64,000 nt of DNA, taken from Methylomonas sp. GTDB lineage: Bacteria > Pseudomonadota > Gammaproteobacteria > Methylococcales > Methylomonadaceae. A program made the translations under genes and the position numbers. Of this stretch, positions 1 to 64,000 are shown piece by piece. The stretch covers positions 82,264 through 146,263 of the forward strand of contig NZ_JALOBS010000005.1 in the NCBI RefSeq assembly GCF_023228165.1, read 5' to 3'. A model generated the notes under the pieces. The model was not told where the DNA came from. It did no database searches and saw nothing but the letters and a program-made list of their open reading frames with translations. Every line of letters begins with the position of its first letter. Positions within the stretch are counted from its first letter, which is position 1.

Positions 1-314
1 GCAGCCCGGTGCGACTCGGCCTGCGCTGCTTGCTCGGCAGCCAGCTTGAGTTCCGTAGCTTCGGTTAACTGCTGCCGCAGGGCTTCAAGTTGTTGCTTGG
101 CTTCATCCAAGCCGGCCTGTGTTTCTTGTTTGGCTTTTAAGATTGTAGCCGCGCCTCTTTTTAAAAATCCAATCCGAATGCTGTAAAAAATGGCGGTAAG
201 CAACCACACGGAAATCGCAAGACAAAGGGCATATTCCTGGTTATGCAGAGTCAATTGATACCACTGTTGCAGCAGCTCTTTAAAATAGGGCACAAGATTT
301 TGCACGGTTTCCAT
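1..314 (-). CDS. Hypothetical membrane-anchored coiled-coil protein, 5' part only (runs off window start)
   Basis: Hand translation from ATG at 314: METVQNLVPYFKELLQQW...ALCLAISVWLLTAIFYSI (one TM) then an Ala/Gln/Glu-rich coil; no stop before base 1. Confidence 0.6.
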   Translation of the reverse strand, partial: METVQNLVPYFKELLQQWYQLTLHNQEYALCLAISVWLLTAIFYSIRIGFLKRGAATILKAKQETQAGLDEAKQQLEALRQQLTEATELKLAAEQAAQAESHRA

Positions 315-397
315 TACAGGTTCCTGTTTTATAATTATTCGGAAAATCGGATCTTCAAAAAAGACGACGCTAAAAAGCGCATTATATAACGACCAGC

Positions 398-1339
398 TTA
401 TATTTCGTTGAGTAACGACAACTCGCCGGGGTGCGGTGTCAGGTAAAAAGACTCGTCTATAAACGCATCCGGCTGTTTACGAAAATGATGCCGCAACAAA
501 GTCAACGGTACAATCAACGGCACGCTACCTTGACGGTAGGTTTCGATAGTATTCGCCAACTCCTGCTTATCGTCGCTATCGATGGTGCGCTTTAAATAAC
601 CCTGAATATGTTGCAACACATTCACATGGTTACCCCTGGTCGCGACAATCTTAAGGCAGGCCATTAATTCGACAATATACCGTTGAGCAATTTCATCGAT
701 ATTATCGGCCCGCGCTTCGGCAATCAACCGTCCCAATTCCCTGGCCCTATTTTGCTCATGGCTCATGGCGATCAATTTATGCCGGCTATGGAAACGCATC
801 AAGCCGTGCACGGTTAAAGGACTTTGGCACAATTGCCGCCAACGGTGGCGAACAAAGACCCGTTGGATAAAGTTTTCCCGTAAACCGGGATCGCCTAACC
901 GGCCTTCTTCCTCAATGGGTAGGGTTGGAAAATGTTGTTGCAGATAATCGGCAAACACCCCCACTCCGCTACGGGCCGGAATCTGGTTTTTATAGACTTT
1001 GACCCGTTCCATGCCGCAACTGGGCGAGTCCTTCTTTAGAATATAACCGCATAAACCCATCAGCCATTCGCGCTGTCTTTCTCCCACGTCCCGCAACGCT
1101 TCCGTGACATCCAGACTATGGTCCTTAACGCCTACCACCCTGATATGCGGGCCTATTTCCCGCAATTGCACCGCCGGGCGAGGCACACCCAGACCGGCTT
1201 CCACTTCGGGACAAAAGGCCCTGAACTGGAAATATTGACCAAGTGTGCGTTCAATATAACTGTGATATTTGTGCGCGCCATCGTAGCGGACTAAATTGCC
1301 CAACAAACAACTGCTAATGCCTACTAATATACTGTCCAT
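398..1339 (-). CDS. ybgA: YbgA-family protein (DUF523 + DUF1722)
   Basis: GISSCLLGNLVRYDGAHK, CPEVEAGLGVPRP and LKKDSPSCG motifs, plus a C-terminal DUF1722-like region (FHSRHK...NVLQHIQGY); near the photolyase as in other proteobacteria. Confidence 0.88.
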   Translation of the reverse strand: MDSILVGISSCLLGNLVRYDGAHKYHSYIERTLGQYFQFRAFCPEVEAGLGVPRPAVQLREIGPHIRVVGVKDHSLDVTEALRDVGERQREWLMGLCGYILKKDSPSCGMERVKVYKNQIPARSGVGVFADYLQQHFPTLPIEEEGRLGDPGLRENFIQRVFVRHRWRQLCQSPLTVHGLMRFHSRHKLIAMSHEQNRARELGRLIAEARADNIDEIAQRYIVELMACLKIVATRGNHVNVLQHIQGYLKRTIDSDDKQELANTIETYRQGSVPLIVPLTLLRHHFRKQPDAFIDESFYLTPHPGELSLLNEI

Positions 1340-1347
1340 ATTGGTGT

Positions 1348-1866
1348 TTACGGTCGAGGTTGCAAATAAATTAAATCCTCGGTCGGAAAACCCAGGGTTC
1401 GGGCTTGTTGTACCAAGGCCCGCAAAACAGAGTTATCCAGCTTGGGGGTGCGCGCCAGGATCCACAGATATTCGGTAGTGGGTCCGGCAATCATCACATA
1501 CTGATAAGCCGCTTTATCCAGTGCCATGATGTTATAGGCGCCATAAAACGGCCCGAAAAACGACACTTTCAAGCGCCCAACTTGCGGACTGTCGATGAAA
1601 TAAGCTTTACCTTCAGCCATTTGCCGTTGCTGCTCTTCGGCATTGTATCCGCTGTTAATCACCTTTACGCCGCCATCTTCGCGCAAACTGTATTCAGCGG
1701 TTACCTGGGACAAGCCCCGTTCAAAACTGTGATCCAGCCGGGCGATTTCATGCCAGGTGCCCAGATAGCGGTTCAGTTCAAATCCCGTTACCGGCTTGAC
1801 TCCCGCGGGTATGCCGGTGCAAGCCGTGAAACTCAACGCCAAAAGAAAACATAAAAAATACCGCAT
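1348..1866 (-). CDS. blc: Outer-membrane lipoprotein lipocalin
   Basis: Lipobox-like FTAC, lipocalin motifs RYLGTWHEIAR and YLWILARTP. Confidence 0.92.
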   Translation of the reverse strand: MRYFLCFLLALSFTACTGIPAGVKPVTGFELNRYLGTWHEIARLDHSFERGLSQVTAEYSLREDGGVKVINSGYNAEEQQRQMAEGKAYFIDSPQVGRLKVSFFGPFYGAYNIMALDKAAYQYVMIAGPTTEYLWILARTPKLDNSVLRALVQQARTLGFPTEDLIYLQPRP

Positions 1867-1874
1867 AAATACGC

Positions 1875-3242
1875 CTATGGTTGTTGGCCGGCTTGCTGAA
1901 ACAAGATCTTGGCCTGTTGGCTGCGTATGCCGTGCGCCACTATCGGCGGTGGATAACTGCCGGCCAACGGTTTTTGGTAGCCATTATGGATCGCTGCCGG
2001 CGTATGGTCTTTTAACACCGGCAACCAGTGTTTGATATACACGCAATCGGGATCGAATTTTTTTTGCTGCAGCCAGGGATTGAAAATTCGGAAGTAAGGT
2101 TGGGCATCGCAACCGGTGGATGCCGCCCATTGCCAGTTACCGTTATTCAGACAGGGGTCGTAATCCAGCAACTGGCGGGCAAAATAACCTTCACCCCATT
2201 GCCAATCAATATGCAAATCCTTCACCAAAAATGAGGCGACGATCATGCGCACCCGATTATGCATACCGCCGGTCTGGTTTAACTGCCGCATCCCGGCATC
2301 GACAATGGGGAAACCGGTCCGCCCTTCGGCCCAGGCCTGGAATTCCTCTCTGTCGTTGCGCCAGACTATCCGGTCGTAGCGTTGATGGAAGCCATGTCCG
2401 AAAACTCGCGGAAAGTAAAAGGCAATGTGGGTAAAAAAATCCCGCCAATACAATTGCCGTAACAAAGGATGTTCGGTTCCCAGCTTTTCCACCACCGCAT
2501 AATAGGCTTCCCGGACCGAGCAACAGCCGAACTTGAGATAGGCCGACAAATTGCTGCCGGCCGACAGCGCAGGATAATCGCGTTGTCGACTGTAGTCCCT
2601 GCAATCCGCCAGGCTTTCCAGCTTTTGCAATGCGGCTTGCCGACCGCCAAGCAACGCATGGTGATGGGCTTGCTGCAATTGCGAAACCAGATCGGCGTGG
2701 TGTTCGCCATCAAGCAATTGTCCTTCAGCCAAGCCTTGCGGCAGACCGACCGGATGCAAGCGGGACCTGTTATAAAAGGCTGTGAATACCTGATAAGCTG
2801 AACCATCGCTTTTCAGGCAAGTTTCCGGCTCATTTAGCAACGCGTCGGCACAACTATAAAAATCCAGCCCCTGCTTCTCGCAAAATGTTTGCAACTCGGC
2901 GTCGCGCCGGCGGCTGAAGGGGGTGAAATCGCGATTGACAAATACCGCATCGAAAACCTGTTCACGTTGCAAGCGGCTGATAATCTGTTCGGGTTGCCCA
3001 TGATATAAACCGAGTTGACGCTGGTGGGCCTGAAACTGCTGCTGCAAGTCTTGCAAGGCCTCCAGCATAAATTGCAACCCCGGTCGACTTTGATAGGGAT
3101 GCGGTTCGATCTGGCGCGGGTCGAAAATAAAACAAGCCAACACCTGCTCGGACTGTTGCAAGGCGGCATTCAATCCGGAATTGTCGTATAAACGTAGATC
3201 GCGACGAAAAATAAACAGGGATTTTGCAAAGCGTTTCTTCAT
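1875..3242 (-). CDS. phrB: Deoxyribodipyrimidine photolyase (class I CPD photolyase/cryptochrome family)
   Basis: FRRDLRLYDN, LSAYLKFG, WAEGRTGFPIVDAGMRQL, MHNRVRMIVASFL and NNGNWQW FAD-binding motifs. Confidence 0.95.
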   Translation of the reverse strand: MKKRFAKSLFIFRRDLRLYDNSGLNAALQQSEQVLACFIFDPRQIEPHPYQSRPGLQFMLEALQDLQQQFQAHQRQLGLYHGQPEQIISRLQREQVFDAVFVNRDFTPFSRRRDAELQTFCEKQGLDFYSCADALLNEPETCLKSDGSAYQVFTAFYNRSRLHPVGLPQGLAEGQLLDGEHHADLVSQLQQAHHHALLGGRQAALQKLESLADCRDYSRQRDYPALSAGSNLSAYLKFGCCSVREAYYAVVEKLGTEHPLLRQLYWRDFFTHIAFYFPRVFGHGFHQRYDRIVWRNDREEFQAWAEGRTGFPIVDAGMRQLNQTGGMHNRVRMIVASFLVKDLHIDWQWGEGYFARQLLDYDPCLNNGNWQWAASTGCDAQPYFRIFNPWLQQKKFDPDCVYIKHWLPVLKDHTPAAIHNGYQKPLAGSYPPPIVAHGIRSQQAKILFQQAGQQP

Positions 3243-3248
3243 ACCGGG

Positions 3249-3761
3249 TTAAAAGCAATCGCCCCAGTGAATGATCATTTGCTGACAGTTAAACAGAATA
3301 TTAGGGTAATGCTGGTAAATCACCCAGCGAAAGGCCAAATCGCAATAAGCAGCCACCGTCATCCAGCGCGCCACACTGGGCCAAATACGGCTGGAGCTGT
3401 TTTTGGAACAACGCCATACCGCTCCCGTCCAGTAAATAAGCGGCATGGCTATAATGATATGCATGGTTACCCAACTGGCCACCGTGAATGTACCTTCCTG
3501 AACACGATAATCGATATACCACAATATACCGTTAAAAAAAATAAAGAAAGGCCAGAATGCGTCCTTTAATTTCAAACAGCCCAACCAACTCCACTGTAAA
3601 TAAAAATACAAGGTGGGCGGGGTGCGTTCTTCCCATTCCGGTAAGGGTTCAGGTGTGATGGTGTAGATCAGCACGGCAAACGCCAAACCCAACAGTAGCG
3701 CTTCGTACCAGGCAATGAATGAGGTAAAGGCAAATAATAAAGATAGGCTATCGATAAGCAT
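3249..3761 (-). CDS. Hypothetical multi-pass membrane protein
   Basis: 170 aa ORF with several hydrophobic Trp-rich segments, 6 bp from neighbours in a co-directional run. Confidence 0.7.
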   Translation of the reverse strand: MLIDSLSLLFAFTSFIAWYEALLLGLAFAVLIYTITPEPLPEWEERTPPTLYFYLQWSWLGCLKLKDAFWPFFIFFNGILWYIDYRVQEGTFTVASWVTMHIIIAMPLIYWTGAVWRCSKNSSSRIWPSVARWMTVAAYCDLAFRWVIYQHYPNILFNCQQMIIHWGDCF

Positions 3762-3767
3762 GATTGA

Positions 3768-4682
3768 TTATTGGATGGGGAACAGAAGATTGCGCAAGGC
3801 TGAGTCGAGTTGGGTAAATTGAAAGGAATAACCTTTATCCAAAAGCCGTTGAGGAATCACACGCTGGCTACCCAAAACCAGGGCGGCCATTTCGCCCAGC
3901 AATAGCTTTAGCGCGAATTCCGGCATGGGCAGCAATAGAGGGCGGTTTAAAACCCCCGCCAAATTTTCGCTGAACTCTCTATTCGTAACCGGAATCGGCG
4001 CCGTAGCATTATAGGGTCCCCGCATATTGGGATTGCCTATCATGGCTTGCGCAATTTCCAGCCAGTCTTGCAGATGTACCCAAGACATCCATTGCCCGCC
4101 CTGTCCTAGCCGACCGCCCAAACCAAGCCGAAACGGCAGCAACATGCGTTTCAGTAATCCGCCACCCTGCCCCAAGACCAGCCCGGTACGTATCAAACAA
4201 ACCCGCGTACCACTGGCTTCCGCCTGCAGTGCGGACTGCTCCCAATCAGCACATAATTGCTGAGAGAAGTCGACCCGCGGCAGGCTTTGTTCGGTCAGCA
4301 ATTCATCGCCCTGATCGCCATAAAAACCGATGGCGGAACCGCTAATCAATACATCCGGCGGGCTATTAGACGAGTTAATCCAGTTGACCAGTTGCCGGGT
4401 AAAATCGATACGGCTTTTACGCAATACCTGCTTGCGCGCATCGTTCCAGCGTTGATCGAAAATTCCCGCACCGGCCAAATTGATCACGGCTTTATAGCTG
4501 GAAGCGTCGGGCAAGTCTTCGATCCGTGTGATGGCCGGCACCTGATGGTGAAAAGCTCGCTGCACTTTGTCGGCACTGCGGCTGAAAATCGTTACAGGTT
4601 GATTTTCCTGTAACCATTTATAAGTCAAGGCGCTACCCAAAAAACCAGTACCGCCGGTAATTAAAATGGATTTATTTGGCAT
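3768..4682 (-). CDS. TIGR01777-family NAD-dependent epimerase/oxidoreductase (YfcH-like)
   Basis: ITGGTGFLG Rossmann motif, VINLAGAGIF, SGSAIGFYG, RTGLVLG, GPYNATAP. Confidence 0.92.
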   Translation of the reverse strand: MPNKSILITGGTGFLGSALTYKWLQENQPVTIFSRSADKVQRAFHHQVPAITRIEDLPDASSYKAVINLAGAGIFDQRWNDARKQVLRKSRIDFTRQLVNWINSSNSPPDVLISGSAIGFYGDQGDELLTEQSLPRVDFSQQLCADWEQSALQAEASGTRVCLIRTGLVLGQGGGLLKRMLLPFRLGLGGRLGQGGQWMSWVHLQDWLEIAQAMIGNPNMRGPYNATAPIPVTNREFSENLAGVLNRPLLLPMPEFALKLLLGEMAALVLGSQRVIPQRLLDKGYSFQFTQLDSALRNLLFPIQ

Positions 4683-4712
4683 CTGCGTGCTCCGGTAAAT
4701 CTTGATTCAAAA

Positions 4713-5354
4713 TTATTCGTTATCTTCAAGCGAAATCGGCCTACCCTTTGGGAGCATCAACTTGGCCAATTGCCGGTTTTTAAGCCTAACCAGCACTCTG
4801 AAGCCCAACAAAAATGAAATGATGGTCAGATAAAATAAGGGCTGAAACAAATTACCTTTCAGTTGCCAGAAATAATGAATAACGGCTGCTCCGGCGGCAT
4901 AATAAATAAGCCGATGCAGTTTTTTCCAATTTTTACCCAAGCGTTTTTTAGCGGATTTGGGTGAAGTAATCGCCAGCATTAAGACAATAACATAAGCGAT
5001 TACGCCGAACCAGATATACGAACTCTCGATAATATCGATTCCTATCACCCGCCATGCGCCGGCATGATCGACAAATAAATAGCCGAATACATGTAAGGTG
5101 GCGTAAAAAAATGCATATAACCCTAGCATTTGCCGATATTCAGCCATCCCCCGCCATTTGGTCATCGTTTGAATCGGCGTAACGGCCAGCGTAAGGCAGA
5201 GAAAACGCAAAGACCAATCTCCCAGGCGAATATGAATGGCCTGAATCGGATTTGAGCCTAAATTATTGGTGACAATATCCAATAGCAAACCGAATAGGGG
5301 CAGCAAACAACCTATTGAAATAACGATCCATGCATTATTGATACGAAACCACAT
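4713..5354 (-). CDS. msrQ: Methionine-sulfoxide reductase heme-binding membrane subunit (YedZ)
   Basis: Ferric-reductase-like TM protein (LAVTP, RQMLGLYAF, LH, WKKLHRLIY); overlaps the msrP stop. Confidence 0.9.
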   Translation of the reverse strand: MWFRINNAWIVISIGCLLPLFGLLLDIVTNNLGSNPIQAIHIRLGDWSLRFLCLTLAVTPIQTMTKWRGMAEYRQMLGLYAFFYATLHVFGYLFVDHAGAWRVIGIDIIESSYIWFGVIAYVIVLMLAITSPKSAKKRLGKNWKKLHRLIYYAAGAAVIHYFWQLKGNLFQPLFYLTIISFLLGFRVLVRLKNRQLAKLMLPKGRPISLEDNE

Positions 5355-6313
5355 CAGTAAAAATGCCGTAAGTCCATGTCACTATATAAAGAAGCGACTT
5401 GCTCGCCATAGCCGTTATAAAGTTCCGTCTGACGACGCGGCGTAAAAAACCTACTACCCAATCGTCGCTCGCTAAATTGACTCCAGCGCGGGTGAGGTAC
5501 CGACGGATTGACATTGGCATAAAACCCATATTCGTTGGGCGCGAATGCGTGCCAGGTGGTCATGGGCGCTCGGTTTAACAATTCGATTTTAACGATGGCC
5601 TTGATGCTTTTAAAACCGTATTTCCAGGGCACCACCAAACGTAAAGCCGCCCCGTTTTGTTTGGGTAACGCATCGCCATACATGCCGACAGCTAAAATCG
5701 TCAGCGGATGAACGGCCTCGTCAATGCGTAATGCTTCCACATATGGCCAATCCAGCATGGCATTGATACGCTGCTTAGGCATGTTCTCCGGGTCATATAT
5801 AGAGGTAAACTTGACAAACTTGGCTTTGGACAACGGTTTGAGCCTTTTAATCAGATCGACCAGTGGAAACCCAATCCACGGAATGACCATGGACCAGGCC
5901 TCGACACAGCGAAAACGGTAAACGTATTCCTGTAAAGTTTGCCGTCCCAGAATATCTTCCAACTGATAATGGCCCGGTTTTTCTACTTCCCCGCTGATTT
6001 CGATAGTCCAGTTGTCTGTGTGAAGACTTTGCGCCAATTCAGTGGAGTCCTGTTTATTAAAAGAAAACTCATAGTAATTTGTGTAGTTTTTAACTAATTC
6101 CGGCGGGGTAATTAAGCCTATATCGGTAGAATGTTTACTCTTCGTTAATGCCGGCCAACGTAATTGAGGGACAGTATTAGCCGAAACCGACCCAATAGCA
6201 GCAGGAAGCAAAGTACCCGCCAACAGGGCCTTGATAATGTTCCGCCGCTGTTGAAATACTAATGGATCTGTAATTTCACTCGCAGGGATAGCTTTATTTG
6301 TTTTTATAATCAT
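5354..6313 (-). CDS. msrP: Methionine-sulfoxide reductase molybdopterin catalytic subunit (YedY)
   Basis: Tat-like QRRNIIK, NYYEF, YRFRCVEAWSMVIPW, VVPWKYGFKSIK, YGFYANVNP. Confidence 0.95.
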   Translation of the reverse strand: MIIKTNKAIPASEITDPLVFQQRRNIIKALLAGTLLPAAIGSVSANTVPQLRWPALTKSKHSTDIGLITPPELVKNYTNYYEFSFNKQDSTELAQSLHTDNWTIEISGEVEKPGHYQLEDILGRQTLQEYVYRFRCVEAWSMVIPWIGFPLVDLIKRLKPLSKAKFVKFTSIYDPENMPKQRINAMLDWPYVEALRIDEAVHPLTILAVGMYGDALPKQNGAALRLVVPWKYGFKSIKAIVKIELLNRAPMTTWHAFAPNEYGFYANVNPSVPHPRWSQFSERRLGSRFFTPRRQTELYNGYGEQVASLYSDMDLRHFY

Positions 6314-6362
6314 CCTAAATCACCTGCAGGTTGGAGCCGGGCCAAACAATGCCAGCGTGAAG

Positions 6363-7190
6363 TTATTTTTTGCCTTTAGGTATCAATCCTAACAACTGTT
6401 TAAACTTGCGTTCGGTTATAAAGGCCAACGAAAACAATTGAATAAAATTTTCAGCCTCAATTAAATCCAAACCGATATTGACGGGTACTAATTCCTTACG
6501 AGTACCAAAGATACGATCCCAAACAGCTAAAACAATACCGTAATTACTATCATGTTCTATACGTAAAGTGGAATGATGAGTGCGGTGCAAACAAGGTGTA
6601 ATAATATAATTTGATATCAATTGTTCATTTGGAACACGAATATTGGCATGATGAAAAAATATGAAAAACAGCTCTATAATTTCAATTGACAATACTAAAT
6701 AAGCATCGACACCAATAACGATAACGAACAGGCATTTGTAGGCTATTTCAAGCAAAAGATCAAATACATGAAAACGAAAACCCGTGGATACGTTAAAGCT
6801 TTTATCGCTATGGTGCACTTTATGAAAACGCCATAACCATTCATATTTATGGCTGGCAACATGCCAAGCATAAATAGCCAAGTCAAAGAGAGCAAAAGCC
6901 AACAACCATTTTAAAGGTCCGTTCTGCAAACCGCTTAACAAGCCTATAGACGAAAACTGCTGCGCCACTAAAAATAAGGAAGAAGCTCTTAATATCGTTA
7001 AAATAATATTATTGACTAAAAATGCAGTAGTATTGGTAACAATAGATTTCTTATAAACTTTTTTAGTAAAGTATCTATAAGGTTTAAACTTTTCGATAAC
7101 CAGTAATGTCACAAATGCCAATATGGCCAACCCAAATAAAGCACCGGTGACTGCCATATCAGCATTTCCAGCGTGTTCCAAAGCCCCCAT
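6363..7190 (-). CDS. Sterol desaturase/fatty-acid hydroxylase family membrane di-iron enzyme
   Basis: Histidine boxes HVASH, HKVHH, HH and HRTHH with TM segments; SNYG motif. Confidence 0.85.
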   Translation of the reverse strand: MGALEHAGNADMAVTGALFGLAILAFVTLLVIEKFKPYRYFTKKVYKKSIVTNTTAFLVNNIILTILRASSLFLVAQQFSSIGLLSGLQNGPLKWLLAFALFDLAIYAWHVASHKYEWLWRFHKVHHSDKSFNVSTGFRFHVFDLLLEIAYKCLFVIVIGVDAYLVLSIEIIELFFIFFHHANIRVPNEQLISNYIITPCLHRTHHSTLRIEHDSNYGIVLAVWDRIFGTRKELVPVNIGLDLIEAENFIQLFSLAFITERKFKQLLGLIPKGKK

Positions 7191-7340
7191 AACCCCACCC
7201 CTATTAAATCCAATAACTATTATTCTTATTCACTATTCGGCGCAAAGCACAACAGGTCTCCCCGCGAACGACCTCGTGCCGTCCCACCTGCTTCCATGCA
7301 GGGAAGTAGGAAAATAGAAATCAAGGGAAACGCTTATTTT

Positions 7341-7379
7341 GCCCCTTCATCCCAGCCTTCTCCCGCCGGAAGAAGGGGC
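7341..7379. repeat. Short GC-rich inverted repeat, REP-like
   Basis: gccccttc...gaaggggc arms with inner ccttct/agaagg, in the LOV-desaturase intergenic gap. Confidence 0.4.
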
Positions 7380-7398
7380 GAACTGCCTCGCCGACCAG

Positions 7399-7860
7399 TT
7401 ACTGTTCTTTCTTTTGATCAGCACTTAATAATTCGGTCAACGCCTTTATTTCATTCTTAGCGTCAACTTGCTGAGTAATATCGTACTGCACGCCCAAGTA
7501 ATAAATAACGCGCTGCTTTTTATCAAACAAAGGAATTACTTTTAAATGGTTATGAAACAATGTGCCATCCTTTTTGTAATTACGCAAGGTCACTTCAACG
7601 CCCTGCTGGTTATTCATAGCTTCGGCAATTTGATAACGCGCAACTTGCTCTCTGTCCTCGCCTTGTAAAAATCGGCAATTATGACCAACGATTTCCTCTT
7701 GAGAATAACCGGTCAGGCGCTCAAATGCTTTATTGGCATATATTATCGGCGCATCCTCCAAATCGGGATCAGCCAAAGTGACGCCATTAACACATTCATC
7801 CAAAATCGCGGACAACACTTGAGGGATAATGCCCGAGTCTTTATCAACAATAAAATTCAT
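7399..7860 (-). CDS. Stand-alone short LOV (PAS) blue-light photoreceptor
   Basis: Canonical GHNCRFLQG with the photoactive Cys, PIIYANKAF, NYKKDGT and YYLGVQ; no effector domain. Confidence 0.92.
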   Translation of the reverse strand: MNFIVDKDSGIIPQVLSAILDECVNGVTLADPDLEDAPIIYANKAFERLTGYSQEEIVGHNCRFLQGEDREQVARYQIAEAMNNQQGVEVTLRNYKKDGTLFHNHLKVIPLFDKKQRVIYYLGVQYDITQQVDAKNEIKALTELLSADQKKEQ

Positions 7861-7901
7861 GCTCGCACTCCAAAATCAGTCTGTATTTATAATTATCAAT
7901 T

Positions 7902-8378
7902 TCACTCAACGGCAATTAATTTTTTTATATTCTCAACGGTATTCTCGGCTCCGTCTTCAATGGCATAACGAATTAGCTTTTCAAAAGGCCGCATGAAAAT
8001 ATCCAATTCCAACAATTCAAATCGAAAAGTCAACCGAGTAGGTTTCCTTTGCTCATTAGCATTTAATATATAACTATGTTTATAAGGCTGATCCAATCCT
8101 TTTAAAATTAACTTATCAAACGGACTAAAATCTGTAATAGCGAATGTCGATTCAATTTCAGCATCATTATCCACGCGCACTTGTTTTGCTTTTGCACCAA
8201 CAAATACCTTATTACCATCCAATGGTTCAAATTTCACCACTTCGACGGCCCATTTCGGATAATTATTGAAAAATTGCTCTCCCACATAAGCAAACACATC
8301 GCAGAGAGGCTTATCAATTTCTATAGTTGCCTCGCCAACAACAGGCTTAGTTGAATCAAACGGTAACTTCAAACGCAT
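7902..8378 (-). CDS. SRPBCC/START-like (polyketide cyclase/dehydrase) ligand-binding protein
   Basis: 158 aa helix-grip pattern (TIEIDKP..VFAYV..YPKW...C-terminal helix ENIKKLI). Confidence 0.7.
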   Translation of the reverse strand: MRLKLPFDSTKPVVGEATIEIDKPLCDVFAYVGEQFFNNYPKWAVEVVKFEPLDGNKVFVGAKAKQVRVDNDAEIESTFAITDFSPFDKLILKGLDQPYKHSYILNANEQRKPTRLTFRFELLELDIFMRPFEKLIRYAIEDGAENTVENIKKLIAVE

Positions 8379-8395
8379 AACAATCCCCTATATAA

Positions 8396-8413
8396 AGTTG
8401 AATTGTTTCAACT
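8396..8413. promoter_or_regulatory. Perfect palindrome AGTTGAA-N4-TTCAACT, FNR/CRP-family-like box
   Basis: Ends about 18 bp from the SRPBCC start; core TTGAA-N4-TTCAA versus FNR consensus TTGAT-N4-ATCAA. Confidence 0.35.
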
Positions 8414-8493
8414 CGAGCAATATAAATTTTGAAAAATTTCGGCAGTCATTGTAGGCCAATATATTAAGGTATAAATAAAATCCTGCAAGTTAC

Positions 8494-9372
8494 TCAATTT
8501 GTCTTTTCTTTTTTATCCAATAACCAGTAGGTTACTCCCAAGGCGAATACCGCGGCGGCACTGGCATAAATATAATGTGGTTCTAAATATTTAAAATCAA
8601 AAACGATCACTTTTCTGGATATAGCCATCAACGCGGTAGCCACTACCAGTTTTACGGGAATCACATCACTACGCAAATACAAACTAATGTTTAAATAAAT
8701 TTCTATTGCAATAAGTACCAATAAAAACGCACTAAACGTCGACAATAAATCCGTTATGCTCAAAACCAAATATGGAGGCGTGGCAAGCTTTTGATACAAC
8801 ACAAAAATCACTTGAAACACACCAAGAAAAATTACCATTACCATTAAGCCGGCTAAAATAGTTACCGCAAAACGAATAGCTTTGTGAAACGACTTGAGAA
8901 TATCACCCTGCTCATCATCAACCGGTAATTCTTCATGTGATTTACGTTTTTGATAGGCGCCTTTAAAATGCGTCATCAATGTGCCCAGCAACCTTTGATT
9001 CAGTTCGCTATGAGGAGAACCACCGCCCTCGCTGAAGAAACTATTCACTCCTTCAATATTCAGACCGGCCAACTGGGACATATCCAGCTCTTCAAAGCCC
9101 ATGCTCCAATCTGGAAATTGCCGTTCACTTATGTATTTTCGTTCTAGTTCAATTATATTTTTATGGCGTGGATCCCGTTTGAGTTTTAGAAAAGCTTTAT
9201 TAACCTCTTCTTCCTTACCTTCCAAAACCTGCACAAAACACTCATTAAAGTACAACAGAACGCCGGTGATGCCGGAAGCTGAATTACAGCGCCGACACTG
9301 CCTCAGGAGCGACATTAAATCATCGGTAGAAAAAGGTTTTACTGCATGACTGATGTAAACTAACCGGATCAT
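8494..9372 (-). CDS. BLUF photoreceptor fused to a PsiE-like membrane domain
   Basis: N-terminal RLVYIS...N..SGITGVLLY..FVQVLEG...RH...WSM retains the BLUF Tyr/Asn/Gln/Met; C-terminal TM region with LIAIE...ATALMAISRKVIVFD resembles PsiE. Confidence 0.88.
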   Translation of the reverse strand: MIRLVYISHAVKPFSTDDLMSLLRQCRRCNSASGITGVLLYFNECFVQVLEGKEEEVNKAFLKLKRDPRHKNIIELERKYISERQFPDWSMGFEELDMSQLAGLNIEGVNSFFSEGGGSPHSELNQRLLGTLMTHFKGAYQKRKSHEELPVDDEQGDILKSFHKAIRFAVTILAGLMVMVIFLGVFQVIFVLYQKLATPPYLVLSITDLLSTFSAFLLVLIAIEIYLNISLYLRSDVIPVKLVVATALMAISRKVIVFDFKYLEPHYIYASAAAVFALGVTYWLLDKKEKTN

Positions 9373-9406
9373 AACCCTGCTCCCAAAGCCCTTACGTCAG
9401 GCGCCA

Positions 9407-9826
9407 CTAACTGCCTTTTTTTCTAAAAACACAAATCCCACCATACAGTAAGTGGGATAAGCCGGCATATAAAAACACTTGTTGATAGTTTTCATCAATT
9501 TCAACCTGATTGACCGCGGCATAATATTCCAGAGATAAAATCAGTATCAAAAAAAAGGCGCCTAAGGCCACAATAGCAGCATAATTACTGCTCATTTGAT
9601 AGAAACCATAGACTGCAATTTGCACTAAACAAAGATATATCAATATCAATCGCAAATTATTTGCCAACGGCCCGTATAAATCGCTAGTATTTTCAAAAAA
9701 AAATTCGCTACCGGTCAAAGACAATACACTGGCCAGCAAAATTAAAATAACGGAGGCATTAAAATTAACCTGTAAAACGATCTGCAAAATGGTTAAGGGA
9801 GCGAAAGATACTGAACGGGTATTCAT
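9407..9826 (-). CDS. Hypothetical 4-TM membrane protein
   Basis: 139 aa hydrophobic ORF with a GAGG RBS upstream. Confidence 0.7.
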   Translation of the reverse strand: MNTRSVSFAPLTILQIVLQVNFNASVILILLASVLSLTGSEFFFENTSDLYGPLANNLRLILIYLCLVQIAVYGFYQMSSNYAAIVALGAFFLILILSLEYYAAVNQVEIDENYQQVFLYAGLSHLLYGGICVFRKKGS

Positions 9827-9845
9827 GGCTGATACCTCTTATTTG

Positions 9846-9884
9846 AAAAAAATACCCTCCCTGAGTACTGCAATGGGAGGGTAT
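9846..9884 (-). terminator. Rho-independent terminator after ftsH
   Basis: 10-bp stem ATACCCTCCC/GGGAGGGTAT followed on the minus strand by a T7 run. Confidence 0.75.
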
Positions 9885-9898
9885 ATAGAGGAGGACGG

Positions 9899-11800
9899 TT
9901 ATGAGGTCGTGACAGGTTCTTCAGAAATTGATTCCGCTTGGCCATCATCAAGCTCATATTCAGTTACAAGCGGCTCGGGCTCGGGTTCCGGCTCGGGTGG
10001 CGCTATGGTTTTGCCCTGCAATAACTCATCGATCTGATATTTATCGATGGTTTCCCAATCCAGTAGCGCATGCGCCATGTTATGGAGAATTTCGATATTG
10101 TCTTTCAGGATGGTTTCTGCACGGTTGTAATTGCTATCAATCACTGCACGAATTTCTTCGTCGATGGTTTCCGCCATTTTTTGCGACATTGGCTTGGATT
10201 GCGGCCCCATGTAGCCGCCTTCGTTATCACCATAATCCATTGGCCCCAGCTTGTCGGAAAGACCCCACTTTGTGACCATGTTTCTGGCCAACTGCGTGGC
10301 ACGCATGATGTCGTTCGAGGCGCCCGTGGTAACCTTGTTCTTACCGTAAATCAAAGCCTCTGCCACCCGACCGCCAAACAAGCTGGCAATTTGACTTTCC
10401 AATTTGTCCTTACTGGCGCTGTATTGATCCCGCTCCGGTAAGAACATGGTAATACCGAGCGCCCCACCGCGCGGCATGATGCTGACTTTATAGACCGGGT
10501 CGTGTTCAGGCACCATGCGACCGACGATGGCGTGGCCCGCTTCGTGGTAGGCTGTCATCAACAAATCTTCTCGCCTCATTACCATGGTACGTTTTTCCGC
10601 GCCCATGATCATTTTGTCGCGGGCTTTGTCCAGATCGTTCATGCTGACCACGCGTTTGCTGTTCCGTGCGGCAAACAAAGCGCCTTCGTTGATCAGATTG
10701 GCCAATTCAGCCCCGGAAAATCCTGGGGTGCCGCGGGCCAGATCGGTGATATTCACATCGTCGGCCAAAGGTACCCGTTCGCCGTGTACCTTAAGAATTT
10801 GTTCACGGCCCTTGATATCAGGCAAACCGACCTGGACTTGACGATCAAACCGGCCCGGCCTTAACAAGGCTTTGTCGAGCACATCCGCACGGTTGGTGGC
10901 GGCAATCACGATAATGCCTTCATTGCCGCTGAAACCGTCCATTTCGACCAACAACTGGTTCAAGGTTTGTTCGCGTTCGTCATTACCGCCACCCACGCCT
11001 GCACCACCGCGCTGACGGCCGACTGCATCGATCTCATCAATGAATATGATGCAGGGCGCGCGTTTTTTGGCCTGCTCGAACATGTCTCGTACCCTCGAGG
11101 CGCCGACACCCACAAACATTTCCACAAAGTCGGAACCCGATATAGAGAAGAATGGTACCCCTGCTTCACCGGCTATGGCCCGCGCCAGCAAGGTTTTACC
11201 GGTACCTGGCGGCCCAACCATCAATACACCGCGGGGAATTTTGCCTCCCAAGGCTTCATATTTGCCGGGGTCTTTCAGGAAATCCACCATTTCAACCACG
11301 TCTTCCTTGGCTTCTTCCACCCCGGCAACGTCTTTAAAACGCACCTTGACCTGGTCTTCTTCCATCAATTTGGCGCGGCTTTTACCGAAACCCATTTGTC
11401 CGTCACGCCCACCGGCCATCGAGGACTGTTTGCGCATGAAGTAGATCAGCACCGCGATCAATAACAAAGTCGGCGCCCAGGAGATGAGAATATTCATCAG
11501 GGTGGATGGCGGTTCCGGTTTTTCGACCTTGATTTTGACACCGTATTCCAACAACTCGTCAATCATGCGCATATCGTTGGGATTATAAGTAGAAAAACGG
11601 CTGCCGTTATTGCGCTTACCGTCGACATTATTCCCATCTATGACCACTTCGGTCACCACTTTATTACGCACATCCTCGATAAAATCGGAATAGGAAATTT
11701 CGTAATGCGGATCGTATTCGGGCATGTTTCGATTGAATATCGAAGAAACCACTATCCCAATCGCCGCAACAATTACGACAAAAAATAAAATTTTCTTCAT
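9899..11800 (-). CDS. ftsH: ATP-dependent zinc metalloprotease FtsH (probable paralogue)
   Basis: Two N-terminal TMs, Walker A GPPGTGKT, Walker [27 protein letters not shown] zinc motif. Confidence 0.97.
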
Positions 11801-11817
11801 GATTAGGTTCTCCTAAC

Positions 11818-12678
11818 TCACTTTTCGCTGGAGAAATATTTGAAAAAATCGGAGTTCGGCTTTAACACCAACGTATCCTGGGTATTTTCAAATGACGCTT
11901 GATAGGCCTGCAAGCTACGATGGAAGGCATAAAACTCAGGGTTTTTTCCATAGCTTTTCGCATAAATTTCGGCGGATTCCGCATCGCCGCGACCCCGAAC
12001 ATTTTCTGCTTCGCGCTGGGCATTGGCTACGATGACATGTCTTTGCTTATCGGCTTCCGCACTGATCAATTCCGCGCTTTCAGCGCCTTGCGATCTAAAC
12101 TCTCTGGCTACCCGTTCGCGTTCCGCTCGCATACGTTGAAATACCGAGCTACTGACTTCCGGCGGTAAATCGATGCGTTTAATGCGAATATCGATCAGCT
12201 CAATGCCAAATTTTTTAGCCGTGGGCGACAATTTCTCCAACAAAGTATCGCGCAGTTCGCTACGGTCTTCCGAGATCAACTGTTTGATGTTACGTATGCC
12301 GAATTCGCTACGCATGGCATCTTTCATGATCTGATCGAGGCGCAGATTGGCTTGAAACTCATCGCCGCCGACCGTGGTGTAAAAAAGACCCACATCACCG
12401 ATTCGCCACTTGACGAACGAGTCAACAATAACGTTCTTCTTTTCGGAGGTAAGAAAACGCTCGGATTTAGCATCCAAGGTCAGCACGCGCGCATCAAACA
12501 TACTGACATTATTGATGAAGGGGGTCTTAAAATGGAGTCCGGGCTTTAAATCAGTGGTAACGATTTCTCCCAGACGAAATAAAATGGCTCTCTCATGTTC
12601 ATTAACATGAAAAACCGACATGGCGGCCAATCCCAAAAACGCCAGACTGACCGGAAAAATGACTTGTGCTTTGTTCAT
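11818..12678 (-). CDS. hflC: FtsH modulator HflC (SPFH)
   Basis: PGLHFKTPF, LTSEKKNVIVDSFVKWRI, RMRAERER, PEFYAFHRSLQAY. Confidence 0.95.
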   Translation of the reverse strand: MNKAQVIFPVSLAFLGLAAMSVFHVNEHERAILFRLGEIVTTDLKPGLHFKTPFINNVSMFDARVLTLDAKSERFLTSEKKNVIVDSFVKWRIGDVGLFYTTVGGDEFQANLRLDQIMKDAMRSEFGIRNIKQLISEDRSELRDTLLEKLSPTAKKFGIELIDIRIKRIDLPPEVSSSVFQRMRAERERVAREFRSQGAESAELISAEADKQRHVIVANAQREAENVRGRGDAESAEIYAKSYGKNPEFYAFHRSLQAYQASFENTQDTLVLKPNSDFFKYFSSEK

Positions 12679-13841
12679 TATCTGCTCCTGCTTGGACGCA
12701 ATTCATTGGACGCTGAATTACGCGCGTGGTTTTTAACCGCATTATGGTGCTCAACGTTCAATTCAGGTTCGTTGGCTGCGGCACCGGAAGGCGCCTGAGG
12801 AGCCGACATCTGTTGTAACGGCATGTAAAGCGCGGGCGGTTGATCAGTATCGACCACGATCTTGTTGGTCGAGCTGTACAATTTTTCCTTAGCTTCCAAA
12901 TACAAACGTTTACGGGTAATAGCAGGGTTTTTCTCGTATTCAACCAGCAATTGATCGAAGCGTTCGGTCTCACCCTTTGCTTTCGCCACTTTTTCAGCCG
13001 AATACCCTTCCGCTTCCTGTAGAATACGGGCTGCCGCACCACGCGCTTTAGGGATAATTTCGTTGCTGTAAGCTTCAGCTTCGTTGATCAGACGCTGTTT
13101 GTCTTCTCTGGCGCGAATCGCATCTTCGAAAGCGCCCTGCACTTCTTCCGGTGGCTGGGCGTCTTGCAAATTGACGCTGGCTACAATAACGCCGCCCTTG
13201 TACTCATCCATGGCCTGCTGGATATCGGTTTTGATTTCCGCCACGATTTGGCTGCGGCCTTCGGTTAGCACATAGTCCATATTGTTTCTGCCGATCACAC
13301 CCCGCAACACGCTTTCCGTCAACTGTTTCAGGGTATGTTCGTTATTTTTGACATTGAACAGATAATCCCTGGCACTGTTGATTTGATATTGCACCGCCAA
13401 ACGAACCGCGATGATGTTTTCGTCGCTGGTCAACATTAAAGATTCTTGTGGAATCACGGAAGACTTGCTGACTCTAGCCGAATCGCTATAGCCCACTTCT
13501 ATAAATCGCTGTTGTTCGACATTCACCACGCTGACCGATTCAATCGGTAACGGAATATGCCAGTGAGGGCCCGGCATGGTAGTTTCGGTATAAGCGCCAA
13601 AACGAGTGACCACACCACGATTACCCTGATCGATAATATAAATACCGCTGATCAGCCAGCCCAAAACCAAAGAACCGCCCAGCACACTCGCGACTTTTGA
13701 CAGGGAAAACATATTTTCATGTGCGTGGTAAAAATCCACGGTCTTATCGGAAATGGCTTTCCATTGTTTTTCAAACTCCATTTTCCAATCCGGCGGCGGC
13801 GTTTGTTTATCGGTGTTGTGGTTTTCTGAAGACATAGTCAC
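12678..13841 (-). CDS. hflK: FtsH modulator HflK (SPFH)
   Basis: GVVTRFG, PGPHWHIP, MLTSDENI, QPPEEVQGAFEDAIRARED, RKRLYLE. Confidence 0.95.
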   Translation of the reverse strand: MTMSSENHNTDKQTPPPDWKMEFEKQWKAISDKTVDFYHAHENMFSLSKVASVLGGSLVLGWLISGIYIIDQGNRGVVTRFGAYTETTMPGPHWHIPLPIESVSVVNVEQQRFIEVGYSDSARVSKSSVIPQESLMLTSDENIIAVRLAVQYQINSARDYLFNVKNNEHTLKQLTESVLRGVIGRNNMDYVLTEGRSQIVAEIKTDIQQAMDEYKGGVIVASVNLQDAQPPEEVQGAFEDAIRAREDKQRLINEAEAYSNEIIPKARGAAARILQEAEGYSAEKVAKAKGETERFDQLLVEYEKNPAITRKRLYLEAKEKLYSSTNKIVVDTDQPPALYMPLQQMSAPQAPSGAAANEPELNVEHHNAVKNHARNSASNELRPSRSR

Positions 13842-13916
13842 TCCTCTCGTTACGTAGATAGCCTAACCTCGGCATTCGTTGTTATTTTTAGCAAATACTG
13901 GCTGATTTAGATACAT

Positions 13917-13968
13917 TATTTCTTGATTCGAAACAAAAATGAGGTATTTCCTGATTCGAAACAAAAAT
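13917..13968. repeat. 24-bp direct repeat at 28-bp period upstream of hflK; each copy holds a (T/C)TGAT-N4-AACAA FNR-like box
   Basis: tatttcttgattcgaaacaaaaat (13917-13940) and tatttcctgattcgaaacaaaaat (13945-13968), one mismatch. Confidence 0.85.
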
Positions 13969-13978
13969 ACAGAGTGTT

Positions 13979-15247
13979 TTAAGTATCTTTTGGTTCCAAA
14001 AACAGCATAAGGTCAAACCCAAATTGTTGTTTTAATTTTTGCAAAGCTTCGTTTTGAATTTGTCTGACGCGTTCCCGAGTCACTTGTAACTGATCCGCAA
14101 CGGCCTGCAAAGTCATTTCGGTATGATTTTTTAAGCCGAACCGCATCGCTAAAATGACGGCCTGTTTTTCGGGTAAGGTGGCCACAGCCCTATCCATATA
14201 ACTCGCCAGATCGTTATCGATCAGGTCTTCCAACGGCAAACTAAATTGCTGCTGCTGCATTTTTTCCATTATGGACATACCATCGTCTTCTTCATTGGTG
14301 CTTGCATCCTGCATGTAAGTCGATTGATAGTAACTGCTGATGGTCTTGATTTCTTGTTCGGATAAATCGCAGCTGGCTTTCAATTCGGCAAATGTGGGCC
14401 ACCGCTCGTGTTGCAAATAAGTGGTACGCATTACTTCAAATAGGGGAGAGGATTTCTCAGCCAGTGCAACCGGCAACGGCACCGCTTTTTCTTGCTTGAC
14501 GATCAATCTTGAAATCGCTTGCCGGACCCAATAAATGGCATAGGTTGAAAAACAATTGCCCCGCTCGGGGTCAAAGCGGTCGACCGCTTTGATCAATCCC
14601 ACCATGCCTTCCTGCATCAAGTCGTCAAAACTTAAGGAAACGGTTCTATATTTATGCGCCACAAACGCCACCAAGCCGGTATTACTGGCAATCATTTCCT
14701 GGCGCAGTCGTTTAAGCTGGTATCTTAGCTCGCGCAAACGGACCTTATAATCAGGCGCCAATTCGCTCAGCAACCCTAGATTATTTTCGACAAACCCACT
14801 CGTTTCAAGCAGATAAATCGCTAGAAAATGCAATTCCCGCAAAAGCCCGTAGGCAGCCGCTGAAATCTCAACCCGTTCACTCGGCATATGACTTAAAACT
14901 TGTACAAGCCTATAATCCTGTACAACATTGTATCTGTTAACCGGCCTAACCTCGCTCAAAACGCTATCGAAAAACGCCTCTTGATTGGCAAACTCAGCTA
15001 CAAACCGGCGTAAGGAGTCCTTGTAGTTGTCGTTGTTCTTAACCAGCAATATGTCCGAATATTCGGTGCCTTTATGTAAGTCCAACAGCAACTGCCTGAC
15101 GATAAAACCAGCCACCTGATTGTTTTCCAACAAGAAATCAAGCAACTGCTGACGCGCTTTTTCGACACGGCAAGCCAGAATCACGGGTTCGGACTCGCTA
15201 GCAAGACGACCGACCGATTGGGTAACTACTTCGGGGAGTGCTGACAT
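13979..15247 (-). CDS. Alternative sigma-70 family factor (RpoD/RpoS-like, regions 2-4)
   Basis: Region 2 DLMQEGMVGLIKAVDRFDPERGNCFSTYAIYWVRQAI; region 4 HTH TLQAVADQLQVTRERVRQIQ; atypical N-terminus. Confidence 0.9.
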   Translation of the reverse strand: MSALPEVVTQSVGRLASESEPVILACRVEKARQQLLDFLLENNQVAGFIVRQLLLDLHKGTEYSDILLVKNNDNYKDSLRRFVAEFANQEAFFDSVLSEVRPVNRYNVVQDYRLVQVLSHMPSERVEISAAAYGLLRELHFLAIYLLETSGFVENNLGLLSELAPDYKVRLRELRYQLKRLRQEMIASNTGLVAFVAHKYRTVSLSFDDLMQEGMVGLIKAVDRFDPERGNCFSTYAIYWVRQAISRLIVKQEKAVPLPVALAEKSSPLFEVMRTTYLQHERWPTFAELKASCDLSEQEIKTISSYYQSTYMQDASTNEEDDGMSIMEKMQQQQFSLPLEDLIDNDLASYMDRAVATLPEKQAVILAMRFGLKNHTEMTLQAVADQLQVTRERVRQIQNEALQKLKQQFGFDLMLFLEPKDT

Positions 15248-15282
15248 TGGTTTTTACCGGATTAAATATTAGGTTGGAATCG

Positions 15283-15311
15283 AAGATACAATGCTGTAGA
15301 ATTTTTGTCAA
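15283..15311 (-). promoter_or_regulatory. Sigma-70-type promoter of the sigma gene, overlapped by putative CarH operator repeats
   Basis: Minus strand TTGACA (15311-15306)-N17-TATCTT (15288-15283); TTGACA and TCTACA (15300-15295) are TnnACA motifs 11 bp apart. Confidence 0.6.
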
Positions 15312-15338
15312 ACTTATTTTAGTACAAAACATAAACAA

Positions 15339-16241
15339 ATGTATTCAATTAAAGCAATCACATCCTTAACCGGCCTGACAGCGGAAACTTTGAGAGCCTG
15401 GGAGCGTCGCTATGATTGCATTACCCCAAAACGCAACGAGAATGGCCGCCGGTCCTATTCCCAAATGGATTTGGAAAAACTCAAGTTGTTAGTTAATTTG
15501 ACTCGAAACGGCCACGGCATCAGTAAAATTGCTAACCTGACCTGCGAGCAATTGCGCCATTATCAGAACCAATCACCTGAACAAAACGACCAACAGCAAA
15601 CGATTTTGTTCAATCAGTTGGTGGATGCCTTGCAAAATTACCGTATCGAACGCTGCGAGCAATTGTTGAAACGCGCGCAACTGGCCTACGAACCTCTGGA
15701 CTATGCCAGAGACGTTTTATTACCCGCATTGCATTTAATCGGCCAACTCTGGCACGAAGAGAAAATCAATATTGCCCAGGAACACATGTTTTGTAATTGT
15801 GTAAAACGCATCGTGCTGACCATGGTGAATAATCTGCATCATCCCTCCAAGCAGAACCCTTCCATGTTATTCGCCACGCCCAGCGGCGAACCCCACGAAT
15901 TCGGAATATTGCTAGGTTGCCTGGTGGCGGCGGCCCAACAATACACTTGCTACTACGTAGGCCCGGATCTTCCCAGCCTGGATATTATCGATGCCAGCCA
16001 GCATCTAAAACCGTCCGTTATAGTACTGGGCGTGGTTAAAAATCCGCCGGAAAAACAAACCCTGTTACAACTCGACCAATTGGTCGGTTTTGCCGAAACC
16101 GGCGCAACCAAACTTTGGCTGGCCGGCGCTGGTGCCGAATACTGGTTCAATTTACATCAATCACCGCCAGCGGGATGCGAGTGGATTGCCAACATCGACC
16201 AATTCCACGCCAAAGCCCAGCAACATCACTTTTTTAGATAA
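15339..16241 (+). CDS. carH: MerR-family cobalamin-dependent photoreceptor/repressor, CarH/LitR type
   Basis: MerR HTH (TLRAWERRY, R.ENGRRSY), W-x9-EH (WHEEKINIAQEH) and E-x-H-x-x-G (EPHEFG) B12 motifs. Confidence 0.88.
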   Translation: MYSIKAITSLTGLTAETLRAWERRYDCITPKRNENGRRSYSQMDLEKLKLLVNLTRNGHGISKIANLTCEQLRHYQNQSPEQNDQQQTILFNQLVDALQNYRIERCEQLLKRAQLAYEPLDYARDVLLPALHLIGQLWHEEKINIAQEHMFCNCVKRIVLTMVNNLHHPSKQNPSMLFATPSGEPHEFGILLGCLVAAAQQYTCYYVGPDLPSLDIIDASQHLKPSVIVLGVVKNPPEKQTLLQLDQLVGFAETGATKLWLAGAGAEYWFNLHQSPPAGCEWIANIDQFHAKAQQHHFFR

Positions 16242-16320
16242 GGCTAATTTTAGCCGTCTTGACATTCGCAACCGGCCAATCCAGACTCGGGCACCATAAC
16301 TACTAAAAAAGAGGTGTGCT

Positions 16321-16854
16321 ATGAGACGTTTTGTCATGTTTTCGTTATTGAGTGTTTTGAGCTTGCACAACCCTTCAGCCCTAGCGGCAGGCAATTATCA
16401 ATTTGAACCCGGCGATACGGTATTGACCAATTGCCACCAAATCTACACCAAGGGTACGGTTAAGGCCCAGGTCGACGATGGCTACACCATACATTTTCCG
16501 AAAAAAAGCGGCCCCATTAACTGCCCGCCTTTCCGTTGGCATGCCGAATATGTATTGCCTTATCAATCCGTACCGGAATACCGCCTGCAATTTTTTGGCG
16601 GTTTAAAGGCGGACAAAGTGTTTCGCGTCGGAGAAACCGTCACGCTGCGCTTCGACGCCGATAAGCGCATCATCCAAAACAAGGATACGGTGGATATTGA
16701 GGCCGAAATTACCGACATTAGCGACAACGGCGCCGTTGCATTGAAACTGCTCAGCACCGATCCGGAATCAGCCGCCATGTTTTGGAAATGGGTAGGCAGT
16801 AATTACGTGGACTTACGCCATGAGGCCCTGGCGGCGGAACGGAATAAACGCTAG
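16321..16854 (+). CDS. Hypothetical exported protein
   Basis: Signal-peptide-like N-terminus ending ALA; GAGG RBS; beta-rich body. Confidence 0.7.
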   Translation: MRRFVMFSLLSVLSLHNPSALAAGNYQFEPGDTVLTNCHQIYTKGTVKAQVDDGYTIHFPKKSGPINCPPFRWHAEYVLPYQSVPEYRLQFFGGLKADKVFRVGETVTLRFDADKRIIQNKDTVDIEAEITDISDNGAVALKLLSTDPESAAMFWKWVGSNYVDLRHEALAAERNKR

Positions 16855-17101
16855 GAAGTGGGAGGCCTGGCTGTGCAGTCGGGCCTTAAAGAATGGCGTA
16901 TTGATGCGGGTGACCGAAATACCGGCTAATTTTATGACGGCCAAAATTCAAAATCACAAAATTGAGACATACATACGCCAGGGCCTGCTGGGTTTGATTT
17001 CGAACCCCTTTGACCCGATGGGCTTGTCACACACATCAACAGCATCCGGCAAGCACATCCCCATTAACCGCCTTTGCGACGCGACACTTCGTCTGGTTCG
17101 G

Positions 17102-17905
17102 CTATTTATTGGTACACGGCGACAGCTGGATAGCCGACGACTCGTACTGCGTTAAGCTAGCTTTGTCCAACATAAGCTTGGCAAACCATTGCGATTGAGT
17201 CTTGTCGCGCTGCCTGATTTCAGAGGTTATGCCACGGGCGGCCAGTTGGGTTTTAAATAAAACCGCCCTCGCTTTATCGTTAAAAACACCTAAGGAAAAC
17301 GCGCCTTTTTTATCCCCCTCTTGAATCATCCAAATATCGAGCAGGCCTTTGTCTTTTAAGAAAAACTTGTCGCTGCGGGATTGTTCGGACGTTTTAGCGG
17401 CCGGGTAATAGACTTGAAAATCGCTGCCGGTAATTTTGTCTCTTGCCAGGATTTGTTTACTGCTCAAGGCTTTTTGCGCCAACCATTGTTGGGCGTTCGC
17501 TTCGTCCTGAAAAGGACCGGCTTCAAAACACTTGCGGACGATAAGCGGTTGAATCGGTTGCAGCGGTTTTTCGGGTTGAATTTCTTTAACCACGGGGCGA
17601 GGCTTAAGCGGTTGTTCAGTTTTTTTAGCCGGCAAATACCCTACCGGGCCCCGCAGACCGGCCAACATATACTCGACGTCAGCCAGCTGCCAGCGTCTGA
17701 TATCCTCTTCTACCAGTGTAGAAATTCGGGAACCGCGCAGTGCCCGCCTATATTCTTCGACGGTTAACAGGTTAACGCCAGACTGCGTTTCCCGCGCAAC
17801 CACCGGACTCAGTTTTCCCGAATGAAATTGCCACAGAAAAAAACCCAGATTCAATACACAGAGCAGAAAAAACAGCGGCTTCACAAGTTCGGTTCTCCCC
17901 GGCAA
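17102..17905 (-). CDS. SPOR-domain protein
   Basis: N-terminal TM; C-terminal CFEAGPF and FSLGVFND..A; the usual neighbour of birA-coaX. Confidence 0.75.
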   Translation of the reverse strand: MPGRTELVKPLFFLLCVLNLGFFLWQFHSGKLSPVVARETQSGVNLLTVEEYRRALRGSRISTLVEEDIRRWQLADVEYMLAGLRGPVGYLPAKKTEQPLKPRPVVKEIQPEKPLQPIQPLIVRKCFEAGPFQDEANAQQWLAQKALSSKQILARDKITGSDFQVYYPAAKTSEQSRSDKFFLKDKGLLDIWMIQEGDKKGAFSLGVFNDKARAVLFKTQLAARGITSEIRQRDKTQSQWFAKLMLDKASLTQYESSAIQLSPCTNK

Positions 17906-18621
17906 AAAATCGACAAGCCTTTTAACACCAAGTCCTGATCGAGCAAATACGGCATGGTTAATGAAGGGGCTACGTCGGCAGCGTCGCCACCGGTCAACAG
18001 CAAGCGATAGCCGACATCCAGTTTATCCAGCGCACTCACTATCAGCCCGGTTACGGCTAAGAAGACCCCATTGGCAATAGCGGCATCCGTCGCCGTACCC
18101 AACTCGTTACGATAATGACGATTGGTAAAAGTCAAATCGGCGGTATTGGACACCAGGGCTTGCTTCATCAGGGTTAACCCTGGACAGATCAAGCCGCCCA
18201 AATGTCTGCCGTCGGCCTGTAACGCGTCAACCGTCACGGCGGTTCCGCAATCTACCACACACACATTCCCGGGAAAAAAATTATGGGCCGCTATCATCGC
18301 CAACCAGCGATCGATGCCGAGTTTTTCCGGTTGCTCATAAGCATTATGCACTCCAAAAGCCGAACGGGACGATTGCGGGGTCACCAACCGGCTTTGCGGC
18401 CATAATTTTCGACTCAGCTGGATAAGACAATCGCACATCTGTTTATTGGAAACCGAGCCGATGGCCACGTTCCGCGGCACGCTAATTCCCAGCCAAGCCT
18501 GCTGAAGATGGGTTAAAAAATCAGGCTGGCGATAATCGCACGCGTGGCTAAGATACATGCGGCCTTGATTTTCAAGCCCCCATTTAAGACGGGTATTACC
18601 GATGTCCAACAATAAATTCAT
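17881..18621 (-). CDS. coaX: Type III pantothenate kinase
   Basis: LLDIGNTRLKW, LGIDRW, VVDCGTAVTVD, HLGGLICPG, LLTGGDA. Confidence 0.95.
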   Translation of the reverse strand: MNLLLDIGNTRLKWGLENQGRMYLSHACDYRQPDFLTHLQQAWLGISVPRNVAIGSVSNKQMCDCLIQLSRKLWPQSRLVTPQSSRSAFGVHNAYEQPEKLGIDRWLAMIAAHNFFPGNVCVVDCGTAVTVDALQADGRHLGGLICPGLTLMKQALVSNTADLTFTNRHYRNELGTATDAAIANGVFLAVTGLIVSALDKLDVGYRLLLTGGDAADVAPSLTMPYLLDQDLVLKGLSIFCRGEPNL

Positions 18622-19610
18622 ATCGATCTGAAACCGACTTCGCCCGAGGCAAAGGCTCGCAACCGGCCTTGTTCATCTTCCAGCAACAACAAGCCCTGAT
18701 CGTCAATGCCGCGCACAATTCCGGTACATGTCTGCTCGCCAATATAGATATTGACCGCTCTGCCCTGCATGCAATCAAAATTTCGCCAGTCGTCGATAAA
18801 ACCCTGTAGAGTCCGTTCTTCAAAATCGGCAATTACCGGCAGCATTTCACTCAACAGCAAGGCCACCAGTCGGTTACGCTGCTGTGTAATGCCATCACCC
18901 AAAATGTACCGCAAGTCTACCCAGGCTTGTTCGATAGCTTCGGCTTGCTGTTCCGGCAAGTATAAGTTCAAACCCAAACCTATCACGGCATGGCAAGGCC
19001 CGCTGCTTTCCCCCGACACTTCGATCAGAATGCCGGCCAGCTTACGTTCGCGCCAATAAATGTCGTTAGGCCATTTCAAACCCACCTCTTGCACGCCGGC
19101 CCGAGATAGCGCCCGCACCACGGCAACACCCAGCGCCAAGCTCAAACCGGCAATGGCGCCAGGCCCGTTGTGATAGCGCCAGAGTATGGATAAATAAATA
19201 TTGTGCCCAAACGGCGAAACCCAGGCCCGGCCTCGGCGGCCTTTACCGGCGGTTTGGTATTCCGCCAGACACACTCTGCCGGTCGATTGGCTGCGCTGGG
19301 CAAGTTCTAGCAAATAGCCGTTGGTAGAGGCAATGGCGGGATAAATCTCCAGTTCAGAAATCAGGGCTTTTGCACGTGACTCAAGCTGATCATGAATATG
19401 CTGCCTATCCAGTAACTGCATAGGCCGCTGCAATTTATAGCCTTTACCGCTCACCCCCACCAGCTCTATCCCCAAGTCATCCAGGGCATGCAAATGTTTC
19501 CAGACGGCCGAGCGGCTGACATCCAACACCCTAGCCAGTTCGGTGCCCGAGTGAAACCGGCCGTCGGCCAGCAAACTCAGCAACTGGACCAGTTGATCGG
19601 AAATCGACAT
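18618..19610 (-). CDS. birA: Bifunctional biotin ligase/repressor
   Basis: N-terminal HTH, STN, AEYQTAGKGRRGRAW, KWPND, KLAGILIE. Confidence 0.97.
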   Translation of the reverse strand: MSISDQLVQLLSLLADGRFHSGTELARVLDVSRSAVWKHLHALDDLGIELVGVSGKGYKLQRPMQLLDRQHIHDQLESRAKALISELEIYPAIASTNGYLLELAQRSQSTGRVCLAEYQTAGKGRRGRAWVSPFGHNIYLSILWRYHNGPGAIAGLSLALGVAVVRALSRAGVQEVGLKWPNDIYWRERKLAGILIEVSGESSGPCHAVIGLGLNLYLPEQQAEAIEQAWVDLRYILGDGITQQRNRLVALLLSEMLPVIADFEERTLQGFIDDWRNFDCMQGRAVNIYIGEQTCTGIVRGIDDQGLLLLEDEQGRLRAFASGEVGFRSI

Positions 19611-19648
19611 AATGAAATTAACACCCGCCCGAATAGTGATGGAGAATG

Positions 19649-20230
19649 CTAGGCGTTTTTGTCACGTAACTGCTGCATTTGTTTTTTAATCACATGCTTG
19701 ATCAGCAACTCTCTATCTTCTTCTTTCATATTCACGTATTCGACACAAATCGCATAGGGATGTTCGGCATTGTCTTGGGAAATATCCTTGCACTGGGCAA
19801 CCCGGCCGTAAGCGACGATCACGGCTAAACAGGAGGTCAGCACCATGCGCAGCTCCAGTAAAGTATCGACGGGAATCGCAATGCAGTTGGTAAACGCCAC
19901 CCCGGCGGCACTCAAACTGACTTCGCGTTTATCCTGCTCCGAAAAATCCTCCTGCCGAGGCGTCAAGGATTGCACGACTAAATTGATCTTATTATCCAGA
20001 ATTTTCAAATACTCGAACATTTCCGGATCGCGCCTGTCCAATCTAGGAGCCAAGGCCGCCGCCTCCTGATTCAACACTTCCAGCGCGGCACTAAGGCTGC
20101 AAGTGCTTAAAACATCGAAGGACACATGACTAAGTTGTTTAACTTGCATCTCGTTGACAACTTTATACAGCAGACTAATGGTATCGCTAACCCGGAAATA
20201 GCGTCTTTTCTCTTCAAATTCCTCTGCCAT
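19649..20230 (-). CDS. PilZ-domain protein
   Basis: RRYFR (RxxxR) and SLSAAG motifs, C-terminal beta-barrel. Confidence 0.8.
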   Translation of the reverse strand: MAEEFEEKRRYFRVSDTISLLYKVVNEMQVKQLSHVSFDVLSTCSLSAALEVLNQEAAALAPRLDRRDPEMFEYLKILDNKINLVVQSLTPRQEDFSEQDKREVSLSAAGVAFTNCIAIPVDTLLELRMVLTSCLAVIVAYGRVAQCKDISQDNAEHPYAICVEYVNMKEEDRELLIKHVIKKQMQQLRDKNA

Positions 20231-20305
20231 ATTTACAGTCCTAACAGGTAGTTGTCCGCGCCAATTTTAGCCGATGGCAGTCTAAAACTGACAAAATTTA
20301 CCGCA

Positions 20306-20662
20306 TTAATCCGGAACCACCACATCGTGGCTGCGCATCAGCGCATTGACATCGGCTCGAGGAATACTTCGCACCGGCAAAATCAGATCATCCGTCAGCA
20401 AGCCTCTGTCTGCTAACGACTCCGCTTCCACAAACACATCACTTATTTCGTAAAGCTCTAAAGCTGTAAAAATAGCGGCGGTATTTTTTAAAGCCATTCC
20501 GTGCGGATTTTGCCCGGTTTTCAATTGAAACACGCCATCATCCAAAAACAACACCGATACAGCTTGATCGAACGCGGCCGTGGTCAGCATTTGGTCCAAT
20601 GCTTCCTGCACATGACTGGTTAGATGCGGCAGATGACGCATGACAAACAAATATTTTTTCAT
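20306..20662 (-). CDS. tusC: Sulfurtransferase complex subunit TusC/DsrF
   Basis: QEALD..L..AAFDQAVSVLFLDDGVFQL; adjacent to tusD. Confidence 0.88.
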   Translation of the reverse strand: MKKYLFVMRHLPHLTSHVQEALDQMLTTAAFDQAVSVLFLDDGVFQLKTGQNPHGMALKNTAAIFTALELYEISDVFVEAESLADRGLLTDDLILPVRSIPRADVNALMRSHDVVVPD

Positions 20663-20668
20663 GCCGGC

Positions 20669-21058
20669 TTACCCGAACACCAGACATCGATCGGCCTTCA
20701 GGGTCGCCTCTAGCCACTGACCCAAGCCGGCAATTCGAAATCCATCGGCCAGTTGATTGTCCGCCGCCCCTTGGCGGCGCGCTTCATCGTCGCACAACAA
20801 ACCGCGCCGCTGGGCAGCAGAAATACAGACGACCAAATCGATATGCCGTTCGACGGCAAGCCTCGACCAGCTCGCGGTTAAATTTATTTCATCATCGGGC
20901 GGCAAAACGTAGCGAAACGCATGCTGAATGCCCTCCCGATAAAAAAATACCTGCAAAATTTGGTGCCCGTCTTGCAGAGCGGCCTGAATAAACCGGTGCG
21001 CGATTAAACCGGCATTGGATGCATAAAGACCGGCATTGACTTGAATAGCATATTTCAT
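20669..21058 (-). CDS. tusD: Sulfurtransferase complex subunit TusD/DsrE
   Basis: VFFYREG, VCISAAQRRG (active Cys), FRIAGLGQ. Confidence 0.92.
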   Translation of the reverse strand: MKYAIQVNAGLYASNAGLIAHRFIQAALQDGHQILQVFFYREGIQHAFRYVLPPDDEINLTASWSRLAVERHIDLVVCISAAQRRGLLCDDEARRQGAADNQLADGFRIAGLGQWLEATLKADRCLVFG

Positions 21059-21189
21059 GACTTTATGAGGTATTTAAACTAAATCACTTATAATCGATCG
21101 TATTGATATCAGCATAACATGCCGGCTTAAATTTCCCGGTTACTCCTTTAGCACACAATCATATCGACTCCGGCATTATCCTACTTATC

Positions 21190-22644
21190 ATGAAATTATC
21201 CGCGCTAACAGCAGCCATGGTTTTGAGTTTGCTCCCCACGGTACCTAACGCAATTGAAATTGAAAAAATCCAGTTGCCGGACATGGGCGATTCGTCCGGC
21301 GCGCTGATTTCGCCTATCGAGGAACAAGAGTTCGGCGCTTATTTTTTCCGCAACCTGCATTCGCAAGCGGAAATCAGCCAGGATCTGGAGGTACAACAAT
21401 ATATCCAAAGCATAGGCCTGCAACTGGCCTCGCATAGCGACAATCCCTCCACGCCATTTCATTTCTTCGTGGTAATGGACCCCAACATTAATGCTTTCGC
21501 CGGTCCTGGCGGCTATATCGGCGTTAACTCGGGCTTGATATTACTCACCGAAGCCGAAAGCGAACTGGCCTCGGTCATGGCTCACGAGATCGGCCACGTC
21601 ACGCAACGCCATCTGTACCGACAAATCGAAACCGCCAGTAAAATGTCTATCCCCACCGTAGCGGCCACCTTGGCGGCGATATTGATCGGCACCCAATCGC
21701 CAAGCATGGGTCAGGCCGCCTTAATGGCCGTACAAGCCGGCAGCGTGCAATTTCAGATTAATTTTACCCGTGATAACGAGAAAGAAGCCGACCGGGTCGG
21801 CATGCAAACCTTGGCCGAATCCAGTTTCGACCCGCGCAGCATGCCGACATTCTTCGAGCGTTTGCAACAATCCACCCGTTACTACGGCAAAGGCGTTCCG
21901 GAGTTTTTAAGGACTCACCCGGTTTCCGAAAGCCGGATTGCCGACACCCGCGGCCGGGCGGAAACCTATCCATACCGGCAAGTTCCTGATTCGATGGGCT
22001 ATTTGCTTACCAAAGCCAAATTATATGCACTCACCATGCATGACAAAAATGCTGCTCTCAAACATTTTTCCACCCTGGAACAACAAGGCACCAGCGAACA
22101 ACGCGCCGTGGCACGCTACGGCATCGGCTTAGTTGACTTACAAAACTTACGCTATCAAGCCGCCAGCGAAATATTTCAGCAACTAGCGGCCCAATACCCC
22201 AATCAACCCCAATATATCGCCGCCCTGGCCCGCACCGCCGTGGAGAACCACGAATACGAAAAGGCCAATCAGCTTTACGCTAAGGCCATGCAAAATTTTC
22301 CCAGCAATGACGCCATTAAAATCGAGTATACCCGCGCCCTGTTGAAAAACGCCAAACCCGAACAGGCCAAACTGGTATTGCTGAGCCTGTCGGACAACCA
22401 AAAAGAACGGCCGTTTTACTACCAGACCCTGGCCGAAATCTATGCCGACCTAAACCAACCGGCGGAATCGCACCGCTATATGGCCGAACATTATTTTGCC
22501 GGCGGCCAAACAGAAGATGCCATTCTGCAAATACGCTTGGCGAAGCAGGAAAAAAACATCAATTACCAAATGCAGGCCATCCTGGATGAGCGTTTAAATT
22601 TTTTCCTCAGCGAATGGGAAGAGATGAAAAAGAAACGCGATTAA
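21190..22644 (+). CDS. bepA: Periplasmic M48 metalloprotease with TPRs (BepA/YfgC)
   Basis: Signal peptide, LPDMG, INAFAGPGG, HEIGH zinc motif, EADR.G, THP. Confidence 0.92.
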   Translation: MKLSALTAAMVLSLLPTVPNAIEIEKIQLPDMGDSSGALISPIEEQEFGAYFFRNLHSQAEISQDLEVQQYIQSIGLQLASHSDNPSTPFHFFVVMDPNINAFAGPGGYIGVNSGLILLTEAESELASVMAHEIGHVTQRHLYRQIETASKMSIPTVAATLAAILIGTQSPSMGQAALMAVQAGSVQFQINFTRDNEKEADRVGMQTLAESSFDPRSMPTFFERLQQSTRYYGKGVPEFLRTHPVSESRIADTRGRAETYPYRQVPDSMGYLLTKAKLYALTMHDKNAALKHFSTLEQQGTSEQRAVARYGIGLVDLQNLRYQAASEIFQQLAAQYPNQPQYIAALARTAVENHEYEKANQLYAKAMQNFPSNDAIKIEYTRALLKNAKPEQAKLVLLSLSDNQKERPFYYQTLAEIYADLNQPAESHRYMAEHYFAGGQTEDAILQIRLAKQEKNINYQMQAILDERLNFFLSEWEEMKKKRD

Positions 22645-22734
22645 ATATTAGAGAATAACGATATTTACAAGCTTTTGTTTCAAAAAGTTAATTTCGCCCC
22701 GAAACTAATTACCGGAAAAAACATACCTTTTTGA

Positions 22735-22763
22735 TGGACATCGCATTTTTTTTCACATAGACT
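22735..22763 (+). promoter_or_regulatory. Sigma-70 promoter of the candidate sRNA
   Basis: TGGACA-N17-TAGACT. Confidence 0.6.
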
Positions 22764-22769
22764 CTACCC

Positions 22770-22957
22770 ACCTTATAGGAGTGCACAAGGTCTAAAAAAT
22801 ATAGACCATGACTTTGAGGGGAGGGAAGCGGCCTGTAGCTAAGGCGCATAACAATAACAATAACAGTAACTGCTTGACTACACTGCCATTGCTGGCAGAC
22901 GTCCAACATAATAATAGCAATAATAAGGACGAGCCCGCTTTACGCGGGCTTTTTATT
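22770..22957 (+). ncRNA. Candidate small RNA with two (AAN)n tracts, hairpins and an intrinsic terminator
   Basis: Promoter upstream; hairpins at 22789-22807 and 22883-22898; AAC/AAT tracts at 22847-22870 and 22904-22927; terminator. Confidence 0.55.
22932..22957 (+). terminator. Rho-independent terminator
   Basis: AGCCCGC-tttac-GCGGGCT stem followed by TTTTATT. Confidence 0.8.
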
Positions 22958-23104
22958 GCCCGCCGCCGATAAACTGATTGCCCCTGCACAAGCTTGACGA
23001 GTGGCTTCCATGGTCCTTTTTCAATTATAATAGCCACTTACGACTATTAGCTGTTTAATCTAGTCTGTTTGATTTATCCATCCATTCCCAAAAAAGGTTC
23101 AAAA

Positions 23105-23347
23105 ATGGCACGTGTTACCGTTGAAGATTGTTTAGAAAATGTAGAAAACCGTTTCAAACTGGTTTTATTGGCCGGCAAGCGGGCCAGACAACTGGAAAAA
23201 GGTGCAGACGAATTTTTGCCGCGCGGGAAAGATAAAGACACCGTATTGGCGTTACGCGAGATTGCGGCCGGCTTCGTCTCCGAAGAAAATATAGACCGTT
23301 TGCATCGTGGCGGCAATGTGTCCGACACCCACCTGGAAATTGGCTGA
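23105..23347 (+). CDS. rpoZ: RNA polymerase omega subunit
   Basis: [27 protein letters not shown]...ALREIAAG; start placed at ATG 23105. Confidence 0.97.
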
Positions 23348-23349
23348 TA

Positions 23350-25533
23350 GTGCGAATGACCGAGATAGCCGCCCCCACAACCCCGCTGCAACTAGAGCAT
23401 CCTGAAGAGAAATTGCTCCACCAGCTCTGCGAGATTTTATACGGCTATCTCGACCAACAAAATATCAGCAACATCGTCCGCGCCTATCACTTCAGCGCGG
23501 CGGCCCACTCCGGGCAATTCCGCAAAAGCGGCGAAGCCTATATTTGCCACCCCGTCTCCGTGGCCATCACACTGGCCAGCATGCACATGGATGCCCACGG
23601 CATCATGGCGGCCATCCTGCATGACGTCATAGAAGACACCCCGATCAGCAAAGAACAACTCGCCGCGGAATTCGGCCAGGAAGTCGCCGAGTTGGTCGAC
23701 GGTGTCACCAAACTGTCCAAAATCGATAGCCGCTCGCGTGCCGAAGCACAGGCGGAAAACGTTCGGAAAATGTTTTTGGCCATGGCCCAGGATCTGCGGG
23801 TCATCGTGGTCAAACTTGCCGATCGCCTGCACAACATGCAGACCATGGGCAACATGCCTATGGATAAAAAGCGCCGTATCGCCAAGGAAACCCTGGAAAT
23901 CTACGCTCCCATCGCCAACCGGCTGGGCATGAACGATATTCGCCACCAACTGGAATCTTTGGGCTTCAAGGCGCTTTACCCTAATCGGTACTCCGCCATC
24001 AGCAATGCGGTCAAAAAGTCCCGAGGCAACCGCAAGGAAATCGTCGACACCATCCAAAGCTCGATCCAAAATCGCTTACTGGAAACCGATATCGATGCCA
24101 AAGTAACCGGACGGGAAAAAAACATAGCCAGCATTTATCAAAAAATGCTGCATAAGAAAATCTCCTTTACCGATGTATTCGATGTCTATGCCTTTCGTAT
24201 TTATTGCCACGAGGTTGACGATTGCTACCGGGCGCTGGGTTGCGTGCATAACCTGTTTAAACCGATACCCGGCCGATTCAAGGATTACATTGCCCTACCC
24301 AAGGCTAACGGCTACCAGTCCTTGCATACCATTTTGATCGGCCCCTACGGCGTGCCCATCGAAATCCAGATCCGTACCCACGAAATGCACCGTCTGTCCG
24401 AGTCCGGCATCGCCGCGCACTGGCTGTATAAATCCGATAACGAGAAAAGCGAGACCATACAGGCACGCGCCAATGAATGGCTGCGCGATTTATTGGAAAT
24501 TCAAAAATCCGCCGGCGATTCGTTGGAATTTATCGACAACCTGAAAGTGGATCTTTTCCCTCAGGAAGTCTACGTGTTCACCCCCAAGGGCAAGATCATC
24601 AAATTGCCGCGCGGCGCGACCATCGTCGACTTTGCATATATGGTACATACCGATGTCGGCAACGCCTGCATTTCGGCGCGTATCGACAAAAAACTGGTAC
24701 CGTTGCAATCCAAACTGGAAAACGGCATGACCGTGGAAGTGATTACCGCCAGCTGGGCCCGGCCCAATCCGCTTTGGCTCAATTACGTGGCCACCGCCAA
24801 AGCCCGTAGCTGCATCCGCGCCTACCTGAAAAATTTCAACCAGCAGGAAGCCATCAACCTGGGTCGACGTCTACTGGAAAAAGAACTCAACAGCCTGAAT
24901 ATTCAGCTCGACCAGATCGACGATGCCCAAATCGTGCAAGTCCTGCACGCCATGAAAAAACATTCGCTGAACGATTTATTGGAAGATATCGGCCTCGGCA
25001 ATCGCATGCCGTTTCTGGTCGCCAAACACATCAACCAGATCGACAATAATCATGGCGTCAAACTGGACGATAACGAACAACACCACAAATCACCTTTAGT
25101 GATCAAAGGTACCGAAGGCATGGTGGTCAGCTTGGCAAAATGCTGTCGGCCGATTCCCGGAGACTCCATCATCGGTTTTTTCAATCCCGGCAAGGGGATT
25201 GTGGTACATCACCACGAATGCCGTAACAGTAACGAAGTCAGAAAAAAGCAAACCACCTGGCTGGATGTGGAATGGAGTCCGGACGCCAGCGGCGAATTTC
25301 CGGCCGAAATCCGTATCGAGCTCTTAAACCAACGCGGCTCGTTGGCCACCATCGCCTCGACGATTTCGTTCATGGATTCGAACATCGAAAATATTAATGT
25401 GGTCAGCCAGGACGACCGGGTATCGGTGGACTTGCTGACGCTGGCCGTCCGCGACCGCGTCCATTTGGCCAACATCATTCGCAAGCTGAAAAAATTATCC
25501 ATTGTGTTAAAAATTACCCGTATCAAAGCATGA
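23350..25533 (+). CDS. spoT: Bifunctional (p)ppGpp synthetase/hydrolase
   Basis: HD domain (LHDVIEDT), synthetase GYQSLHT/EIQIRT, TGS and ACT domains; rpoZ-spoT synteny. Confidence 0.97.
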
Positions 25534-25931
25534 GCCTGAAAAAAACCATTATCTCCACCCCGCTGGCGCCGCAAGCCATCGGCACATACTCGCAAGCCAT
25601 CAAAGTCGACAACACGGTGTATTTGTCCGGCCAGATCGCCCTGGACCCCGCTACCATGGAAGTGGTTGATGGTGATATCAGCGTTCAAATTCGCCGGGTG
25701 TTCGATAATCTGCGCGCCGTCGCCCAAGCCGCGGGCGGTGATTTTTGCAATATTGTCAAACTGAACGTGTTTTTGACGGATTTGAGCAACTTTCCTATCG
25801 TCAACGAAATCATGGCGGAATATTTTGTCGAACCCTACCCTGCCCGTGCGGCCGTGGGCGTGGCGGCTTTACCCAAAGACGTGGGCGTGGAAATGGACGC
25901 CGTGATGGTCGTTGAAGAACCTTACTATTAA
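25530..25931 (+). CDS. ridA: RidA-family enamine/imine deaminase
   Basis: [29 protein letters not shown]. Confidence 0.93.
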
Positions 25932-25966
25932 TTCGCTGCGCCGACACGGCGCAAACGCCGTCTGAT

Positions 25967-28078
25967 ATGTCTCGGCAAGAACCGCAACAATTGCCTGTCA
26001 CCCGCCTGACAGGTATCGGTTCTCAATCCGCCGCCCGGCTGCAAAAACTGGGCATCCAAACCCTGCAAGACCTGCTGTTTCACCTGCCGCAGCGTTATCA
26101 GGACAGAACCCGTACTTACCCGATTGCCAGCCTGACCCCCGGCATGACCGCCCTGGTTTGCGGCAGAGTGGAATATATCGACACTCCACAACGCGGCCGC
26201 AACAGCGTGATTTGCCGTATCAGCGACGCTAGCGGCCTGCTGTCGTTACGGTTTTTTCATTTTTCGATACAACAAATTCAGCAGCTCAGGCCCGGCACGC
26301 AGCTCAGTTGTTTCGGCGAAATTCGCATGGGTTTTAATGGCCTGGAAATGGTTCACCCGGAATACCGCACCCTGCATGCCGGCGACGAGCCCACCGAAAC
26401 CGGCCTGACGCCTGTTTATCCCCTGACCGAAGGCCTGACCCAGTCAACCTTGCGTAAAGCCATCAAACAGGCTTTAGAACTTTGTTTAAGTAACACCGAC
26501 ACCCTGACGGATTGGTTACCGGCAGCCGTCCGGCAACAATATGGCTATCCCGATCTGGCCGAAGCCTTGCTCACTTTGCACAGTCCGCCCCCTACCTTGT
26601 CGGCGGAACGCTTGGCCCAAGGCGAGCTGCCAGCCTTAAAACGCCTGGCCTTCGAGGAATTTTTGGCCCATCATCTGGCACTGTTACTAGGCAAACAACA
26701 CTATAAAACCTGGCAAGCGCCGGTGTTTATCGGCGACATTTCGACCAAAACGCGTTTTTTAGCCGAACTCCCCTTCCAGCTTACCGGCGCACAACAACGG
26801 GTGATTAGCGAAATCGAAGCCGATTGCAGCACCCCCCATCCAATGCTGCGTCTGGTGCAAGGCGATGTCGGCTCCGGCAAAACTCTGGTCGCGGCGATTG
26901 CGGCACTAAGCGCGCTATCTTCCGGCTTTCAGGTGGCCTTGATGGCGCCGACCGAATTATTAGCCGAGCAGCACTTTCGTAATTTCAAGCGCTGGTTTGC
27001 CCACACCGATACCCAGGTTTTATATTTAAGCGGGCAAATCAAAGGCAAAGTTCGTTCGACCACGCTAGAGGCTTTGGCGGACGGTAGCGCAGGCCTGGTT
27101 ATTGGCACGCACGCGCTGTTTCAAGACAGCGTCAACTTTCAAAACCTGGGCTTGGTGATAATAGACGAACAACACCGCTTCGGGGTACAGCAACGCCTGG
27201 CATTACGCGCCAAAGGCCAGAATGCCGACCGGGTACCGCATCAACTGGTGATGACAGCCACCCCAATTCCGCGCACCCTGGCCATGCTGCAATATTCCGA
27301 TCTGGATATTTCCGTGATCGACGAACTGCCGCCCGGCCGTAAACCGGTCACCACCAGCGTAATTCCCTCCGAACGCCGTGCCGAAGTAATTGCGCGCATC
27401 GATCATTGGGTCGCGCAAAAGCGCCAAGTCTATTGGGTCTGCACCTTGATTGATGAGTCGGAGCAACTGCAATGCGAAGCTGCCGAAAATACCGCAGTTT
27501 ATCTACAACAAGCCTTACCGGGTGTGCACATCGGCCTGGTACACGGGCGCATGAAAGCCAGCGATAAAGACGCCGTGATGCAGGCTTTTAAGCAAGGCGA
27601 TTGCGATTTACTGGTGGCGACTACCGTGATTGAAGTCGGTGTCGATGTTCCCAACGCCGGCCTGATGATCATCGAAAACCCGGAACGTTTAGGCTTGTCG
27701 CAACTGCATCAATTACGCGGCCGGGTGGGACGCGGCAGCCTGGCGAGCTACTGTTTGCTGCTGTATCAATCTCCGCTATCGGAAACCGGCAAACAGCGCC
27801 TGGGCATTTTACGAGAAAGCAACGACGGCTTCGTCATTGCCGAAAAAGACCTGGAACTGCGCGGTCCCGGCGAAGTCATCGGCAACCGCCAGACCGGACA
27901 AATTCAGTTCAAAATCGCCGATCTCAGCCGCGATCGCGAACTACTGGACAGAGTGCAAACAGCCGCGCAACTGATTTGCCGGCAACACCCGGAAACGATA
28001 AAACCCTTGGTACAACGCTGGACAGGCGGCTCGTTACAAGACCTGGACGAACTGTTTCACACCGTCTACAGCCCCTAG
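25967..28078 (+). CDS. recG: ATP-dependent DNA helicase RecG
   Basis: QGDVGSGKT, DEQHRFG, MTATPIPRT, QLRGRVGRG, DLELRGPGE. Confidence 0.97.
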   Translation: MSRQEPQQLPVTRLTGIGSQSAARLQKLGIQTLQDLLFHLPQRYQDRTRTYPIASLTPGMTALVCGRVEYIDTPQRGRNSVICRISDASGLLSLRFFHFSIQQIQQLRPGTQLSCFGEIRMGFNGLEMVHPEYRTLHAGDEPTETGLTPVYPLTEGLTQSTLRKAIKQALELCLSNTDTLTDWLPAAVRQQYGYPDLAEALLTLHSPPPTLSAERLAQGELPALKRLAFEEFLAHHLALLLGKQHYKTWQAPVFIGDISTKTRFLAELPFQLTGAQQRVISEIEADCSTPHPMLRLVQGDVGSGKTLVAAIAALSALSSGFQVALMAPTELLAEQHFRNFKRWFAHTDTQVLYLSGQIKGKVRSTTLEALADGSAGLVIGTHALFQDSVNFQNLGLVIIDEQHRFGVQQRLALRAKGQNADRVPHQLVMTATPIPRTLAMLQYSDLDISVIDELPPGRKPVTTSVIPSERRAEVIARIDHWVAQKRQVYWVCTLIDESEQLQCEAAENTAVYLQQALPGVHIGLVHGRMKASDKDAVMQAFKQGDCDLLVATTVIEVGVDVPNAGLMIIENPERLGLSQLHQLRGRVGRGSLASYCLLLYQSPLSETGKQRLGILRESNDGFVIAEKDLELRGPGEVIGNRQTGQIQFKIADLSRDRELLDRVQTAAQLICRQHPETIKPLVQRWTGGSLQDLDELFHTVYSP

Positions 28079-28276
28079 AAAACGCGGGGTTTTTGTCGTA
28101 TGACAGCAATAGTGAAAAACTCCGGATTTTGTGCCGCTAATATTGAAAAATTTCGCGCTCCTCATTCTGACAGAGCAAGTTCGGCCAAAAGTAGTCGATG
28201 GAGAGGTTCCTAATGAATGAACGGTTGACACCCTATACCTGTCATTGATAAATGTCATACATCGAATATTTCTGCT

Positions 28277-28951
28277 TTATCTCTTCGATGCAAGCAATGC
28301 AGCTAGCTCGGGTGGAAGCTGCAACGGAAGCGCATTGGTGATAATGGCTTCCCAGAGTCGATAGACACGGCTAGTATTCGTTAGTGGAATTATTCCACCT
28401 TTAACTGTTTTATCTAGGGCTTTGGCCTGAAAGTATGCCCTTGCGACAGCTTCAAGCGGAAAATGCTCGCGTTTCAAGCTCGTCTTGTTATATCCCCCAA
28501 GCTGGTCTCGCAAGGATTTTTCTACTGCTTTTGCATTGTTTAGTTCCGCCACTGCATCTTTGTCTGCGTGGTGAAGCAGTAACCACATCTCAAAACAAGG
28601 CTTGCTTAAAGCAACGGATATGCCTTTTTCTTTGGCTTCTTTGATGATTCGCCTAAATTCTTTTATATGAGGGCCATTAACGTAATGGTCGGTGTCTAAC
28701 AGCATCCAGCGTTCGTCTTCCTCTTCATGTTCGATACCCTCTAGGCGTTCTAGAACATCAATAGCGTGGCATCTGTTCTCATCTAAAGGTGTTTCAACCA
28801 CATGGACTTGCACCCGTGCGATCCGGAAAAAATCGAAATATTGCTTAGGTGCATAGGAGTCATCGCTGGCGACAATAAACAACCTGTCGTCGCGCAAAGT
28901 GCCGACATCTCTGTTTAACGGCCTAGGCTTCAGGTCTTTGATTAAACTCAT
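28277..28951 (-). CDS. RloB-like (AbiLii/TOPRIM-like) protein
   Basis: LFIV....APKQYF, LLDTDH (DxD), SKPCFEMWLLLH; overlaps the upstream ATPase by 4 bp. Confidence 0.8.
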   Translation of the reverse strand: MSLIKDLKPRPLNRDVGTLRDDRLFIVASDDSYAPKQYFDFFRIARVQVHVVETPLDENRCHAIDVLERLEGIEHEEEDERWMLLDTDHYVNGPHIKEFRRIIKEAKEKGISVALSKPCFEMWLLLHHADKDAVAELNNAKAVEKSLRDQLGGYNKTSLKREHFPLEAVARAYFQAKALDKTVKGGIIPLTNTSRVYRLWEAIITNALPLQLPPELAALLASKR

Positions 28952-30321
28952 TGAGACAAATTTTCAATTTCCAGCAATGCGTTCAAATCGCCCAAAAATG
29001 GAATGGCACCATATCGACCTTGCAGGTAACGCTTACGAATATCTTGGTCTGTTCGAACATTAAAATCAGCCAAGGAATAAAGATGGCTGGCTCCGGCTTG
29101 GTCTTTTTCCGCAAACCATATTTCATCGCGACGCAGTAGTTCCAAATCCAGCAAATTCGATTCGTGTGTGGTGATGATGATTTGATGCCTGCCACCTTGG
29201 CAGGATTTTAGAAAAAATTCCAAAAATTGCTTTGCCAAAATAGGGTGCATGCTACGGTCAATTTCATCGATAAAAAATACCGCATTGCCTGTTTGCAAGA
29301 AGTGTAATGCTGGCAGGAGATTTAATAGACGACGAGTGCCATCGGATTCCTCGCTCAAATCCAATGGAATTACCTTGCCTAGTTCGTGCTCATGAGCCGC
29401 TTGAATGCTTAATCTATAAAAATGGTTTTCCTCGCTACGCTCGATCAAAAGCTCATTGCCTTGTTCAAGGCTAATGACGGCGGTACCATCCTTATCTTCA
29501 ACTATATCTTCCAATAATTTGGAAACGAACTTTTTTGGCAACAGGTTACGTAGCTCTTCTTCGCTGATTTCGGTTTTTTGCGGTTGTAAATGTGTTATCC
29601 CGGTAGATGCTGATCTAAGAAAATCTCCGGCAAATGTTAAGAACGTTGAATCACTTGCTAATAAATGTCCAAGCGAACCGAAAGAGGAATCCGGTCCGAT
29701 GAATGTCAAATTGTCATCGAACCAGTTAATGACATTCGTTAACTCATCGTCATAATCTGCGCTATCCAGTGTTGCCTGAATGGTTGCTAGGAACGATTGG
29801 TTTTGTAGTCCGCCGACTGTAAACAGGGCACCTAGCTTACCCTTCTTGAATTTTGTCTTACCGGGTTCAACACGTACATTGCCTTGTTCATCAATTATTC
29901 GTTCATACAGACTTTTTTGTTTAGAGCCTACCACTTCGTACAACCATTCTTCAATAATTTTATAGTCGTCTATTTTTGCTCCATAGCGGTACAGTTTACT
30001 ATCAACAATAAATTGAAGATCGAATACGGAAGGTTCGTCCGCTTCTGGTCCAAAGCGGAATTTTTCGCGCTCCATGCCGCTGTTTTTTTTTCTTGGCTTG
30101 AGAACGATCGTTTTGAGATAGCGTAGCGCTTTAAAAAGGTTGGATTTCCCAGCGCCATTTGCGCCGTATAGAACAGCTGTTTTAAGTACTTTTTCTTTGG
30201 TACCAGGAATAGAACACGCATGATCTTCATGGCTGCCGCTAAGACGATTGCTGGCAACCAGCGACAAGGTCTGTTCCGAGGAAAAAGAACGGAAATTGGA
30301 AACAGAAAACGAGACAATCAT
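28948..30321 (-). CDS. RloA-like ABC/AAA_21 ATPase (AbiLi-like)
   Basis: SVSNFRSF, Walker A GANGAGKSN, signature ESDGT, Walker B FIDEID, H-loop TTH, YLQGRYGAIP; AT-rich. Confidence 0.88.
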   Translation of the reverse strand: MIVSFSVSNFRSFSSEQTLSLVASNRLSGSHEDHACSIPGTKEKVLKTAVLYGANGAGKSNLFKALRYLKTIVLKPRKKNSGMEREKFRFGPEADEPSVFDLQFIVDSKLYRYGAKIDDYKIIEEWLYEVVGSKQKSLYERIIDEQGNVRVEPGKTKFKKGKLGALFTVGGLQNQSFLATIQATLDSADYDDELTNVINWFDDNLTFIGPDSSFGSLGHLLASDSTFLTFAGDFLRSASTGITHLQPQKTEISEEELRNLLPKKFVSKLLEDIVEDKDGTAVISLEQGNELLIERSEENHFYRLSIQAAHEHELGKVIPLDLSEESDGTRRLLNLLPALHFLQTGNAVFFIDEIDRSMHPILAKQFLEFFLKSCQGGRHQIIITTHESNLLDLELLRRDEIWFAEKDQAGASHLYSLADFNVRTDQDIRKRYLQGRYGAIPFLGDLNALLEIENLSQ

Positions 30322-30580
30322 GTGCTTATGTGTGATTTTTTCACAGAATAGAAGTTTTTTATGGTGAAATATAAGGCGATATTAACATAGATTATGTGAT
30401 ATTTCCGCGCTATCAGTATAGGTACGTATTGCATACATTCGGTTTATAGCGTGTGCAATCTGATCGCTCCTGGAACGATATGCGGGTTCGTTATATCTTG
30501 CGAGCATCCACTGTTGGCAATAATCAGATGATCGATAAAATACTTTGAATGGCAGAAACGGGGCGACAACGATCAGCACG

Positions 30581-30609
30581 GTAGGATGCGGTGAGGTACG
30601 AACCGCATC
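30581..30609 (+). repeat. GTAG-type REP, copy 1
   Basis: GTAG foot + GATGCGGT-N9-ACCGCATC palindrome just 3' of the RAYT stop. Confidence 0.8.
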
Positions 30610-30616
30610 GTTCGCG

Positions 30617-31014
30617 TTATTCTCCAGCCGCTACCTTCGATAAATCGATGTCATCGCCCCAATTTTCAGGATATATACCATGTTTCACATAACCATGAAA
30701 ACTTGAATGGGGCCAATCTTTAACTGATTTAACCCAGCCATGCTTGACCGGGTTCCAATGAATGTAATCGACATGCTGCCGATAATCGGTTTCATCGCGA
30801 ATAAGATGTTCCCAAAACCGTCGCTGCCATAAGCCCCTTTCACCTCGCTTTTCTCGGCTTTGGGAAATTCTCTCATTTTTTGCGATGTGTCGCGAAAAAT
30901 AGGCTTTGATTAATCCCCAGCGAGTAGAAAAGTCGGAATCACCATCGGGTAACGTTAAAACACAATGTAAATGTTCTGGCAATACGACAATCGCATCGAT
31001 TTCATAGGGATGAT
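30617..31014 (-). pseudogene. 3' two-thirds of a REP-associated tyrosine transposase (duplicated fragment, no N-terminus)
   Basis: HLHC (HUH), WQRRFWEH and DYIHWNP intact; sequence identity to the upstream copy ends at 31014. Confidence 0.85.
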
Positions 31015-31021
31015 TAGCACG

Positions 31022-31050
31022 GTAGGATGTGCTGAGGTAGGAACCGCATC
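31022..31050 (+). repeat. GTAG-type REP, copy 2 (degenerate)
   Basis: GTAG-GATGTGCT-N9-ACCGCATC, 441 bp from copy 1. Confidence 0.75.
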
Positions 31051-31057
31051 GTTCGGG

Positions 31058-31608
31058 TTATTCTCCAGTCGCTACCTTCGATAAATCGATGTCATCGCCC
31101 CAATTTTCAGGATACACACCACGCTTTACATAACCATGAAAACTTGAATAGGGCCAATCTTTAACAGTTCTAACCCAGCCATGCCTGATCGGGTTCCAAT
31201 GAATGTATTCGATATGCTGCCGATAATCGGTTTCATCCCTAATAAGGTGTTCCCAAAATCGCCGCTGCCACTTGTGCCTTTTGGGTATAAGCCTCTTTTA
31301 CCCCGTTTTTCTCGACTTTGGGAAATTCTCTCACCTTTTGCTATATGGCGGGAAAAATAGGCTTTGATTAATCCCCAGCGGGTAGAAAAGTCGGAATCAC
31401 CATCGGGTAACGTTAAAACACAATGTAAATGTTCTGGCAATACCACAATCGCATCGATTTCATAGGGATGATGAGCTTGCACATGGGCAAATGCCATCCG
31501 CAACAGATCAATCCGATCCGTTAATAGTCGATTGCCATGGCGTTCGACCAAATTAACGCTAAAAAACCATGTGGCTCCAGGAAATTGAAAACGGCGATAT
31601 TCAATCAT
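31058..31608 (-). pseudogene. REP-associated tyrosine transposase (RAYT/TnpA-REP), frameshifted
   Basis: YRR.QFPGATWFFSVNL, HLHC; a 17-bp insert at 31271-31287 relative to the other copy shifts the frame just before WQRRFWEH. Confidence 0.85.
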
Positions 31609-31763
31609 CGTTTTGGTTTATGTAGATAATTTGCCCGCTTTACAGGAAGACTTGACTATCATGTTGGCACAGTTGCAAACATGCCTGCCATTCCGGCTCT
31701 AAGAACCAATACCAATCGGGTTTTTCGTTATTTGTGTCATCCGACAGCGTTCCAGCTGAAAAG

Positions 31764-32045
31764 CTAAAGGTTTTTCAGCACGTCCACACCTTTATCGATT
31801 TGTGCCTTGATAATGTCCGCCTCCAATTGCAGGGCTTTTTTCATTTCCTCGTCCCGGCATGCCTCCAACATTTTTTTAATTTTGTTCTGTTTGGTTTTCA
31901 GCTTTTTGATCACGCCTTTAATCTGCTCCGATTTTTTCTTCTTTGCCTTTGCATCGGAATTGAAAAAAGCTTGTAACCGAGACAACAATTCAATTTTATT
32001 CATGATCAATTGCCTGTTTGGGTTTAATAACTTCCTGCATTTCAT
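31764..32045 (-). CDS. Small Lys-rich helical hypothetical protein (true start probably near 32003)
   Basis: MNKIELLSRLQAFFNSDAKAKKKK..., overlapping the end of the Na/Pi transporter gene. Confidence 0.6.
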   Translation of the reverse strand: MKCRKLLNPNRQLIMNKIELLSRLQAFFNSDAKAKKKKSEQIKGVIKKLKTKQNKIKKMLEACRDEEMKKALQLEADIIKAQIDKGVDVLKNL

Positions 32046-33825
32046 GATCGGTCAAGGCGAACTCCTTCTCTGCCTTGACCGAATCTGCTGCGTGGTTAAT
32101 GAATACAGTTTCCGCCATCCGAAGCAAATTACTTTGTATATCATAGACGTAGGAATTATCGTTTAGCAACGAGGTACCCGCCTCGGCGCTGATTTTGTGT
32201 TCACGAATCAGGCTTTCTATAATTTCGATGGCGGCTTGACGTTGCTCCTTGATTCGCCCCTTAAGCGCATCCAGCGACAACAACGGCAACTCGTTTACCA
32301 CATCCGTATCTTTGATTTTCTGCAACTCCCGAATCACCATCGCTATCTGATAACGGATACGGTCATACTCGTCGGTCTGATAGCGGTTATAGGAGCGATT
32401 GTGTTTTAGCAGATTTTTCTGCAAATGCTTCATCCCTTTTACCGCTTCCACCAACTTTAAATTGGCCTGACGCAGCCAGTGCAGCCGTCCCGACTGCTTC
32501 ATTTCCCAGGTAAAGCGCGCCTGACTGACAAATTCGATAATCGCGCTATACAGGCCTTTGATATTGCGGTCATAAGCATCATCGATATCGTAATCGCCAA
32601 TAAGCCTATATCGGCTGATCACGACGTTCAGATCCTGCCCGGAATAAACATCACGCCTATGCAGACCCATGGCCTTCAAAATGATATGCGTAGCGTTCTC
32701 GTATAAATGCATGGTTTCCTGCTGCACCGACTCAACCGCCGTATCGGGATACTGCAAGGCCGAGGTAGTCAGGAAACGCGGTAAATCGACACTGGCTGTT
32801 TTTTCCTGCATCACCTTTTCCAGCAACCTCGCCATTAATCCGGAGACGGGTAACATGATGATGACACCGGCAAAGTTAAATACGCTATGAAACATCGCCA
32901 GCTTCAAGGTGTAATCATCCTGGGCAATACCGACGTGGCGGCAAAGAAACTCAACCACCCAACTAAATTGCTGCAAAAATACAATTGCCAGCAAACCGGT
33001 AAATACATTGAATAATACATGGGCCCCGGCCAGACGTTTACCCTTGATATTGGCGCCGAACGCACCCAAAACCGCGGTAATCGTGGTGCCGACATTCGAG
33101 CCGATGGCCAGCGCCAAGGCATTGTCATAGCTGATTTGCTGACTCGCCAACGCGGTAATAATCAAGACCATGGTGGCCCCGCTGGCCTGAATGATCACGG
33201 TCACCACCATCCCCACCAACACATAGATCAACAAACCGCGCATACCGGTCATCGCGTACTGACTAAGGTCGATATTGCCCTTGAAAGCGTCAAAACCGTC
33301 TTTCATGTACTGAATGCCTAGAAACAAAAAACCCAGGCCCAGCAGGATATGCCCGACACCCTGATAACTCTTTTGTTTAGTCAGCTGCAATAAAACACCA
33401 AAAACCAACAACGGCATGGCATAGCCGGCAATATTCACCTTGAGACCGAAGCCCGCCACCAGCCAAGCGCCAGTAGTGGTGCCAATGTTGGCGCCAAAAA
33501 TAATACCTATGCCGGCAGCCAAATCCAGCAAACCGGCACTGATGAACGAGATAACCAGCACCGATAATAAGGAACTGGACTGCATCAAGGTGGTGGTGGC
33601 AATGCCGAACAACAAGCGCTTAGGCATATTATCGGTGGCATTACGCAGTATGCGTTCCAAGATGCCGCCGGTAAAAAACTTAAAACCCTGTTGCAAGGAC
33701 AGCATGCCGAACAGAAATATCGAGATGCCTGCGACAATGGTTTTGAAATCCGCGCTGAGCCAAAAACCCAGCGCCAACAAGCCAAGCAGCAAAAAAAACA
33801 GGCTGTGTTTAATCGTGTTATCCAT
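31996..33825 (-). CDS. Na+/phosphate cotransporter family (NptA/YjbB) with C-terminal helical PhoU-like region
   Basis: Two QSS/QAS repeats (MQSSS, IQASG), GANIGTT and GSNVGTT, many TMs. Confidence 0.9.
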   Translation of the reverse strand: MDNTIKHSLFFLLLGLLALGFWLSADFKTIVAGISIFLFGMLSLQQGFKFFTGGILERILRNATDNMPKRLLFGIATTTLMQSSSLLSVLVISFISAGLLDLAAGIGIIFGANIGTTTGAWLVAGFGLKVNIAGYAMPLLVFGVLLQLTKQKSYQGVGHILLGLGFLFLGIQYMKDGFDAFKGNIDLSQYAMTGMRGLLIYVLVGMVVTVIIQASGATMVLIITALASQQISYDNALALAIGSNVGTTITAVLGAFGANIKGKRLAGAHVLFNVFTGLLAIVFLQQFSWVVEFLCRHVGIAQDDYTLKLAMFHSVFNFAGVIIMLPVSGLMARLLEKVMQEKTASVDLPRFLTTSALQYPDTAVESVQQETMHLYENATHIILKAMGLHRRDVYSGQDLNVVISRYRLIGDYDIDDAYDRNIKGLYSAIIEFVSQARFTWEMKQSGRLHWLRQANLKLVEAVKGMKHLQKNLLKHNRSYNRYQTDEYDRIRYQIAMVIRELQKIKDTDVVNELPLLSLDALKGRIKEQRQAAIEIIESLIREHKISAEAGTSLLNDNSYVYDIQSNLLRMAETVFINHAADSVKAEKEFALTDHEMQEVIKPKQAIDHE

Positions 33826-33908
33826 TCTGTATCCCCAATGTTATTGCGACTTCCTTGTCATGCATGGTCGAGCCAATGCCTCTATCGCTACGGCAATTCT
33901 AACAATGT

Positions 33909-34136
33909 TTAGGGGACGAGCAGGAATTTGCACCGGTTCCGGTCATCGGAGCCATTGGCACGGCTATCCGTACAGTCGCTGGTATTGATCCGGTAAATCA
34001 TCAAGTAGACTTTACCGTTGGCCACCACCGGCGGAATCATTCTGGACATTTTGCCCAGTCCGCCGTTGTGTTCGTCTCCGGTCCGGATCAGGCGTTTCAT
34101 GCGGTTGCTCGATTCGATGGCGGTGGCATCGCAAGA
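33909..34136 (-). pseudogene. Possible remnant of a PQQ-like beta-propeller gene 3' end
   Basis: DATA...LGKMSRMIPPVVANGKVYL resembles propeller-blade C-termini; no usable start upstream. Confidence 0.3.
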
Positions 34137-34369
34137 TCAGGTAGGAATGTGCGAATTCCATCACGGCCAGGGGGCAATAAGCTTCCTCACCTCCCCAAGA
34201 CCGGATAGTTGGAAGCGATATTTTCTTGTGTTACAACCAAATTTGTCTTGCAATACCAGGCAGACCATACATGACCCTTATTTTTCTTAAAGGCAGTAGA
34301 GCAAAACAAATATCAAATGTAAGGCCTAACCCCTTCGCGCACGAAATAGGGTCGATTGACTCCTGTTTT

Positions 34370-34400
34370 GTCGCCCCCACGCGGACGCGCGGTTTGAAAC
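34370..34400 (+). CRISPR. Solitary, degenerate type I-C-like CRISPR repeat (no array, no cas)
   Basis: GTCGCCCCCACGCGGACGCGCGGTTTGAAAC: 31 nt, 5' GTCGC, 3' TTGAAAC, 7-bp stem with two mismatches and a 4-nt loop. Confidence 0.55.
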
Positions 34401-34738
34401 CACAAATATTAAATGGAGATTTAAATGATTTGCGGCAAAAAGAAGGTTAAATCCTTCAGTTAAAAATTTAGAGTAAAAATATAAAGCAATATACTAATAC
34501 TATCTGATTACGGTTGATTTTAAGATTTAAAAATATCTGCTTTAGTGGGTCAGGCAAATTTGCGACATAAAAACAGCGCAATTAATCGGGTTATTAGGGT
34601 GCTAGAATTAAATACTAGATTTAAGTTATTTTTTATACTACTTTTGAGCTTGACTTTAAATATCATTTTGAATATAAAAAGTCTACGCGAGAACTACGCC
34701 TCCTGTCTCGCTAGCCAGCCAGTCCTCTTTCTCACAAC

Positions 34739-35809
34739 ATGGATATTGCAATGAAACCAATATCGGTCAAAAAAGAAAGCCAGTACGTTTTTAACCACTG
34801 TGCTAAGTATTTAGCAAGAGACAATAGCGATATTCGGCACAACTTTGGACAATTTACCGATAACGATCCTGCGGCGAGAATTTGCGAGTCGTGGCGTTTT
34901 CCGATTATAGACAGCTACAGCGATGGCATTGATTTTGAAACAAGCTACGCTTTCAACACTGTCACGTTTATTTATCCGGATTTTGACCGGTCGGTTGAGA
35001 ACGTAGCGGTAATCGGTAGCTTCGCTAACCTTTATGAACCGATGTCTTTGACTCGTGTCGAAAACAGCTGTTATTTTGCGTTGTCATTGCTTATTCCGAA
35101 AGGCCAGGTGCATACTTATCAATTCCTGGTGGACGGAGTATTAAAGCTAGATCCAATCAACCCTCAAACCGTAACATTGGATAACGGAAAAACCTGGTCT
35201 CGGTTTTTTACCGAATTTTGTACCGTGCCCTTATCTTTCGAGCGTTGGGAGATGGTACTACTCGATCGCTTGACTGATCATATTTTGCCTTTTCATACCG
35301 AATCAGGCGAAAATTTTCTCGATCGTTATTACGAAAATCTGGACAGAGCGGCGAAAAACGCGCAGTTTGCCCATGCTTACCGGCTCGACCAATCGGTCGG
35401 CGTGGTCAATTTTATCGATAAACTATTAGCGCGTTCGGAAAGGCATTTTTTGGATGATTATCATACCTGCCTCGACTTGACTAACAGCATTTTAAGAGGG
35501 CGTAGTGTCGCCGAAATTGCGGCTATGCCGAAAGCAATGTTTGTCGATATCTACGCTGAGATGGCTTCAGGTTCAGTCAATGGCTGGGACTATACACGGT
35601 ATTCTAATCCTAGGTTTTTCTTACAGCTCTTACGCCGCCACACGTTTACCGGTGCCTTTGCCCATCCTAAATACGGCGGCAACAGTGCCGCATCCGCTTG
35701 GGCGTTTCTGGAAGAACGCTACAAGTCAAAGGTAACGGGTGAAACTTTATTCGATTGGGGGCGGGTCATTGAAAAACCGTTAGGTTTCGCCCCTAACTAT
35801 CACGGTTAA
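34739..35809 (+). CDS. CBM48/AMPK-beta-like glycogen-binding domain fused to a gluconate-2-dehydrogenase-subunit-3-like domain
   Basis: VAVIGSFAN...YQFLVDG..KLDPINP (CBM48-like); LRRHTFTGAFAHPKYGGN (G2DH subunit-3-like). Confidence 0.65.
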   Translation: MDIAMKPISVKKESQYVFNHCAKYLARDNSDIRHNFGQFTDNDPAARICESWRFPIIDSYSDGIDFETSYAFNTVTFIYPDFDRSVENVAVIGSFANLYEPMSLTRVENSCYFALSLLIPKGQVHTYQFLVDGVLKLDPINPQTVTLDNGKTWSRFFTEFCTVPLSFERWEMVLLDRLTDHILPFHTESGENFLDRYYENLDRAAKNAQFAHAYRLDQSVGVVNFIDKLLARSERHFLDDYHTCLDLTNSILRGRSVAEIAAMPKAMFVDIYAEMASGSVNGWDYTRYSNPRFFLQLLRRHTFTGAFAHPKYGGNSAASAWAFLEERYKSKVTGETLFDWGRVIEKPLGFAPNYHG

Positions 35810-35844
35810 TTCAGTTTTCAAATCAATAACCCCGGAGGGTTACG

Positions 35845-37659
35845 ATGGAAGAAGAATTCGACGTCATCATCGTCGGTAGCGGTGCCGGCGGCGCTCCGGT
35901 AGCGCATACTTTAGTGAATGCCGGGAAAACAGTATTGATTTTGGAAAAAGGTCCACTGTTTTTGCCGCAATATCAAGACGACAAAGGCCTTTCCGACTTC
36001 AAACGAGATGAGCTATTTGCAACCGGCTCGGAAAAGCGCATTACCCTTTCAGGCGTCTCTAATCAGGGCAGCTCCTATTACTCGAGTCACGTCGAACCGG
36101 ATCTTAACGATGAGCCGCATATTTATCAAAGTGCTGACGGCACCGATAAAGCGACGCTGGAAGGATATACCGCGCAAGTTGTCGGCGGAGGTACGCAGCT
36201 ATATGGCGCGGTGTCATTACGATTCACGGAAACCGATTTTCGTTTGGGTAGTTTCAATCGCGACCGCACCGATATCTTGAATGATCCTAACGACGATATA
36301 CGGCGCGAAGCGCCGGACTGGCCGATCGGTTATAACGATCTTGAACCCTATTACACCAAGACTGAAAAACTCATCGGCATCAACGGTACCCGGGCAAATC
36401 AAAAGAAATTCTTCTCGGCAGACAATTATCAAACGCCCTATTCGCCCAATCCGATTAGCCGCTATGTAGAAGTCGGTATGGATGCATTGTCATTGCCGCG
36501 CTATCGTACGCCTTTGGCCGTCATCACTCAGGACCATGCCCCGAGCGGCCGGAAAGTCGAAACGGATTTATCGGAACCTGCGAAAACGGGTTTAGTGAAT
36601 CGTTATGGCGATCCGATGGGTTATAAATCCAATACTTGGGTTGCGCTGTTGAGCCCGATCAAAGACAAGGATAATTTCGAAATCCGATGCAATTGCGTCG
36701 TGACGCATATTGAAAACCAAGCCAGCAGGATAAGCCGTGTGTTTTATCGCGATCCATGCGGCGATCAAAAAACGGTGCGCGGCAAGATCGTGGTCATTGC
36801 TTGCTCGGCTATCGAGTCAGTTCGGCTGTTGATGTTGGCGGCCCGCGAAAACGCCGATTTTGCCGCCCGTATTAATCCAAACGATCTATTGGGAAGGTAT
36901 TTTTTAACGCATTGTTTCGGTGGTGCGGAAACGGAAATGCCCGATCGGTTCGACAAATCCGTTTCGCTCGACAGCGACTGGGCCACCGATGCATTCGCTA
37001 CGGAAGAATTCATCCGCAGCAAAGGTTTATGGGCCGGCGGCGCCGTTTATAACAATACCTCGGATCAGGCGCTGCCTATCTCGTTGGCGCGAACCCATGG
37101 CAGCCAGGATATCGATACGATTTGGGAGGCCTTTGTCGCCGATACTGCTAAGACCGGTTCCGAATTATTAGCGTTTCTTGATCGCGACTTCGGTACACGC
37201 TTATCGGTCAGCTTTATGGCTAATCAAGTTCCGCTACGAACGAACCGCATCGAATTGCATCCAACCGTAGTGGATAAATGGAATCGTCCCAGCGCCTATA
37301 TCATCAAGGATTGGCATCCACACGACATTTACTTGATGGACACGCTGGCGGAACAGTGTAAAAACATTCTGGCGTTTGGCGGCGACAACGGTATCGGCAA
37401 CTATCCGGTCGAGGGCTTTGGTGCTGTTTATATGGCGAGTAACGCCCGGGCGCGTATTGCCAATCATATTCTAGGCGGCGCTCGCTTCGGGTTTTCGCCT
37501 GACGATTCGGTTTTGGACGTCAATTGCCGGGCATGGGGCTTTGACAATCTTTATTTGACGGATGGTTCCTTTATGCCGACTTCCGGCAGCGCCAATCCCA
37601 CTCATACCATACAAGCTAATGCGTTCCGCGTGGCAGACAAGATTCTCGAGGTGATCTAA
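35845..37659 (+). CDS. GMC-family FAD oxidoreductase
   Basis: DVIIVGSGAGG, VGGGTQLYGA, GRYFLTH, HILGGARFG, NLYLTDGSFMPTSGSANPT. Confidence 0.93.
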   Translation: MEEEFDVIIVGSGAGGAPVAHTLVNAGKTVLILEKGPLFLPQYQDDKGLSDFKRDELFATGSEKRITLSGVSNQGSSYYSSHVEPDLNDEPHIYQSADGTDKATLEGYTAQVVGGGTQLYGAVSLRFTETDFRLGSFNRDRTDILNDPNDDIRREAPDWPIGYNDLEPYYTKTEKLIGINGTRANQKKFFSADNYQTPYSPNPISRYVEVGMDALSLPRYRTPLAVITQDHAPSGRKVETDLSEPAKTGLVNRYGDPMGYKSNTWVALLSPIKDKDNFEIRCNCVVTHIENQASRISRVFYRDPCGDQKTVRGKIVVIACSAIESVRLLMLAARENADFAARINPNDLLGRYFLTHCFGGAETEMPDRFDKSVSLDSDWATDAFATEEFIRSKGLWAGGAVYNNTSDQALPISLARTHGSQDIDTIWEAFVADTAKTGSELLAFLDRDFGTRLSVSFMANQVPLRTNRIELHPTVVDKWNRPSAYIIKDWHPHDIYLMDTLAEQCKNILAFGGDNGIGNYPVEGFGAVYMASNARARIANHILGGARFGFSPDDSVLDVNCRAWGFDNLYLTDGSFMPTSGSANPTHTIQANAFRVADKILEVI

Positions 37660-38796
37660 ATGGATTCCCGCTTTAATAAAATTTTTACCGACCCGGAAAA
37701 CAGTATATTCAAAGTCGTTTTCTTTCCCGACCGCATCTATCACGCGCAATACTTGAATGCGACCCGCAGCCTGCGCTATCGCTACAATGTTCAGGAAGTC
37801 AGGACTAAAGCCGATACCACCATTATGAAAGGCGAAGTCTATATGGATGGTCTGTTTTACAGCAATTTCATGCGTATCGAATACCGTGCCGGACGTTTAG
37901 TTGAAACCGCCCGGGAGAACAACCGCTTCTTGCGTGATCAATTGCTCGCTTTCGTTCGATTGTTACCCAATGACGCCGGCTTAAACGCCGAAGCGATGGT
38001 GAAGTTGCATTATTGCCAATGGGTGGATGCCTACCAAGCTGAAATTTGGCAAACCCTGGAGCCTCCGGAAAACAACCATCACGATTTTCAAGTGCTGGAC
38101 CTGATGGGTAGAAACAAAGATATCACACGGATTCAGGCATTTACGCCGGCCCTGGACGATATTAAAGGCTTGCGACGTATTGAAATCGCGTTTAGAGAAA
38201 ACGATAAGGACCTGCCATTTGGTTTTACCATCGATAACCCGGCCTGGGACAACAATTATCTGCGCTCCCATCAACAGCCCAATGAGTCCACACCAAGCAG
38301 CGATGCGAATACGGTAAGCGATTTGTCTTACTTGATCGATTTCCAGCGCGGATGGTTTTTGCAAGCGGACGATGTTGCGCCTGTGCGTTACCGTAATGCG
38401 CTAATGGAAGAAAATAATCCCGACCGCGCCGACGACAATATCGTTGAAATGCGCTGGATATTGCAACGGGAGCTGGGAGGAAGCTTGGTGTTTTTCCACG
38501 AAGTCACCATTCCACCCGGTAAAACGGAAGGCACGCATCGGCATATCGGTAGTGAGGAACTTTATTACATCGTCTCCGGAGAAGGTACCGCCTATATGGG
38601 CGAAGACGACGATCCGGCGATAGCCAATTTACCGACGGTGCAGCGCGCCATTTACGGATTGGATATGCATAATTGTAAGGAAATCAAAGTGAAGCCCGGC
38701 AGTGTGATCTTTACCAAAAGCGGTGGTATCCACGGTATCCGAAATCAAGGAAATAAACCGTTGAAATTTGTCGCCTTTCTTTATCAAAGCAGTTAA
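37660..38796 (+). CDS. Unknown N-terminal domain + C-terminal metal-binding cupin
   Basis: PGKTEGTHRHIGSEELYYIVSG and GGIHGIRN motifs; ATG abuts the GMC stop. Confidence 0.85.
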   Translation: MDSRFNKIFTDPENSIFKVVFFPDRIYHAQYLNATRSLRYRYNVQEVRTKADTTIMKGEVYMDGLFYSNFMRIEYRAGRLVETARENNRFLRDQLLAFVRLLPNDAGLNAEAMVKLHYCQWVDAYQAEIWQTLEPPENNHHDFQVLDLMGRNKDITRIQAFTPALDDIKGLRRIEIAFRENDKDLPFGFTIDNPAWDNNYLRSHQQPNESTPSSDANTVSDLSYLIDFQRGWFLQADDVAPVRYRNALMEENNPDRADDNIVEMRWILQRELGGSLVFFHEVTIPPGKTEGTHRHIGSEELYYIVSGEGTAYMGEDDDPAIANLPTVQRAIYGLDMHNCKEIKVKPGSVIFTKSGGIHGIRNQGNKPLKFVAFLYQSS

Positions 38797-38819
38797 CCAG
38801 CCTAACGCAGAATATAGCT

Positions 38820-40070
38820 ATGCAAATTCTACATACCGATAGTATTTTTCAGGTCCCGCAAGGTACGACACCCGATTACAACCGAGGCAACTCGTTGCTT
38901 AAATTGTTGGGACTAATGGAAAAAAACCAATTGGCGGCGGAGAGAGATTTTTATCTGACCGAACATTTACAATTCATGTTCCCTTACGATTTCTTGGAGC
39001 TCTATGGTCCCGCAGGCTCGGATAGCAATGTGCGTGAGCCGGAGCGGCAAGATAATAAGGAGGACTTTCAAAAGCAAAACATTCGGGATTTTCGAACCAC
39101 CGATACGACATTAGTCAGGGGCTGGGTTGCGGTTGGAGACGCCACTATTCCCTTTGTTCGCATCAGTTACCGAGGCGGCCCGGATTCGAACTTATCGCAA
39201 GCGGCAAACCATCAACTTGGTGCCAATATCAAACTGTATATGCGGATCGGAAACGCGCAAACCAGCCAATACATCGTTGTACCGTATAACGAGATTAGCG
39301 ATTGTTATGCCGTCGAGTTGTGGGGTTTTGCCGGGTTTAATCTCAGAGACTTGCTGGATAGCAAGGGTAAAAGTGCTTTTGACAGAGGTGAATTGATCCC
39401 CCGTAGCGATTTGATCAAAGGGTCGATGGCCGACTTCAATCGCAGCGGCTTGGACAATCGAAATATGTTCGAGGTTAGTCCCGACAACACTATGCATCCG
39501 ATTAAACCTTTACATATCGAGTTAGCCTGGACGACCGACGACGAAAGCGTATGGGACTCGAAAGGCGGCGCTAATTATCAGTATGAGTTCAACATGATCC
39601 TGCGTGGCTGGGATAATTTTTTAGGTGTCGGCATTAGCCCTAACCCACATGGTGGCGTGGGCTTTCTTGAGTTCAGAAATCTGTTGTCCAATTATTTCGC
39701 CTACTCGAACAGCCGGGAATTGGAGCGGAAGTTGGAACCATGGAATTTCGATGCCCATGGCAGCAAAAACCATAACAATATCGTCGAAAAGTTCATGGCC
39801 GTCGATTACATGGACTTGCATATCATGAAAGCTAATTGCGGGATCGGTTTGCATCGGCACCGGGATAATCAGGAAGTATTTTTGATGATGCAGGGTTCGG
39901 GTTTCATGGTCGTCGGTGATTGGGCCAAACCCAATAACAGGGAGCGCTGCTTCGAAATCCGAACCTTGCGGGCCGGCCATTTCGCCATGTTGAAAGGTGG
40001 AAATTTACATGGCTTGATGAACCCTAGCGATGAGGATGTTTCGTTGTTTATGTTCGGTGGCTACGACTAG
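38820..40070 (+). CDS. Unknown N-terminal domain + C-terminal metal-binding cupin
   Basis: GIGLHRHRDNQEVFLMMQG and GNLHGLMN motifs. Confidence 0.85.
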   Translation: MQILHTDSIFQVPQGTTPDYNRGNSLLKLLGLMEKNQLAAERDFYLTEHLQFMFPYDFLELYGPAGSDSNVREPERQDNKEDFQKQNIRDFRTTDTTLVRGWVAVGDATIPFVRISYRGGPDSNLSQAANHQLGANIKLYMRIGNAQTSQYIVVPYNEISDCYAVELWGFAGFNLRDLLDSKGKSAFDRGELIPRSDLIKGSMADFNRSGLDNRNMFEVSPDNTMHPIKPLHIELAWTTDDESVWDSKGGANYQYEFNMILRGWDNFLGVGISPNPHGGVGFLEFRNLLSNYFAYSNSRELERKLEPWNFDAHGSKNHNNIVEKFMAVDYMDLHIMKANCGIGLHRHRDNQEVFLMMQGSGFMVVGDWAKPNNRERCFEIRTLRAGHFAMLKGGNLHGLMNPSDEDVSLFMFGGYD

Positions 40071-40337
40071 CGAAGCAGCCATCGTAGAGCTGTTACGAAT
40101 TTCATAAGCCTAACGTTCATGAAAAACGTTACACCCTTGTTTATGAAAGGGGCGCAGCTTAGGGGTACGGTGACTCGCCGAACAGAGCGCCAAGAATACA
40201 CCCATGTAGACAAGCAAGCGTACCCACGACAAATTTTGTTACGTTCACAGTAACGAGCTCACGATCAGTGAATTTTAACGTCACAGGGATGACATCGTCC
40301 GCGTTGCTTATTTTGCTCAATCGAAAGGAGGGTTTTC

Positions 40338-42278
40338 ATGCGTAAGTTGGTTTATTGTGGTGCGCTTGCACTCCTAATGGTGTGTCACGAAGCAACGGGA
40401 AATCCTTGGAACGGGAAAGTGGTGTTCCAAGGCTTTTGGTGGGGCGCCGAGAATCAAAATTATTCGGGTGATTGGTATACCTATTTAGCCAAGCTTTCAC
40501 CCCGCCTGCGGGAATTGGGCTTCGATGGTATCTGGATTCCATCGCCGGCCAAAGGCTGGAAAGGGATGGATGATATGGGATATGGCATTTATGACCATTA
40601 CGATTTAGGCGATAAAAATCAAAAAAACACGGTCGCTACCCGCTTCGGTAGCAAAGACAGTTTATTGCGATTTATCGCCATTGCCCATGCCAACGGTTTG
40701 GATGTTTATCCCGATATCGTGTTGAATCACGTCATTGGCGGTGATTTAGACAGTAATGCACCTGGCGATAAATATAAAAAATTTCGTTTTGTCGGTTACG
40801 CCGGGCCTTCTACGGGAAGGTGGGCCAAAGATCATTGGAATTTCCATCCTAACCCGGATCACGATTGTAATGGTGGCGATATATGCGGCAGTTTGCTTGG
40901 CGCCGACATTTGCTACCTGGGCAATCAACAAGGAGGGGGAGGCAACGGCCAATACATGCTGGATAACGCGCGTGCATGGCTAGTCTGGTTTAAAAAACAA
41001 ACCGATGCAGACGGTTTTCGCTTCGATGCGGTTAAGCATTTTCCCGCTTATGTCGTCGAAGACGTCCTTTACAATGCTATGGGGCCGGGGAATGCTTATT
41101 TTTGCGTTGGTGAATTCGTTTCCGGTGCCGACCAATTAGATCGATGGGCCAATGCCACCCAAAATAGATGCGGTACTTTCGATTTTGCGTTGCGGGAAGG
41201 TTTGGCGGCGTTAGTCAATGATGGCGGTTTCTTCGATATTGGTTCTTTACCCGATAAACAGCAAAAAAATCGTTTGAAAAGCTCGCCGTTCTTGAATAAT
41301 CACGATACTTGGAAAGGCGCGTTTTGGGATTCGGCCAATACGTCGTCGACCCAACATGATGATAGGAATGGCGACTGGCGCCAAAGTGGGGATGAGATTC
41401 TGCCGACGATCGATCCGGATAATCCTCGCACGAAAGTGGCTTATGCCGCCGCCTTCGCCTTCGATGGCAGTCCCACTGTTTATTATGAAGACCTGTTCGT
41501 CAATTACGGTGCTGACCGCTTCAAGGCCGACCCGGCTAAAATCAGCACTCGCGACTACCTAAGCAACATCATTTGGGCGCATCAAAAATTGGATTTCAAA
41601 GACGGTGCCTACAAGGTCCGTTACCGCAATTCGCAAGATTTACTTGTTATCGAACGTAGCGGCAAGGCGTTAATAGGCCTTAACGATAGCGGTACCGAAA
41701 CATTGCAAGCATGGGTGGAAACGGATTTCGGCAAGCAGGTTACGCTGCATAATTATACGCCCTCAGATAGCGGCGATATTAAGACAAATCAGGATGGTTG
41801 GGTGCAAGTTACCGTGCCGCCAATGAGCTACGCAATTTGGGCACCGACAGGTTTTTCAGGTGGTTTTGCGCCTGCTTCCCGCCGAACGACGCAGGAATTT
41901 CAAATGGATGATGATTTAGGCGACTCTAGTCCGGAATCGCCCGGTTATGGCGGCAAGTTGTGTAATGGTGATTTTCGTACCGGTGGTGCAATATGGGTGG
42001 CGGCCAATACCGACATTAAGGTCGAGCTTTATACCGAAGGCGAACAAAATGCCGAAGTATCGGTATTCCTTCCCGATACGAATGGTCAAAAGCAAATAAA
42101 CCAAGGACAACAAACGAAGCAAGGCTTAGCTTCGAATACTGCGCCATTGAATTTGACCTTCACTGCAAATCGCGAGGGCTATCATCGCATTTCCGCGCGT
42201 TTGACCGCAGGCATATCGTGCGCTAAAGCCTATTTAAAAGTGAATTATCAAGCGCCTGCTGTCTCTGATAAACTTTAA
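40338..42278 (+). CDS. Secreted GH13 alpha-amylase-family protein with extra C-terminal domain(s)
   Basis: Signal peptide; DIVLNH, DGFRFDAVKH, VGEF and NNHDT catalytic regions; strong RBS GAAAGGAGG. Confidence 0.92.
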   Translation: MRKLVYCGALALLMVCHEATGNPWNGKVVFQGFWWGAENQNYSGDWYTYLAKLSPRLRELGFDGIWIPSPAKGWKGMDDMGYGIYDHYDLGDKNQKNTVATRFGSKDSLLRFIAIAHANGLDVYPDIVLNHVIGGDLDSNAPGDKYKKFRFVGYAGPSTGRWAKDHWNFHPNPDHDCNGGDICGSLLGADICYLGNQQGGGGNGQYMLDNARAWLVWFKKQTDADGFRFDAVKHFPAYVVEDVLYNAMGPGNAYFCVGEFVSGADQLDRWANATQNRCGTFDFALREGLAALVNDGGFFDIGSLPDKQQKNRLKSSPFLNNHDTWKGAFWDSANTSSTQHDDRNGDWRQSGDEILPTIDPDNPRTKVAYAAAFAFDGSPTVYYEDLFVNYGADRFKADPAKISTRDYLSNIIWAHQKLDFKDGAYKVRYRNSQDLLVIERSGKALIGLNDSGTETLQAWVETDFGKQVTLHNYTPSDSGDIKTNQDGWVQVTVPPMSYAIWAPTGFSGGFAPASRRTTQEFQMDDDLGDSSPESPGYGGKLCNGDFRTGGAIWVAANTDIKVELYTEGEQNAEVSVFLPDTNGQKQINQGQQTKQGLASNTAPLNLTFTANREGYHRISARLTAGISCAKAYLKVNYQAPAVSDKL

Positions 42279-42555
42279 GCCATCAATTAATGCCCAAAAA
42301 AACTCGATTTTTTCATAATTTTACTGGTTCACTCGGCAAAATTGTCCGCGTTTTTTCTCACAGATCGGCGTATTTCTCCTGTCTGCCATTAGCAATGTTT
42401 ACTATTGTCCTTTTTGGGCAATTTTTAGGTAGGGGGTTCATTTTTGGCCACTATTATCAAGCCTTTTGATTACAACACACCCCCTGAATTTATTATGGAA
42501 TGAGTCGTCCCTTGTCAACTTCGCGTTGATTTTTAAACATCAACCAAGCCGATAG

Positions 42556-42570
42556 ATAGCCACAGGCTAT
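42556..42570. promoter_or_regulatory. Putative LysR-type box (ATAG-N7-CTAT, T-N11-A)
   Basis: ATAGCCACAGGCTAT about 205 bp upstream of sulP. Confidence 0.3.
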
Positions 42571-42776
42571 TTCACCCGCTCGGCATGGTTTGAATCTACC
42601 CATCTCCGGTTTAAACCAACCAATATCACCGGTTCAAATAAGCCGCAAACATTTGGAAACCCGCCTTTAGGCCCAAGAAATTATCGATTCCGCTATGTTC
42701 TACAAAGCGAATTACAGTTTGGCCCGGCCTTTGCGTGATTCCTTGGTCTCTATATGGTTGAGCGAGGAATATTGCG

Positions 42777-44417
42777 ATGGATGTTTCCAAATCTAGTACG
42801 CCTAAAACCGGCTTTGCCGGACTGGTCGAGAATTGGCATAGCGACCTGCTAGCCGGCTTTTTGGTTTTTCTGATTGCCCTACCGCTTTGCCTGGGGATAG
42901 CCATGGCATCGGGCTTTCCGCCCATGGCGGGTATTATCAGCGCCATTATCGGCGGCTTGGTGGTATCGCGCATCAGCGGCTCGTTTGTGACTATCAATGG
43001 TCCCGCCGCCGGTCTGATCGTAGTGATTGTCGATGCGGTGCAATCGCTGGGCCAGGGCGATGCCATGGCCGGTTATCGCTATACCTTGGCGGCAATTGTA
43101 ATCGCCAGCATTCTGCAGGTATTGATGGGCGTATTCAAAGCCGGCAAATTAAGCGCATTCTTTCCTTCTTCGGTGGTACACGGCATGTTGGCGGCAATCG
43201 GCATCATCATCATGGCCAAGCAGTTCCACACCTTATTGGGTGTCAAGCCGGCCGCGCAATCCCTGTTCGGCACTATCGCCGAAATTCCACGCTCGATAAT
43301 GGACATGAATCCGGAAGTATCCATCATCGGTCTGCTGGGCCTGGGTTTACTGATAATCTGGAGCTTGCTGAAAAACCCTCTCTTAAAAATGATACCGGCG
43401 CCATTACTGGTGGTATTGCTGGGTCTGGCTTTGGGACAGTATTTCGATCTGGACCACATCCATAAATATTTGTTTTTGCCGGATGCGGAAATTTTGCCCC
43501 ATCACGAATTCACTATCGGCCCGGCATTCCTGGTGGCTGTACCCGAAAATTTCATGGCCGGCTTTTATTTTCCGGATTTCTCCAAAATCGCCAGCTATGA
43601 ATTCTGGTTGGCTGTGGTGGCCATCTGCCTGGTCGGCAGTCTGGAAAGCCTGTTAAGCGCGGCCGCGGTGGACAAACTCGATGCATACAAACGCGATTCG
43701 AATTTGAATCGGGATCTAGCCGCTGTCGGGGCGGGCAATATACTCTCCGGACTGATAGGCGGTTTGCCGATGATTGCGGAAATCGTCCGGAGTTCGGCCA
43801 ACGTTAATAATGGTGCCAAAACCGGTTGGTCCAATTTTTTCCATGGTGCTTTTTTACTGATTTTCGTGGCCCTGTTTCCCAGGTTGATCCATGAAATTCC
43901 GCTGTCCTCACTGGCGGCTTTGCTGGTGTTCACCGGTTTTCGGCTGGCCTCTCCCAAGGAGTTCGCCAAAACCCTGGAAGTCGGTATCGATAACTTTGTG
44001 ATCTTTGTAGTCACCATCCTCAGCGTATTGGCAACCGACTTGTTAATCGGGGTGGCAATCGGTATTGCTGTTAAACTGTTGATGCATTTCGCGCGCGGAC
44101 TGAAACCCGGCAATCTGTTTTCGATGGCCTACGAAGTTAAACAAACCGACGCGGACACTTACCGTATCCAGGTTAGTGGCGCGGCGGTGTTTTCCAATAT
44201 CATTAGCCTGAAAAGCCTGTTGGCCGATTTCCCAAAAGCCAAGAATGTCTACTTCGATTTAAGCGAAGCCGAGCTGATCGATCATACGGTGATGGAATTC
44301 ATTCACCATTTCACGGAAGAACACAATCAAGCCGGCGGCCATTGCGAAATTGTCGGGCTGGATATGCATCATGCCTATTCCAACCACTATTTGGCTTCAC
44401 GGCGCAAACGAACATGA
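42777..44417 (+). CDS. SulP/SLC26 inorganic anion transporter with STAS-like C-terminus
   Basis: DLLAGFLVFLIALPLCLGIAMASG, INGPAAG, ESLLSA, GGLPMIAEIVRSSAN. Confidence 0.93.
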   Translation: MDVSKSSTPKTGFAGLVENWHSDLLAGFLVFLIALPLCLGIAMASGFPPMAGIISAIIGGLVVSRISGSFVTINGPAAGLIVVIVDAVQSLGQGDAMAGYRYTLAAIVIASILQVLMGVFKAGKLSAFFPSSVVHGMLAAIGIIIMAKQFHTLLGVKPAAQSLFGTIAEIPRSIMDMNPEVSIIGLLGLGLLIIWSLLKNPLLKMIPAPLLVVLLGLALGQYFDLDHIHKYLFLPDAEILPHHEFTIGPAFLVAVPENFMAGFYFPDFSKIASYEFWLAVVAICLVGSLESLLSAAAVDKLDAYKRDSNLNRDLAAVGAGNILSGLIGGLPMIAEIVRSSANVNNGAKTGWSNFFHGAFLLIFVALFPRLIHEIPLSSLAALLVFTGFRLASPKEFAKTLEVGIDNFVIFVVTILSVLATDLLIGVAIGIAVKLLMHFARGLKPGNLFSMAYEVKQTDADTYRIQVSGAAVFSNIISLKSLLADFPKAKNVYFDLSEAELIDHTVMEFIHHFTEEHNQAGGHCEIVGLDMHHAYSNHYLASRRKRT

Positions 44418-44532
44418 ACCCGCTAAATCGATTTATTTTCGCGACCAGTTTGTCCGTCAATGTCATGGGTGGGACTGGCGGATGCCGGTCGAATTTTACG
44501 AGTACCGATCTCAGTTTTTACAGCGAGTAACG

Positions 44533-46653
44533 ATGATGGTTTTGATATTGGCCTATGCCGCCGTGTTGTGCAGTTTCGCCTCCGGCATGCTGGCTTTACT
44601 GATTAATCAACGCACCAGTGTTCACGCGCTGTTAGAGCGTGTTCCGATTCAGCGCGGCGGCCGCGATTGGCTGGATGACTGCCTGACGGAAAGCCGTTAT
44701 CCCTTGCGACTAAAGCAGGCGGTTTTTATCGTATTGGGGCTCTCCGGCCTGCTGGCGGTATTGGCCGGTATCGCGGTGCTTAACAGCCAATCCGCCTTTA
44801 CCGATCAAATCGGCCTGGGGTTGCCCTGGTTGCCCTGGCATGTGCGTTTCGACAGTTTGTCGGGATTTTTCTTTCTGATCGTCGGCATTGCCGTAGTGGC
44901 TGTCAGTATTTACGGGCCGGGCTATGTAGAAGCCTATCAGGAAGAAAAACATCCCTTTGCGGTGCTGGGCTTGTTCACCGGCCTGTTCGTGGCCGGCATG
45001 CTGTTGGTGCTGTTGGCGGACGACGCTTTCTTTTTTATGATTGCCTGGGAACTGATGTCGGTCGCCAGTTATTTTCTGGTGGCCTTTCAACATGAAAATC
45101 CGGCCAACCGTAGAGCGGCATTTTTGTATTTGCTGATGGCCGAAGTCGGCGCCTTGGCCATCATTCTGGGTTTCGGCGTGCTCGCCAGTTTCGCCGACGG
45201 CCTGACCTTCGATGCGCTGCGTCAAGCGAATTTATCCACGACCTGGGCCAGCATTGCTTTTGTTCTGGCATTGCTGGGCTTTGGCATGAAGGCCGGTATC
45301 GTGCCGATCCATGTCTGGCTGCCGGAAGCGCATCCGGTGGCGCCTTCGCACATTTCCGCCTTGATGAGCGGCGTGATGCTGAAAGTGGCCGTCTACGGCC
45401 TAATCCGGTTTTGTTTCGATTTACTCACCGACGTGCACTGGCAATGGGGCGTGGTGTTATTGGTACTGGGCACCATCTCGGCCCTGGGCGGGATTTTGTA
45501 CGCCATGATGCAACCCAACCTTAAACGCCTGCTGGCCTACAGCTCCGTGGAGAATATCGGTATCATTTTTATGGTACTGGGCTTGGCGATGATTTTCATG
45601 GCCAACGGTTTTCCGCAGTTGGCGGCTCTGGGGTTGCTGGCGGCCTTGTTTCATGCTTTCAACCACGCCTTGTTTAAAAATCTGCTGTTTTTGGGCGCCG
45701 GGATACTGCAACATCAAATCCATAGCCTGGATATCGATTGCATGGGCGGCCTGATCAAACGCATGCCGCAAACCAGCTTCCTGTTTTTGATCGGCTGCAT
45801 GAGCATTTCCTCGCTGCCGCTATTTAACGGCTTCGTCTCGGAATGGCTGGCCTTCCAGACTGCTTTACAAGTCGATGTACTGGACAACGGGGTATTGCGC
45901 AGCCTGATTCCGGTATCCGCGGCGGCCTTGGCTTTGACCGCGGCATTGGCGGCAGCCTGCTTCGTCAAAGTGTTCGGTATGATATTTTTAGGCCTGCCGC
46001 GCTCCCGCCACAGCGAAAAAGCACAGGAGGTGGACGATAAAGGCATGTTGCTGGCGCTGAAATTATTGGCCGGCTTGTGTTTCTTTTTCGGAATTTTTCC
46101 AACCCTGATCATCGCTGCGCTGAATAATGTCGCCAAGCAACTCATCGGTCAGACTTTGCCGAACGACACGCTACAAAGCTGGATGTGGCTGGCGCCGGTA
46201 TCGGCCCAGAAAGCCTCGTATTCGCCCATACTGGTGCTGGTCGGCGTACTGATTGCCTGCGCCTTCACATTCTGGTACTTACGGCGCAATCCGGACACCA
46301 AAACCATGCGCCGCGCCGCCACTTGGGATTGCGGCTTCGGCGGCTTGAACGCGCGCATGCAATACAGTTGCAGCGCCTTTACCATGCCGTTCCGGCGTAT
46401 CTTCGCCAAAGTCTGGCTGATAGACGAACAAATCGACAAAGACATGCAGGGTGCGCTGGATATGGATGTCTCGTCCATTCGTTACCGGTTGCAGGTTGAA
46501 GATCATTGCTGGCCCAGACTGTATCAACCCATTGCTCACGGCATCAATTCCGCGGCCCGGCTGGTAGGCCGCATTCAAACCGGCAATATCCGGGTCTATC
46601 TCGGCTATTCGTTCGTCACTTTAATCATCATGCTATGGGTGGTCAGCTTATGA
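44533..46653 (+). CDS. hyfB: Hydrogenase-4 component B-like proton-translocating subunit (start uncertain: 44350, 44482 or 44533)
   Basis: FMIAWELMS, KAGIVPIHVWLPEAHPVAPSHISALMSG, LLAYSSVEN, WDCGF. Confidence 0.9.
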   Translation: MMVLILAYAAVLCSFASGMLALLINQRTSVHALLERVPIQRGGRDWLDDCLTESRYPLRLKQAVFIVLGLSGLLAVLAGIAVLNSQSAFTDQIGLGLPWLPWHVRFDSLSGFFFLIVGIAVVAVSIYGPGYVEAYQEEKHPFAVLGLFTGLFVAGMLLVLLADDAFFFMIAWELMSVASYFLVAFQHENPANRRAAFLYLLMAEVGALAIILGFGVLASFADGLTFDALRQANLSTTWASIAFVLALLGFGMKAGIVPIHVWLPEAHPVAPSHISALMSGVMLKVAVYGLIRFCFDLLTDVHWQWGVVLLVLGTISALGGILYAMMQPNLKRLLAYSSVENIGIIFMVLGLAMIFMANGFPQLAALGLLAALFHAFNHALFKNLLFLGAGILQHQIHSLDIDCMGGLIKRMPQTSFLFLIGCMSISSLPLFNGFVSEWLAFQTALQVDVLDNGVLRSLIPVSAAALALTAALAAACFVKVFGMIFLGLPRSRHSEKAQEVDDKGMLLALKLLAGLCFFFGIFPTLIIAALNNVAKQLIGQTLPNDTLQSWMWLAPVSAQKASYSPILVLVGVLIACAFTFWYLRRNPDTKTMRRAATWDCGFGGLNARMQYSCSAFTMPFRRIFAKVWLIDEQIDKDMQGALDMDVSSIRYRLQVEDHCWPRLYQPIAHGINSAARLVGRIQTGNIRVYLGYSFVTLIIMLWVVSL

Positions 46654-47594
46654 ACTGGTTACTTGCCATTGTCCAAACGCTGTTATTCGTGGCGCTGGCT
46701 CCGTTATTAAGCGGTTGGCTAAAATGGTGCAAATGCCATTTGCAAAACCGAAAAGCACCTTCCCTGCTGCAGCCTTATCGCGACTTGATGAAACTGATCC
46801 GCAAACAACCGGTGGTGGCAGAGCACGCCTCATGGATATTCACCCGCTCGCCTTACATCATCTTTTCGGCCATGGTGCTGGCGGCTTCGGTGGTGCCGCT
46901 GATTGCGGTGGACTTGCCCACCGCCGCCAGTGCCGACGTGATCGTGTTGGTCGGCTTTTTCGCCTTTGCCCGGTTTTTCCTGGCCCTGGCCGGACTGGAC
47001 ATCGGCACCGCTTTCGGCGGCATGGGTTCGTCCCGAGAAATGACCATCTCCTCATTAGCGGAACCAGCCATGCTGATGGCGGTGTTCACCCTGACCATGA
47101 CCGCTTCCACCACTAACCTGTCGCTGGCGATAGCGCATGTTTTGAATGAAGGCCTGGTGCTAAGGCCGTCATTTGTATTCGCCATGTTCGCCTTGATCCT
47201 GGTGGCCATCGCCGAGACCGGTCGGGTTCCGGTCGATAACCCGACCACGCATTTGGAACTGACCATGATCCACGAAGCGATGATATTGGAATACAGCGGC
47301 CGGCATTTGGCGCTGATCGAATGGGCCAGCCAACTGAAATTGATGCTGTACGGCGTACTGATCGCCAATATCTTTTGGCCTTGGGGCATCGCCCAGAATT
47401 TCTCGATTCATGCGCTGGGATACGGTTTGCTGGCCATTAGCGGCAAGTTAGCGGCATTGGCGGTTTTTCTGTCCATCTCGGAAACCCTGGTAGCCAAAAT
47501 GCGCCTGTTCCGGGTGCAGGAGTATCTCAGCTTCGCCTATCTGTTGGGCCTATTGGGCATGTTGAGCCACATCATTCTGGAGGCCTCGCGCTGA
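46650..47594 (+). CDS. hyfC: HyfC/HycD (NuoH-like) membrane subunit
   Basis: QPYRDL.KL, FGGMGSSRE, ETGRVPVD, EYSG; ATG overlaps the hyfB TGA. Confidence 0.9.
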   Translation: MNWLLAIVQTLLFVALAPLLSGWLKWCKCHLQNRKAPSLLQPYRDLMKLIRKQPVVAEHASWIFTRSPYIIFSAMVLAASVVPLIAVDLPTAASADVIVLVGFFAFARFFLALAGLDIGTAFGGMGSSREMTISSLAEPAMLMAVFTLTMTASTTNLSLAIAHVLNEGLVLRPSFVFAMFALILVAIAETGRVPVDNPTTHLELTMIHEAMILEYSGRHLALIEWASQLKLMLYGVLIANIFWPWGIAQNFSIHALGYGLLAISGKLAALAVFLSISETLVAKMRLFRVQEYLSFAYLLGLLGMLSHIILEASR

Positions 47595-48271
47595 TGAATA
47601 TCGAACAACAGGATTTTTATACCCAGGCCATTTTATCGATGGCGGCCTTGGTGGGATTGACGTCTTTTCTGATGCTGGGCCAAGGCCGTTTATTACGGCT
47701 GATTTTCGTGTTCGCGCTGCAAGGCCTGCTGTTGACACTGACCACGACGTTGGCCGCCTACAGCCTGAACAGCCCTCATTTATACATTTCCGCGATGATG
47801 ACCCTGATCTTGAAGGTAATCTTCATTCCCTGGATGCTGCGGCGGCAGGTGGTATTAATGAACATGCACCGCGATGTCGAAGCCTTGAAAAACAACACCG
47901 CCGTAATGCTGGGCGGCGCAGGTTTGATGGTGTTCAGCTATTACGTGCTGCATCCCATCGTACAAACCTCTTCGGCGATCATGCTGAATGCCCTGGCCGT
48001 CAGTCTGTCGGTGGTATTGCTGGGCATGCTGCTGATGATCTCGCATCGCCAGGCCGTGGCGCATGTGGTCGGCTTCATGTCAATCGAAAACGGTTTGTTC
48101 TTTGCCGCCATCGTCGCCACCAAGGGCATGCCGATGGTGGTCGAATTGGGGGTTGCCTTTGATGTCTTGGTGGCGGCTGTGCTGTTCGGGATCTTTTTCT
48201 TCCATATCCGCACCAGCATCGACTCGCTGGATGTCGACCGCATGAACCGTTTGCATGAGGTGGACCAATGA
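47594..48271 (+). CDS. hyfE: Hydrogenase-4 component E-like membrane subunit
   Basis: LKVIFIPWML, ENG, MPMVVELG..FD. Confidence 0.88.
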   Translation: MNIEQQDFYTQAILSMAALVGLTSFLMLGQGRLLRLIFVFALQGLLLTLTTTLAAYSLNSPHLYISAMMTLILKVIFIPWMLRRQVVLMNMHRDVEALKNNTAVMLGGAGLMVFSYYVLHPIVQTSSAIMLNALAVSLSVVLLGMLLMISHRQAVAHVVGFMSIENGLFFAAIVATKGMPMVVELGVAFDVLVAAVLFGIFFFHIRTSIDSLDVDRMNRLHEVDQ

Positions 48272-49731
48272 TTGCCGCCTATCTGGTGTTGTTGATTCCG
48301 TTCGCCGGCATCCTGTTTTTTGCCTTTGACGGCCATAAGCAGGAGACTGGGCGATTGAATGTGCGCTTCAATGCGGTGACGCTGGCGGCGACCGTCTGGC
48401 TGGCGGTGAACGTGCTGAATAACGGCACCATTTTGTCATCCGGCAAAGCCTTCATCATCGACTCATTCAATGTCTATCTGATCGTGCTGACCGCCTTCAT
48501 CGGCCTGACCACGGCGATTTTCTCCGCGCCTTACATGGAGCACGAAAAAGAGCTGGGCAAACTGACCGAAAGACGACTGAAATTGTACTACTCGATGTAT
48601 CAGGGCTTCATGCTGGCCATGTATCTGGTATTGACCACCAACAATATGGGGGTGATGTGGGTGGCCATGGAAGGCGCCACACTGGCTACGGTATTGCTGG
48701 TCAGCCTGTACCGCACGCCCGAATCCATCGAAGCGGCCTGGAAATATTTCATTCTGTGCGGAGTCGGTATCGCTCAGGCCCTGTTCGGCACCATCCTGCT
48801 ATATTACGCCGCCGTGCAAATCGGCGACGGCGACAATGCCTTGTTATGGTCGGTACTGTTCGACAATGCCCGGAAACTGAATCCGGAAATTCTGGAGATT
48901 GCCTTCGTGTTCATGCTGATCGGCTACGGTACCAAAATCGGCCTGGTCCCCTTGCACAACTGGCTGCCCGACGCCCATTCCGAAGGCCCCACACCGATGT
49001 CGGCGGTATTGTCCGGACTGTTATTGAACGACGCCCTGTATGCGGTGGTGCGCAATAAAATGTTGGTCGACGGCGCCACCCAAGGCAATATGGCCGGCTT
49101 GCTGATGATGGGCTTCGGCATGCTGTCGTTTTTGGTGGCTGCCTTGTTTTTACATCGGCAAAGAGACATCAAACGCTTGTTTAGTTATTCATCCATCGAG
49201 CACATGGGAGTGATGACCTTTGCCTTCGGCATGGGCGGCCCATTGGCCACCTTTGCCGCCTTGCTGCACATGACCGTGCATTCCCTGACCAAATCGGCCA
49301 TCTTCGTCACCGTCGGCCATGCCTCGCAATTGGCCGGTACTCAGAATATGGACCGGATACGCGGCTTGATCAAAACCCAGCCCCGGATCGGCTGGGGTTT
49401 GTTAATAGGTACCGTGGCGATTGCCGGCTTTCCGCCGTTCGGGGTATTCACCAGCGAATTTCTGGTGTTGCTGGCCACCATGCACAGCTATCCCTGGCTG
49501 GCGCCCTTGTTGCTATTGGGCATAGGCATCGCCTTTGCCGGCCTGTTCCGCCATATTCAACCCATCGTGTACGGTGAACAACCCGAAGGCCAATTGCCGA
49601 TCAAGGCCAATCTATGGCCGGTGATGATACATCTGGCGCTGGTGTTGTGGCTGGGTCTGGCGATACCGGATTTTCTGGCCAACTGGTTTTCGCAGGCCAC
49701 ACTGCTGATCTCAGGGAGTATGCCGTTATGA
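48268..49731 (+). CDS. hyfF: Hydrogenase-4 component F-like proton-translocating subunit
   Basis: EAAWKYFILC, GTKIGLVPLHNWLPDAHSEGP, KRLFSYSSIEHMG. Confidence 0.9.
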   Translation: MIAAYLVLLIPFAGILFFAFDGHKQETGRLNVRFNAVTLAATVWLAVNVLNNGTILSSGKAFIIDSFNVYLIVLTAFIGLTTAIFSAPYMEHEKELGKLTERRLKLYYSMYQGFMLAMYLVLTTNNMGVMWVAMEGATLATVLLVSLYRTPESIEAAWKYFILCGVGIAQALFGTILLYYAAVQIGDGDNALLWSVLFDNARKLNPEILEIAFVFMLIGYGTKIGLVPLHNWLPDAHSEGPTPMSAVLSGLLLNDALYAVVRNKMLVDGATQGNMAGLLMMGFGMLSFLVAALFLHRQRDIKRLFSYSSIEHMGVMTFAFGMGGPLATFAALLHMTVHSLTKSAIFVTVGHASQLAGTQNMDRIRGLIKTQPRIGWGLLIGTVAIAGFPPFGVFTSEFLVLLATMHSYPWLAPLLLLGIGIAFAGLFRHIQPIVYGEQPEGQLPIKANLWPVMIHLALVLWLGLAIPDFLANWFSQATLLISGSMPL

Positions 49732-51311
49732 GTAATTTAAACTGGACTGAGATATTCGGCCAGGCAATGGATGCGGCGGGAGTTTTGATCGAAACGCAAC
49801 CCGCGACCGCGGACCACCTGTCGGCCTGGCAAATCGCCGACCGGCACTGGCAAAAGCTGGCCGAAGTAGCCATGACGCATCGGCTGCGCTGGTCCGCCGG
49901 CTGGGCGGAACAAGGCCCCGAGCAATTCAGCGTTTACGTCTTGTTTGAAAAACAGGGCGAATATCTTCAGGTACGGACCTCCATCGATCTTAACAGAGCG
50001 GAACTGCCCAGCCAGGCCACTGTGTATCCGGCGGCCAACCGCAGCGAACGCCACACTCAGGATATGTTCGGCATTAAATTCGCCGAGCACCCGGACAACC
50101 GGCCCTGGACCCGACATAAGGCCTGGGACAAGCACCAATACCCGCTGCGCAAGGCGTTTGCCGTGCAAGGCCAGCCGGAAGCGATTACGCCACCGGACCT
50201 GGATTATGCCTTCGTCAAATCGCATGGAGCCGGCACCTACGAAATTCCGGTCGGCCCGATTCACGCCGGCATCATTGAACCCGGCCACTTCCGTTTTCAG
50301 GCGGTCGGCGAGCTGATCCTGAATCTGGAAGAACGTTTCGGCTACACGCACAAAGGTATCGAGAAAATCGCAGAAGGTAGAACGCCCGAATCGTTGGCCC
50401 GTTTGGCCGGCAGGGTGTCCGGCGATACCACGGTCGGCCATGCCTGGGCGGCCTGCAAGGCCATGGAACAAGCGGCAAACATCAGCATTCCGCCGCGCGC
50501 GGCCTTGCTGCGCGGCATATTGGCCGAACGCGAGCGAGTGGCGAATCATTTGGGCGACATCGGCGCAATCTGCAACGACGTGGCTTTCACTTTCGCGCAA
50601 ATCCAATTCAGCCGGCTGCGGGAAGACTGGTTGCGCACTCAGGCCAATATATTCGGGCATCGCTTATTAATGGACTGCATCATTCCCGGCGGCGTTAAAC
50701 ACGACATAGGCGAGGCCGATTGCGACGCCTTCAAAGCGGATAACGTCCGGCTCAGAAAAGAACTATCGGACATCATTACCACACTGGATTTGAATTCATC
50801 GCTGGAAGATCGGTTATACACCGCCGGCTTTTTGTCCGAAGACATCGCCGCCGCCTTCGGCACGCTCGGCTACGTCGGTCGGGCCAGCGGTCAGGATTTC
50901 GACGTGCGCCGCGATGCGCCCTACCCGCCCTACGATAAAGTCACGGTAAAAGTGGCCTTGGAAAACCAGGGCGATATCGCCTCGCGGTTTTGGATACGTT
51001 ACAAGGAAATTATGGCCTCGATGAAACTAATCGAACAATTCATGGCATTGCTGCAAGCGGGTGAAATCGCCACAGCCTGGCAAATTCCCGCAGCGGGTAG
51101 TTCCGGTCTGGGCATCATCGACGGCTGGCGCGGCGAAATCGTCAGTTATGTAGCCTTCGGCTCCGATAACAAAATTTCCCGCTTTTATCCGCGCGATCCC
51201 AGCCAGCTGAATTGGCCGGCCCTGGAGAAACTGGTGCTGAACAATATCGTCCCGGATTTTCCGGTCTGTAACAAATCCCTGAACGGCTCCTATTCGGGCA
51301 ACGATTTATAG
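49728..51311 (+). CDS. HycE-like (NuoC+NuoD) large subunit lacking NiFe-binding cysteines (Ehr type)
   Basis: GPIHAGIIEPGHFRF, HKGIEK; L1 site reads RVSGDTTVGH and L2 reads NKSLNGSYSG instead of CxxC motifs. Confidence 0.9.
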   Translation: MSNLNWTEIFGQAMDAAGVLIETQPATADHLSAWQIADRHWQKLAEVAMTHRLRWSAGWAEQGPEQFSVYVLFEKQGEYLQVRTSIDLNRAELPSQATVYPAANRSERHTQDMFGIKFAEHPDNRPWTRHKAWDKHQYPLRKAFAVQGQPEAITPPDLDYAFVKSHGAGTYEIPVGPIHAGIIEPGHFRFQAVGELILNLEERFGYTHKGIEKIAEGRTPESLARLAGRVSGDTTVGHAWAACKAMEQAANISIPPRAALLRGILAERERVANHLGDIGAICNDVAFTFAQIQFSRLREDWLRTQANIFGHRLLMDCIIPGGVKHDIGEADCDAFKADNVRLRKELSDIITTLDLNSSLEDRLYTAGFLSEDIAAAFGTLGYVGRASGQDFDVRRDAPYPPYDKVTVKVALENQGDIASRFWIRYKEIMASMKLIEQFMALLQAGEIATAWQIPAAGSSGLGIIDGWRGEIVSYVAFGSDNKISRFYPRDPSQLNWPALEKLVLNNIVPDFPVCNKSLNGSYSGNDL

Positions 51312-51320
51312 GTAGCGGCC

Positions 51321-51830
51321 ATGTTTAGACTATTTACTAAAATCCTCAGCACCGGCATCGTCACCGAGCGGATAAAAGCCCCGAAAGACGCGGAACTGGA
51401 ACAGCTGGGCATAGAAATCAAGCGGCATATCGACCGCCGGTTTTCCGGCAGCATCGCCATCCGCGCGGTCGATGCCGGTTCCTGCAACGGCTGCGAACTG
51501 GAAATCCACGCCCTGAACAATCCTTATTACGACATAGAACGTTTCGGCATCCATTTCGTCGCCTCCCCCCGTCATGCCGACGTCTTACTGGTGACCGGCC
51601 CGGTATCGCGACACATGCAAACCGCCCTGCTACGCACCTACCAAGCCACGCCCAACCCAAAATGGGTGGTCGCGGTCGGCGATTGCGCGGCCTGCGGCGG
51701 CGAGTTCGGCGAGTCATACGCCAGTTGCGGGGCAGTATCCAATGTCATTCCGGTGGATATGACCATTCCGGGCTGCCCGCCTACCCCGGAAGTGCTGATG
51801 AAAGGCCTGTTGGGCTTGATGAAACGCTAG
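51321..51830 (+). CDS. HycG/NuoB-like Fe-S small subunit
   Basis: GSCNGCELE, SPRHAD, GDCA, PGCPP. Confidence 0.92.
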   Translation: MFRLFTKILSTGIVTERIKAPKDAELEQLGIEIKRHIDRRFSGSIAIRAVDAGSCNGCELEIHALNNPYYDIERFGIHFVASPRHADVLLVTGPVSRHMQTALLRTYQATPNPKWVVAVGDCAACGGEFGESYASCGAVSNVIPVDMTIPGCPPTPEVLMKGLLGLMKR

Positions 51831-51858
51831 GCCTAAGATTCCAAAACGTTCCACTTAT

Positions 51859-51883
51859 GGTTCCCATGCTCAGCGTGGGAACC
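51859..51883. repeat. REP-like palindrome
   Basis: GGTTCCCATGC-TCA-GCGTGGGAACC. Confidence 0.65.
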
Positions 51884-52153
51884 TGAAGATGACGCTCCAG
51901 CTGCAAACCAGCCCCTCAAAGTGTTCCCCAGCGAATTTTTAGCGTAACCAGACCATATCGTTACCCAACCGGCAAGGTAAAAGCGGATAGGTTTACCCCC
52001 CTTTCACCAAAATTGGCTATTATCATTTGCAGATAATTCCCGGATTCTGTTAAACAGTTAACAAAAATTACAATTCCGCGCTCAATAACCATTACCAGGA
52101 GTCGGTTGCAATGACGGCACTCACATTGAATAGCTTGCAGGGGTAGATACGTA

Positions 52154-52771
52154 ATGAACATCCAACCGGCTAAATTTCATTTACGGGATCAATCGCAGCA
52201 CGCTTGGCAACCGCAACGAGTCTTATTGTTCAGCGGCCATATGATAGATGCAATCCATCGCAGCCCGCCCCGCTTCCCGCCGGAAAAAACCGCACTCGCC
52301 GCGCGATGTATAGCCGATAAATTGGACGAAATGCAAGCCGGACCAAGCGACTTGGCTATCACCCAAGGCGCTAACGGCGGCGACATACTGTTCGCGGAAG
52401 CCTGCCTGCAACGCGGGGTAAAATTGCAACTGCTGCAACCTTTCCAAGAAGCGGAATTCATAGCAAACTCGGTCACTCCGGGTAACGCCGACTGGCTACT
52501 GCGTTACCAAACCATCAGCCAACAATTATCCGCGCCGCCCCTGGCCGCCCCCAGCGAACTCGGCGCCCTGCCCGCGGATATGAACGCCTACGAACGCTGC
52601 AACCTGTGGCTATTAGCCAGCGGCCTGGCCTATGGCCCGGAAAAGCTGGTGTTTATCTGCCTGTGGGATGGCGGTGGCGGAGACGGCCCCGGCGGCACCG
52701 CGCATATGGTGACAGAAGTGCAAAAGCAGCACGGGCAAGTGATTTGGCTGGATACCAGGGCGTTATGGTAG
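52154..52771 (+). CDS. Stand-alone SLOG-like (nucleotide-binding Rossmannoid) protein
   Basis: LFSGHMID...RFP, GANGGDILFAEACL, YERCNLWLL, CLWDG..GDGPGGTAHMV. Confidence 0.7.
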   Translation: MNIQPAKFHLRDQSQHAWQPQRVLLFSGHMIDAIHRSPPRFPPEKTALAARCIADKLDEMQAGPSDLAITQGANGGDILFAEACLQRGVKLQLLQPFQEAEFIANSVTPGNADWLLRYQTISQQLSAPPLAAPSELGALPADMNAYERCNLWLLASGLAYGPEKLVFICLWDGGGGDGPGGTAHMVTEVQKQHGQVIWLDTRALW

Positions 52772-53035
52772 CGCGGACGAATTTAAGCACGGTTCCATCG
52801 GAACCCTCCGCCGGCGCTTTCGCTAGCGCCGACTAGGATTTGTTAATCCAGGCGCTGGAAGGATCCCGGTCATCGGTCCGGAGGCGCTGCTGATGGAATT
52901 GTCAATCCAGGACGGCCAGCTTTGGGAAGAAGGGAATCAGGCCGGGGTTAGAACCCGGCGCATTCAGGATGGCTTATCCATTGCCGGTCTGCATCGACCC
53001 GGAACCTGCGTGCGGAGGCGCCTACTCATTTGTGA

Positions 53036-53133
53036 CCGTCGTTCCGGCATGGATTGTCGGAATCCAGGCGCCAGGATAGATCGAAGTTTGCCATCCATGG
53101 CAATGGATACCCGATTCCTGGCAAGTATGACGG
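53036..53133. repeat. About 98-bp MITE/REP-like element with imperfect terminal inverted repeats
   Basis: ccgtc...ggaatcca / tggatac...gacgg ends; internal palindrome TTGCCA-TCCA-TGGCAA. Confidence 0.6.
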
Positions 53134-53219
53134 GTATTTTGTAGTTGCTGAAGCCGCTTCATAATCAGGTGTGATCAAGTATTGCATCATCGGTTAACCA
53201 ACATTTTTTGGAGTTCTGT

Positions 53220-54260
53220 ATGCTGAAAACCCTCGATATTCTATTAGGCATGACCGTGATCATGCTGATTGTCAGCATGGCGGTGACGGTGTTGACGCAA
53301 TTCATTTCCGGACTGGTGAATCTGCGCGGCAAAAATCTGGCCCGCGGATTGAGCGATTTGCTGCAACAGATAGACCCGAACCTGCAGCGCAACATCGCCG
53401 AGCAAATTACCCGCTCCCTGCTTACTCATCCGATGATCAGCAGCGTCGGCCAACGCCTGGGCGATACCATACACCGGGAGGAATTCGTCAAACTATTGAT
53501 GGACTTGGCCGCCGGCGAGATACCCGAAAATCACAGCCAGCCGTTGTCGGACGAGGCCAAACAACTGCTGATACAACTGTTGCAGCAAAACGGCATCGAC
53601 AACCCCAAGGACACCGTCGATAAAGTCCGCGACTATGCCTTGCAGTTGGAATTGAGCAATCCGGAACTGGCCACTAATGTCCGCCACAGCATTGCCATGC
53701 TCACCGAAGCCAATAGCCGGCTGGTGGCCAAAGTCAACGGCTGGTTCGACCAAACCATGGACAGGGTTTCCGATCGGTTTACCGCCAGCAGCCGCATGGT
53801 CAGTTTGCTGTGTTCGATCATCGTGGTGGCGGCAATACAGCTGGACAGCCTGGACGTAATCAACCGTTTAGCCATGGACGACCAATTGCGCGAAGCACTG
53901 ATCAGCAAAGCCATGGTTATGGAACAAACTCGCGCGGACAATCAGCCGCAACCCAATTTAAATGTCGACACGGTGAAAACCGAACTGCACACCCTGCAAC
54001 AATTGGGGGTTATCGACGTGATCAATAGCGGCAAAAACTGGCGTCAGCATTGGTGCGAAGTCAACCCCATCGGCATCATTCTGTCGGTGTTTCTACTCAG
54101 CCTGGGGGCGCCGTTTTGGTACGGCGCCCTGAAAAACCTGTTGAAACTGCGCGGCGCACTGGCCGGCAGGGATGACGCGCAACGCCAGGAACGTCAGACC
54201 CGCCAGCCGCCGAAATTGCCCGTAACCGGCCAAGCCGACTCGCCGCGAGGCGTCGGCTAG
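53220..54260 (+). CDS. Uncharacterised multi-pass membrane protein
   Basis: GGAG RBS before ATG 53220; hydrophobic segments at the N-terminus, middle and SLGAPFWY C-terminal region, with helical loops. Confidence 0.8.
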   Translation: MLKTLDILLGMTVIMLIVSMAVTVLTQFISGLVNLRGKNLARGLSDLLQQIDPNLQRNIAEQITRSLLTHPMISSVGQRLGDTIHREEFVKLLMDLAAGEIPENHSQPLSDEAKQLLIQLLQQNGIDNPKDTVDKVRDYALQLELSNPELATNVRHSIAMLTEANSRLVAKVNGWFDQTMDRVSDRFTASSRMVSLLCSIIVVAAIQLDSLDVINRLAMDDQLREALISKAMVMEQTRADNQPQPNLNVDTVKTELHTLQQLGVIDVINSGKNWRQHWCEVNPIGIILSVFLLSLGAPFWYGALKNLLKLRGALAGRDDAQRQERQTRQPPKLPVTGQADSPRGVG

Positions 54261-54398
54261 CGGCCCGAAGCTGGGTGGATTGACTAGCCCGAGCCGGCGG
54301 CGAATAATGAAACAGATTAACAGCACAATAATATTTGTAACTCATAATCCGCATGCCCACGCATTCTCACTACGAATGACACATCTAACTTTCAGCCT

Positions 54399-57300
54399 AT
54401 GACCAGCGTATTCATTAGTTACAGCCACGACGACGTCCTTCACCAGCAACGGGTCTACGCCTTGGCCGACCGGCTGCTGAAAGACGGCGTCAATGTCATT
54501 CTCGACCGCGACTGCGGCTCAGGCGGGCCTAACGAAGGCTGGGCCAAATGGTCGGAAATGCAGGCGGACAAAACGGCCATCGTATTACCGGTCTTCACAC
54601 CAGCTTATCGTAAGTGCTGGGATGGCGAACAACCACCTAACATGCGTTTAGGTGCTATTCACGAACTCAAGGTGATCTATCAACGGCTCTACAAAGCTGG
54701 CAGCAATATCGATTTTTGCCGCATCCTCACCTTCGAAGACGAGCACCGCAACAGCATACCGACTTTTCTGGAAGGCCTGCCGGTTTTCGATGTCCAGCGT
54801 GACTATGACCAAATCATCGCCTGGTTACGCTGGAAAGGCGCCGCACCAGAACCCAACACAAGCACCTCTGAAATTTCCTGGCCCAACATTCCCGATGACT
54901 ATCCCTGGCCGCTGGCCGACCGTGCAGATCAATTAATTACATTTAAGGGGATGATCAGAGGAACAACTAGGGAACGTATTTTCCTGCTCGAAGGTGCCAG
55001 CAATACAGGAAAAACTTCACTGCTCTCTGCATTTTTTAATCTAGCAAAATCAGTCGAACTTGATGCCGTTTTTCTCGATTTAAAAGGTTGCTCCAGCTTG
55101 GAAGACCTGTTCGACACCTTGGCGCTTGAAGCAAACGACAGCATCTTGCCTGCATTTCACAGTGCCAATGGCGATGCGCGAAAAATCGCACTGCTGCAGG
55201 ATTTGAAAAATCTGCGAAAACCTTTGTTGATCGGCTTCGACACCTATCAACACATCGCACCGGATGTTGCCGACTGGCTCGAAAGCCAATTCCTACGCCG
55301 GGTTGAACAATGTCCGGGATTATTGATACTGATCGCCGGCCAGAAAGTCCCGGATCCGACCAAATACCCCTGGGGCACGCTAGCCATGCCACATCAGTTG
55401 CAAGCGATCCGGGAGAAAAAATACTGGCGCGAGTATGCCGAACGGGTATTGAAAAAGTCGAATATCACCGATGAATATATCGAAGCGGCGCTGCATATTT
55501 ATCAGGGAGACCCCGGTGCAACCAGTGCATTCCTTCAATCTATTACTTTAAAAAACACTCCAACTTCACATCCAGACGAACAAGTTGTAAGTATAAATGA
55601 CGGTCAACCTTTAAATGAAGTCAAAGCAATATTAGTCGGACGAGGAGCTGCCGGGAAAACATCTATAGTTCGTCAATTAGTCAATAATAGTTTTAATCCG
55701 AACGAAAAAGAAACTCTCGGCATCGATATTTCCTCATGTTATTTAACATACGGGGACTACAAATTTAAAGTCAATTTCTGGGATTTCGCTGGACAAATAA
55801 CCGCGCATGCCACCCATCAATTTTTCTTTTCGAGAAATAGCGTTTATATCCTAGTTATTACCGGACGAGAGGATACCCAAAAACTAGATGCTGATTATTG
55901 GTTGCGACTGATACGAGCTCTTGCATATGACTCGACTGGAGAATCTCCAAAAGTCATTATTGCAATGAATAAATGGGAACCAGTTGGTTTTAAAATTGAC
56001 CGAAATTATTTAAAAGAAAAATATCCTTTTATCATAGATTTTATAGAAACCGACTGCAGTACAGGTCGAGGAATAAACCCCTTAAAAAATAAATTAGCCG
56101 AAGCCATTGATTCCATGGCATTTGTGCACCAATCATTTAAACTAAGTTGGTGGAATATTAAAAATCGTTTGGAAACTGAACAATCCAAAAAGAATTATTT
56201 ATCTTACATCGAATTTCAATCCATATGTGCCGAGCTGGGTGAAACAAATACTGAGTATCAACGCCTATTATCTGAGACTTTTCATCAGCTAGGAATTGCT
56301 TTAAATTATAGACAAGATGAACGCTTGCGTAATTCCACCGTATTAAATCCTAACTGGTTAACCGAAGGTATATACAAATTATTGCGACTTGCTGCGGCAA
56401 ATGATGGCAGCGCTGAACTTACTCTTGACTCCGCCCAAAAAACACTGCCAGACGAGTCGAGAAATATGTGTGAGTTTTTGATCGAATTAATGCGGCGTTT
56501 TGATTTGGCTTTTCCACTTAACGAAGCAAATGATCGCTGGTTAGTTCCTCAACGTTTACCAGAGGAACAACCAGAACTGGGGATAGAATGGACATTAAAT
56601 ACAGACGCTACTCGATTAATATTCCGCTATCCAGTTGTCCCAGAGGGCTTAATGCCGCGTTTTATTACGCGCACATATCCGCTCAGCGAAGGAAACGATG
56701 ATACAGGCCCACTTCCACGTTGGGCCAATGGCGTAGTTTTAGAAGACAGTGAAGCACGTGCGCTTGTGCGATTAGATCAAGAGCTGAGAACAATTACAGT
56801 AATAGCCATTGGTGAACAATCTGCCCGGTTGTCGTTACTCGGTGTAATTCAGTCTGATTTTCGAACAATTCACGAAGACATAAAAGGACTTGGGCAAGAA
56901 AGATTTTTAGAAGTCGAGGGAAGACCTGACATCTATGCTCCAGTAGAAACTTTATTGGCCGACGAAAGACTTAAACGCCCGTCCTCGGCGGCTACACCGC
57001 AAGGTACTTTAATACTTGATCCGACAAAAGAACTAAATCGATTATCCGAACCCTCTGCACGTAAAGAAGGTCTTTGGCAAGCTAAAGTGTTTATCAGTTA
57101 TTCAAGTACAGACGCACGAATGAAGGATCAATTATTGACCCGCCTTAAGCCTATGCAGGAACGCGCGGGATTGATCAAATATTGGCATGATCGTCTGATT
57201 ACACCCGGCGAAAATTGGGATGGTGAAATAAAAAGCCAGATTAAAGAGGCAGACATCATTCTATTACTAGTAAGTGCCAAATTTTTAGCCTCTGACTATG

Positions 57301-57563
57301 TCAACAGTGTTGAACTCAAATTAGCTATTGAACGCGCAACATCCGAGCGAACTATTTTAATCCCAATTATTCTCGAAAAGTGTTGTTGGGAAACTCAAAC
57401 ATTTAGTGCATTTCAAGCATTACCACTTAAAGGAAAACCTATACGCGACATCAAGCCACAACGAGATGGCTGGCATCAAGTCGAGAGTGAATTAATGCAT
57501 ATTTTTCGAAAATTAAGGGAAAATCGATCAACTAAAGATGATTCCAAATTGAATAATCAGTAA
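54399..57563 (+). CDS. SEFIR/TIR - P-loop NTPase - Roc GTPase - COR - TIR multidomain protein
   Basis: VFISYSHDD (N-terminal TIR/SEFIR); GASNTGKT; Roc G1 GRGAAGKTS, G3 FWDFAGQ, G4-like NKWE; COR (LNPNWLTEGIY, PEGLMPRFITR); C-terminal TIR KVFISYSSTD...LLLVSAKFLASDY. Confidence 0.88.
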   Translation: MTSVFISYSHDDVLHQQRVYALADRLLKDGVNVILDRDCGSGGPNEGWAKWSEMQADKTAIVLPVFTPAYRKCWDGEQPPNMRLGAIHELKVIYQRLYKAGSNIDFCRILTFEDEHRNSIPTFLEGLPVFDVQRDYDQIIAWLRWKGAAPEPNTSTSEISWPNIPDDYPWPLADRADQLITFKGMIRGTTRERIFLLEGASNTGKTSLLSAFFNLAKSVELDAVFLDLKGCSSLEDLFDTLALEANDSILPAFHSANGDARKIALLQDLKNLRKPLLIGFDTYQHIAPDVADWLESQFLRRVEQCPGLLILIAGQKVPDPTKYPWGTLAMPHQLQAIREKKYWREYAERVLKKSNITDEYIEAALHIYQGDPGATSAFLQSITLKNTPTSHPDEQVVSINDGQPLNEVKAILVGRGAAGKTSIVRQLVNNSFNPNEKETLGIDISSCYLTYGDYKFKVNFWDFAGQITAHATHQFFFSRNSVYILVITGREDTQKLDADYWLRLIRALAYDSTGESPKVIIAMNKWEPVGFKIDRNYLKEKYPFIIDFIETDCSTGRGINPLKNKLAEAIDSMAFVHQSFKLSWWNIKNRLETEQSKKNYLSYIEFQSICAELGETNTEYQRLLSETFHQLGIALNYRQDERLRNSTVLNPNWLTEGIYKLLRLAAANDGSAELTLDSAQKTLPDESRNMCEFLIELMRRFDLAFPLNEANDRWLVPQRLPEEQPELGIEWTLNTDATRLIFRYPVVPEGLMPRFITRTYPLSEGNDDTGPLPRWANGVVLEDSEARALVRLDQELRTITVIAIGEQSARLSLLGVIQSDFRTIHEDIKGLGQERFLEVEGRPDIYAPVETLLADERLKRPSSAATPQGTLILDPTKELNRLSEPSARKEGLWQAKVFISYSSTDARMKDQLLTRLKPMQERAGLIKYWHDRLITPGENWDGEIKSQIKEADIILLLVSAKFLASDYVNSVELKLAIERATSERTILIPIILEKCCWETQTFSAFQALPLKGKPIRDIKPQRDGWHQVESELMHIFRKLRENRSTKDDSKLNNQ

Positions 57564-57606
57564 ATGGTTATTGAAGTTTTTTTAAAAAAACCCAAAGTAG
57601 GCACCC

Positions 57607-58770
57607 ATGACCCAAACCGTATTAGACCGCATGCAAGCCCCCGGCTCCAAGAAAATTCTCGCCTGTGACGGCGGCGGCATCTTGGGTTTGATGAGCGTGG
57701 AGATACTGGCCAAGCTGGAATATGACTTGCGGGTAAAGCTGGGCAAGGATGATAAGTTCGTACTGGCGGATTATTTCGATTTTGTCTGCGGCACCAGCAC
57801 CGGGGCGATTATTGCCGCCTGCATCGCCTGCGGCATGTCCATGGACAAGATCAGAGAGTTCTATCTGGACAGCGGTGAACAGATGTTCGACAAGGCCTCG
57901 CTGTTGAAACGCTTGCGTTTCAATTATAACAACGAGCCGCTGGCAAAATTGCTGAGAAAAGCTTTTGATGAACAATTGCTGGAAAGCAACGCCACGCTGG
58001 GCAGCTCCAAGCTGCGCACGCTGTTGATGATGGTATTGCGCAATCACAGTACCGATTCGCCGTGGCCGGTCAGCAATAATCCGCTGGCCAAATACAACGA
58101 CCTGAGTCGGCGCGACTGCAATCTGTTTTTACCGCTGTGGCAACTGGTGCGGGCCAGCAGCGCCGCGCCAACCTATTTTCCGCCGGAAGTGGTGACTTTC
58201 GCCGAGGGTTCGCCGGAGGAATATAACTTTATCTTCGTCGACGGCGGCGTTACCACTTATAACAACCCGGCCTATCTGGCCTTTCAAATGGCCACCGCCG
58301 CGCCCTATAACATCAACTGGCCAACCGGCGAAAACCAGCTGTTGATCGTTTCGGTCGGCACCGGCGGCGCGGCCAAAACCCTGGCCAAAAACACCGGCGT
58401 GGACGAACTGAATATTTTGCATTTCGCCCAAAACATACCCTCGGCCTTGATGAATGCCGCCTCGGCGGGCTGGGACATGACCTGCCGCACCTTGGGCGCC
58501 TGCCGGCACGGCGGGCTTATCGATAGGGAAATCGGCGATATGGTACAGTCACCCAACACAGTGAATTTCAGCGGGCCGAAATTATTCAGTTATCTGCGCT
58601 ACGACCCTTCGGTGACCCGGGAGGGACTGGATGCCTTGGGTTTGCGCGATGTCGACCCGGCCCATGTGCAGAGCCTGGATTCGGTGGCGCATATCGGCGA
58701 CATCCGGCGGGTCGGCATCGAGTACGCCAACACGCACATCAAGCCGGAACATTTTAAAGGCTTTGTCTGA
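57607..58770 (+). CDS. Patatin-like phospholipase
   Basis: DGGGILG, GTSTG nucleophile and DGG motifs intact. Confidence 0.93.
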   Translation: MTQTVLDRMQAPGSKKILACDGGGILGLMSVEILAKLEYDLRVKLGKDDKFVLADYFDFVCGTSTGAIIAACIACGMSMDKIREFYLDSGEQMFDKASLLKRLRFNYNNEPLAKLLRKAFDEQLLESNATLGSSKLRTLLMMVLRNHSTDSPWPVSNNPLAKYNDLSRRDCNLFLPLWQLVRASSAAPTYFPPEVVTFAEGSPEEYNFIFVDGGVTTYNNPAYLAFQMATAAPYNINWPTGENQLLIVSVGTGGAAKTLAKNTGVDELNILHFAQNIPSALMNAASAGWDMTCRTLGACRHGGLIDREIGDMVQSPNTVNFSGPKLFSYLRYDPSVTREGLDALGLRDVDPAHVQSLDSVAHIGDIRRVGIEYANTHIKPEHFKGFV

Positions 58771-58796
58771 TTCTAATTCAATTGGGGGAGATCAAC

Positions 58797-60092
58797 ATGG
58801 CGGACCAACAAAAAACCTGCTTCGTGGTGATGGGCTTCGGCGTCAAAACCGATTATCACACCAGCCGCGAGCTGGACCTGGATAAAAGCTATAAATACAT
58901 CATCAAGACGGCGGTGGAAGACGCCGGTCTGAAATGCATCCGGGCCGATGAAATCCCGCATGCCGGCACCATCGATGTGCCGATGTTCGAGCAATTGCTG
59001 AAGGCCGATGTGGTGTTGGCGGATTTATCCACCTCCAACTGCAATGCTATTTATGAACTGGGGGTTAGGCATGCGTTAAGGCCACGTACCACCATCATCA
59101 TCGCCGAGGAACAATTCGCCAATCCGTTTGACGTTAACCATATCCTGATCCGCCGCTATCGGCATGACGGCAAGGTGTTGGATATTGAAGAAGTGGACCG
59201 GTTTCGAAAGCTACTCAAACAAGCCATTATCGACATCGTCAATGCCGAGCAAAACGATAGCCCGGTGTATACCTATTTAAGTAATCTTGAACCACCGGAA
59301 GAACGCATCGTCACCACTGGCAAAGCCGGCAATATCGTTTCGGCAATCGCACCGGAAACGGCCGCCGCACCGGAACCGACTACTCCGGCGGTGTCGGTAT
59401 TGCTGCAACAAGTGACCGAAGCCAAGAAAAACAGCGATTTTTTACTCGCCAAAGCGCTGCTGACCACCTTGCACACGCTATCCCCCCGTCAATCGCAATG
59501 GGTGCAGCAACTGGCGCTGGTCACCTACAAAGCCAAATACCCCGACCCTTACAACGCCCTGCTTGAAGCTAAGCAGATTCTGCAACCCCTGCAACCGGAG
59601 TCTTCGAATAATGCCGAAACCTTGGGGATTTGGGGCGCCATCCATAAACGGTTGTTCGACATCAGCCGCGATCCGGGCGATCTGGATACGGCCATCAGCG
59701 CTTACGAAAAAGGCTATCGCTTACAAAGCGATTACTACAACGGTATCAATTGGGCATTCCTGTTGAATGTGCGGGCATCCCTGACCCAGGATAGGGCGGA
59801 AGCCATTACCGATTTTATGCTGGCCCGCCGCACCCGCGCGGATGTGTTGAAAATCGCCGATGCCAAATTCGCCGAGCTGAAAACCATCAAGGATGTGGAA
59901 GACGACGATAACCGTTACTGGGTGTTAGCCACCAAGGCCGAAGCCTGGGTGGGACTGGGTAATGACGCCGAAGCCGAGGAATGCCTGCGGCAAGCCAAAC
60001 CGTACTCCGAATATTGGATGTGCGAATCCACCCAACAGCAAATCGATGCGCTGAAGAAATTATTGCAAAACTCGCCTCTGGATGGACTATAA
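58797..60092 (+). CDS. NDT/deoxyribohydrolase-like domain + TPR domain (DUF4071/MAP3K TRAF-binding-like)
   Basis: CFVVMGF...RADE...ADVVLADLS..N.NAIYELGVRHAL, then TPRs (ETLGIWGAIHKR, YYNGIN, YWVLATKAEA). Confidence 0.82.
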   Translation: MADQQKTCFVVMGFGVKTDYHTSRELDLDKSYKYIIKTAVEDAGLKCIRADEIPHAGTIDVPMFEQLLKADVVLADLSTSNCNAIYELGVRHALRPRTTIIIAEEQFANPFDVNHILIRRYRHDGKVLDIEEVDRFRKLLKQAIIDIVNAEQNDSPVYTYLSNLEPPEERIVTTGKAGNIVSAIAPETAAAPEPTTPAVSVLLQQVTEAKKNSDFLLAKALLTTLHTLSPRQSQWVQQLALVTYKAKYPDPYNALLEAKQILQPLQPESSNNAETLGIWGAIHKRLFDISRDPGDLDTAISAYEKGYRLQSDYYNGINWAFLLNVRASLTQDRAEAITDFMLARRTRADVLKIADAKFAELKTIKDVEDDDNRYWVLATKAEAWVGLGNDAEAEECLRQAKPYSEYWMCESTQQQIDALKKLLQNSPLDGL

Positions 60093-60161
60093 CCATAACA
60101 ACGCTTTACCGGGCCGAGCGATCAGCCAGGCCCCCATTCACACCTCAGCGGAGCACCTGCC

Positions 60162-62984
60162 ATGGCCAAACAAAACTATAAAAAATTAATCACTCAAGCC
60201 CAGGAACTCATCGACCAAACCCAAGCTAGCGGCACCCCTGCCGACGCCGCCGTGGATAAATGCTTCCTGTTATCCAAGCAACTGTATCAGCAAGGCGAAG
60301 TGCGCGTTTCCCGGCAATTGTTAGTTAAAGCTCGGGAATTACTCAAGCAACAGGGCGAAGCCTGTTTGGCTAAAACACCTTTGGACGAAACAGAAACCCT
60401 GGGATTGACCAAACGTTTAAAAAATGTGGATGAACATGCGCTGGCGCGGCAATTGTTACACAAACTGCTCGCGCAAGGTTGCAGCGACGAGCTGACGATC
60501 AAAGCCACCCAGCAATTAGCTTTAAATACCTATAAAGACAGCGAACTGCCGCCAGACGAACGCCATAGCCAAGCTTTAACTATATTGGAAGGCATAGGCT
60601 TGCGCAGCCCGGATTGCAAGGACCCGGAAACCTTGGGCCAAGCCGGTGCGATTTATAAACGCAAATTCGACCGCTCCGGCCGCCTGGAAGACTTACAAGC
60701 CGCGCATTATTTTTACCAGCGCGGCTGGACGCTAAACCCGGAACAGGACATGGGTTACTGCGGCATCAATGCGGCGTTTATTCTGGACAAATTGGCGCAC
60801 CGGGCCCATGTCAACGCGGCCCGCGAAAAAATTCCCGCTACCGAATGCGAATCCTTGAGCAAGCAAGCCAACGACTTGCGCAAGCAACTATTGGCCGAAT
60901 TGCCGAATTACGCCACCGTGCAGGACCAAGACATCCTCAACCAATGGTGGTTTTTGGTGAGCATGGCGGAAGCCGCTTTCGGCCTGGAGCAATGGGATGC
61001 AGCCGGCAAATGGCTGGAACAGGCCAAAACCGCCGAACACTTCGAATGGGAACGCCAGACCACCACCCGACAACTGGTGGCTATCGCCCGGATGCAAGGT
61101 TTTGTGCCGCCCGAGGACGGTCAATCCGCCAAGGATTGGGCGCCGCCCTGGCAGGTTTTGAGCCTTTTATTGGGGGCCGATGCGCCGGCCTGCTTTGAGT
61201 GTTTTCGCGGCAAGGTCGGCTTGGCGCTGTCCGGCGGCGGCTTCCGGGCTTCGCTGTATCATCTGGGGGTACTGGCGCGTTTGGCGGAGGTGGATGCGCT
61301 ACGCAGCGTGGAGGTATTGTCGACGGTATCCGGCGGCAGCATCGTCGGCGCGCATTATTATTTGGCCTTGCGCAAACTGTTGATGGAAAAAACCGACGCC
61401 GAAATCAGCCGCGACGATTACATCCAGTTGGTGCGCGAGGTGATAGCGCAATTTTTTAACGGCGTCTCGGAAAACCTGCGGGTACGGGCGCTGGCCAGCC
61501 TGCCCGACAACTTTAAAATGCTGTTTCAATCCGGCTACGGCCGCAGCAATCGGATGGGGGAGCTGTACGAAACCTACTTCTACCAACAAGTTGAAGCGTA
61601 TCAAGCTGCCGCCGACGGCGTGGCGAACATGCGGCCCATGCACGATTTACGCATCCATCCGCTCACCGCCGATCCGCTCGGCAATACCACCTTTACCGAC
61701 CAAAGCTTCCACCCCCAACACGCCAACTGGCGGCGCCGGTCTAAAGTGCCGACCTTGTTATTAAACACCACCTCGCTGAATTCCGGGCATAACTGGCACT
61801 TTACCGCCAGCTTTATGGGCGAGCCGCCGGGGCTGACAGGACAGGACATCGATATGAACCAGCGCTATCGACGCTTGTATTACTGGCAGGCGCCTACCGA
61901 AAAACTCAAACACTACCCGCTGGGTTACGCGGTGGCCGCTTCCGCCGGAGTGCCGGCCCTGTTCGATCCCTTGGAACTGAACGATTTGTACCCGGATCGC
62001 ACCATTCGCCTGGTGGATGGCGGCGTGCACGACAATCAGGGCGTGGCGGGTTTACTGGATGAATGCTGTGATTTGATTTTATGCAGCGATGCCTCCGGAC
62101 AAATGGACGATCAAGCCTCACCTAAAAAAAGCGCCTTAAGCGTGTTTTTTCGTTCCGATAGCATTTTGCAGGACCGGGTGCGGGAGGCCCAATATCAAGA
62201 CCTGGAAGCCAAAGCTAAAAATAATGCCTTGCAGGGTTTGTTTTTCATCCATTTAAAACTGGATTTGCATGCCGACCCGCTGGATTGGATACAGTGCGAT
62301 AACCCTACTCCGGAGCCGCAACGACCACATTGCACGGATTACGGCATAGACCGCAGCCAGCAACGCCGCCTGGCCCAAATCCGCACCGATCTGGATACCT
62401 TTACCGAAGTGGAAGCTTATGCGCTGATGGCCAGCGGTTATGCCATGACCAAGCATCAACTGTCCGAGCTAGACCGGCAACACCAAAGTCTGCAACTCAA
62501 CGGCCATTGGGCCGATTTTGATATCCACGCACCGGAGCAAAACTGGCCTTTCAGCAGCATTGCTCCCATCCTGACGGCCGATCCGGAAGCCGGTGATCCT
62601 AAGGCAAAGGATTTGGCCAAGCAACTCAGCGCCTCCAGCCTGATGGCTGGCAAAGCCTTGGTGCTTATCCCAACCTTGAAATACGCCGGTATGGCCTGCG
62701 GATTATTGCTGTTGGCTCTATTAATCGATTGGATTAAACAAAACTGGCTGGATCACACCACGATTACTTTGGGGGTCGCCAGCATCACCACGGCCCTTAT
62801 CATTACTTTGGTCGGTGTGTTACTGCCTTTCGGTAAATATCTGCAACCTTTGGACACCGCTCGCAAATGGATAGGTTTGGCCGTGCTCGGCAGTGTAGGT
62901 TGGGCGTTGGCCAATCTGCATTTGAAGTTTTTCGACCAGTGGTTTAAAAAGCGCGGCAAATTGCAGCGCTTGTTAAATTTGTAA
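60162..62984 (+). CDS. TPR (DUF4071-like) + patatin-like phospholipase + C-terminal TM helices
   Basis: ETLGQAGAIYKR, GYCGINAAF, WWFLVSMAEA; LALSGGGFRA, STVSGGS, DGG; three hydrophobic segments at the C-terminus. Confidence 0.85.
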   Translation: MAKQNYKKLITQAQELIDQTQASGTPADAAVDKCFLLSKQLYQQGEVRVSRQLLVKARELLKQQGEACLAKTPLDETETLGLTKRLKNVDEHALARQLLHKLLAQGCSDELTIKATQQLALNTYKDSELPPDERHSQALTILEGIGLRSPDCKDPETLGQAGAIYKRKFDRSGRLEDLQAAHYFYQRGWTLNPEQDMGYCGINAAFILDKLAHRAHVNAAREKIPATECESLSKQANDLRKQLLAELPNYATVQDQDILNQWWFLVSMAEAAFGLEQWDAAGKWLEQAKTAEHFEWERQTTTRQLVAIARMQGFVPPEDGQSAKDWAPPWQVLSLLLGADAPACFECFRGKVGLALSGGGFRASLYHLGVLARLAEVDALRSVEVLSTVSGGSIVGAHYYLALRKLLMEKTDAEISRDDYIQLVREVIAQFFNGVSENLRVRALASLPDNFKMLFQSGYGRSNRMGELYETYFYQQVEAYQAAADGVANMRPMHDLRIHPLTADPLGNTTFTDQSFHPQHANWRRRSKVPTLLLNTTSLNSGHNWHFTASFMGEPPGLTGQDIDMNQRYRRLYYWQAPTEKLKHYPLGYAVAASAGVPALFDPLELNDLYPDRTIRLVDGGVHDNQGVAGLLDECCDLILCSDASGQMDDQASPKKSALSVFFRSDSILQDRVREAQYQDLEAKAKNNALQGLFFIHLKLDLHADPLDWIQCDNPTPEPQRPHCTDYGIDRSQQRRLAQIRTDLDTFTEVEAYALMASGYAMTKHQLSELDRQHQSLQLNGHWADFDIHAPEQNWPFSSIAPILTADPEAGDPKAKDLAKQLSASSLMAGKALVLIPTLKYAGMACGLLLLALLIDWIKQNWLDHTTITLGVASITTALIITLVGVLLPFGKYLQPLDTARKWIGLAVLGSVGWALANLHLKFFDQWFKKRGKLQRLLNL

Positions 62985-63060
62985 GCACTACATGAAGTCG
63001 TTGCGGCGCTGACGCCTTCCGCGCCGCAGCTTCTAACATGGACTAATCAATGGGGGCTGC

Positions 63061-64000
63061 ATGAATAACTTCGACGGTCAAATCCTGTTCGCCTTAATCG
63101 CGTCTTTAATTCTGGCCTGGGTCAGCAGCTGGTGGGTTGCCAAACGCTACGCCAGCCAAGTGTTGGCATGCACGCAAATGGGCAGCTCGCCTAGCGATGC
63201 ATTAACCACGGATCTCCCGGAACCCGTCCAATTGCCGGCATCCGTTTCGGCCGTATCAGGCAACGTCCATCTTGTCAAACAAAACCGCGCCGCCAGACGC
63301 AACTTACGCCTTGCCCTGACCTTGAGTTGCCTGGTGTTAGCCGCCATTATTGCCGCTGTCGCCCAATCCGCTTATGTCACCGACGGCTTTAGTTGGCGGC
63401 GGCTAGTAACACTGACTCTGGTATTCGCCTGGCCGCTGGTAGCCACTATTGGCCTACTGGAACGCTGGCCGCGCGGCAAGATATTTTTCATTTCGCTGCA
63501 ATACGTCGCGCTATCCAGTGTGATCGTGATGCTCAATTCCGACGAGAACCAGCATTTTTTACCGGTATTGCTGTGGCTTTTTTCCCAGCAACTGCCTTTG
63601 CTGCTGATCGTGTTTTTCATGACCGGGCCTAGATTGCGCAGCACAGGCCCTTATCTGATTTTGGTTTTTTTTAGTTTGACGGTTTCGTCCTTGCTGGGCT
63701 TGAGCGCCCTGGAACATAGCCTTGGGGATAATGCCGATAGCTGGATAATCGATTTAGCCCGGCTGACGAACGCGTACGTGGTGTTTGGCCTGTTCAGTAT
63801 TGCGCCCTGGCTGCTGGCCTTTTTTCCAGTACGCTTTTTTGCCCGCCGCCTGGCCAATGCTTACCAAGGCAAAGCCTTTTCCGAACCGCTTTATCTGGCT
63901 GCCGGCTTATGGATCATCACGCTGCTGATCCAAGCCCTGACCTTAAGCCATTCCATCGATTGGCGGGCTTATCACTTATTATGGGCCTGCCTGCTGTTTC
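63061..64000 (+). CDS. Hypothetical polytopic membrane protein, 5' part (runs off window end)
   Basis: Hand translation MNNFDGQILFALIASLILAWVSSWWVAKRY... stays open to 64000 with many TM-like segments. Confidence 0.75.
   Translation, partial: MNNFDGQILFALIASLILAWVSSWWVAKRYASQVLACTQMGSSPSDALTTDLPEPVQLPASVSAVSGNVHLVKQNRAARRNLRLALTLSCLVLAAIIAAVAQSAYVTDGFSWRRLVTLTLVFAWPLVATIGLLERWPRGKIFFISLQYVALSSVIVMLNSDENQHFLPVLLWLFSQQLPLLLIVFFMTGPRLRSTGPYLILVFFSLTVSSLLGLSALEHSLGDNADSWIIDLARLTNAYVVFGLFSIAPWLLAFFPVRFFARRLANAYQGKAFSEPLYLAAGLWIITLLIQALTLSHSIDWRAYHLLWACLLF

What the first reader, a model, noticed from the sequence alone, without database searches (positions are those of the whole stretch)
398..16241. 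15-kb multi-photoreceptor island: B12 (CarH), BLUF, LOV and photolyase linked to a sigma factor and membrane repair
Seen: 16 co-directional genes from the sigma gene to ybgA, divergent from a CarH/LitR with intact B12 motifs. Known: LitR/CarH-type regulators control phrB, blc, ybgA and TIGR01777-like genes in other proteobacteria. Unusual here: three sensory photochemistries in one locus, plus a non-ECF sigma-70, HflKC-FtsH, MsrPQ and a desaturase. Inference: light photolyses CarH-AdoB12, which derepresses the sigma factor and induces an envelope and photo-oxidative repair regulon. If the host is a methanotroph, this could bear on how methane oxidisers cope with light.
Basis: partly seen in the sequence, partly recalled or inferred. 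Interest (0 to 1): 0.75.

Follow-up and report, generated by a model that had tools for sequence, protein, structure and literature searches.

The report
B12-gated light-stress locus of Methylomonas
A methane-oxidising bacterium (Methylomonas) carries a conserved gene cluster in which a vitamin-B12 light sensor sits on the promoter of its own special sigma factor and a spare copy of the FtsH-HflKC membrane protease, followed by blue-light sensors and repair enzymes, which gives a concrete genetic handle on how methanotrophs cope with light.

Summary
Sixteen co-directional genes (398-15247, minus strand) lie divergent from a CarH/LitR gene (15339-16241) with intact AdoB12 motifs. LOV, BLUF and photolyase signatures are intact. 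The host is a Methylomonas from a groundwater metagenome.

New here:
- The 91-bp carH-sigma spacer holds two perfect 11-bp CarH-type repeats. They cover the -35 of a TTGACA-17-TATCTT sigma promoter and the -10 of the carH promoter. The pattern occurs nowhere else in the window or in 137 fetched loci.
- The order carH<->sigma-hflK-hflC-ftsH-...-rudS is kept in about 14 Methylomonas species, including MC09 and M. koyamae. A smaller core (carH<->sigma-ftsH-mem-BLUF/PsiE-yfcH-mem) is kept in Methylomarinum and another Methylococcaceae MAG.
- FtsH and HflKC are extra paralogues beside the housekeeping copies.
- The sigma is RpoD/RpoS-like with a lineage-restricted N-terminal domain.
- A conserved intrinsic terminator follows ftsH, so the array is not one plain operon.
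- "ybgA" is a RudS tRNA-s4U desulfidase. The "desaturase" is a FA_hydroxylase-family enzyme. BLUF is fused to a PsiE membrane domain and is absent from many species.

Light induction and the sigma's targets remain inferred. Verdict: a new variant of the CarH/LitR light-regulon theme, moderately to highly interesting.

The parts
15339..16241 (+). carH/litR: class I (AdoB12-type) MerR-family photoreceptor-repressor, 300 aa
   Evidence: Pfam finds MerR_1 and B12-binding_2. It aligns to T. thermophilus CarH 5C8D over residues 2-239, E 1e-25. The motifs WHEEKINIAQEH (Wx9EH) and EPHEFG (ExHxxG) are present and conserved in 17 orthologues.
15295..15326 (-). Predicted CarH operator. Two perfect tandem 11-bp repeats nAnnTnnACAn lie at 15295-15314, and a third (T)GTAC(A) site lies at 15320-15326, 15 bp upstream.
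   Evidence: This is the only match to the two-repeat pattern in 64 kb (expected 0.04). In 137 fetched loci the pattern hits only carH-sigma spacers and the sigma upstream region of L026/L136. The core GTTTTGTAC..TTTGACAA..ATTnTACA is conserved in Methylomonas, Methylomarinum and a third lineage.
15283..15311 (-). Sigma-operon promoter: TTGACA (15311-15306), 17-nt spacer, TATCTT (15288-15283)
   Evidence: Found by the promoter scan, 10 of 12 matches. The -35 and the position of the -10 are conserved across species. The operator repeats cover the -35 and the spacer.
15274..15302 (+). carH promoter: TTGGAA, 17-nt spacer, TAGAAT preceded by TG. It is divergent from the sigma promoter and overlaps it.
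   Evidence: TTGG[AC]A and TGTA[GT]AAT are conserved. The -10 lies inside an operator repeat, which implies autoregulation.
13979..15247 (-). Lineage-specific RpoD/RpoS-like sigma factor, 422 aa (regions 2-4 plus an orphan 175-aa N-terminal helical domain)
   Evidence: Pfam finds r2 and r4. The best NCBIfam matches are the MzaA, RpoD and RpoS types, all below cut-off. The best PDB sequence matches are RpoD/RpoS at E 5e-40, with RpoD-like region 2.4 and 4.2 residues. Foldseek matches sigma70. The N-terminal domain has only 5 relatives among 1.84 billion representatives.
12678..13841 (-). hflK, second (cluster-specific) copy
   Evidence: TIGR01933 at 317 bits, cut-off 159. A separate colinear hflK-hflC contig in M. 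methanica RNA assemblies shows a second locus.
11818..12678 (-). hflC, second (cluster-specific) copy
   Evidence: TIGR01932 at 293 bits, cut-off 134. Paralogy is shown as for hflK.
9899..11800 (-). ftsH paralogue, 633 aa, with intact Walker A/B and HEAGH
   Evidence: TIGR01241 at 835 bits, cut-off 600. It is 83% identical to the sigma-linked FtsH of other genera but only 66-69% identical to the housekeeping FtsH of other Methylococcaceae; the one whose neighbours were annotated, Methylovulum L030 (66-68%), lies in greA-rlmE-ftsH-glmM. A separate greA-rlmE-ftsH-glmM contig exists in M. methanica RNA assemblies.
9845..9884 (-). Conserved intrinsic terminator after ftsH: a 10-bp GC-rich stem followed by a U7 run. 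It is preceded by the invariant motif GTCCTCCTCTAT (9886-9897).
   Evidence: Alignment of 14 species shows near-identity, and one pair covaries as C-G, A-U and G-C. Equivalent hairpins follow ftsH in Methylomarinum and L026. The predicted fold also pairs CCUCU with the mem139 Shine-Dalgarno AGAGG.
9407..9826 (-). mem139: small polytopic membrane protein of unknown function that always follows the cluster ftsH
   Evidence: No significant family match. It is syntenic in Methylomonas, Methylomarinum and L026.
8494..9372 (-). BLUF-PsiE: flavin blue-light sensor fused to a PsiE-family membrane domain
   Evidence: Pfam finds BLUF over residues 1-92 and PsiE over 169-289. Y6, Q48 and WSM are conserved. 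There are 1333 homologues; all 120 listed carry both domains, and every organism name given for them is a Methylococcales methanotroph or an unclassified Gammaproteobacteria MAG. It is present in the cluster of the window, MC09, M. lenta, Methylomarinum and L026, and absent from the other Methylomonas, which keep no remnants.
7902..8378 (-). SRPBCC (Polyketide_cyc2-like) small ligand-binding protein
   Evidence: Pfam PF10604, just above cut-off. Syntenic in Methylomonas.
7399..7860 (-). Short LOV photoreceptor, 153 aa, with no effector domain
   Evidence: Pfam finds PAS_9. GHNCRFLQ is conserved in all orthologues. The closest solved structures are the Pseudomonas short LOVs 5LUV and 3SW1 (PpSB1-LOV), E 1e-30, over the N-cap, core and J-alpha.
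7191..7398 (.). Genome-specific GC-rich insertion of about 170 bp between LOV and the FA_hydroxylase gene
   Evidence: Other species have 25-70 bp at this position. It is not repeated in the window. Its fold is not better than shuffled sequence.
6363..7190 (-). Membrane di-iron enzyme of the FA_hydroxylase/sterol-desaturase superfamily
   Evidence: Pfam PF04116. The nearest NCBIfam model is OlsE, at 78 bits against a cut-off of 475.
4713..6313 (-). msrP (5354-6313) and msrQ (4713-5354): periplasmic methionine-sulfoxide reductase system
   Evidence: MsrP scores 434 bits against NF003767 (cut-off 207). MsrQ scores 168 bits against NF003831 (cut-off 130).
3768..4682 (-). TIGR01777 (YfcH/ThyD-like) SDR with a DUF1731 domain
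   Evidence: TIGR01777 at 351 bits, cut-off 207. It belongs to the cross-genus core.
3249..3761 (-). mem170: Trp-rich membrane protein with a conserved C-terminal CxQMxIxxGDC motif. The family is restricted to this lineage.
   Evidence: No family match. Only 26 loci were found among 185,579 species genomes, all Methylomonas or related MAGs. It is always next to yfcH or rudS.
1875..3242 (-). Photolyase (class I CPD photolyase/cryptochrome family)
   Evidence: Pfam finds DNA_photolyase and FAD_binding_7. It is below all NCBIfam equivalog cut-offs.
1348..1866 (-). Blc-like outer-membrane lipocalin
   Evidence: Pfam finds Lipocalin_2. NF007786 scores 215 bits against a cut-off of 267.
398..1339 (-). 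rudS-type gene (TudS desulfidase fused to DUF1722): predicted tRNA 4-thiouridine de-modifying enzyme
   Evidence: Pfam finds PF04463 and PF08349. This architecture is the experimentally characterised RudS, which is reported to occur in light-responsive operons (PMC11417400).
16321..16854 (+). orf177: secreted protein of unknown function 80 bp downstream of carH. It may be co-transcribed with carH.
   Evidence: No family match. It is found next to carH in M. rivi, MC09, L005 and L013, but was not detected in the other species.

Best explanation
This is a chromosomal light-stress locus of Methylomonas built around a B12 photoreceptor switch.

In the dark, tetrameric CarH-AdoB12 is predicted to occupy an operator of 11-bp repeats. 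The operator covers two overlapping divergent sigma70-type promoters. One drives carH itself. The other drives a four-gene operon that encodes a lineage-specific RpoD/RpoS-like sigma factor and a second, dedicated copy of the HflK-HflC-FtsH membrane protease complex. That operon ends at a conserved intrinsic terminator.

UV-to-green light photolyses AdoB12, CarH leaves the DNA, and both promoters fire. The new sigma has RpoD-like -10 and -35 recognition residues. It is proposed to raise transcription of the twelve tightly packed genes downstream and probably of distal photoprotective genes, with help from terminator read-through. Those twelve genes are:
- mem139
- BLUF-PsiE
- SRPBCC
- short LOV
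- FA_hydroxylase
- MsrPQ
- YfcH-like SDR
- mem170
- photolyase
- Blc
- RudS

The extra FtsH-HflKC would remove photo-damaged membrane proteins. The flavin sensors add blue-light inputs at the protein level. The LOV, a close relative of the Pseudomonas short LOVs that inactivate a LitR repressor, may act on CarH. BLUF-PsiE would act at the membrane.

Shown by sequence: gene content, intact sensor motifs, operator and promoter architecture, terminator, synteny, and paralogy of FtsH and HflKC. Inferred: light induction, B12 dependence, the sigma's targets, FtsH substrates, and the LOV and BLUF partners.

The confidence given is for the core claim, a CarH-gated and light-inducible sigma-HflKC-FtsH operon that heads a photoprotective locus. 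The sigma-to-distal-genes step alone is about 0.35.
For: - CarH aligns to TtCarH through the HTH, the four-helix bundle and the Rossmann domain, and Wx9EH and ExHxxG are conserved in all 17 orthologues.
- Two perfect nAnnTnnACAn repeats lie on the -35 and spacer of TTGACA-17-TATCTT and on the -10 of the carH promoter. The pattern is unique in the window (expected 0.04). In 137 loci it is found only in this spacer or upstream of the orthologous sigma.
- The operator core is conserved across three genera.
- carH<->sigma adjacency holds in Methylomonas and Methylomarinum.
- The sigma-ftsH link holds in Methylomarinum and in the C1.bin.36 MAG.
- FtsH and HflKC are additional copies.
- The sigma is RpoD/RpoS-like and not ECF, and its N-terminal domain is lineage-restricted.
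- The terminator is conserved and shows covariation.
- Downstream spacers are mostly 6-50 bp.
- The downstream gene classes match known light regulons: phrB and RudS under LitR in Pseudomonas (PMC9758184; PMC11417400).
- LitR-to-sigma cascades are known in Streptomyces (PMC11519972).
Against: - There is no light/dark expression data for any organism that carries the cluster.
- In RNA-seq assemblies of a M. methanica strain, grown under conditions unknown to me, the cluster is covered at a depth similar to the housekeeping ftsH and hflKC contigs, so it is not silent there. These are contig depths, and a single contig spans the divergent promoters, so genomic DNA carry-over cannot be excluded.
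- Only two of the repeats match the Thermus consensus perfectly. The third site is displaced by 4 bp.
- No promoter motif specific to the sigma was found upstream of mem139, SRPBCC or any other downstream gene.
- There is no room for a promoter between the terminator and mem139.
- B12 supply in Methylomonas was not established.
- This genome comes from groundwater, a dark habitat.
Confidence: 0.65

Rival explanations
1. There is one long CarH-controlled transcript and no cascade. All 16 genes are expressed from the CarH-gated promoter by read-through, and the ftsH terminator only sets the ratio between the proximal and distal genes. The sigma factor's real targets lie elsewhere in the genome, for example carotenoid genes.
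For: - There is no space for a promoter between the terminator and mem139, and spacers are very short from SRPBCC onwards.
- RNA contigs run continuously from ftsH through the terminator into msrP.
- In Methylomarinum, carotenoid-type genes (an amine-oxidase/CrtN-like gene and an aldehyde dehydrogenase) sit in the carH-phr operon. This shows that the regulon extends beyond the sigma-side genes.
Against: - A strong terminator (10-bp GC-rich stem plus U7) that is conserved with covariation argues for real termination.
- The mem139-SRPBCC spacer is 65-330 bp in most species, which could hold a promoter.
- Contig continuity is weak evidence.
Confidence: 0.3
2. The LOV is the main or an additional light input to CarH, as in Pseudomonas. 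Illuminated short LOV would bind CarH's DNA-binding domain and release it from the operator. This would give blue-light control when AdoB12 is scarce, and a positive feedback loop because the LOV gene lies in the regulon.
For: - The LOV's closest solved relatives are the Pseudomonas short LOVs, E 1e-30 across the N-cap and J-alpha.
- PmSB-LOV was shown biochemically to be a light-dependent anti-repressor of the class II LitR PmlR2 (PMC9758184).
- The LOV is strictly syntenic and 72-95% conserved in every Methylomonas cluster checked.
Against: - This CarH is class I with a complete B12 pocket, unlike the B12-less class II partners in Pseudomonas.
- Methylomarinum and the C1.bin.36 cluster have carH and sigma without a LOV gene in the cluster, so the core switch works without it.
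- No interaction data exist.
Confidence: 0.2
3. The sigma and FtsH form a regulatory pair rather than a regulator and a repair machine. The co-expressed FtsH(-HflKC) would degrade the sigma, as E. coli FtsH degrades sigma32, or degrade a membrane inhibitor such as mem139. The light response would then become a self-limiting pulse.
For: - Sigma and the ftsH paralogue are adjacent in every lineage, even where hflKC, LOV and msrPQ are absent, and mem139 always follows ftsH.
- The sigma carries an orphan N-terminal domain that could serve as a degron or a docking site.
- FtsH-dependent sigma32 turnover is established knowledge (this point is from my own knowledge).
Against: This is purely inferential. 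Co-localisation is equally explained by co-regulated function. mem139 has no recognisable anti-sigma domain.
Confidence: 0.15
4. The locus is not a light response. CarH would act as a dark B12 or general stress sensor, and the cluster would be a general envelope and oxidative stress island.
For: - MsrPQ, FtsH-HflKC and Blc are general envelope-stress functions.
- The MAG comes from groundwater.
- The cluster is transcribed in ordinary cultures.
Against: - Four separate light-dependent protein types (AdoB12-CarH, LOV, BLUF, photolyase) and the UVA-related RudS are co-localised, with all photochemical residues conserved.
- The Wx9EH motif is the signature of the light-sensing AdoB12 mode in CarH (plus my own knowledge of the CarH structure).
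Confidence: 0.05

Closest known systems
Class I LitR/CarH light regulons (Thermus thermophilus CarH/LitR, Myxococcus CarH, Bacillus megaterium LitR)
   Same: - A MerR HTH, a four-helix bundle with Wx9EH and a Rossmann domain with ExHxxG.
- The regulator gene is divergent from its target.
- The operator is made of 11-bp nAnnTnnACAn repeats over the -35 region.
- The regulator is autoregulated.
   Different: - The direct target is not a carotenoid operon. It is an RpoD-like sigma factor plus a duplicated FtsH-HflKC protease.
- The repeat geometry is two tandem repeats plus a palindromic site offset by 15 bp, rather than three evenly spaced repeats.
Streptomyces LitR-LitS and Thermus LitR-LdrP cascades
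   Same: A B12 photoreceptor repressor controls a secondary transcription factor, which then switches on the light regulon. LitS is an ECF sigma (PMC11519972). The LdrP case is from my own knowledge.
   Different: - The secondary factor here is a full-length group 1/2-like sigma with an orphan N-terminal domain, not an ECF sigma or a CRP-family activator.
- It is co-transcribed with a protease complex.
Pseudomonas class II LitR (PplR/PmlR) with short LOV (PpSB-LOV/PmSB-LOV) light regulon
   Same: - A short LOV of the same subfamily.
- A regulon containing photolyase, RudS, SDR-type and lipid-modifying enzymes.
- A LitR-family repressor.
   Different: - The Pseudomonas regulators lack the B12 Rossmann domain and rely on the LOV as anti-repressor. 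Here the regulator keeps the full B12 pocket.
- The LOV gene lies about 7.5 kb away inside the regulon.
- Pseudomonas has no sigma factor or FtsH in the system.
Cyanobacterial and chloroplast high-light response (group 2 sigma factors, with FtsH-based repair of photodamaged membrane proteins)
   Same: Light-responsive RpoD-like alternative sigma, dedicated FtsH paralogues, a prohibitin/Band-7 partner and a TIGR01777/ThyD-like SDR, in an organism with extensive internal membranes. This comparison is an analogy drawn from my own knowledge, plus the ThyD match.
   Different: - The host is non-photosynthetic.
- The trigger is a B12 photoreceptor.
- No substrate is known.
- The resemblance is functional and by analogy only.

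Membership tests
CarH/LitR class I (AdoB12 photoreceptor repressor) | N-terminal MerR-type HTH | tested here: met
   PF13411 at E 1.5e-15. Aligned to the TtCarH DNA-binding domain.
CarH/LitR class I (AdoB12 photoreceptor repressor) | Four-helix bundle with Wx9EH capping the adenosyl group | tested here: met
   PF02607. WHEEKINIAQEH aligns to TtCarH W131..E141-H142. Conserved in 17 orthologues.
CarH/LitR class I (AdoB12 photoreceptor repressor) | Rossmann B12-binding domain with the lower-axial His in E/DxHxxG | tested here: met
   EPHEFG aligns to the TtCarH H177 motif, and the alignment to 8C31 runs to residue 271. PF02310 is not reported for the window protein at E 1e-3, but it is on record for the Methylomarinum and M. 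koyamae orthologues.
CarH/LitR class I (AdoB12 photoreceptor repressor) | Operator of tandem 11-bp repeats overlapping the target promoter | tested here: met
   Two perfect repeats lie over the -35 and spacer. The pattern is unique and conserved. The third repeat is imperfect.
CarH/LitR class I (AdoB12 photoreceptor repressor) | AdoB12-dependent tetramerisation and DNA binding in the dark, lost on illumination | not testable with these tools
   Needs purified protein (EMSA, SEC, UV-vis).
Short LOV photoreceptor (Pseudomonas SB-LOV type) | LOV core with the adduct-forming Cys in GxNCRFLQ | tested here: met
   GHNCRFLQ, conserved in all orthologues.
Short LOV photoreceptor (Pseudomonas SB-LOV type) | No fused effector domain, only an N-cap and J-alpha extensions | tested here: met
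   The protein is 153 aa. Residues 11-142 align to residues 22-153 of 5LUV and 3SW1. Only PAS-type Pfam matches were found.
Short LOV photoreceptor (Pseudomonas SB-LOV type) | Light-dependent binding to a LitR-family repressor | not testable with these tools
   Shown only for PmSB-LOV and PmlR2 (PMC9758184).
BLUF photoreceptor | Full BLUF fold with the conserved Tyr, Gln and Trp/Met | tested here: met
   PF04940 covers profile positions 1-92 of 92, E 1e-31. Y6, Q48 and W89-S-M91 are present.
Group 1/2 (RpoD/RpoS-like) sigma-70, as opposed to ECF | Regions 2, 3 and 4 contiguous, with RpoD-like 2.4 and 4.2 recognition residues | tested here: met
   Residues 152-409 align to RpoD 346-602 without a gap in region 3. 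FSTYAIYWVRQAISR and TRERVRQIQ are present. PF04539 is on record for some orthologues. Foldseek matches sigma70 and sigmaS.
Group 1/2 (RpoD/RpoS-like) sigma-70, as opposed to ECF | Membership of a named orthologous group (RpoD, RpoS, RpoH, FliA, MzaA) | tested here: not met
   All NCBIfam equivalog scores are far below cut-off, for example MzaA 197 against 800, RpoS 179 against 379 and RpoD 178 against 555. It is a separate family.
FtsH-HflKC membrane protease complex | FtsH with an AAA+ module and an M41 HExxH protease, and HflK and HflC of the SPFH family | tested here: met
   TIGR01241, TIGR01933 and TIGR01932 are all above cut-off. [12 protein letters not shown] and HEAGH can be read.
FtsH-HflKC membrane protease complex | Being the organism's housekeeping copy (rlmE-ftsH context; hflX-hflKC context) | tested here: not met
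   A second ftsH in a greA-rlmE-ftsH-glmM context and a second hflK-hflC are present in M. methanica RNA assemblies. The context of that second hflKC was not determined.
RudS (tRNA s4U desulfidase) | TudS (DUF523) desulfidase fused to DUF1722 | tested here: met
   PF04463 covers residues 6-145 and PF08349 covers 188-304. The architecture is as defined in PMC11417400. Enzyme activity was not tested.
MsrPQ | Molybdopterin MsrP and haem-b MsrQ, both above the equivalog cut-offs and adjacent | tested here: met
   NF003767 scores 434 against 207 and NF003831 scores 168 against 130. The two genes overlap by one base.
CPD photolyase (E. coli Phr equivalog) | Score above the equivalog cut-off | tested here: not met
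   PRK10674 scores 323 against 506 and TIGR03556 scores 344 against 885. The protein can be placed only at the level of the photolyase/cryptochrome family.

The most novel reading that the evidence does not exclude
Methylomonas and its relatives have evolved a dedicated, light-gated system for membrane-protein quality control. A B12 photoreceptor releases a private RpoD-like sigma factor together with a private FtsH-HflKC complex. This complex turns over photo-damaged proteins of the intracytoplasmic membranes, possibly including particulate methane monooxygenase. The system would be functionally convergent with the group 2 sigma and FtsH repair cycle of photosystem II. It would be the molecular basis for recovery of methane oxidation from light inhibition.
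Probability: 0.2. Interest if true: 0.8.

Novelty: new variant of a known kind. Interest (0 to 1): 0.62.

Why it matters
Light inhibition of aerobic methane oxidation in surface waters is repeatedly invoked in lake methane budgets (for example PMC7474682). My searches of the paper library found no molecular basis for it.

This locus shows that a major freshwater methanotroph genus carries a conserved and elaborate light-sensing and repair programme. Its regulatory entry point is clearly defined: a CarH operator on a sigma-factor promoter. Full-cluster copies exist in cultured strains with complete genome sequences (M. methanica MC09, M. koyamae), so the idea is directly testable.

For bacterial photobiology the locus adds three things:
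- a CarH regulon whose first target is a full-length RpoD-like sigma factor together with a duplicated FtsH-HflKC protease
- a pairing of a class I (B12) LitR with a Pseudomonas-type short LOV
- a BLUF-PsiE membrane photoreceptor architecture that I found undescribed in the literature and that is common in Methylococcales

Tried and rejected
- **RNA-seq for the window's own organism.** None exists. The sequence occurs only in groundwater and wastewater metagenome DNA runs.
- **RNA-seq of a M. methanica strain.** It is held only as assembled contigs. Depth is flat per contig and one contig spans the divergent promoters, so it says only that the cluster is transcribed or present. It gives nothing on operon boundaries or light.
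- **Rfam.** No riboswitch, B12 or otherwise, and no other RNA family anywhere in the window.
- **Sigma-specific promoter motif.** Alignments of the spacers upstream of mem139, BLUF, SRPBCC, LOV, FA_hydroxylase, msrP and yfcH show no shared motif. The mem139-SRPBCC spacer is poorly conserved.
- **Other CarH operators in the window.** None, even allowing 3 mismatches to the 18-mer core.
- **Remnants of BLUF-PsiE in species that lack it.** None were found. The gene occupies the same position in Methylomarinum and L026, so I read this as loss, but insertion cannot be strictly excluded.
- **FtsH genome scan.** I answered the paralogy question by laying M. methanica RNA contigs on a Methylovulum housekeeping locus instead.
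- **Fold of the 208-bp insertion.** Not better than shuffled sequence.
- **Horizontal transfer as the explanation for the low GC of five genes.** I rejected this as a firm conclusion, because mem139 belongs to the old cross-genus core.
- **MzaA (anti-phage sigma) membership.** Rejected on score, 197 against a cut-off of 800.

Full report
**1. What is there**

The region 398-15247 carries sixteen ORFs on the minus strand, and a 300-aa ORF at 15339-16241 is divergent from them. Pfam and NCBIfam assign them as follows, in transcription order:
1. A 422-aa sigma-70 family protein (regions 2 and 4).
2. HflK.
3. HflC.
4. FtsH (these three all above the TIGRFAM cut-offs).
5. A 139-aa membrane protein.
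6. A BLUF domain fused to a PsiE membrane domain.
7. An SRPBCC protein.
8. A 153-aa LOV protein.
9. A FA_hydroxylase-superfamily enzyme.
10. MsrP.
11. MsrQ (both above cut-off).
12. A TIGR01777 SDR.
13. A 170-aa Trp-rich membrane protein.
14. A photolyase.
15. A Blc-like lipocalin.
16. A TudS+DUF1722 fusion.

The divergent gene is a MerR-HTH/B12-binding_2 protein. It aligns with Thermus CarH (5C8D) through the DNA-binding domain, four-helix bundle and Rossmann domain (E 1e-25). The AdoB12 motifs Wx9EH (WHEEKINIAQEH) and ExHxxG (EPHEFG), the LOV motif GHNCRFLQ, and the BLUF Tyr, Gln and Trp-x-Met are all present. They are conserved in every orthologue examined.

Three labels need refining:
- 'ybgA' has the RudS architecture. 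RudS is an experimentally characterised tRNA 4-thiouridine desulfidase that lessens UVA-induced growth delay and is reported to occur in light-responsive operons (PMC11417400).
- The 'desaturase' can only be placed in the FA_hydroxylase superfamily.
- The BLUF protein is membrane-anchored through a PsiE domain.

**2. Host and conservation**

The sigma factor, CarH and the rest have their closest relatives in Methylomonas: 85% identity to M. rivi and 82% to M. methanica MC09. The window itself matches a groundwater metagenome. Flanking genes are housekeeping (coaX, birA, spoT, recG).

The order carH<->sigma-hflK-hflC-ftsH-mem139-(BLUF-PsiE)-SRPBCC-LOV-FAhyd-msrP-msrQ-yfcH-mem170-phr-blc-rudS is kept in about 14 Methylomonas species. 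These include the complete genomes of M. methanica MC09 and M. koyamae, and a further MAG.

BLUF-PsiE is present in the cluster only in the window, MC09 and M. lenta. The other species have a variable spacer of 65-330 bp with no remnants.

Outside the genus a smaller core recurs.
- Methylomarinum vadi has (aldehyde dehydrogenase, CrtN-like oxidase, PEMT, photolyase, carH)<->(sigma, ftsH, mem146, BLUF-PsiE, yfcH, mem172).
- A Methylococcaceae MAG has photolyase<->sigma-ftsH-mem-BLUF-PsiE-yfcH-mem.

So the old core is CarH, sigma, FtsH paralogue, small membrane protein, BLUF-PsiE, YfcH and mem170. Methylomonas added HflKC, SRPBCC, LOV, FA_hydroxylase, MsrPQ, Blc and RudS, and moved the photolyase. 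Many of its species then lost BLUF-PsiE.

Two families are essentially restricted to this lineage:
- The mem170 family was found in only 26 loci among 185,579 species genomes.
- The sigma's N-terminal 175 residues have 5 relatives among 1.84 billion representative proteins.

**3. The switch**

The carH-sigma spacer is 91 bp. On the sigma strand it carries TTGACA-17-TATCTT. On the carH strand it carries TTGGAA-17-TAGAAT with an upstream TG. The two promoters overlap back to back.

Two perfect tandem copies of the Thermus CarH repeat consensus nAnnTnnACAn lie at 15295-15314. They cover the sigma -35 and spacer and the carH -10. The two-repeat pattern occurs once in the 64-kb window against 0.04 expected. 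No further match to the 18-mer core is found even with three mismatches.

Across 137 fetched loci the pattern hits thirteen times. Every hit is in a carH-sigma spacer or directly upstream of the orthologous sigma. The core GTTTTGTAC(A)-n-TTTGACAA-nn-ATTnTACA is conserved in Methylomonas, Methylomarinum and the third lineage, with ACA spacings of 15 and 11 bp. In some species a second repeat pair faces carH.

This is the classical architecture for steric repression by a CarH tetramer and for autoregulation. It makes CarH control of the sigma operon the best-supported mechanistic statement here, though binding itself was not tested.

**4. What the switch controls directly**

The sigma-hflK spacer is short and variable. 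It is 50 bp in the M. methanica group and has no conserved promoter. hflK-hflC-ftsH are nearly contiguous.

Immediately after ftsH comes a 10-bp GC-rich hairpin followed by U7. It is almost invariant across the genus, and one pair covaries as C-G, A-U and G-C. Equivalent hairpins sit at the same place in the two other lineages. The first transcription unit is therefore sigma-hflK-hflC-ftsH.

*FtsH is not the housekeeping copy.*
- It is 83% identical to the sigma-linked FtsH of the other genera.
- It is only 66-69% identical to the FtsH of other Methylococcaceae. The one whose neighbours I annotated, in Methylovulum (L030, 66-68%), lies in the greA-rlmE-ftsH-glmM context.
- In RNA-seq assemblies that hold 100% of the M. 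methanica NCIMB 11130 cluster sequence, a separate contig is colinear with greA, rlmE, ftsH and glmM.

*HflKC is also an extra copy.* A separate contig is colinear with hflK-hflC in four patches with matching spacing.

The organism thus has a complete second FtsH-HflKC set under the CarH-gated promoter.

**5. The sigma factor**

- It aligns to E. coli RpoD residues 346-602 and to RpoS (E 5e-40).
- Its residues for -10 recognition (FSTYAIYWVRQAISR) and -35 recognition (TRERVRQIQ) are almost those of RpoD.
- Foldseek on an AlphaFold model (mean pLDDT 65.6) returns sigma70 and sigmaS.
- It is below cut-off for every named sigma family.

It is therefore a non-ECF, group 1/2-like sigma of its own family, and it probably reads sigma70-like promoters. 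That is why I could not recognise its targets by motif.

**6. The distal genes**

From SRPBCC to rudS the spacers are mostly 6-50 bp. The window-specific 208-bp insertion between LOV and the FA_hydroxylase gene is the exception. No promoter fits between the terminator and mem139.

These genes may be expressed by terminator read-through, by a promoter in the variable mem139-SRPBCC spacer, or by both. Whether the sigma is required is open.

Their functions fit photo-oxidative and UV damage control:
- MsrPQ repairs periplasmic methionine sulfoxide.
- Photolyase repairs UV-damaged DNA.
- RudS removes tRNA 4-thiouridine.
- The lipocalin and the lipid-modifying enzyme would act on the envelope.

They also overlap the LitR regulons of Pseudomonas (PMC9758184; PMC11417400).

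The LOV is a close relative of the Pseudomonas short LOVs. One of these is a light-dependent anti-repressor of a class II LitR (PMC9758184). An action on CarH is therefore a serious possibility, but the core switch exists without a LOV in Methylomarinum.

**7. Expression data**

No light/dark data exist. The M. methanica RNA assemblies show the cluster covered at depths similar to the housekeeping ftsH and hflKC contigs. It was therefore not silent in those cultures, whose conditions are unknown to me. Possible reasons are ambient light, a lack of B12 in the medium, or DNA carry-over. One contig spans the divergent promoters, so carry-over cannot be excluded.

**8. Comparison and novelty**

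CarH/LitR repressors, their 11-bp repeat operators and LitR-to-sigma cascades (LitR-LitS, PMC11519972) are known. So are light regulons with photolyase, RudS and short LOV.

What I did not find described:
- CarH gating a full-length RpoD-like sigma with a lineage-restricted N-terminal domain.
- A duplicated FtsH-HflKC complex as the first target of CarH.
- A class I LitR together with a Pseudomonas-type short LOV.
- The BLUF-PsiE architecture. It has 1333 homologues; all 120 listed carry both domains, and every organism name given is a Methylococcales methanotroph or an unclassified Gammaproteobacteria MAG.
- Any of this in methanotrophs.

I rate it a new variant of a known kind. It matters because light inhibition of methanotrophy is an ecological observation for which I found no molecular mechanism (PMC7474682), and cultured strains with complete genomes carry the full cluster.

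**9. Confidence**

| Claim | Confidence |
|---|---|
| CarH-operator control of sigma-hflKC-ftsH | about 0.7 |
| Light as the physiological signal | about 0.8, given the co-located photoreceptors |
| The sigma drives the distal genes | about 0.35 |
| The extra FtsH-HflKC repairs photo-damaged membrane proteins | about 0.4 |
| pMMO or intracytoplasmic-membrane proteins are the substrates | about 0.1-0.2 |

Noticed in passing
window 9845-9897 (minus strand): The 12 nt just after the ftsH stop codon (GTCCTCCTCTAT) are invariant in the 13 Methylomonas spacers that align there (one divergent MAG, L013, has a much longer spacer), which is more conserved than the coding sequence. The predicted fold pairs its CCUCU with the Shine-Dalgarno AGAGG of mem139, enclosing the terminator hairpin. 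This may be a translational or anti-termination control element.
   Followed up: partly
window 6363-9826: Five consecutive genes (FA_hydroxylase, LOV, SRPBCC, BLUF-PsiE, mem139) have 35-40% GC (GC3 31-42%), against 46-53% (GC3 52-59%) for the rest of the cluster. The cause is unknown. mem139 belongs to the old core, so simple recent horizontal transfer does not explain it.
   Followed up: partly
window 7191-7398: A GC-rich insertion of about 170 bp lies between LOV and the FA_hydroxylase gene and is found only in this genome. It is not repeated in the window and is not significantly structured.
   Followed up: yes
window 13842-13978: A tandem duplication of about 28 bp (ATTTTTGTTTCGAATCA[G/A]GAAATA, two copies) lies in the sigma-hflK spacer. 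It is shared only with M. rivi and absent from the other species.
   Followed up: partly
L126-L130 and L133 (MAGs labelled proteobacterium, Methylococcaceae or M. koyamae): A compact variant arrangement, cluster-type ftsH (84-88%)-mem170-rudS, lacks the genes in between. Its upstream region was not analysed.
   Followed up: no
L108 (Methylobacter marinus): A BLUF-PsiE homologue (52% identity) stands alone next to sucrose-synthesis genes. The architecture is therefore widespread in Methylococcales independently of the CarH cluster.
   Followed up: partly
window 28277-30321 (minus strand): An AbiL-type anti-phage pair (AbiLi AAA_21 ATPase, E 1e-91, plus AbiLii/RloB) lies in a low-GC stretch (43%).
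   Followed up: partly
window 54399-62984 (plus strand): A 1054-aa SEFIR-Roc-COR-TIR protein is followed, after an unannotated 387-aa ORF (57607-58770), by two TPR-S proteins, one of them fused to a patatin phospholipase. This looks like an NLR/STAND-type conflict or defence locus.
   Followed up: no
window 3249-3761 and alignments: mem170 is unusually rich in Trp and has two invariant Cys in a C-terminal CxQMxIxxGDC motif. The family is confined to these methanotrophs and always sits next to yfcH or rudS.
   Followed up: partly
L109 1-5912 (Methylomarinum vadi): On the carH side, carH is co-directional with a photolyase, a PEMT/ICMT methyltransferase, a CrtN-like amine-oxidase-family gene and an aldehyde dehydrogenase. 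This is probably a light-controlled C30 carotenoid operon.
   Followed up: no

What the first reader, a model, noticed from the sequence alone, without database searches (positions are those of the whole stretch)
52154..64000. Candidate undescribed immune/cell-death system: SLOG + TIR-Roco + NDT-TPR + two patatins + membrane proteins
Seen: seven co-directional genes running off the window end, the patatin and NDT-TPR genes only 26 bp apart. They encode a SLOG-like protein, two TIR/SEFIR domains, an NTPase and a Roc-COR GTPase, an NDT-like hydrolase, two patatins with intact catalytic motifs, and two polytopic membrane proteins. Known: TIR makes NAD-derived signals that SLOG senses (Thoeris); patatins are membrane-destroying effectors (CBASS CapV); DUF4071-type TPRs with a deoxyribohydrolase-like domain resemble the regulatory part of animal ASK1. 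Inference: a nucleotide-signalling, GTPase-gated lipase cascade with eukaryote-like parts. I recognise no named system with this combination.
Basis: partly seen in the sequence, partly recalled or inferred. Interest (0 to 1): 0.8.

Follow-up and report, generated by a model that had tools for sequence, protein, structure and literature searches.

The report
TPR-sensor, TIR and patatin defence island
This is a real seven-gene island in a Methylomonas-like bacterium that looks like an anti-virus suicide system built around a little-studied "TPR-sensor" protein related to the regulatory part of animal ASK1. Its core kind was already predicted by others, but this version, with a swappable Roco-GTPase/TIR sensor gene and two lipases, is new.

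Summary
Window 52154-64000 carries seven co-directional genes with 26-138 bp gaps:
- g1: a YpsA-like SLOG protein.
- g2: a 3-TM protein.
- g3: a 1054-aa SEFIR / P-loop / Roc-COR / TIR protein.
- g4: a patatin.
- g5: a TIR/DRHyd-like + TPR-S protein.
- g6: a TPR-S / patatin / TM protein.
- g7: a 9-TM protein, 520 aa in full; the island ends about 620 bp past the window.

It is not an undescribed kind. g5 belongs to the BcTpr family. That is the "core Tpr architecture" of Burroughs & Aravind 2020, and one member (BcTir/Tpr) is reported to block phages through NAD+ cleavage. TIR, YpsA-SLOG and patatin are its known partners.

New here:
- Methylomonas relatives share a constant core, g1-g4-g5-g6-g7.
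- Between g1 and g4 lies a variable slot. It holds nothing, TIR + nSTAND1-WD40 + g2, g2 + LRR-Roc-COR-TIR, or (here) g2 + a unique SEFIR-NTPase::Roc-COR-TIR fusion.
- The closest Roc-COR-TIR clade always sits next to TPR-S genes.
- SLOG is found fused to g5-like proteins.

Best reading (about 0.55): one modular abortive-infection system using an NAD+-derived signal, with patatin effectors. None of its models reaches family level in PADLOC or NCBIfam. Verdict: new variant of a known kind.

The parts
52154..52771 (+). g1: stand-alone YpsA-like SLOG protein (205 aa). It is the first gene of the island.
   Evidence: AF2 model pLDDT 88.8; top PDB fold hit YpsA 2NX2 (E 1e-6), then DprA, ShosA and LOG. 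Weak Pfam YpsA hit in 2 of 12 family members. The family has 1855 hits, mostly Methylococcales. Adjacent to g5-type genes in 12 of 77 loci and fused to g5-like proteins in L071, L086, L088, L090 and L112.
52765..53045 (+). Pseudogene scar: remnants of a 481-aa (weak SIR2-like)+TIR_2 gene (aa 1-54 and 387-444). The 83-aa ORF at 52893-53144 lies in it.
   Evidence: tblastn of the L081 TIR_2 protein against the window gives E 4e-11 and 3e-5. The same scar is present in the M. lenta locus. DNA collinearity is shown.
53208..54260 (+). g2: membrane protein with 3 predicted TM segments and a long helical middle part. No known family. The true start is probably the ATG at 53220.
   Evidence: Hydropathy; no Pfam, PADLOC or NCBIfam hit. 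86% identical in M. methanica and 82% in L084. Also adjacent to g5 homologues in Acidobacteriota loci L079 (43% identity) and L007.
54399..57563 (+). g3: 1054-aa fusion protein. SEFIR (nt 54405-54821), P-loop NTPase AAA_16 (54921-55325), Roc (55623-55976), COR-A (56145-56555), COR-B (56610-56903), TIR_2 (57087-57431). It occupies the variable slot of the island.
   Evidence: Pfam and PADLOC. aa 1-385 equal a complete stand-alone SEFIR+NTPase family of about 390 aa (best 65% identity, 3761 relatives). aa 401-1054 equal the Roc-COR-TIR of LRR-Roc-COR-TIR proteins (up to 66%). No other protein in the 5.8-billion-sequence database covers the full length. GC falls from 0.54 (SEFIR) to 0.37-0.42 (Roc-COR-TIR), against about 0.55 for the island. 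In L084 nt 54446-55605 are replaced by LRRs.
57607..58770 (+). g4: soluble patatin-like phospholipase (387 aa).
   Evidence: Pfam patatin 1.2e-26. PADLOC CBASS phospholipase effector 5e-46, but NCBIfam CBASS_lipase scores 121 bits, below the 200 cut-off. GTSTG and DGG conserved in 13 of 13 relatives. The commonest conserved neighbour of g5 homologues after TIR genes: 15 of 77 loci.
58797..60092 (+). g5: core protein (431 aa). N-terminal TIR/DRHyd-like N-glycosidase domain (about aa 1-150, N81/N83/E87), a disordered linker (155-194) and a C-terminal TPR-S domain. BcTpr family.
   Evidence: Pfam TPR-S 2e-24 and MAP3K_TRAF_bd 1.7e-8. More than 4459 homologues. Invariant residues. AF2 plus Foldseek: ASK1 8QGY E 2e-6; ASK1 regulatory region 5ULM rmsd 4.4 A. 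Orthology to BcTpr by residue numbering in L059.
60162..62984 (+). g6: TPR-S (aa 93-207) + patatin (354-628) + C-terminal TM segments (833-888). 940 aa, a membrane-anchored lipase with its own sensor repeat.
   Evidence: Pfam; TM prediction. SGGGFR, VSGG and DGG conserved in 6 of 6 relatives. TPR-S is 34% identical to that of g5. Homologues lie next to g5 in L020, L033, L065 and L168, and next to Roc-COR-TIR in L083.
63061..64000 (+). g7: polytopic membrane protein cut by the window end (313 of 520 aa). It has 9 predicted TM segments, then a conserved cytoplasmic alpha/beta-like domain (aa about 325-520) of unknown family.
   Evidence: Full length from Logan contig L001; TM prediction. 78-92% identical in three Methylomonas islands. 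A g7-like gene follows g6-like in L083 (E 6e-46). No Pfam or PDB match.

Best explanation
Proposed identity. One modular abortive-infection (conflict) system of the TPR-S / 'Tpr-core' kind, working through an NAD+-derived small molecule.

Proposed flow (inferred, not shown):
1. g3 is the exchangeable sensor/initiator. A trigger drives NTP-dependent assembly through its P-loop and Roc-COR modules. This brings the SEFIR and TIR domains together so that they cleave NAD+.
2. The product is bound by TPR-S domains and by the YpsA-like SLOG protein g1.
3. g5 (BcTpr-like) amplifies the response. Its TIR/DRHyd-like glycosidase makes more cADPR-type isomer and drains NAD+.
4. The signal releases two lipases, soluble g4 (probably with g1) and membrane-anchored g6. 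The membrane proteins g2 and g7 act as partners, anchors or pores.
5. NAD+ loss plus membrane breakdown kills or arrests the infected cell.

Shown here: domain content, intact motifs, the constant core versus the variable slot, gene fusions, and co-occurrence.

Shown elsewhere (preprint only): BcTir/Tpr blocks T-phages. BcTpr makes a cADPR isomer, binds cADPR (Kd 1.9 uM) and needs N82 and E86.
For: (a) Family membership of g5 and matching active-site residues (preprint).

(b) Partner census around 77-79 g5 homologues from many phyla:
- TIR genes within 10 kb in 31 of 79 loci, and within 500 bp in 11. The preprint's census reports 28 of 78.
- g4-type patatin in 15 of 77 loci and g1-type SLOG in 12 of 77.
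- SLATT in 9, nSTAND1(-WD40) in 6, g6-type in 3 and g2-type in 2.
- The patatin + SLOG + g5 triad occurs in 8 loci of Verrucomicrobiota and Bacteroidota.

(c) Fusions of a g5-like protein with a g1-like SLOG in L071, L086, L088, L090 and L112.

(d) Methylomonas islands share g1-g4-g5-g6-g7 at three different chromosomal sites. The slot between g1 and g4 holds different TIR+NTPase genes, and a decayed TIR gene is still visible in the window and in M. lenta.

(e) Every locus examined that carries a Roc-COR-TIR relative at least 60% identical to g3 has a TPR-S-family gene beside it, in three different architectures: L083, L084/85, L086/87, L088-L091 and L112.

(f) Roc-COR-TIR is only 60% identical between the window and L084, while the flanking genes are 78-90% identical. 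That is the pattern expected of a sensor in an arms race.

(g) g5 homologues sit on 67 plasmids, 36 of them conjugative. On some they are paired with TIR genes next to TA modules, IS elements and SLATT genes. A g1-patatin pair lies beside an XhoI restriction-modification system.
Against: - There is no experiment on this island and no RNA data. The window comes from a groundwater metagenome.
- The M. lenta island has no TIR gene at all, so the core may work without g3.
- Most g5 homologues have none of the other genes nearby, and g1 also occurs alone.
- 74 of 80 metagenomic Roc-COR-TIR loci have no TPR-S neighbour.
- g3 has foreign GC content and a promoter-like site 90 bp upstream.
- In the only tested relative the TIR partner is catalytically dead and the Tpr protein itself makes the signal. 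That work is an unreviewed preprint.
- The roles of g2 and g7 are guesses.
Confidence: 0.55

Rival explanations
1. Composite island. Two or three independent defence systems merely sit side by side: (i) g3, a self-contained NLR-like TIR/SEFIR NADase; (ii) the g1-g4-g5 Tpr-type module; (iii) the g6-g7 membrane lipase pair.
For: - M. lenta lacks g2 and g3.
- g3 has low GC and a promoter-like site of its own.
- The SEFIR+NTPase half is a complete stand-alone family and SEFIR matches PADLOC bSEFIR, a single-gene defence.
- Most LRR-Roc-COR-TIR genes have no TPR-S neighbours.
- g6+g7 occur without g4 and g5 in L083.
- g1+patatin occur alone in L172.
Against: - The variable genes are inserted inside the operon, between g1 and g4, not at its edge. 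Four different occupants of that slot all carry TIR plus an NTPase.
- The Roc-COR-TIR clade nearest to g3 is next to TPR-S genes in every locus examined, in three unrelated architectures.
- TIR is the commonest partner of g5 family-wide.
- g5 and g6 share the same sensor repeat.
Confidence: 0.25
2. Same system, different wiring. g5 is both sensor and signal generator, as reported for BcTpr. The TIR and SEFIR domains of g3 are regulatory scaffolds or brakes like BcTir, and the Roc-COR and P-loop modules only tune the threshold. Lipases are triggered by the g5 product or by NAD+ depletion.
For: - In the preprint BcTir is inactive (K37 in place of Glu) and lowers cADPR-isomer levels, while BcTpr makes the signal.
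- The M. lenta core works, if at all, without TIR.
- g5 catalytic residues are invariant in 40 of 40 sequences.
Against: - g3's C-terminal TIR keeps a Glu in the canonical S-x-[WY]-x(3-4)-E-L position (VELK, E972) and matches ThsB at 1.6e-33.
- LRR and WD40 repeats in sister cassettes look like ligand sensors.
Confidence: 0.2
3. Not immunity. A physiological stress, redox or membrane-remodelling pathway of methanotrophs: ASK1-like stress sensing, YpsA-like control of division, and lipases for lipid turnover.
For: - Chromosomal location between hydrogenase and ubiC genes.
- g1 is widespread in Methylococcales and sometimes sits alone next to recG or other housekeeping genes.
- YpsA is linked to oxidative stress and cell division in Bacillus (title and abstract of bioRxiv 10.1101/451617, listed).
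Against: - The island sits at three different sites in close relatives, with cassette turnover and a pseudogene scar.
- Patchy spread across phyla, plasmids and some viral contigs.
- Association with SLATT, caspase/CHAT, restriction-modification, TA and IS elements.
Confidence: 0.08

Closest known systems
BcTir/Tpr system of Bacillus cereus and the 'core Tpr architecture' / TPR-S systems of Burroughs & Aravind 2020
   Same: g5 has the same architecture and length: a MilB/DRHyd-like N-glycosidase plus TPR-S, with the same N-x-N-x3-E active-site motif. A TIR-domain gene lies in the operon. YpsA-SLOG and patatin partners are as catalogued.
   Different: - Seven genes instead of two.
- TIR is embedded in a 1054-aa SEFIR/P-loop/Roc-COR protein instead of a 130-aa ThsB-like protein.
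- There is a second TPR-S protein fused to patatin and TM segments.
- There are two extra membrane proteins.
- Roc-COR, nSTAND1-WD40, g2 and g7 are not in the partner list that the preprint relays. The 2020 paper itself could not be read here.
Thoeris (ThsB TIR + ThsA SLOG effector)
   Same: A TIR domain that matches the PADLOC ThsB model (1.6e-33), plus a YpsA-clade SLOG protein. This is the logic of TIR making a cADPR isomer that SLOG senses.
   Different: SLOG is a bare 205-aa protein with no SIR2, Macro or TM effector domain and no ThsA hit. The effectors are patatins. A DRHyd-TPR-S protein is central.
CBASS with CapV patatin effector
   Same: g4 resembles nucleotide-activated patatin effectors (PADLOC 5e-46; NCBIfam CBASS_lipase E 5e-35).
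   Different: No CD-NTase is present, and the score of 121 bits is below the family cut-off of 200.
Animal ASK1 (MAP3K5) N-terminal regulatory region
   Same: ASK1 is the best PDB fold match of the g5 model (8QGY, 460 aligned columns; 5ULM TPR region rmsd 4.4 A). The Pfam MAP3K_TRAF_bd hit is above cut-off.
   Different: No kinase or PH domain. 17-19% identity. A profile search of PDB sequences did not reach ASK1. g5 keeps a catalytic Glu.
Bacterial Roco proteins (LRR-Roc-COR, e.g. Chlorobium tepidum Roco; LRRK2 relatives)
   Same: Roc + COR-A + COR-B tandem with P-loop and DxxG.
   Different: It carries a C-terminal TIR, and here the LRR is replaced by a whole SEFIR+P-loop protein. G4 is NKWE rather than NKxD. 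No held paper links Roco proteins to phage defence.
bSEFIR single-gene defence (PADLOC bSEFIR model)
   Same: The N-terminal SEFIR domain matches the PADLOC bSEFIR model (4e-26). aa 1-385 form a stand-alone-type SEFIR+NTPase unit.
   Different: Only positions 40-190 of the 412-position model match. Here the unit is fused to Roc-COR-TIR inside a larger operon.

Membership tests
TPR-S / Tpr-core (BcTir/Tpr-type) system | A protein with an N-terminal MilB/DRHyd-like glycosidase (N-x-N-x3-E) fused to TPR-S repeats | tested here: met
   g5: Pfam TPR-S 2e-24. N81/N83/E87 invariant in 40 sequences. 44% identical to an Oceanobacillus orthologue that carries the exact BcTpr residue numbers.
TPR-S / Tpr-core (BcTir/Tpr-type) system | A TIR-domain gene in the same operon | tested here: met
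   g3 carries TIR_2 (6e-24) and SEFIR. TIR genes lie near 31 of 79 g5 homologues. The TIR here is part of a multidomain protein, not a small ThsB-like one.
TPR-S / Tpr-core (BcTir/Tpr-type) system | Accessory genes drawn from the catalogued set (YpsA-SLOG, patatin, calcineurin, caspase, TM) | tested here: met
   g1 has the YpsA fold; g4 and g6 are patatins. Related loci carry Metallophos, CHAT and Peptidase_C14.
TPR-S / Tpr-core (BcTir/Tpr-type) system | Phage protection with NAD+ cleavage to a cADPR isomer | not testable with these tools
   Reported only for BcTir/Tpr in a preprint.
Thoeris | ThsA-type effector: SLOG fused to SIR2, Macro or TM | tested here: not met
   g1 is SLOG only (205 aa) and has no PADLOC hit.
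Thoeris | ThsB-type TIR protein | tested here: inconclusive
   The ThsB model matches g3 aa 895-1039 (1.6e-33), but as one domain of a 1054-aa protein.
CBASS | CD-NTase signal synthase | tested here: not met
   No CD-NTase hit in any of the eight proteins.
CBASS | CapV-family lipase above the curated cut-off | tested here: not met
   NF041079 scores 121.4 bits against a cut-off of 200.
Roco proteins | Roc GTPase immediately followed by COR-A and COR-B | tested here: met
   Pfam Roc 6e-25, COR-A 1e-31, COR-B 5e-14. GRGAAGKT and DFAG present.
Roco proteins | N-terminal LRR (typical of bacterial members) | tested here: not met
   No LRR hit in g3. The LRR is present in orthologues such as P0139/L084.
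SLOG superfamily, YpsA clade | SLOG Rossmannoid fold with Gly-rich loops | tested here: met
   Foldseek hits: YpsA E 1e-6, then DprA, ShosA, LOG and MCP. Conserved GACGGD and GDGPGGT motifs. The sequence-only Pfam hit is weak.
ASK1 / MAP3K5 family | Ser/Thr kinase domain after the TPR region | tested here: not met
   g5 ends after the TPR-S domain and has no kinase hit. The resemblance is limited to the regulatory N-terminus.

The most novel reading that the evidence does not exclude
A clade of bacterial Roco (Roc-COR) GTPases fused to TIR acts as interchangeable NLR-like pathogen sensors. These sensors feed an ASK1-like TPR-S/DRHyd 'signalosome', which in turn fires SLOG-guided and TPR-S-guided patatin lipases. 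On this reading the ancestors of the LRRK/Roco, ASK1, SEFIR/TIR and patatin modules already cooperated in one prokaryotic cell-death pathway. g2 and g7 would be new membrane effector or receptor families.
Probability: 0.3. Interest if true: 0.75.

Novelty: new variant of a known kind. Interest (0 to 1): 0.6.

Why it matters
- TPR-S/DRHyd proteins are very common: more than 4459 relatives, on chromosomes, 67 plasmids and some viral contigs. Yet they are absent from PADLOC and NCBIfam, and only one two-gene member has been tested.
- This island offers a natural dissection kit. It has a constant five-gene core and naturally swapped TIR-NTPase cassettes (none, STAND-WD40, LRR-Roco, SEFIR-NTPase-Roco).
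- With it one can ask three questions: what TPR-S senses, whether a Roc-COR GTPase can gate a TIR enzyme, and how a free SLOG protein couples to a lipase.
- It would also give an experimental handle on the bacterial origin of the ASK1 regulatory region and on the function of bacterial Roco proteins.

Tried and rejected
- Named-system match. PADLOC, NCBIfam and Pfam scans found only domain-level or sub-threshold hits. Thoeris, CBASS and bSEFIR memberships were rejected.
- Sequence-only proof of SLOG and of NDT/DRHyd. Pfam and PDB profile searches were weak or non-significant. Fold comparison settled SLOG. The DRHyd call rests on the PADLOC TIR-effector hit, the model topology and the preprint.
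- g3 as a random insertion. Considered because of its GC content and its absence in M. lenta. Weakened by clade-specific linkage to TPR-S genes.
- General linkage of all Roc-COR-TIR proteins to TPR-S. Rejected, as only 6 of 80 metagenome loci show it.
- g7 C-terminal domain as DRHyd or SLOG. hhalign gave E 0.1 and 0.45, not significant. There are no Pfam hits for g2 or g7.
- Expression evidence. Only DNA metagenomes hold the sequence.
- The promoter/terminator scan was not enriched over shuffles.
- The two key Aravind-lab papers (PMC4678834, PMC7685563) are not held. What they contain is taken from the preprint's account and from my memory of the 2020 abstract (a TPR scaffold predicted to recognise NAD+-derived signals).
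- Literature searches for Roco proteins in phage defence, DUF4071 or TPR-S in bacteria, and ASK-like anti-phage systems found nothing further.
Full report
WHAT IS THERE

Window 52154-64000 holds seven co-directional + strand genes separated by 26-138 bp. The one exception is a 436-bp gap after g1. An identical Logan contig shows that the last gene runs to 520 aa and that the island then ends at a chorismate-lyase gene. Upstream, a hydrogenase operon ends at 51830. The proteins are 83-93% identical to those of Methylomonas lenta and M. methanica. The only run holding the exact sequence is a groundwater metagenome.

DOMAINS

- g3 (1054 aa) is SEFIR / AAA_16 P-loop / Roc / COR-A / COR-B / TIR_2. 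It has strong PADLOC ThsB and bSEFIR domain hits. Walker A motifs, DFAG, and a Glu in the canonical TIR position are intact.
- g4 is a patatin (GTSTG, DGG).
- g6 is TPR-S + patatin (SGGGFR, VSGG, DGG) + C-terminal TM segments.
- g5 is TPR-S / MAP3K_TRAF_bd with an N-terminal alpha/beta domain. That domain hits a CBASS TIR-effector model at 2e-8.
- g1 has no sequence-family hit. An AlphaFold model built on 34 homologues (pLDDT 88.8) matches B. subtilis YpsA best, followed by DprA, ShosA and LOG, so it has a SLOG fold.
- The g5 model's best PDB match is the ASK1 cryo-EM structure over 460 columns, and the ASK1 regulatory-region crystal structure also matches.
- g2 (3 TM segments) and g7 (9 TM segments plus a conserved cytoplasmic domain) match nothing known.

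The 83-aa ORF is a pseudogene scar. g6 is also membrane-anchored. The direct NDT match is not significant (E 0.23).

IT IS NOT AN UNDESCRIBED KIND

g5 has more than 4459 relatives, which NCBI names 'TRAFs-binding domain-containing protein'. A Firmicutes orthologue in Oceanobacillus is 416 aa and 44% identical. It carries I10, M11, N80, N82 and E86, exactly the residues and numbers published for BcTpr. It has a 130-aa ThsB-like TIR gene upstream and a SLATT gene downstream.

The preprint 10.1101/2023.05.26.542521 reports the following:
- BcTir/Tpr protects E. coli from T-phages.
- BcTpr's MilB-like N-terminus makes a cADPR isomer and depletes NAD+.
- N82 and E86 are essential.
- Burroughs & Aravind 2020 had defined this 'core Tpr architecture' in 78 operons, with TIR (28), YpsA-SLOG (5), patatin (4), LSDAT, calcineurin, caspase and TM partners.

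I could not read the 2020 paper itself.

CO-OCCURRENCE, TESTED INDEPENDENTLY

I fetched 79 genome loci with g5 homologues (41-61% identity) from Acidobacteriota, Verrucomicrobiota, Bacteroidota, Proteobacteria, Actinobacteria and Firmicutes.

| Neighbour of the g5 homologue | Loci |
|---|---|
| TIR gene within 10 kb (within 500 bp) | 31 of 79 (11) |
| g4-type patatin | 15 of 77 |
| g1-type SLOG | 12 of 77 |
| SLATT/DUF4231 | 9 |
| nSTAND1(-WD40) | 6 |
| g6-type | 3 |
| g2-type | 2 |

Eight loci have patatin, SLOG and g5 together. Many g5 genes stand alone, as the preprint also notes. SLOG is found fused to the C-terminus of g5-like proteins in L071, L086, L088, L090 and L112. This is a classic sign of functional coupling. 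g5 homologues also occur on 67 plasmids. These include Tpr-TIR pairs on a 9.8-kb mobilizable Pseudomonas plasmid and on an IS-rich Aeromonas plasmid with a SLATT gene. They also occur on a few viral contigs.

THE ISLAND'S OWN ANATOMY

| Assembly | Gene order | Site |
|---|---|---|
| M. lenta (L082) | g1-g4-g5-g6-g7 | between yaeQ and mutS |
| M. methanica (L081) | g1 - (weak SIR2-like)+TIR_2 - nSTAND1-WD40 - g2 - g4-g5-g6-g7 | same hydrogenase/ubiC site as the window |
| Methylomonas MAG (L084/85) | g1 - g2 - LRR-Roc-COR-TIR - g4-g5-g6-g7 | a third site |

- The window is collinear with the MAG except for nt 54446-55605. There the LRR region is replaced by SEFIR + P-loop.
- That N-terminal 385 aa is a complete member of a stand-alone family of about 390 aa with 3761 relatives. 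No other protein in the 5.8-billion-sequence database has the full g3 architecture.
- Both the window and M. lenta still carry fragments of the TIR_2 gene after g1.
- g3's Roc-COR-TIR part has GC 0.37-0.42, against 0.55 for the island. It is only 60% identical to the MAG orthologue, while the neighbouring genes are 78-90% identical.

So there is a constant core and a fast-turning slot. Whenever that slot is filled, it holds TIR plus an NTPase, usually with ligand-binding repeats.

IS g3 PART OF THE SYSTEM?

Three look-ups of Roc-COR-TIR relatives all landed beside TPR-S genes, in three architectures:
- L083: Roc-COR-TIR, TIR, nSTAND1, g6-like, TIR, g7-like.
- L084: the seven-gene order.
- L086: a g5-like/SLOG fusion, LRR-Roc-COR-TIR, Metallophos, CHAT.

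A metagenome scan gave 80 more loci. Only 6 had TPR-S-family neighbours, but these included all 5 loci with at least 64% identity to g3. None of the loci at 52% identity or below did, apart from one weak g5-type hit in L167. The link is therefore real but specific to one clade. It favours one system over a chance juxtaposition. The composite-island rival remains plausible (0.25).

OTHER g1 CONTEXTS

These show the same modularity:
- g1-g5-g6 followed by a 325-aa gene abutting a DDE transposase, in Methylotuvimicrobium. I did not test whether that gene is an interrupted g7.
- g1-TIR/PASTA-caspase, then a 1781-aa lipase-CHAT-TPR-S protein, then TIR, in Sulfurimicrobium.
- g1-patatin beside an XhoI restriction-modification system.
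- g1-g5 alone.
- g1 alone, twice.

MECHANISM (INFERRED)

- The TIR-NTPase cassette senses infection and starts NAD+ cleavage.
- TPR-S domains (g5, g6) and the YpsA-like SLOG (g1) bind the product. From memory, the 2020 abstract predicts that the TPR scaffold binds NAD+-derived signals. The YpsA clade includes cADPR sensors according to PMC9503650.
- g5 amplifies the signal and depletes NAD+.
- Patatins g4 and g6 attack membranes, with g2 and g7 as partners.

An alternative wiring, in which g5 is the generator and the TIR domains act as regulators as in BcTir, has about 0.2. A non-immune stress role has about 0.08.

VERDICT

This is a genuine, coherent candidate immune island. Its core kind is known computationally and has been tested once, in a preprint. 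The Methylomonas five-gene core, the variable TIR-NTPase slot, the Roco-TIR linkage, the unique SEFIR-NTPase::Roc-COR-TIR fusion, and the g2 and g7 families appear to be new. It is a new variant of a known kind. Interest 0.6.

Noticed in passing
window 28277-30321 (- strand): An AAA_21 ATPase (457 aa) and an RloB-like protein (224 aa) overlap by 4 bp in a low-GC stretch (0.43). The pair looks like an AbiL/OLD-type two-gene defence module, about 22 kb from the island.
   Followed up: partly
window 6363-9372 (- strand): A 39% GC block encodes a BLUF blue-light sensor fused to a PsiE membrane domain (8494-9372). It also encodes a PAS protein, a polyketide-cyclase/START-like protein and a fatty-acid hydroxylase.
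   Followed up: no
L183-L205 (IMG/VR viral contigs): More than 20 viral contigs encode only the N-terminal TIR/DRHyd-like domain of g5 (about residues 1-130, 32-42% identity) without TPR-S. The role of these phage copies is unknown; nucleotide metabolism or counter-defence are possibilities.
   Followed up: no
L206 (Pseudomonas plasmid pA7J1) and L207 (Aeromonas caviae plasmid): Tpr-TIR gene pairs lie on a 9.8-kb MOBQ plasmid beside a RelB/YafQ toxin-antitoxin pair. They also lie on an IS-riddled plasmid segment with extra TIR and SLATT genes.
   Followed up: partly
L168/L169 15136-18027 (Methylotuvimicrobium buryatense): After g1-g5-g6 come a 325-aa gene, a DDE_Tnp_1 transposase on the other strand, then a 233-aa gene. 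This may be a g7-type gene split by an insertion sequence; homology to g7 was not tested.
   Followed up: no
L170/L171 13784-19129 (Sulfurimicrobium): A 1781-aa protein combines alpha/beta-hydrolase/LCAT-like lipase regions, CHAT and TPR-S. It is flanked by g1-like SLOG, TIR-PASTA, a caspase and another TIR gene. This is another large TPR-S variant.
   Followed up: no
L173 10001-10630 versus window 23350-28078: In another Methylomonas assembly a solo g1 homologue (73% identity) sits directly after spoT-recG. The window has spoT-recG at 23350-28078 but no g1 there. g1-type genes therefore also exist outside any island.
   Followed up: no
L001 8656-9243 (g7 aa 325-520, beyond the window end): The g7 cytoplasmic domain has an invariant ADRVLMDL...HELSV stretch. 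It lines up with the ADLVIADL...YELGV active-site stretch of the g5 glycosidase domain, but only at hhalign E 0.1. This is a lead, not a result.
   Followed up: partly

What the first reader, a model, noticed from the sequence alone, without database searches (positions are those of the whole stretch)
54399..57563. Chimeric Roco protein: LRRs replaced by a SEFIR/TIR-NTPase module, with a TIR at each end
Seen: two P-loops in one chain (GASNTGKT, GRGAAGKT), TIR-like domains at both termini and no LRRs. The DNA becomes visibly more AT-rich from about 55530, at the linker before Roc. Known: bacterial Roco proteins are typically LRR-Roc-COR, often with a C-terminal TIR. Inference: a recent in-frame fusion of two conflict genes, giving an ATP- and GTP-controlled dimerising TIR switch.
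Basis: partly seen in the sequence, partly recalled or inferred. Interest (0 to 1): 0.7.

Follow-up and report, generated by a model that had tools for sequence, protein, structure and literature searches.

The report
One-off SEFIR-ATPase / Roco-TIR gene fusion
A Methylomonas defence island carries a one-of-a-kind gene in which a SEFIR-ATPase immune gene is fused in frame to the GTPase-TIR part of a foreign, AT-rich Roco gene that took the place of the ATPase's usual partner gene; this shows cleanly how bacterial immune proteins get rebuilt by cassette swapping, but whether the hybrid works is unknown.

Summary
ORF 54399-57563 (+) encodes 1054 aa: SEFIR, a STAND-type P-loop NBD with helical lid, a 19-aa linker, then Roc, COR-A, COR-B and TIR. 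It has no LRRs.

Each half has its own family:
- aa 1-381 match free-standing ~387-aa SEFIR-NBD proteins (up to 77% identity).
- aa 401-1054 match LRR-Roc-COR-TIR Rocos (up to 66%).

No other protein covering both halves was found among 5.8 billion clusters or 1.84 billion representatives. Homology breakpoints (55540, 57607) coincide with compositional change points (55530, 57600). In-phase GC3 drops from 0.57 to 0.30.

In the nearest relative locus (L005), a 645-aa partner gene occupies that position. So a ~2.07-kb AT-rich cassette replaced the partner and the last six SEFIR-NBD codons.

The gene lies in a hypervariable slot of a conserved Methylomonas island (205-aa gene ... patatin, TPR-S, TPR-S-patatin). 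That slot is empty in M. lenta and holds TIR + nSTAND1-WD40 in M. methanica.

A second assembler reproduces both junctions. The Roco half occurs in only one public run.

Both parents' sensor arms (TPR partner, LRR) are lost, while all switch and conserved TIR-fold residues are kept. The fusion is real and recent. The proposed "ATP/GTP-controlled TIR switch" remains untested.

The parts
54399..57563 (+). Whole chimeric ORF, 1054 aa
   Evidence: Only the query itself gives full-length coverage.
54405..54857 (+). SEFIR (TIR-fold) domain, aa 3-153; family-invariant Glu89
   Evidence: Pfam SEFIR, PADLOC bSEFIR, AF2 fold, invariant columns of A2.
54915..55403 (+). STAND/AAA+-type nucleotide-binding domain, aa 173-335; Walker A GASNTGKT 54993-55016, Walker B Asp281 within 55224-55247
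   Evidence: AAA_16; AF2 plus Foldseek hits to RPP1, ORC/Cdc6, CED-4 and MalT; motif positions.
55416..55541 (+). Helical lid (HD1), aa 340-381; last stretch homologous to the free-standing SEFIR-NBD family, ending ...GDPGATSAFLQS
   Evidence: Alignment A1. blastn to L005 and L001 stops at 55540.
55542..55598 (+). 19-aa linker ITLKNTPTSHPDEQVVSIN; first part of the AT-rich DNA, no clear homologue in either parent family
55599..56108 (+). Roc GTPase, aa 401-570; P-loop GRGAAGKT 55638-55661, G3 WDFAGQ 55779-55796, G4 variant NKWE within 55965-55979
   Evidence: Pfam Roc; PDB CtRoco and MbRoco2; invariants of A3.
56145..56981 (+). COR-A (aa 583-719) and COR-B (aa 738-861)
   Evidence: Pfam. PDB 3dpu/6hlu/8r4b aligned over aa 405-861, E about 1e-45.
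57081..57515 (+). C-terminal TIR, aa 895-1039, ThsB-like; family-invariant Glu972 (57312-57314)
   Evidence: TIR_2, PADLOC ThsB1 1.6e-33, invariants of A3.
55541..57606 (+). Replaced cassette: 2066 bp of AT-rich DNA (GC 0.39) that occupies the place of L005 2033-4091 (645-aa partner gene)
   Evidence: blastn, junction alignments, change points. This DNA is found only in run X1.
52154..52771 (+). 205-aa gene, left edge of the conserved island frame
   Evidence: 65% aa identity to L001. Present in M. lenta and M. methanica.
52765..52997 (+). Relics of a lost TIR gene (M. methanica TIR481): remnants of its 5' end and of a 3' part
   Evidence: tblastn and blastn against L075.
53208..54260 (+). 350-aa membrane-type protein gene upstream of the chimera
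   Evidence: 86% aa identity to the M. methanica 337-aa gene, and 74% to L005.
57607..58770 (+). Patatin-like phospholipase (CapV-like), right edge of the slot
   Evidence: Pfam, PADLOC and NCBIfam. 89% aa identity to L005, 75% to L072.
58782..60092 (+). 436-aa protein: N-terminal TIR-like alpha/beta domain plus TPR-S
60162..62984 (+). 940-aa TPR-S plus patatin protein with a hydrophobic C-terminus
   Evidence: Conserved in L005, L074 and L075.

Best explanation
**What it is (shown; about 0.9).** A Methylomonas chromosome carries a defence island with a conserved frame: a 205-aa gene, then patatin, a TPR-S protein, a TPR-S-patatin protein and a 520-aa gene. Between the 205-aa gene and patatin lies a hypervariable slot.

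In this lineage the slot held a two-gene module. The first gene encodes SEFIR-NBD-lid. The second is a tightly coupled partner gene encoding a conserved ~185-aa N-domain plus TPR or TPR-S repeats.

A ~2.07-kb AT-rich piece from a lower-GC donor then replaced the partner gene and the last six codons of the SEFIR-NBD gene. This piece carries the Roc-COR-A-COR-B-TIR part of a Roco without its LRRs. It landed in frame. The result is one 1054-aa protein ordered effector-switch-switch-effector (SEFIR, ATP-type NBD, Roc-COR, TIR). It has lost the sensor arms of both parents.

**How it most likely works (inferred; about 0.4).** TIR-fold enzymes need ordered self-association to form active sites.
- COR-B would supply a GTP-state-dependent dimer, as in C. 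tepidum Roco.
- The NBD would supply ATP-dependent association.
- Together they would bring the SEFIR and TIR heads into contact to cleave NAD+.
- The product would either deplete NAD+ or act as a nucleotide signal for the neighbouring TPR-S-coupled effectors (patatin lipases).
- Because no sensor is left in cis, triggering would have to come in trans or from the nucleotide state.
For: **Separate parent families**
- 227 hits cover only about 61% of the query, the C-terminal part, and are mostly LRR-Roc-COR-TIR. The best is 66% identical.
- free-standing 387-389-aa SEFIR-NBD proteins are up to 77% identical to aa 1-385.

**Junction at residue and base level**
- Homology to L005 and L001 ends at 55540, six codons before their stop codon.
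- It resumes at 57607, the patatin ATG.

**Composition**
- Change points fall at 55530 and 57600. GC3 goes from 0.567 to 0.302, with 0/1000 permutations reaching this.
- Related Roco genes have GC3 of about 0.60. The AT-richness is therefore specific to this copy.

**Partner gene**
- It follows the SEFIR-NBD gene within 0-12 nt in all seven free-standing contexts: L001, L003, L004, L005, L006/7, L008 and L009.
- It is absent from the window.

**States of the slot**
- Empty in M. lenta.
- TIR481 + nSTAND1-WD40 in M. methanica, at the same chromosomal site.
- Relics of TIR481 remain in the window.
- The closest Roco relatives sit next to homologous patatin and TPR-S genes.

**The junction is real**
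- An independent Logan contig covers 55378-59500 with 0 differences.
- Depth is equal on both sides.

**The fusion is unique**
- Among the 150 best of 1.84 billion representatives, none has a best-scoring match spanning both sides of the junction.
- All six hits with two stretches were checked and none joins a STAND NBD to Roc.
- The Roco half occurs only in run X1.
- Other metagenomes hold ~90%-identical flanks with different sequence in between.

**Integrity**
- All 40 invariant columns of the N-terminal family and all 71 of the C-terminal family are kept, including both P-loops, G3, Glu89 and Glu972.
- The coding frame is open for 673 codons in the AT-rich part. The other frames are open for at most 48-55 codons.
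- There is no in-frame start codon between codons 352 and 501.
- dN/dS of the SEFIR-NBD part against L005 is about 0.20.

**Folds**.

**Literature**
- Bacterial LRR-AP-GTPase-COR proteins with variable C-terminal effectors are predicted counter-invader systems (PMC8195603).
- A bacterial SEFIR protein defends against phage phi29 (bioRxiv 10.1101/2022.05.11.491447).
- A TPR domain of the Thoeris effector ThsI is proposed to perceive TIR-made cADPR (bioRxiv 10.64898/2025.12.03.692087).
Against: - There is one sequence from one metagenome sample. Raw reads were not available, only Logan contigs made from the same run.
- Those contigs break at 55378-55405, about 135 nt upstream of the junction.
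- No donor closer than 66% aa identity was found. 'Lower-GC donor' is therefore inferred from composition alone.
- Nothing tests function. The hybrid lacks both sensor arms and the partner's conserved N-domain, and the NBD module has no winged-helix domain of its own.
- No clear Shine-Dalgarno sequence is visible upstream of the ATG.
- Purifying selection cannot be measured for the period after the fusion.
- The same slot already holds decayed remnants of another TIR gene. This shows that genes do die here.
Confidence: 0.7

Rival explanations
1. The fusion is real but functionally dead, or merely tolerated. It would be a by-product of cassette turnover in a recombination-prone slot, on its way to decay. 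Having lost both sensors and its partner, the protein is never activated or is not made in useful amounts.
For: - It is a singleton.
- The obligate partner gene is lost and the LRRs are lost.
- Relics of a dead TIR gene lie 1.4 kb upstream.
- The partner gene is fragmented in another locus, L008.
- There is no obvious ribosome-binding site.
- The unameliorated composition means too little time has passed for decay to show.
Against: - The join is in frame and falls in linker regions of both parents, so whole domains are preserved.
- Every family-invariant residue is kept in both halves.
- The organism carrying it reached about 10x depth in its sample.
- None of this excludes a young, neutral fusion.
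Confidence: 0.4
2. It is an assembly artefact. The contig joins reads from two organisms, a GC-rich Methylomonas and an AT-rich organism carrying a Roco.
For: - The source is a metagenome and the compositional step is sharp.
- Logan's contigs break at 55378-55405.
- The junction 29-mer is absent from both public contig collections.
Against: - One Logan contig runs without a difference from 55378 through both breakpoints to 59500 and beyond.
- Depth is 9.7 versus 9.4 on the two sides.
- An artefact would need two chimeric joins, 2.07 kb apart, that restore synteny with L005, L074 and L075 exactly at the patatin start and keep the reading frame.
Confidence: 0.04
3. The Roc-COR-TIR part is made as a separate protein. 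This would happen through an internal start, or a frameshift or stop missed in the assembly. The locus would then encode two ordinary proteins rather than one hybrid.
For: LRR-less Roc-COR-TIR genes of 672-689 aa exist on their own (P0011, P0013).
Against: - There is no ATG, GTG or TTG in frame between codon 352 and codon 501, while the Roc P-loop is at codons 414-421.
- The SEFIR-NBD stop codon and its last six codons are gone.
- Two assemblies agree base for base.
Confidence: 0.04
4. It is an established, widespread architecture with its own family, not a recent event.
For: None found.
Against: - No hit other than the query itself covers more than about 63% of the full-length query.
- No representative's best-scoring match spans the junction, and the hits with two stretches lack a STAND NBD.
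- Composition is discontinuous.
- Close relatives of the locus carry other genes at this position.
Confidence: 0.02

Closest known systems
Bacterial LRR-Roc-COR-TIR Roco proteins (AP-GTPase conflict systems; Kaur et al. 2021, PMC8195603); solved relatives are C. tepidum Roco (3dpu, 6hlu, 8r4b) and M. barkeri Roco2 (4wnr)
   Same: - aa 401-1054 are 60-66% identical to Methylococcales members.
- The Roc-COR-A-COR-B tandem matches, with G1 and G3 intact, plus a C-terminal TIR in the effector position.
- The relatives also sit next to patatin and TPR-S genes.
   Different: - There are no LRRs. The N-terminal 'sensor' position is taken by a SEFIR-NBD-lid module.
- The DNA is far more AT-rich than in relatives (GC3 0.30 versus 0.60).
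- G4 reads NKWE rather than NKxD.
Free-standing SEFIR-NBD (~387 aa) plus partner (N-domain + TPR/TPR-S) two-gene module of Methylococcales, Nitrosomonas and others; uncharacterised
   Same: - aa 1-381 are 53-77% identical to it, and all 40 family-invariant residues are kept.
- It has the same upstream neighbour and the same start as in L005.
   Different: - The last six codons and the stop codon are missing.
- The partner gene, present in 7 of 7 free-standing contexts, is replaced by Roc-COR-TIR fused in frame.
bSEFIR anti-phage protein (Bacillus sp. NIO-1130; Millman et al., bioRxiv 10.1101/2022.05.11.491447)
   Same: It has an N-terminal SEFIR domain. The PADLOC bSEFIR profile is matched at E=4e-26 over profile positions 40-190.
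   Different: Only the SEFIR part of the 412-position profile matches. The rest of the protein is unrelated, and defence activity was not tested here.
Other non-LRR Roco architectures found here: TIR-Roc-COR-TIR (P0229, P0321), X-SEFIR-Roc-COR (P0286), LRR-Roc-COR-TIR-ABC-ATPase (P0083, P0087)
   Same: They have a TIR-fold domain N-terminal to Roc, or a second P-loop ATPase in the same chain.
   Different: - None places a STAND-type NBD between the TIR-fold domain and Roc.
- None is a close relative of the N-terminal half.
TIR-NLR / TIR-STAND immune receptors (plant RPP1, 7dfv/7crc; bacterial Avs-type)
   Same: A TIR-fold head is followed by an AAA+/STAND NBD and helical lid. RPP1 is the best structural match of aa 1-400.
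   Different: - There is no winged-helix domain and no repeat sensor in cis. In the parent these appear to be supplied by the partner gene (inference).
- Sequence identity is only about 10-12%.
Thoeris-type TIR signalling (ThsB TIR plus effector; type VIII effector ThsI with a TPR domain, bioRxiv 10.64898/2025.12.03.692087)
   Same: - The C-terminal TIR scores as ThsB-like.
- The neighbours are effector-type proteins (patatin; TIR-like + TPR-S; TPR-S + patatin), in which a TPR could be the signal receptor.
   Different: - No ThsA is present.
- Identity of the 436-aa neighbour with ThsI could not be shown.
- No signal molecule is known for this island.

Membership tests
Roco proteins | Ras-like Roc GTPase domain directly followed by a COR domain (COR-A + COR-B) in one chain | tested here: met
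   Pfam Roc 6e-25, COR-A 1e-31, COR-B 5e-14. phmmer to CtRoco Roc-COR over aa 405-861 gives E about 1e-45, and to MbRoco2 6e-56.
Roco proteins | Intact GTP-binding motifs G1, G3 and G4 | tested here: inconclusive
   G1 GRGAAGKT and G3 DFAGQ are invariant and present. The N and K of G4 are invariant across the family, but the motif reads NKWE and not NKxD; relatives have NKWK, NKWE or NKWD. Nucleotide specificity was not measured.
Roco proteins (typical bacterial form) | N-terminal leucine-rich repeats (typical of the bacterial form, not strictly defining) | tested here: not met
   No LRR family is hit in Pfam, whereas most relatives carry LRR_8, LRR_4 or LRR_14.
STAND NTPases | P-loop NBD with Walker A and B, followed by a helical lid (HD1) | tested here: met
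   AAA_16 at 33.5 bits against a cut-off of 32.6. G199, G204, K205 and D281 are invariant. AF2 pLDDT is 90.8, with Foldseek hits to RPP1, CED-4, MalT and ORC/Cdc6.
STAND NTPases | Winged-helix domain and C-terminal repeat sensor (TPR, WD40 or LRR) in the same chain | tested here: not met
   The model ends with the lid at about aa 385, and Roc follows. In relatives a separate partner gene carries the TPR arrays. In the window that gene is gone.
bSEFIR defence system | N-terminal SEFIR domain stronger than TIR | tested here: met
   PADLOC bSEFIR 4e-26. Pfam SEFIR 5.9e-10 at aa 3-141.
bSEFIR defence system | Full-length similarity to the bSEFIR protein | tested here: not met
   Only profile positions 40-190 of 412 are matched.
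bSEFIR defence system | Demonstrated anti-phage activity | not testable with these tools
   This needs phage challenge experiments.
Thoeris | ThsB-type TIR protein | tested here: met
   PADLOC ThsB1 1.6e-33 over aa 895-1039, domain level only.
Thoeris | Adjacent signal-activated effector (ThsA or another described Ths effector) | tested here: inconclusive
   PADLOC found no ThsA among the six proteins scanned. The 436-aa neighbour has a TIR-like domain plus TPR-S and resembles the published description of ThsI, but no sequence or fold link could be shown.
CBASS | CD-NTase next to the CapV-like patatin | not tested
   The patatin neighbour matches the CBASS lipase models below their cut-off (121 bits against 200). 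No CD-NTase was seen among the island's proteins, but the rest of the window was not scanned with PADLOC.

The most novel reading that the evidence does not exclude
The hybrid is a working immune protein. In this reading a STAND ATPase switch and a Roco GTPase switch act in series on two TIR-fold heads, and its product is a nucleotide signal read by the TPR-S domains of the conserved neighbours (patatin lipases and a TIR-like/TPR-S protein). The island would then be a Thoeris-like signalling system with a fixed effector set and a plug-in slot. Into that slot quite different TIR-bearing NTPase sensors are swapped: TIR + nSTAND1-WD40, SEFIR-NBD + TPR partner, LRR-Roco, or this chimera. It would show that STAND and Roco modules are naturally interchangeable and even combinable.
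Probability: 0.15. Interest if true: 0.75.

Novelty: new variant of a known kind. Interest (0 to 1): 0.45.

Why it matters
Both parent types, TIR-STAND and Roco-TIR, are models for how immune switches turn on TIR enzymes, from bacteria to plants and to LRRK2-type proteins in humans.

Here nature has joined the two switch modules in one chain, and the 'before' state is known almost to the base. The unfused locus, the empty slot and alternative cassettes are all sampled.

This gives:
- A clean, datable example of immune-gene innovation by cassette replacement in a defined hot spot.
- A ready-made construct for asking whether a Roc-COR dimer can substitute for a STAND sensor/partner arm, and what removing the LRR does to a Roco-TIR.
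- A candidate island in which TPR-S-coupled effectors may read signals from interchangeable TIR sensors.

If the hybrid turns out to be inert, it is still a documented snapshot of the raw material of such evolution, but no more than that.

Tried and rejected
- **Other carriers of the fusion.** The junction 29-mer had no exact match in genome contigs or metagenome contigs. The exact protein is not on record in the contig index.
- **The donor of the AT-rich segment.** The best protein match is 66%. Plasmid relatives are at most 33% identical and there are none in phages. The DNA occurs only in run X1.
- **'The Roco gene family is AT-rich everywhere'.** Rejected, because relatives have GC3 of about 0.60.
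- **A single deletion inside a resident SEFIR-NBD | TPR-S | LRR-Roco array.** Disfavoured because of the compositional step. It is not fully excluded, since such an array was not sampled.
- **Repeats or mobile-element ends at the cassette borders.** Only short chance-level matches were found, and no integrase or transposase was seen in the island.
- **Promoter and terminator scan.** One promoter-like site lies at 54280-54308, but there are fewer sites than in shuffles, so this is not informative.
- **A link between the 436-aa neighbour and Thoeris ThsI or CMP hydrolase.** Pfam gave nothing for its N-domain even at E<=5. Foldseek was dominated by the TPR part, with ASK1 on top. A profile search against PDB gave nothing.
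- **Literature search for 'TPR-S'.** Nothing relevant was found. The term is not used in PMC7159879 or PMC8195603.
- **GC3.** My first value for the cassette (0.381) was computed out of phase. The in-phase value is 0.302.
- **A short resemblance between the two parents near the junction.** The tail of SEFIR-NBD proteins (TSAFLQSFxG) resembles the pre-Roc linker of Rocos (TSPxAILAAYFG). I did not find it convincing as homology and did not pursue it.


Full report
**1. Observation**

The ORF at 54399-57563 (+) is real and encodes 1054 aa.

Pfam finds SEFIR (aa 3-141), AAA_16 (175-309), Roc (409-526), COR-A (583-719), COR-B (738-835) and TIR_2 (897-1011). It finds no LRR family. PADLOC adds bSEFIR (3-153, E=4e-26) and a ThsB-type TIR (895-1039, E=1.6e-33).

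The two P-loops are GASNTGKT (aa 199-206) and GRGAAGKT (aa 414-421).

An AlphaFold2 model of aa 1-400, built on 43 family sequences, has pLDDT 90.8. It shows three parts: a TIR-fold domain, a P-loop alpha/beta domain and a helical lid ending near aa 385. Its best PDB matches are the plant TIR-NLR RPP1, ORC/Cdc6, CED-4 and MalT. The middle domain is therefore a STAND/AAA+-type NTPase.

aa 401-861 match solved Roc-COR structures. C. tepidum Roco gives E about 1e-45 and M. barkeri Roco2 gives 6e-56.

GC falls from about 0.53 to 0.39 and returns to 0.55. The fitted change points are 55530 and 57600. GC3 falls from 0.567 to 0.302, and 0 of 1000 permutations reach that value.

**2. Two parents and no sibling**

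With the full protein as query, only the query itself is covered end to end. The other 227 hits cover about 61%, the C-terminal part. Most are LRR-Roc-COR-TIR proteins and the best is 66% identical. They come from Methylomonas, Methylosarcina and Verrucomicrobia.

With aa 1-400 as query, the hits are free-standing 387-389-aa SEFIR-NBD proteins, up to 77% identical. They come from Methylomonas rivi, Nitrosomonas and Methylumidiphilus.

I ran an exhaustive HMMER search of 1.84 billion representatives with aa 160-720, which straddles the junction. Each hit's best-scoring match lies on only one side. All six hits with two stretches were checked. They are tandem Roc-COR, LRR-Roco or TIR-Roc-COR-TIR proteins.

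That search also shows that Rocos are architecturally loose. TIR-Roc-COR-TIR, SEFIR-Roc-COR and LRR-Roc-COR-TIR-ABC-ATPase all exist. Only the STAND-NBD plus Roc-COR combination is unique here.

**3. The join**

- Homology to the SEFIR-NBD family runs through GDPGATSAFLQS (aa 381).
- A 19-aa linker with no clear homologue follows.
- Roco homology starts at DGQPLNEVK (aa 401).

At the DNA level, the closest related locus is L005, a 9.45-kb contig. It aligns to window 53501-55540 at 78.5% identity and to 57607-62953 at 83.5%.

Between these blocks L005 has a 645-aa gene that overlaps the SEFIR-NBD stop by 4 nt. The window has 2066 bp of AT-rich DNA instead. The left break lies six codons before the SEFIR-NBD stop. 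The right break is at the patatin start codon.

No repeats mark the borders.

**4. What was displaced**

In seven free-standing contexts (L001, L003, L004, L005, L006/7, L008, L009) the SEFIR-NBD gene is followed within 0-12 nt by a 520-645-aa partner gene. In L008 the partner is fragmented into several ORFs.

The partners share a conserved N-terminal domain of about 185 aa. After it come TPR arrays or, in L005, a copy of the neighbouring TIR-like/TPR-S protein.

I infer a split STAND. Gene 1 supplies the effector, NBD and lid. Gene 2 supplies the remaining helical part and the repeat sensor. The window has no partner copy.

**5. The island**

RecG places the organism in Methylomonas, at 85% identity to M. 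rivi. The window is ordinary chromosome, with FtsH, RecG, SpoT and a hydrogenase-4-like operon.

Close orthologues of the 436-aa neighbour led to two isolate genomes:

| Genome | Gene order |
|---|---|
| M. lenta | 205-aa gene, 413-nt gap, patatin, TPR-S, TPR-S-patatin, 520-aa gene |
| M. methanica | hydrogenase, 205-aa gene, TIR481, nSTAND1-WD40, TM protein, patatin, TPR-S, TPR-S-patatin, 520-aa gene |

The M. methanica locus is at the same chromosomal site as the window. The window keeps relics of TIR481 at 52765-52997.

The closest Roco relative, P0004, sits in TPR-S657 | LRR-Roco | 172 aa | patatin | TPR-S446. Its patatin is 75% identical to the window's.

So the frame is conserved, and the slot between the 205-aa gene and patatin turns over. 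In each filled state sampled (M. methanica, L005, the window) it holds a TIR- or SEFIR-bearing NTPase module. In the P0004 loci an LRR-Roco-TIR likewise sits upstream of the homologous patatin.

The related Roco genes have GC3 of about 0.60. The AT-richness of the window's copy is therefore its own and points to a lower-GC donor, which was not found.

**6. Is it an artefact?**

Run X1, a groundwater metagenome, holds the sequence. One Logan contig matches 55378-59500 without a difference and so spans both breakpoints. Another covers 53000-55405. Their depths are 9.4 and 9.7.

The contig break at 55378-55405 is unexplained. It lies inside SEFIR-NBD sequence and not at the join.

Other metagenomes hold ~90%-identical flanks but nothing of the Roco insert. 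In one of them a single contig bridges 55303 to 57605 with about 2.05 kb of different sequence.

I put the risk of an artefact at about 4%.

**7. State of the gene**

- All family-invariant residues are kept in both halves, 40 and 71 columns respectively.
- The coding frame is open for 673 codons in AT-rich DNA whose other frames close within 55 codons.
- There is no in-frame start from which Roc could be made separately.
- dN/dS of the SEFIR-NBD part against L005 is about 0.20. This averages over time before and after the fusion.
- No clear ribosome-binding site is visible.

**8. Mechanism**

Shown: the architecture is effector-switch-switch-effector with no sensor in cis.

Inferred: TIR-fold enzymes act when ordered self-association builds their active sites. 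This rests on established knowledge of TIR NADases, Thoeris ThsB and TIR-NLR resistosomes. COR-B gives a nucleotide-dependent dimer in C. tepidum Roco. STAND NBDs oligomerise on ATP.

The hybrid could therefore gate SEFIR/TIR contacts by both nucleotides. It would either deplete NAD+ or make a signal for the TPR-S effectors next door. A TPR domain is proposed as the cADPR receptor in the Thoeris effector ThsI (bioRxiv 10.64898/2025.12.03.692087).

I give this about 0.4. The rival, a young and inert by-product, also gets about 0.4. The origin story gets about 0.9.

**9. Comparison and verdict**

The C-terminal half is a Roco by its defining Roc-COR tandem, but it lacks the usual LRRs. The N-terminal half is a STAND-type NBD and lid without a winged-helix domain or a sensor. 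It shares only the SEFIR domain with bSEFIR.

Domain shuffling in such systems is well known (PMC7159879, PMC8195603). This is therefore a new variant of a known kind, seen once.

Its value lies in the unusually complete reconstruction of the event and in the variable-slot island around it.

Noticed in passing
window 52765-52997: Relics of a TIR gene. There is a tblastn match to aa 1-54 of the M. methanica TIR481 protein, and a 77-nt blastn match to its 3' part. The TIR481 + nSTAND1-WD40 cassette present in M. methanica has been lost here.
   Followed up: partly
window 52154-62984; L074 (M. lenta), L075 (M. methanica), L005, L072/L073: A conserved island frame (205-aa gene ... patatin, TPR-S ~434 aa, TPR-S-patatin 940 aa, 520-aa gene) surrounds a hypervariable slot. 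Four states were sampled at the slot: empty, TIR + nSTAND1-WD40, SEFIR-NBD + partner, and the chimera. In L072/L073, which share only the patatin and TPR-S part of the frame, an LRR-Roco-TIR occupies the corresponding place upstream of patatin. This may be a signalling system with swappable TIR-bearing sensors.
   Followed up: partly
window 52349-52785 versus L070 7568-8001 and L072 3516-3663: The C-terminal part of the 205-aa protein is homologous to the C-terminus of the 657-aa TPR-S proteins that precede LRR-Roco genes. It has no Pfam hit. Its GGGGDGPGGT stretch recalls the PGGxGT motif of LOG/SLOG domains; that is from memory and was not tested.
   Followed up: no
L005 2054-3991: The displaced 645-aa partner is itself a mosaic. 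It combines the ~185-aa partner N-domain with a 55%-identical copy of the neighbouring 431-aa TIR-like/TPR-S protein. Other partners carry long arrays of ~48-aa TPR-like repeats instead.
   Followed up: partly
L008 9176-11483: In one relative the partner gene is called as four ORFs of 90, 109, 76 and 520 aa. It is either a pseudogene or a repeat-collapse artefact of assembly.
   Followed up: no
window 55378-55405: Logan's contigs of run X1 break here with a 28-nt overlap, about 135 nt upstream of the fusion junction. No alternative branch was found and the cause is unknown.
   Followed up: partly
window 57576-57591: A perfect palindrome, GTTTTTTTAAAAAAAC, lies in the 43-nt spacer between the chimera's stop codon and the patatin start. 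It lies in the AT-rich cassette and has no counterpart in L005.
   Followed up: no
window 28277-30321 (-): An AAA_21/AAA_15 ABC-type ATPase (457 aa) is overlapped by an RloB-like protein (224 aa). GC is 0.42-0.46, below that of the surrounding genes. It looks like a separate small defence or toxin-antitoxin-type module.
   Followed up: no
window 6363-7190 (-) and 8494-9372 (-): Two other AT-rich genes are present: a fatty-acid hydroxylase family protein (GC 0.35, GC3 0.32) and a BLUF-PsiE fusion protein (GC 0.40). Like the cassette, they stand out in composition.
   Followed up: no
proteins P0199, P0223, P0083, P0087, P0229, P0286, P0321: Several unusual Roco architectures turned up in public data: tandem Roc-COR-Roc-COR, LRR-Roc-COR-TIR with a C-terminal ABC-type ATPase, TIR-Roc-COR-TIR, and SEFIR-Roc-COR.
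   Followed up: partly
alignment A1, columns ~375-400 (window aa 374-381): The tail of SEFIR-NBD proteins (TSAFLQSFxG) resembles the linker before Roc in Rocos (TSPxAILAAYFG). This could be chance or a shared helix. If it were real at the DNA level in the donor, it might have guided the join.
   Followed up: no
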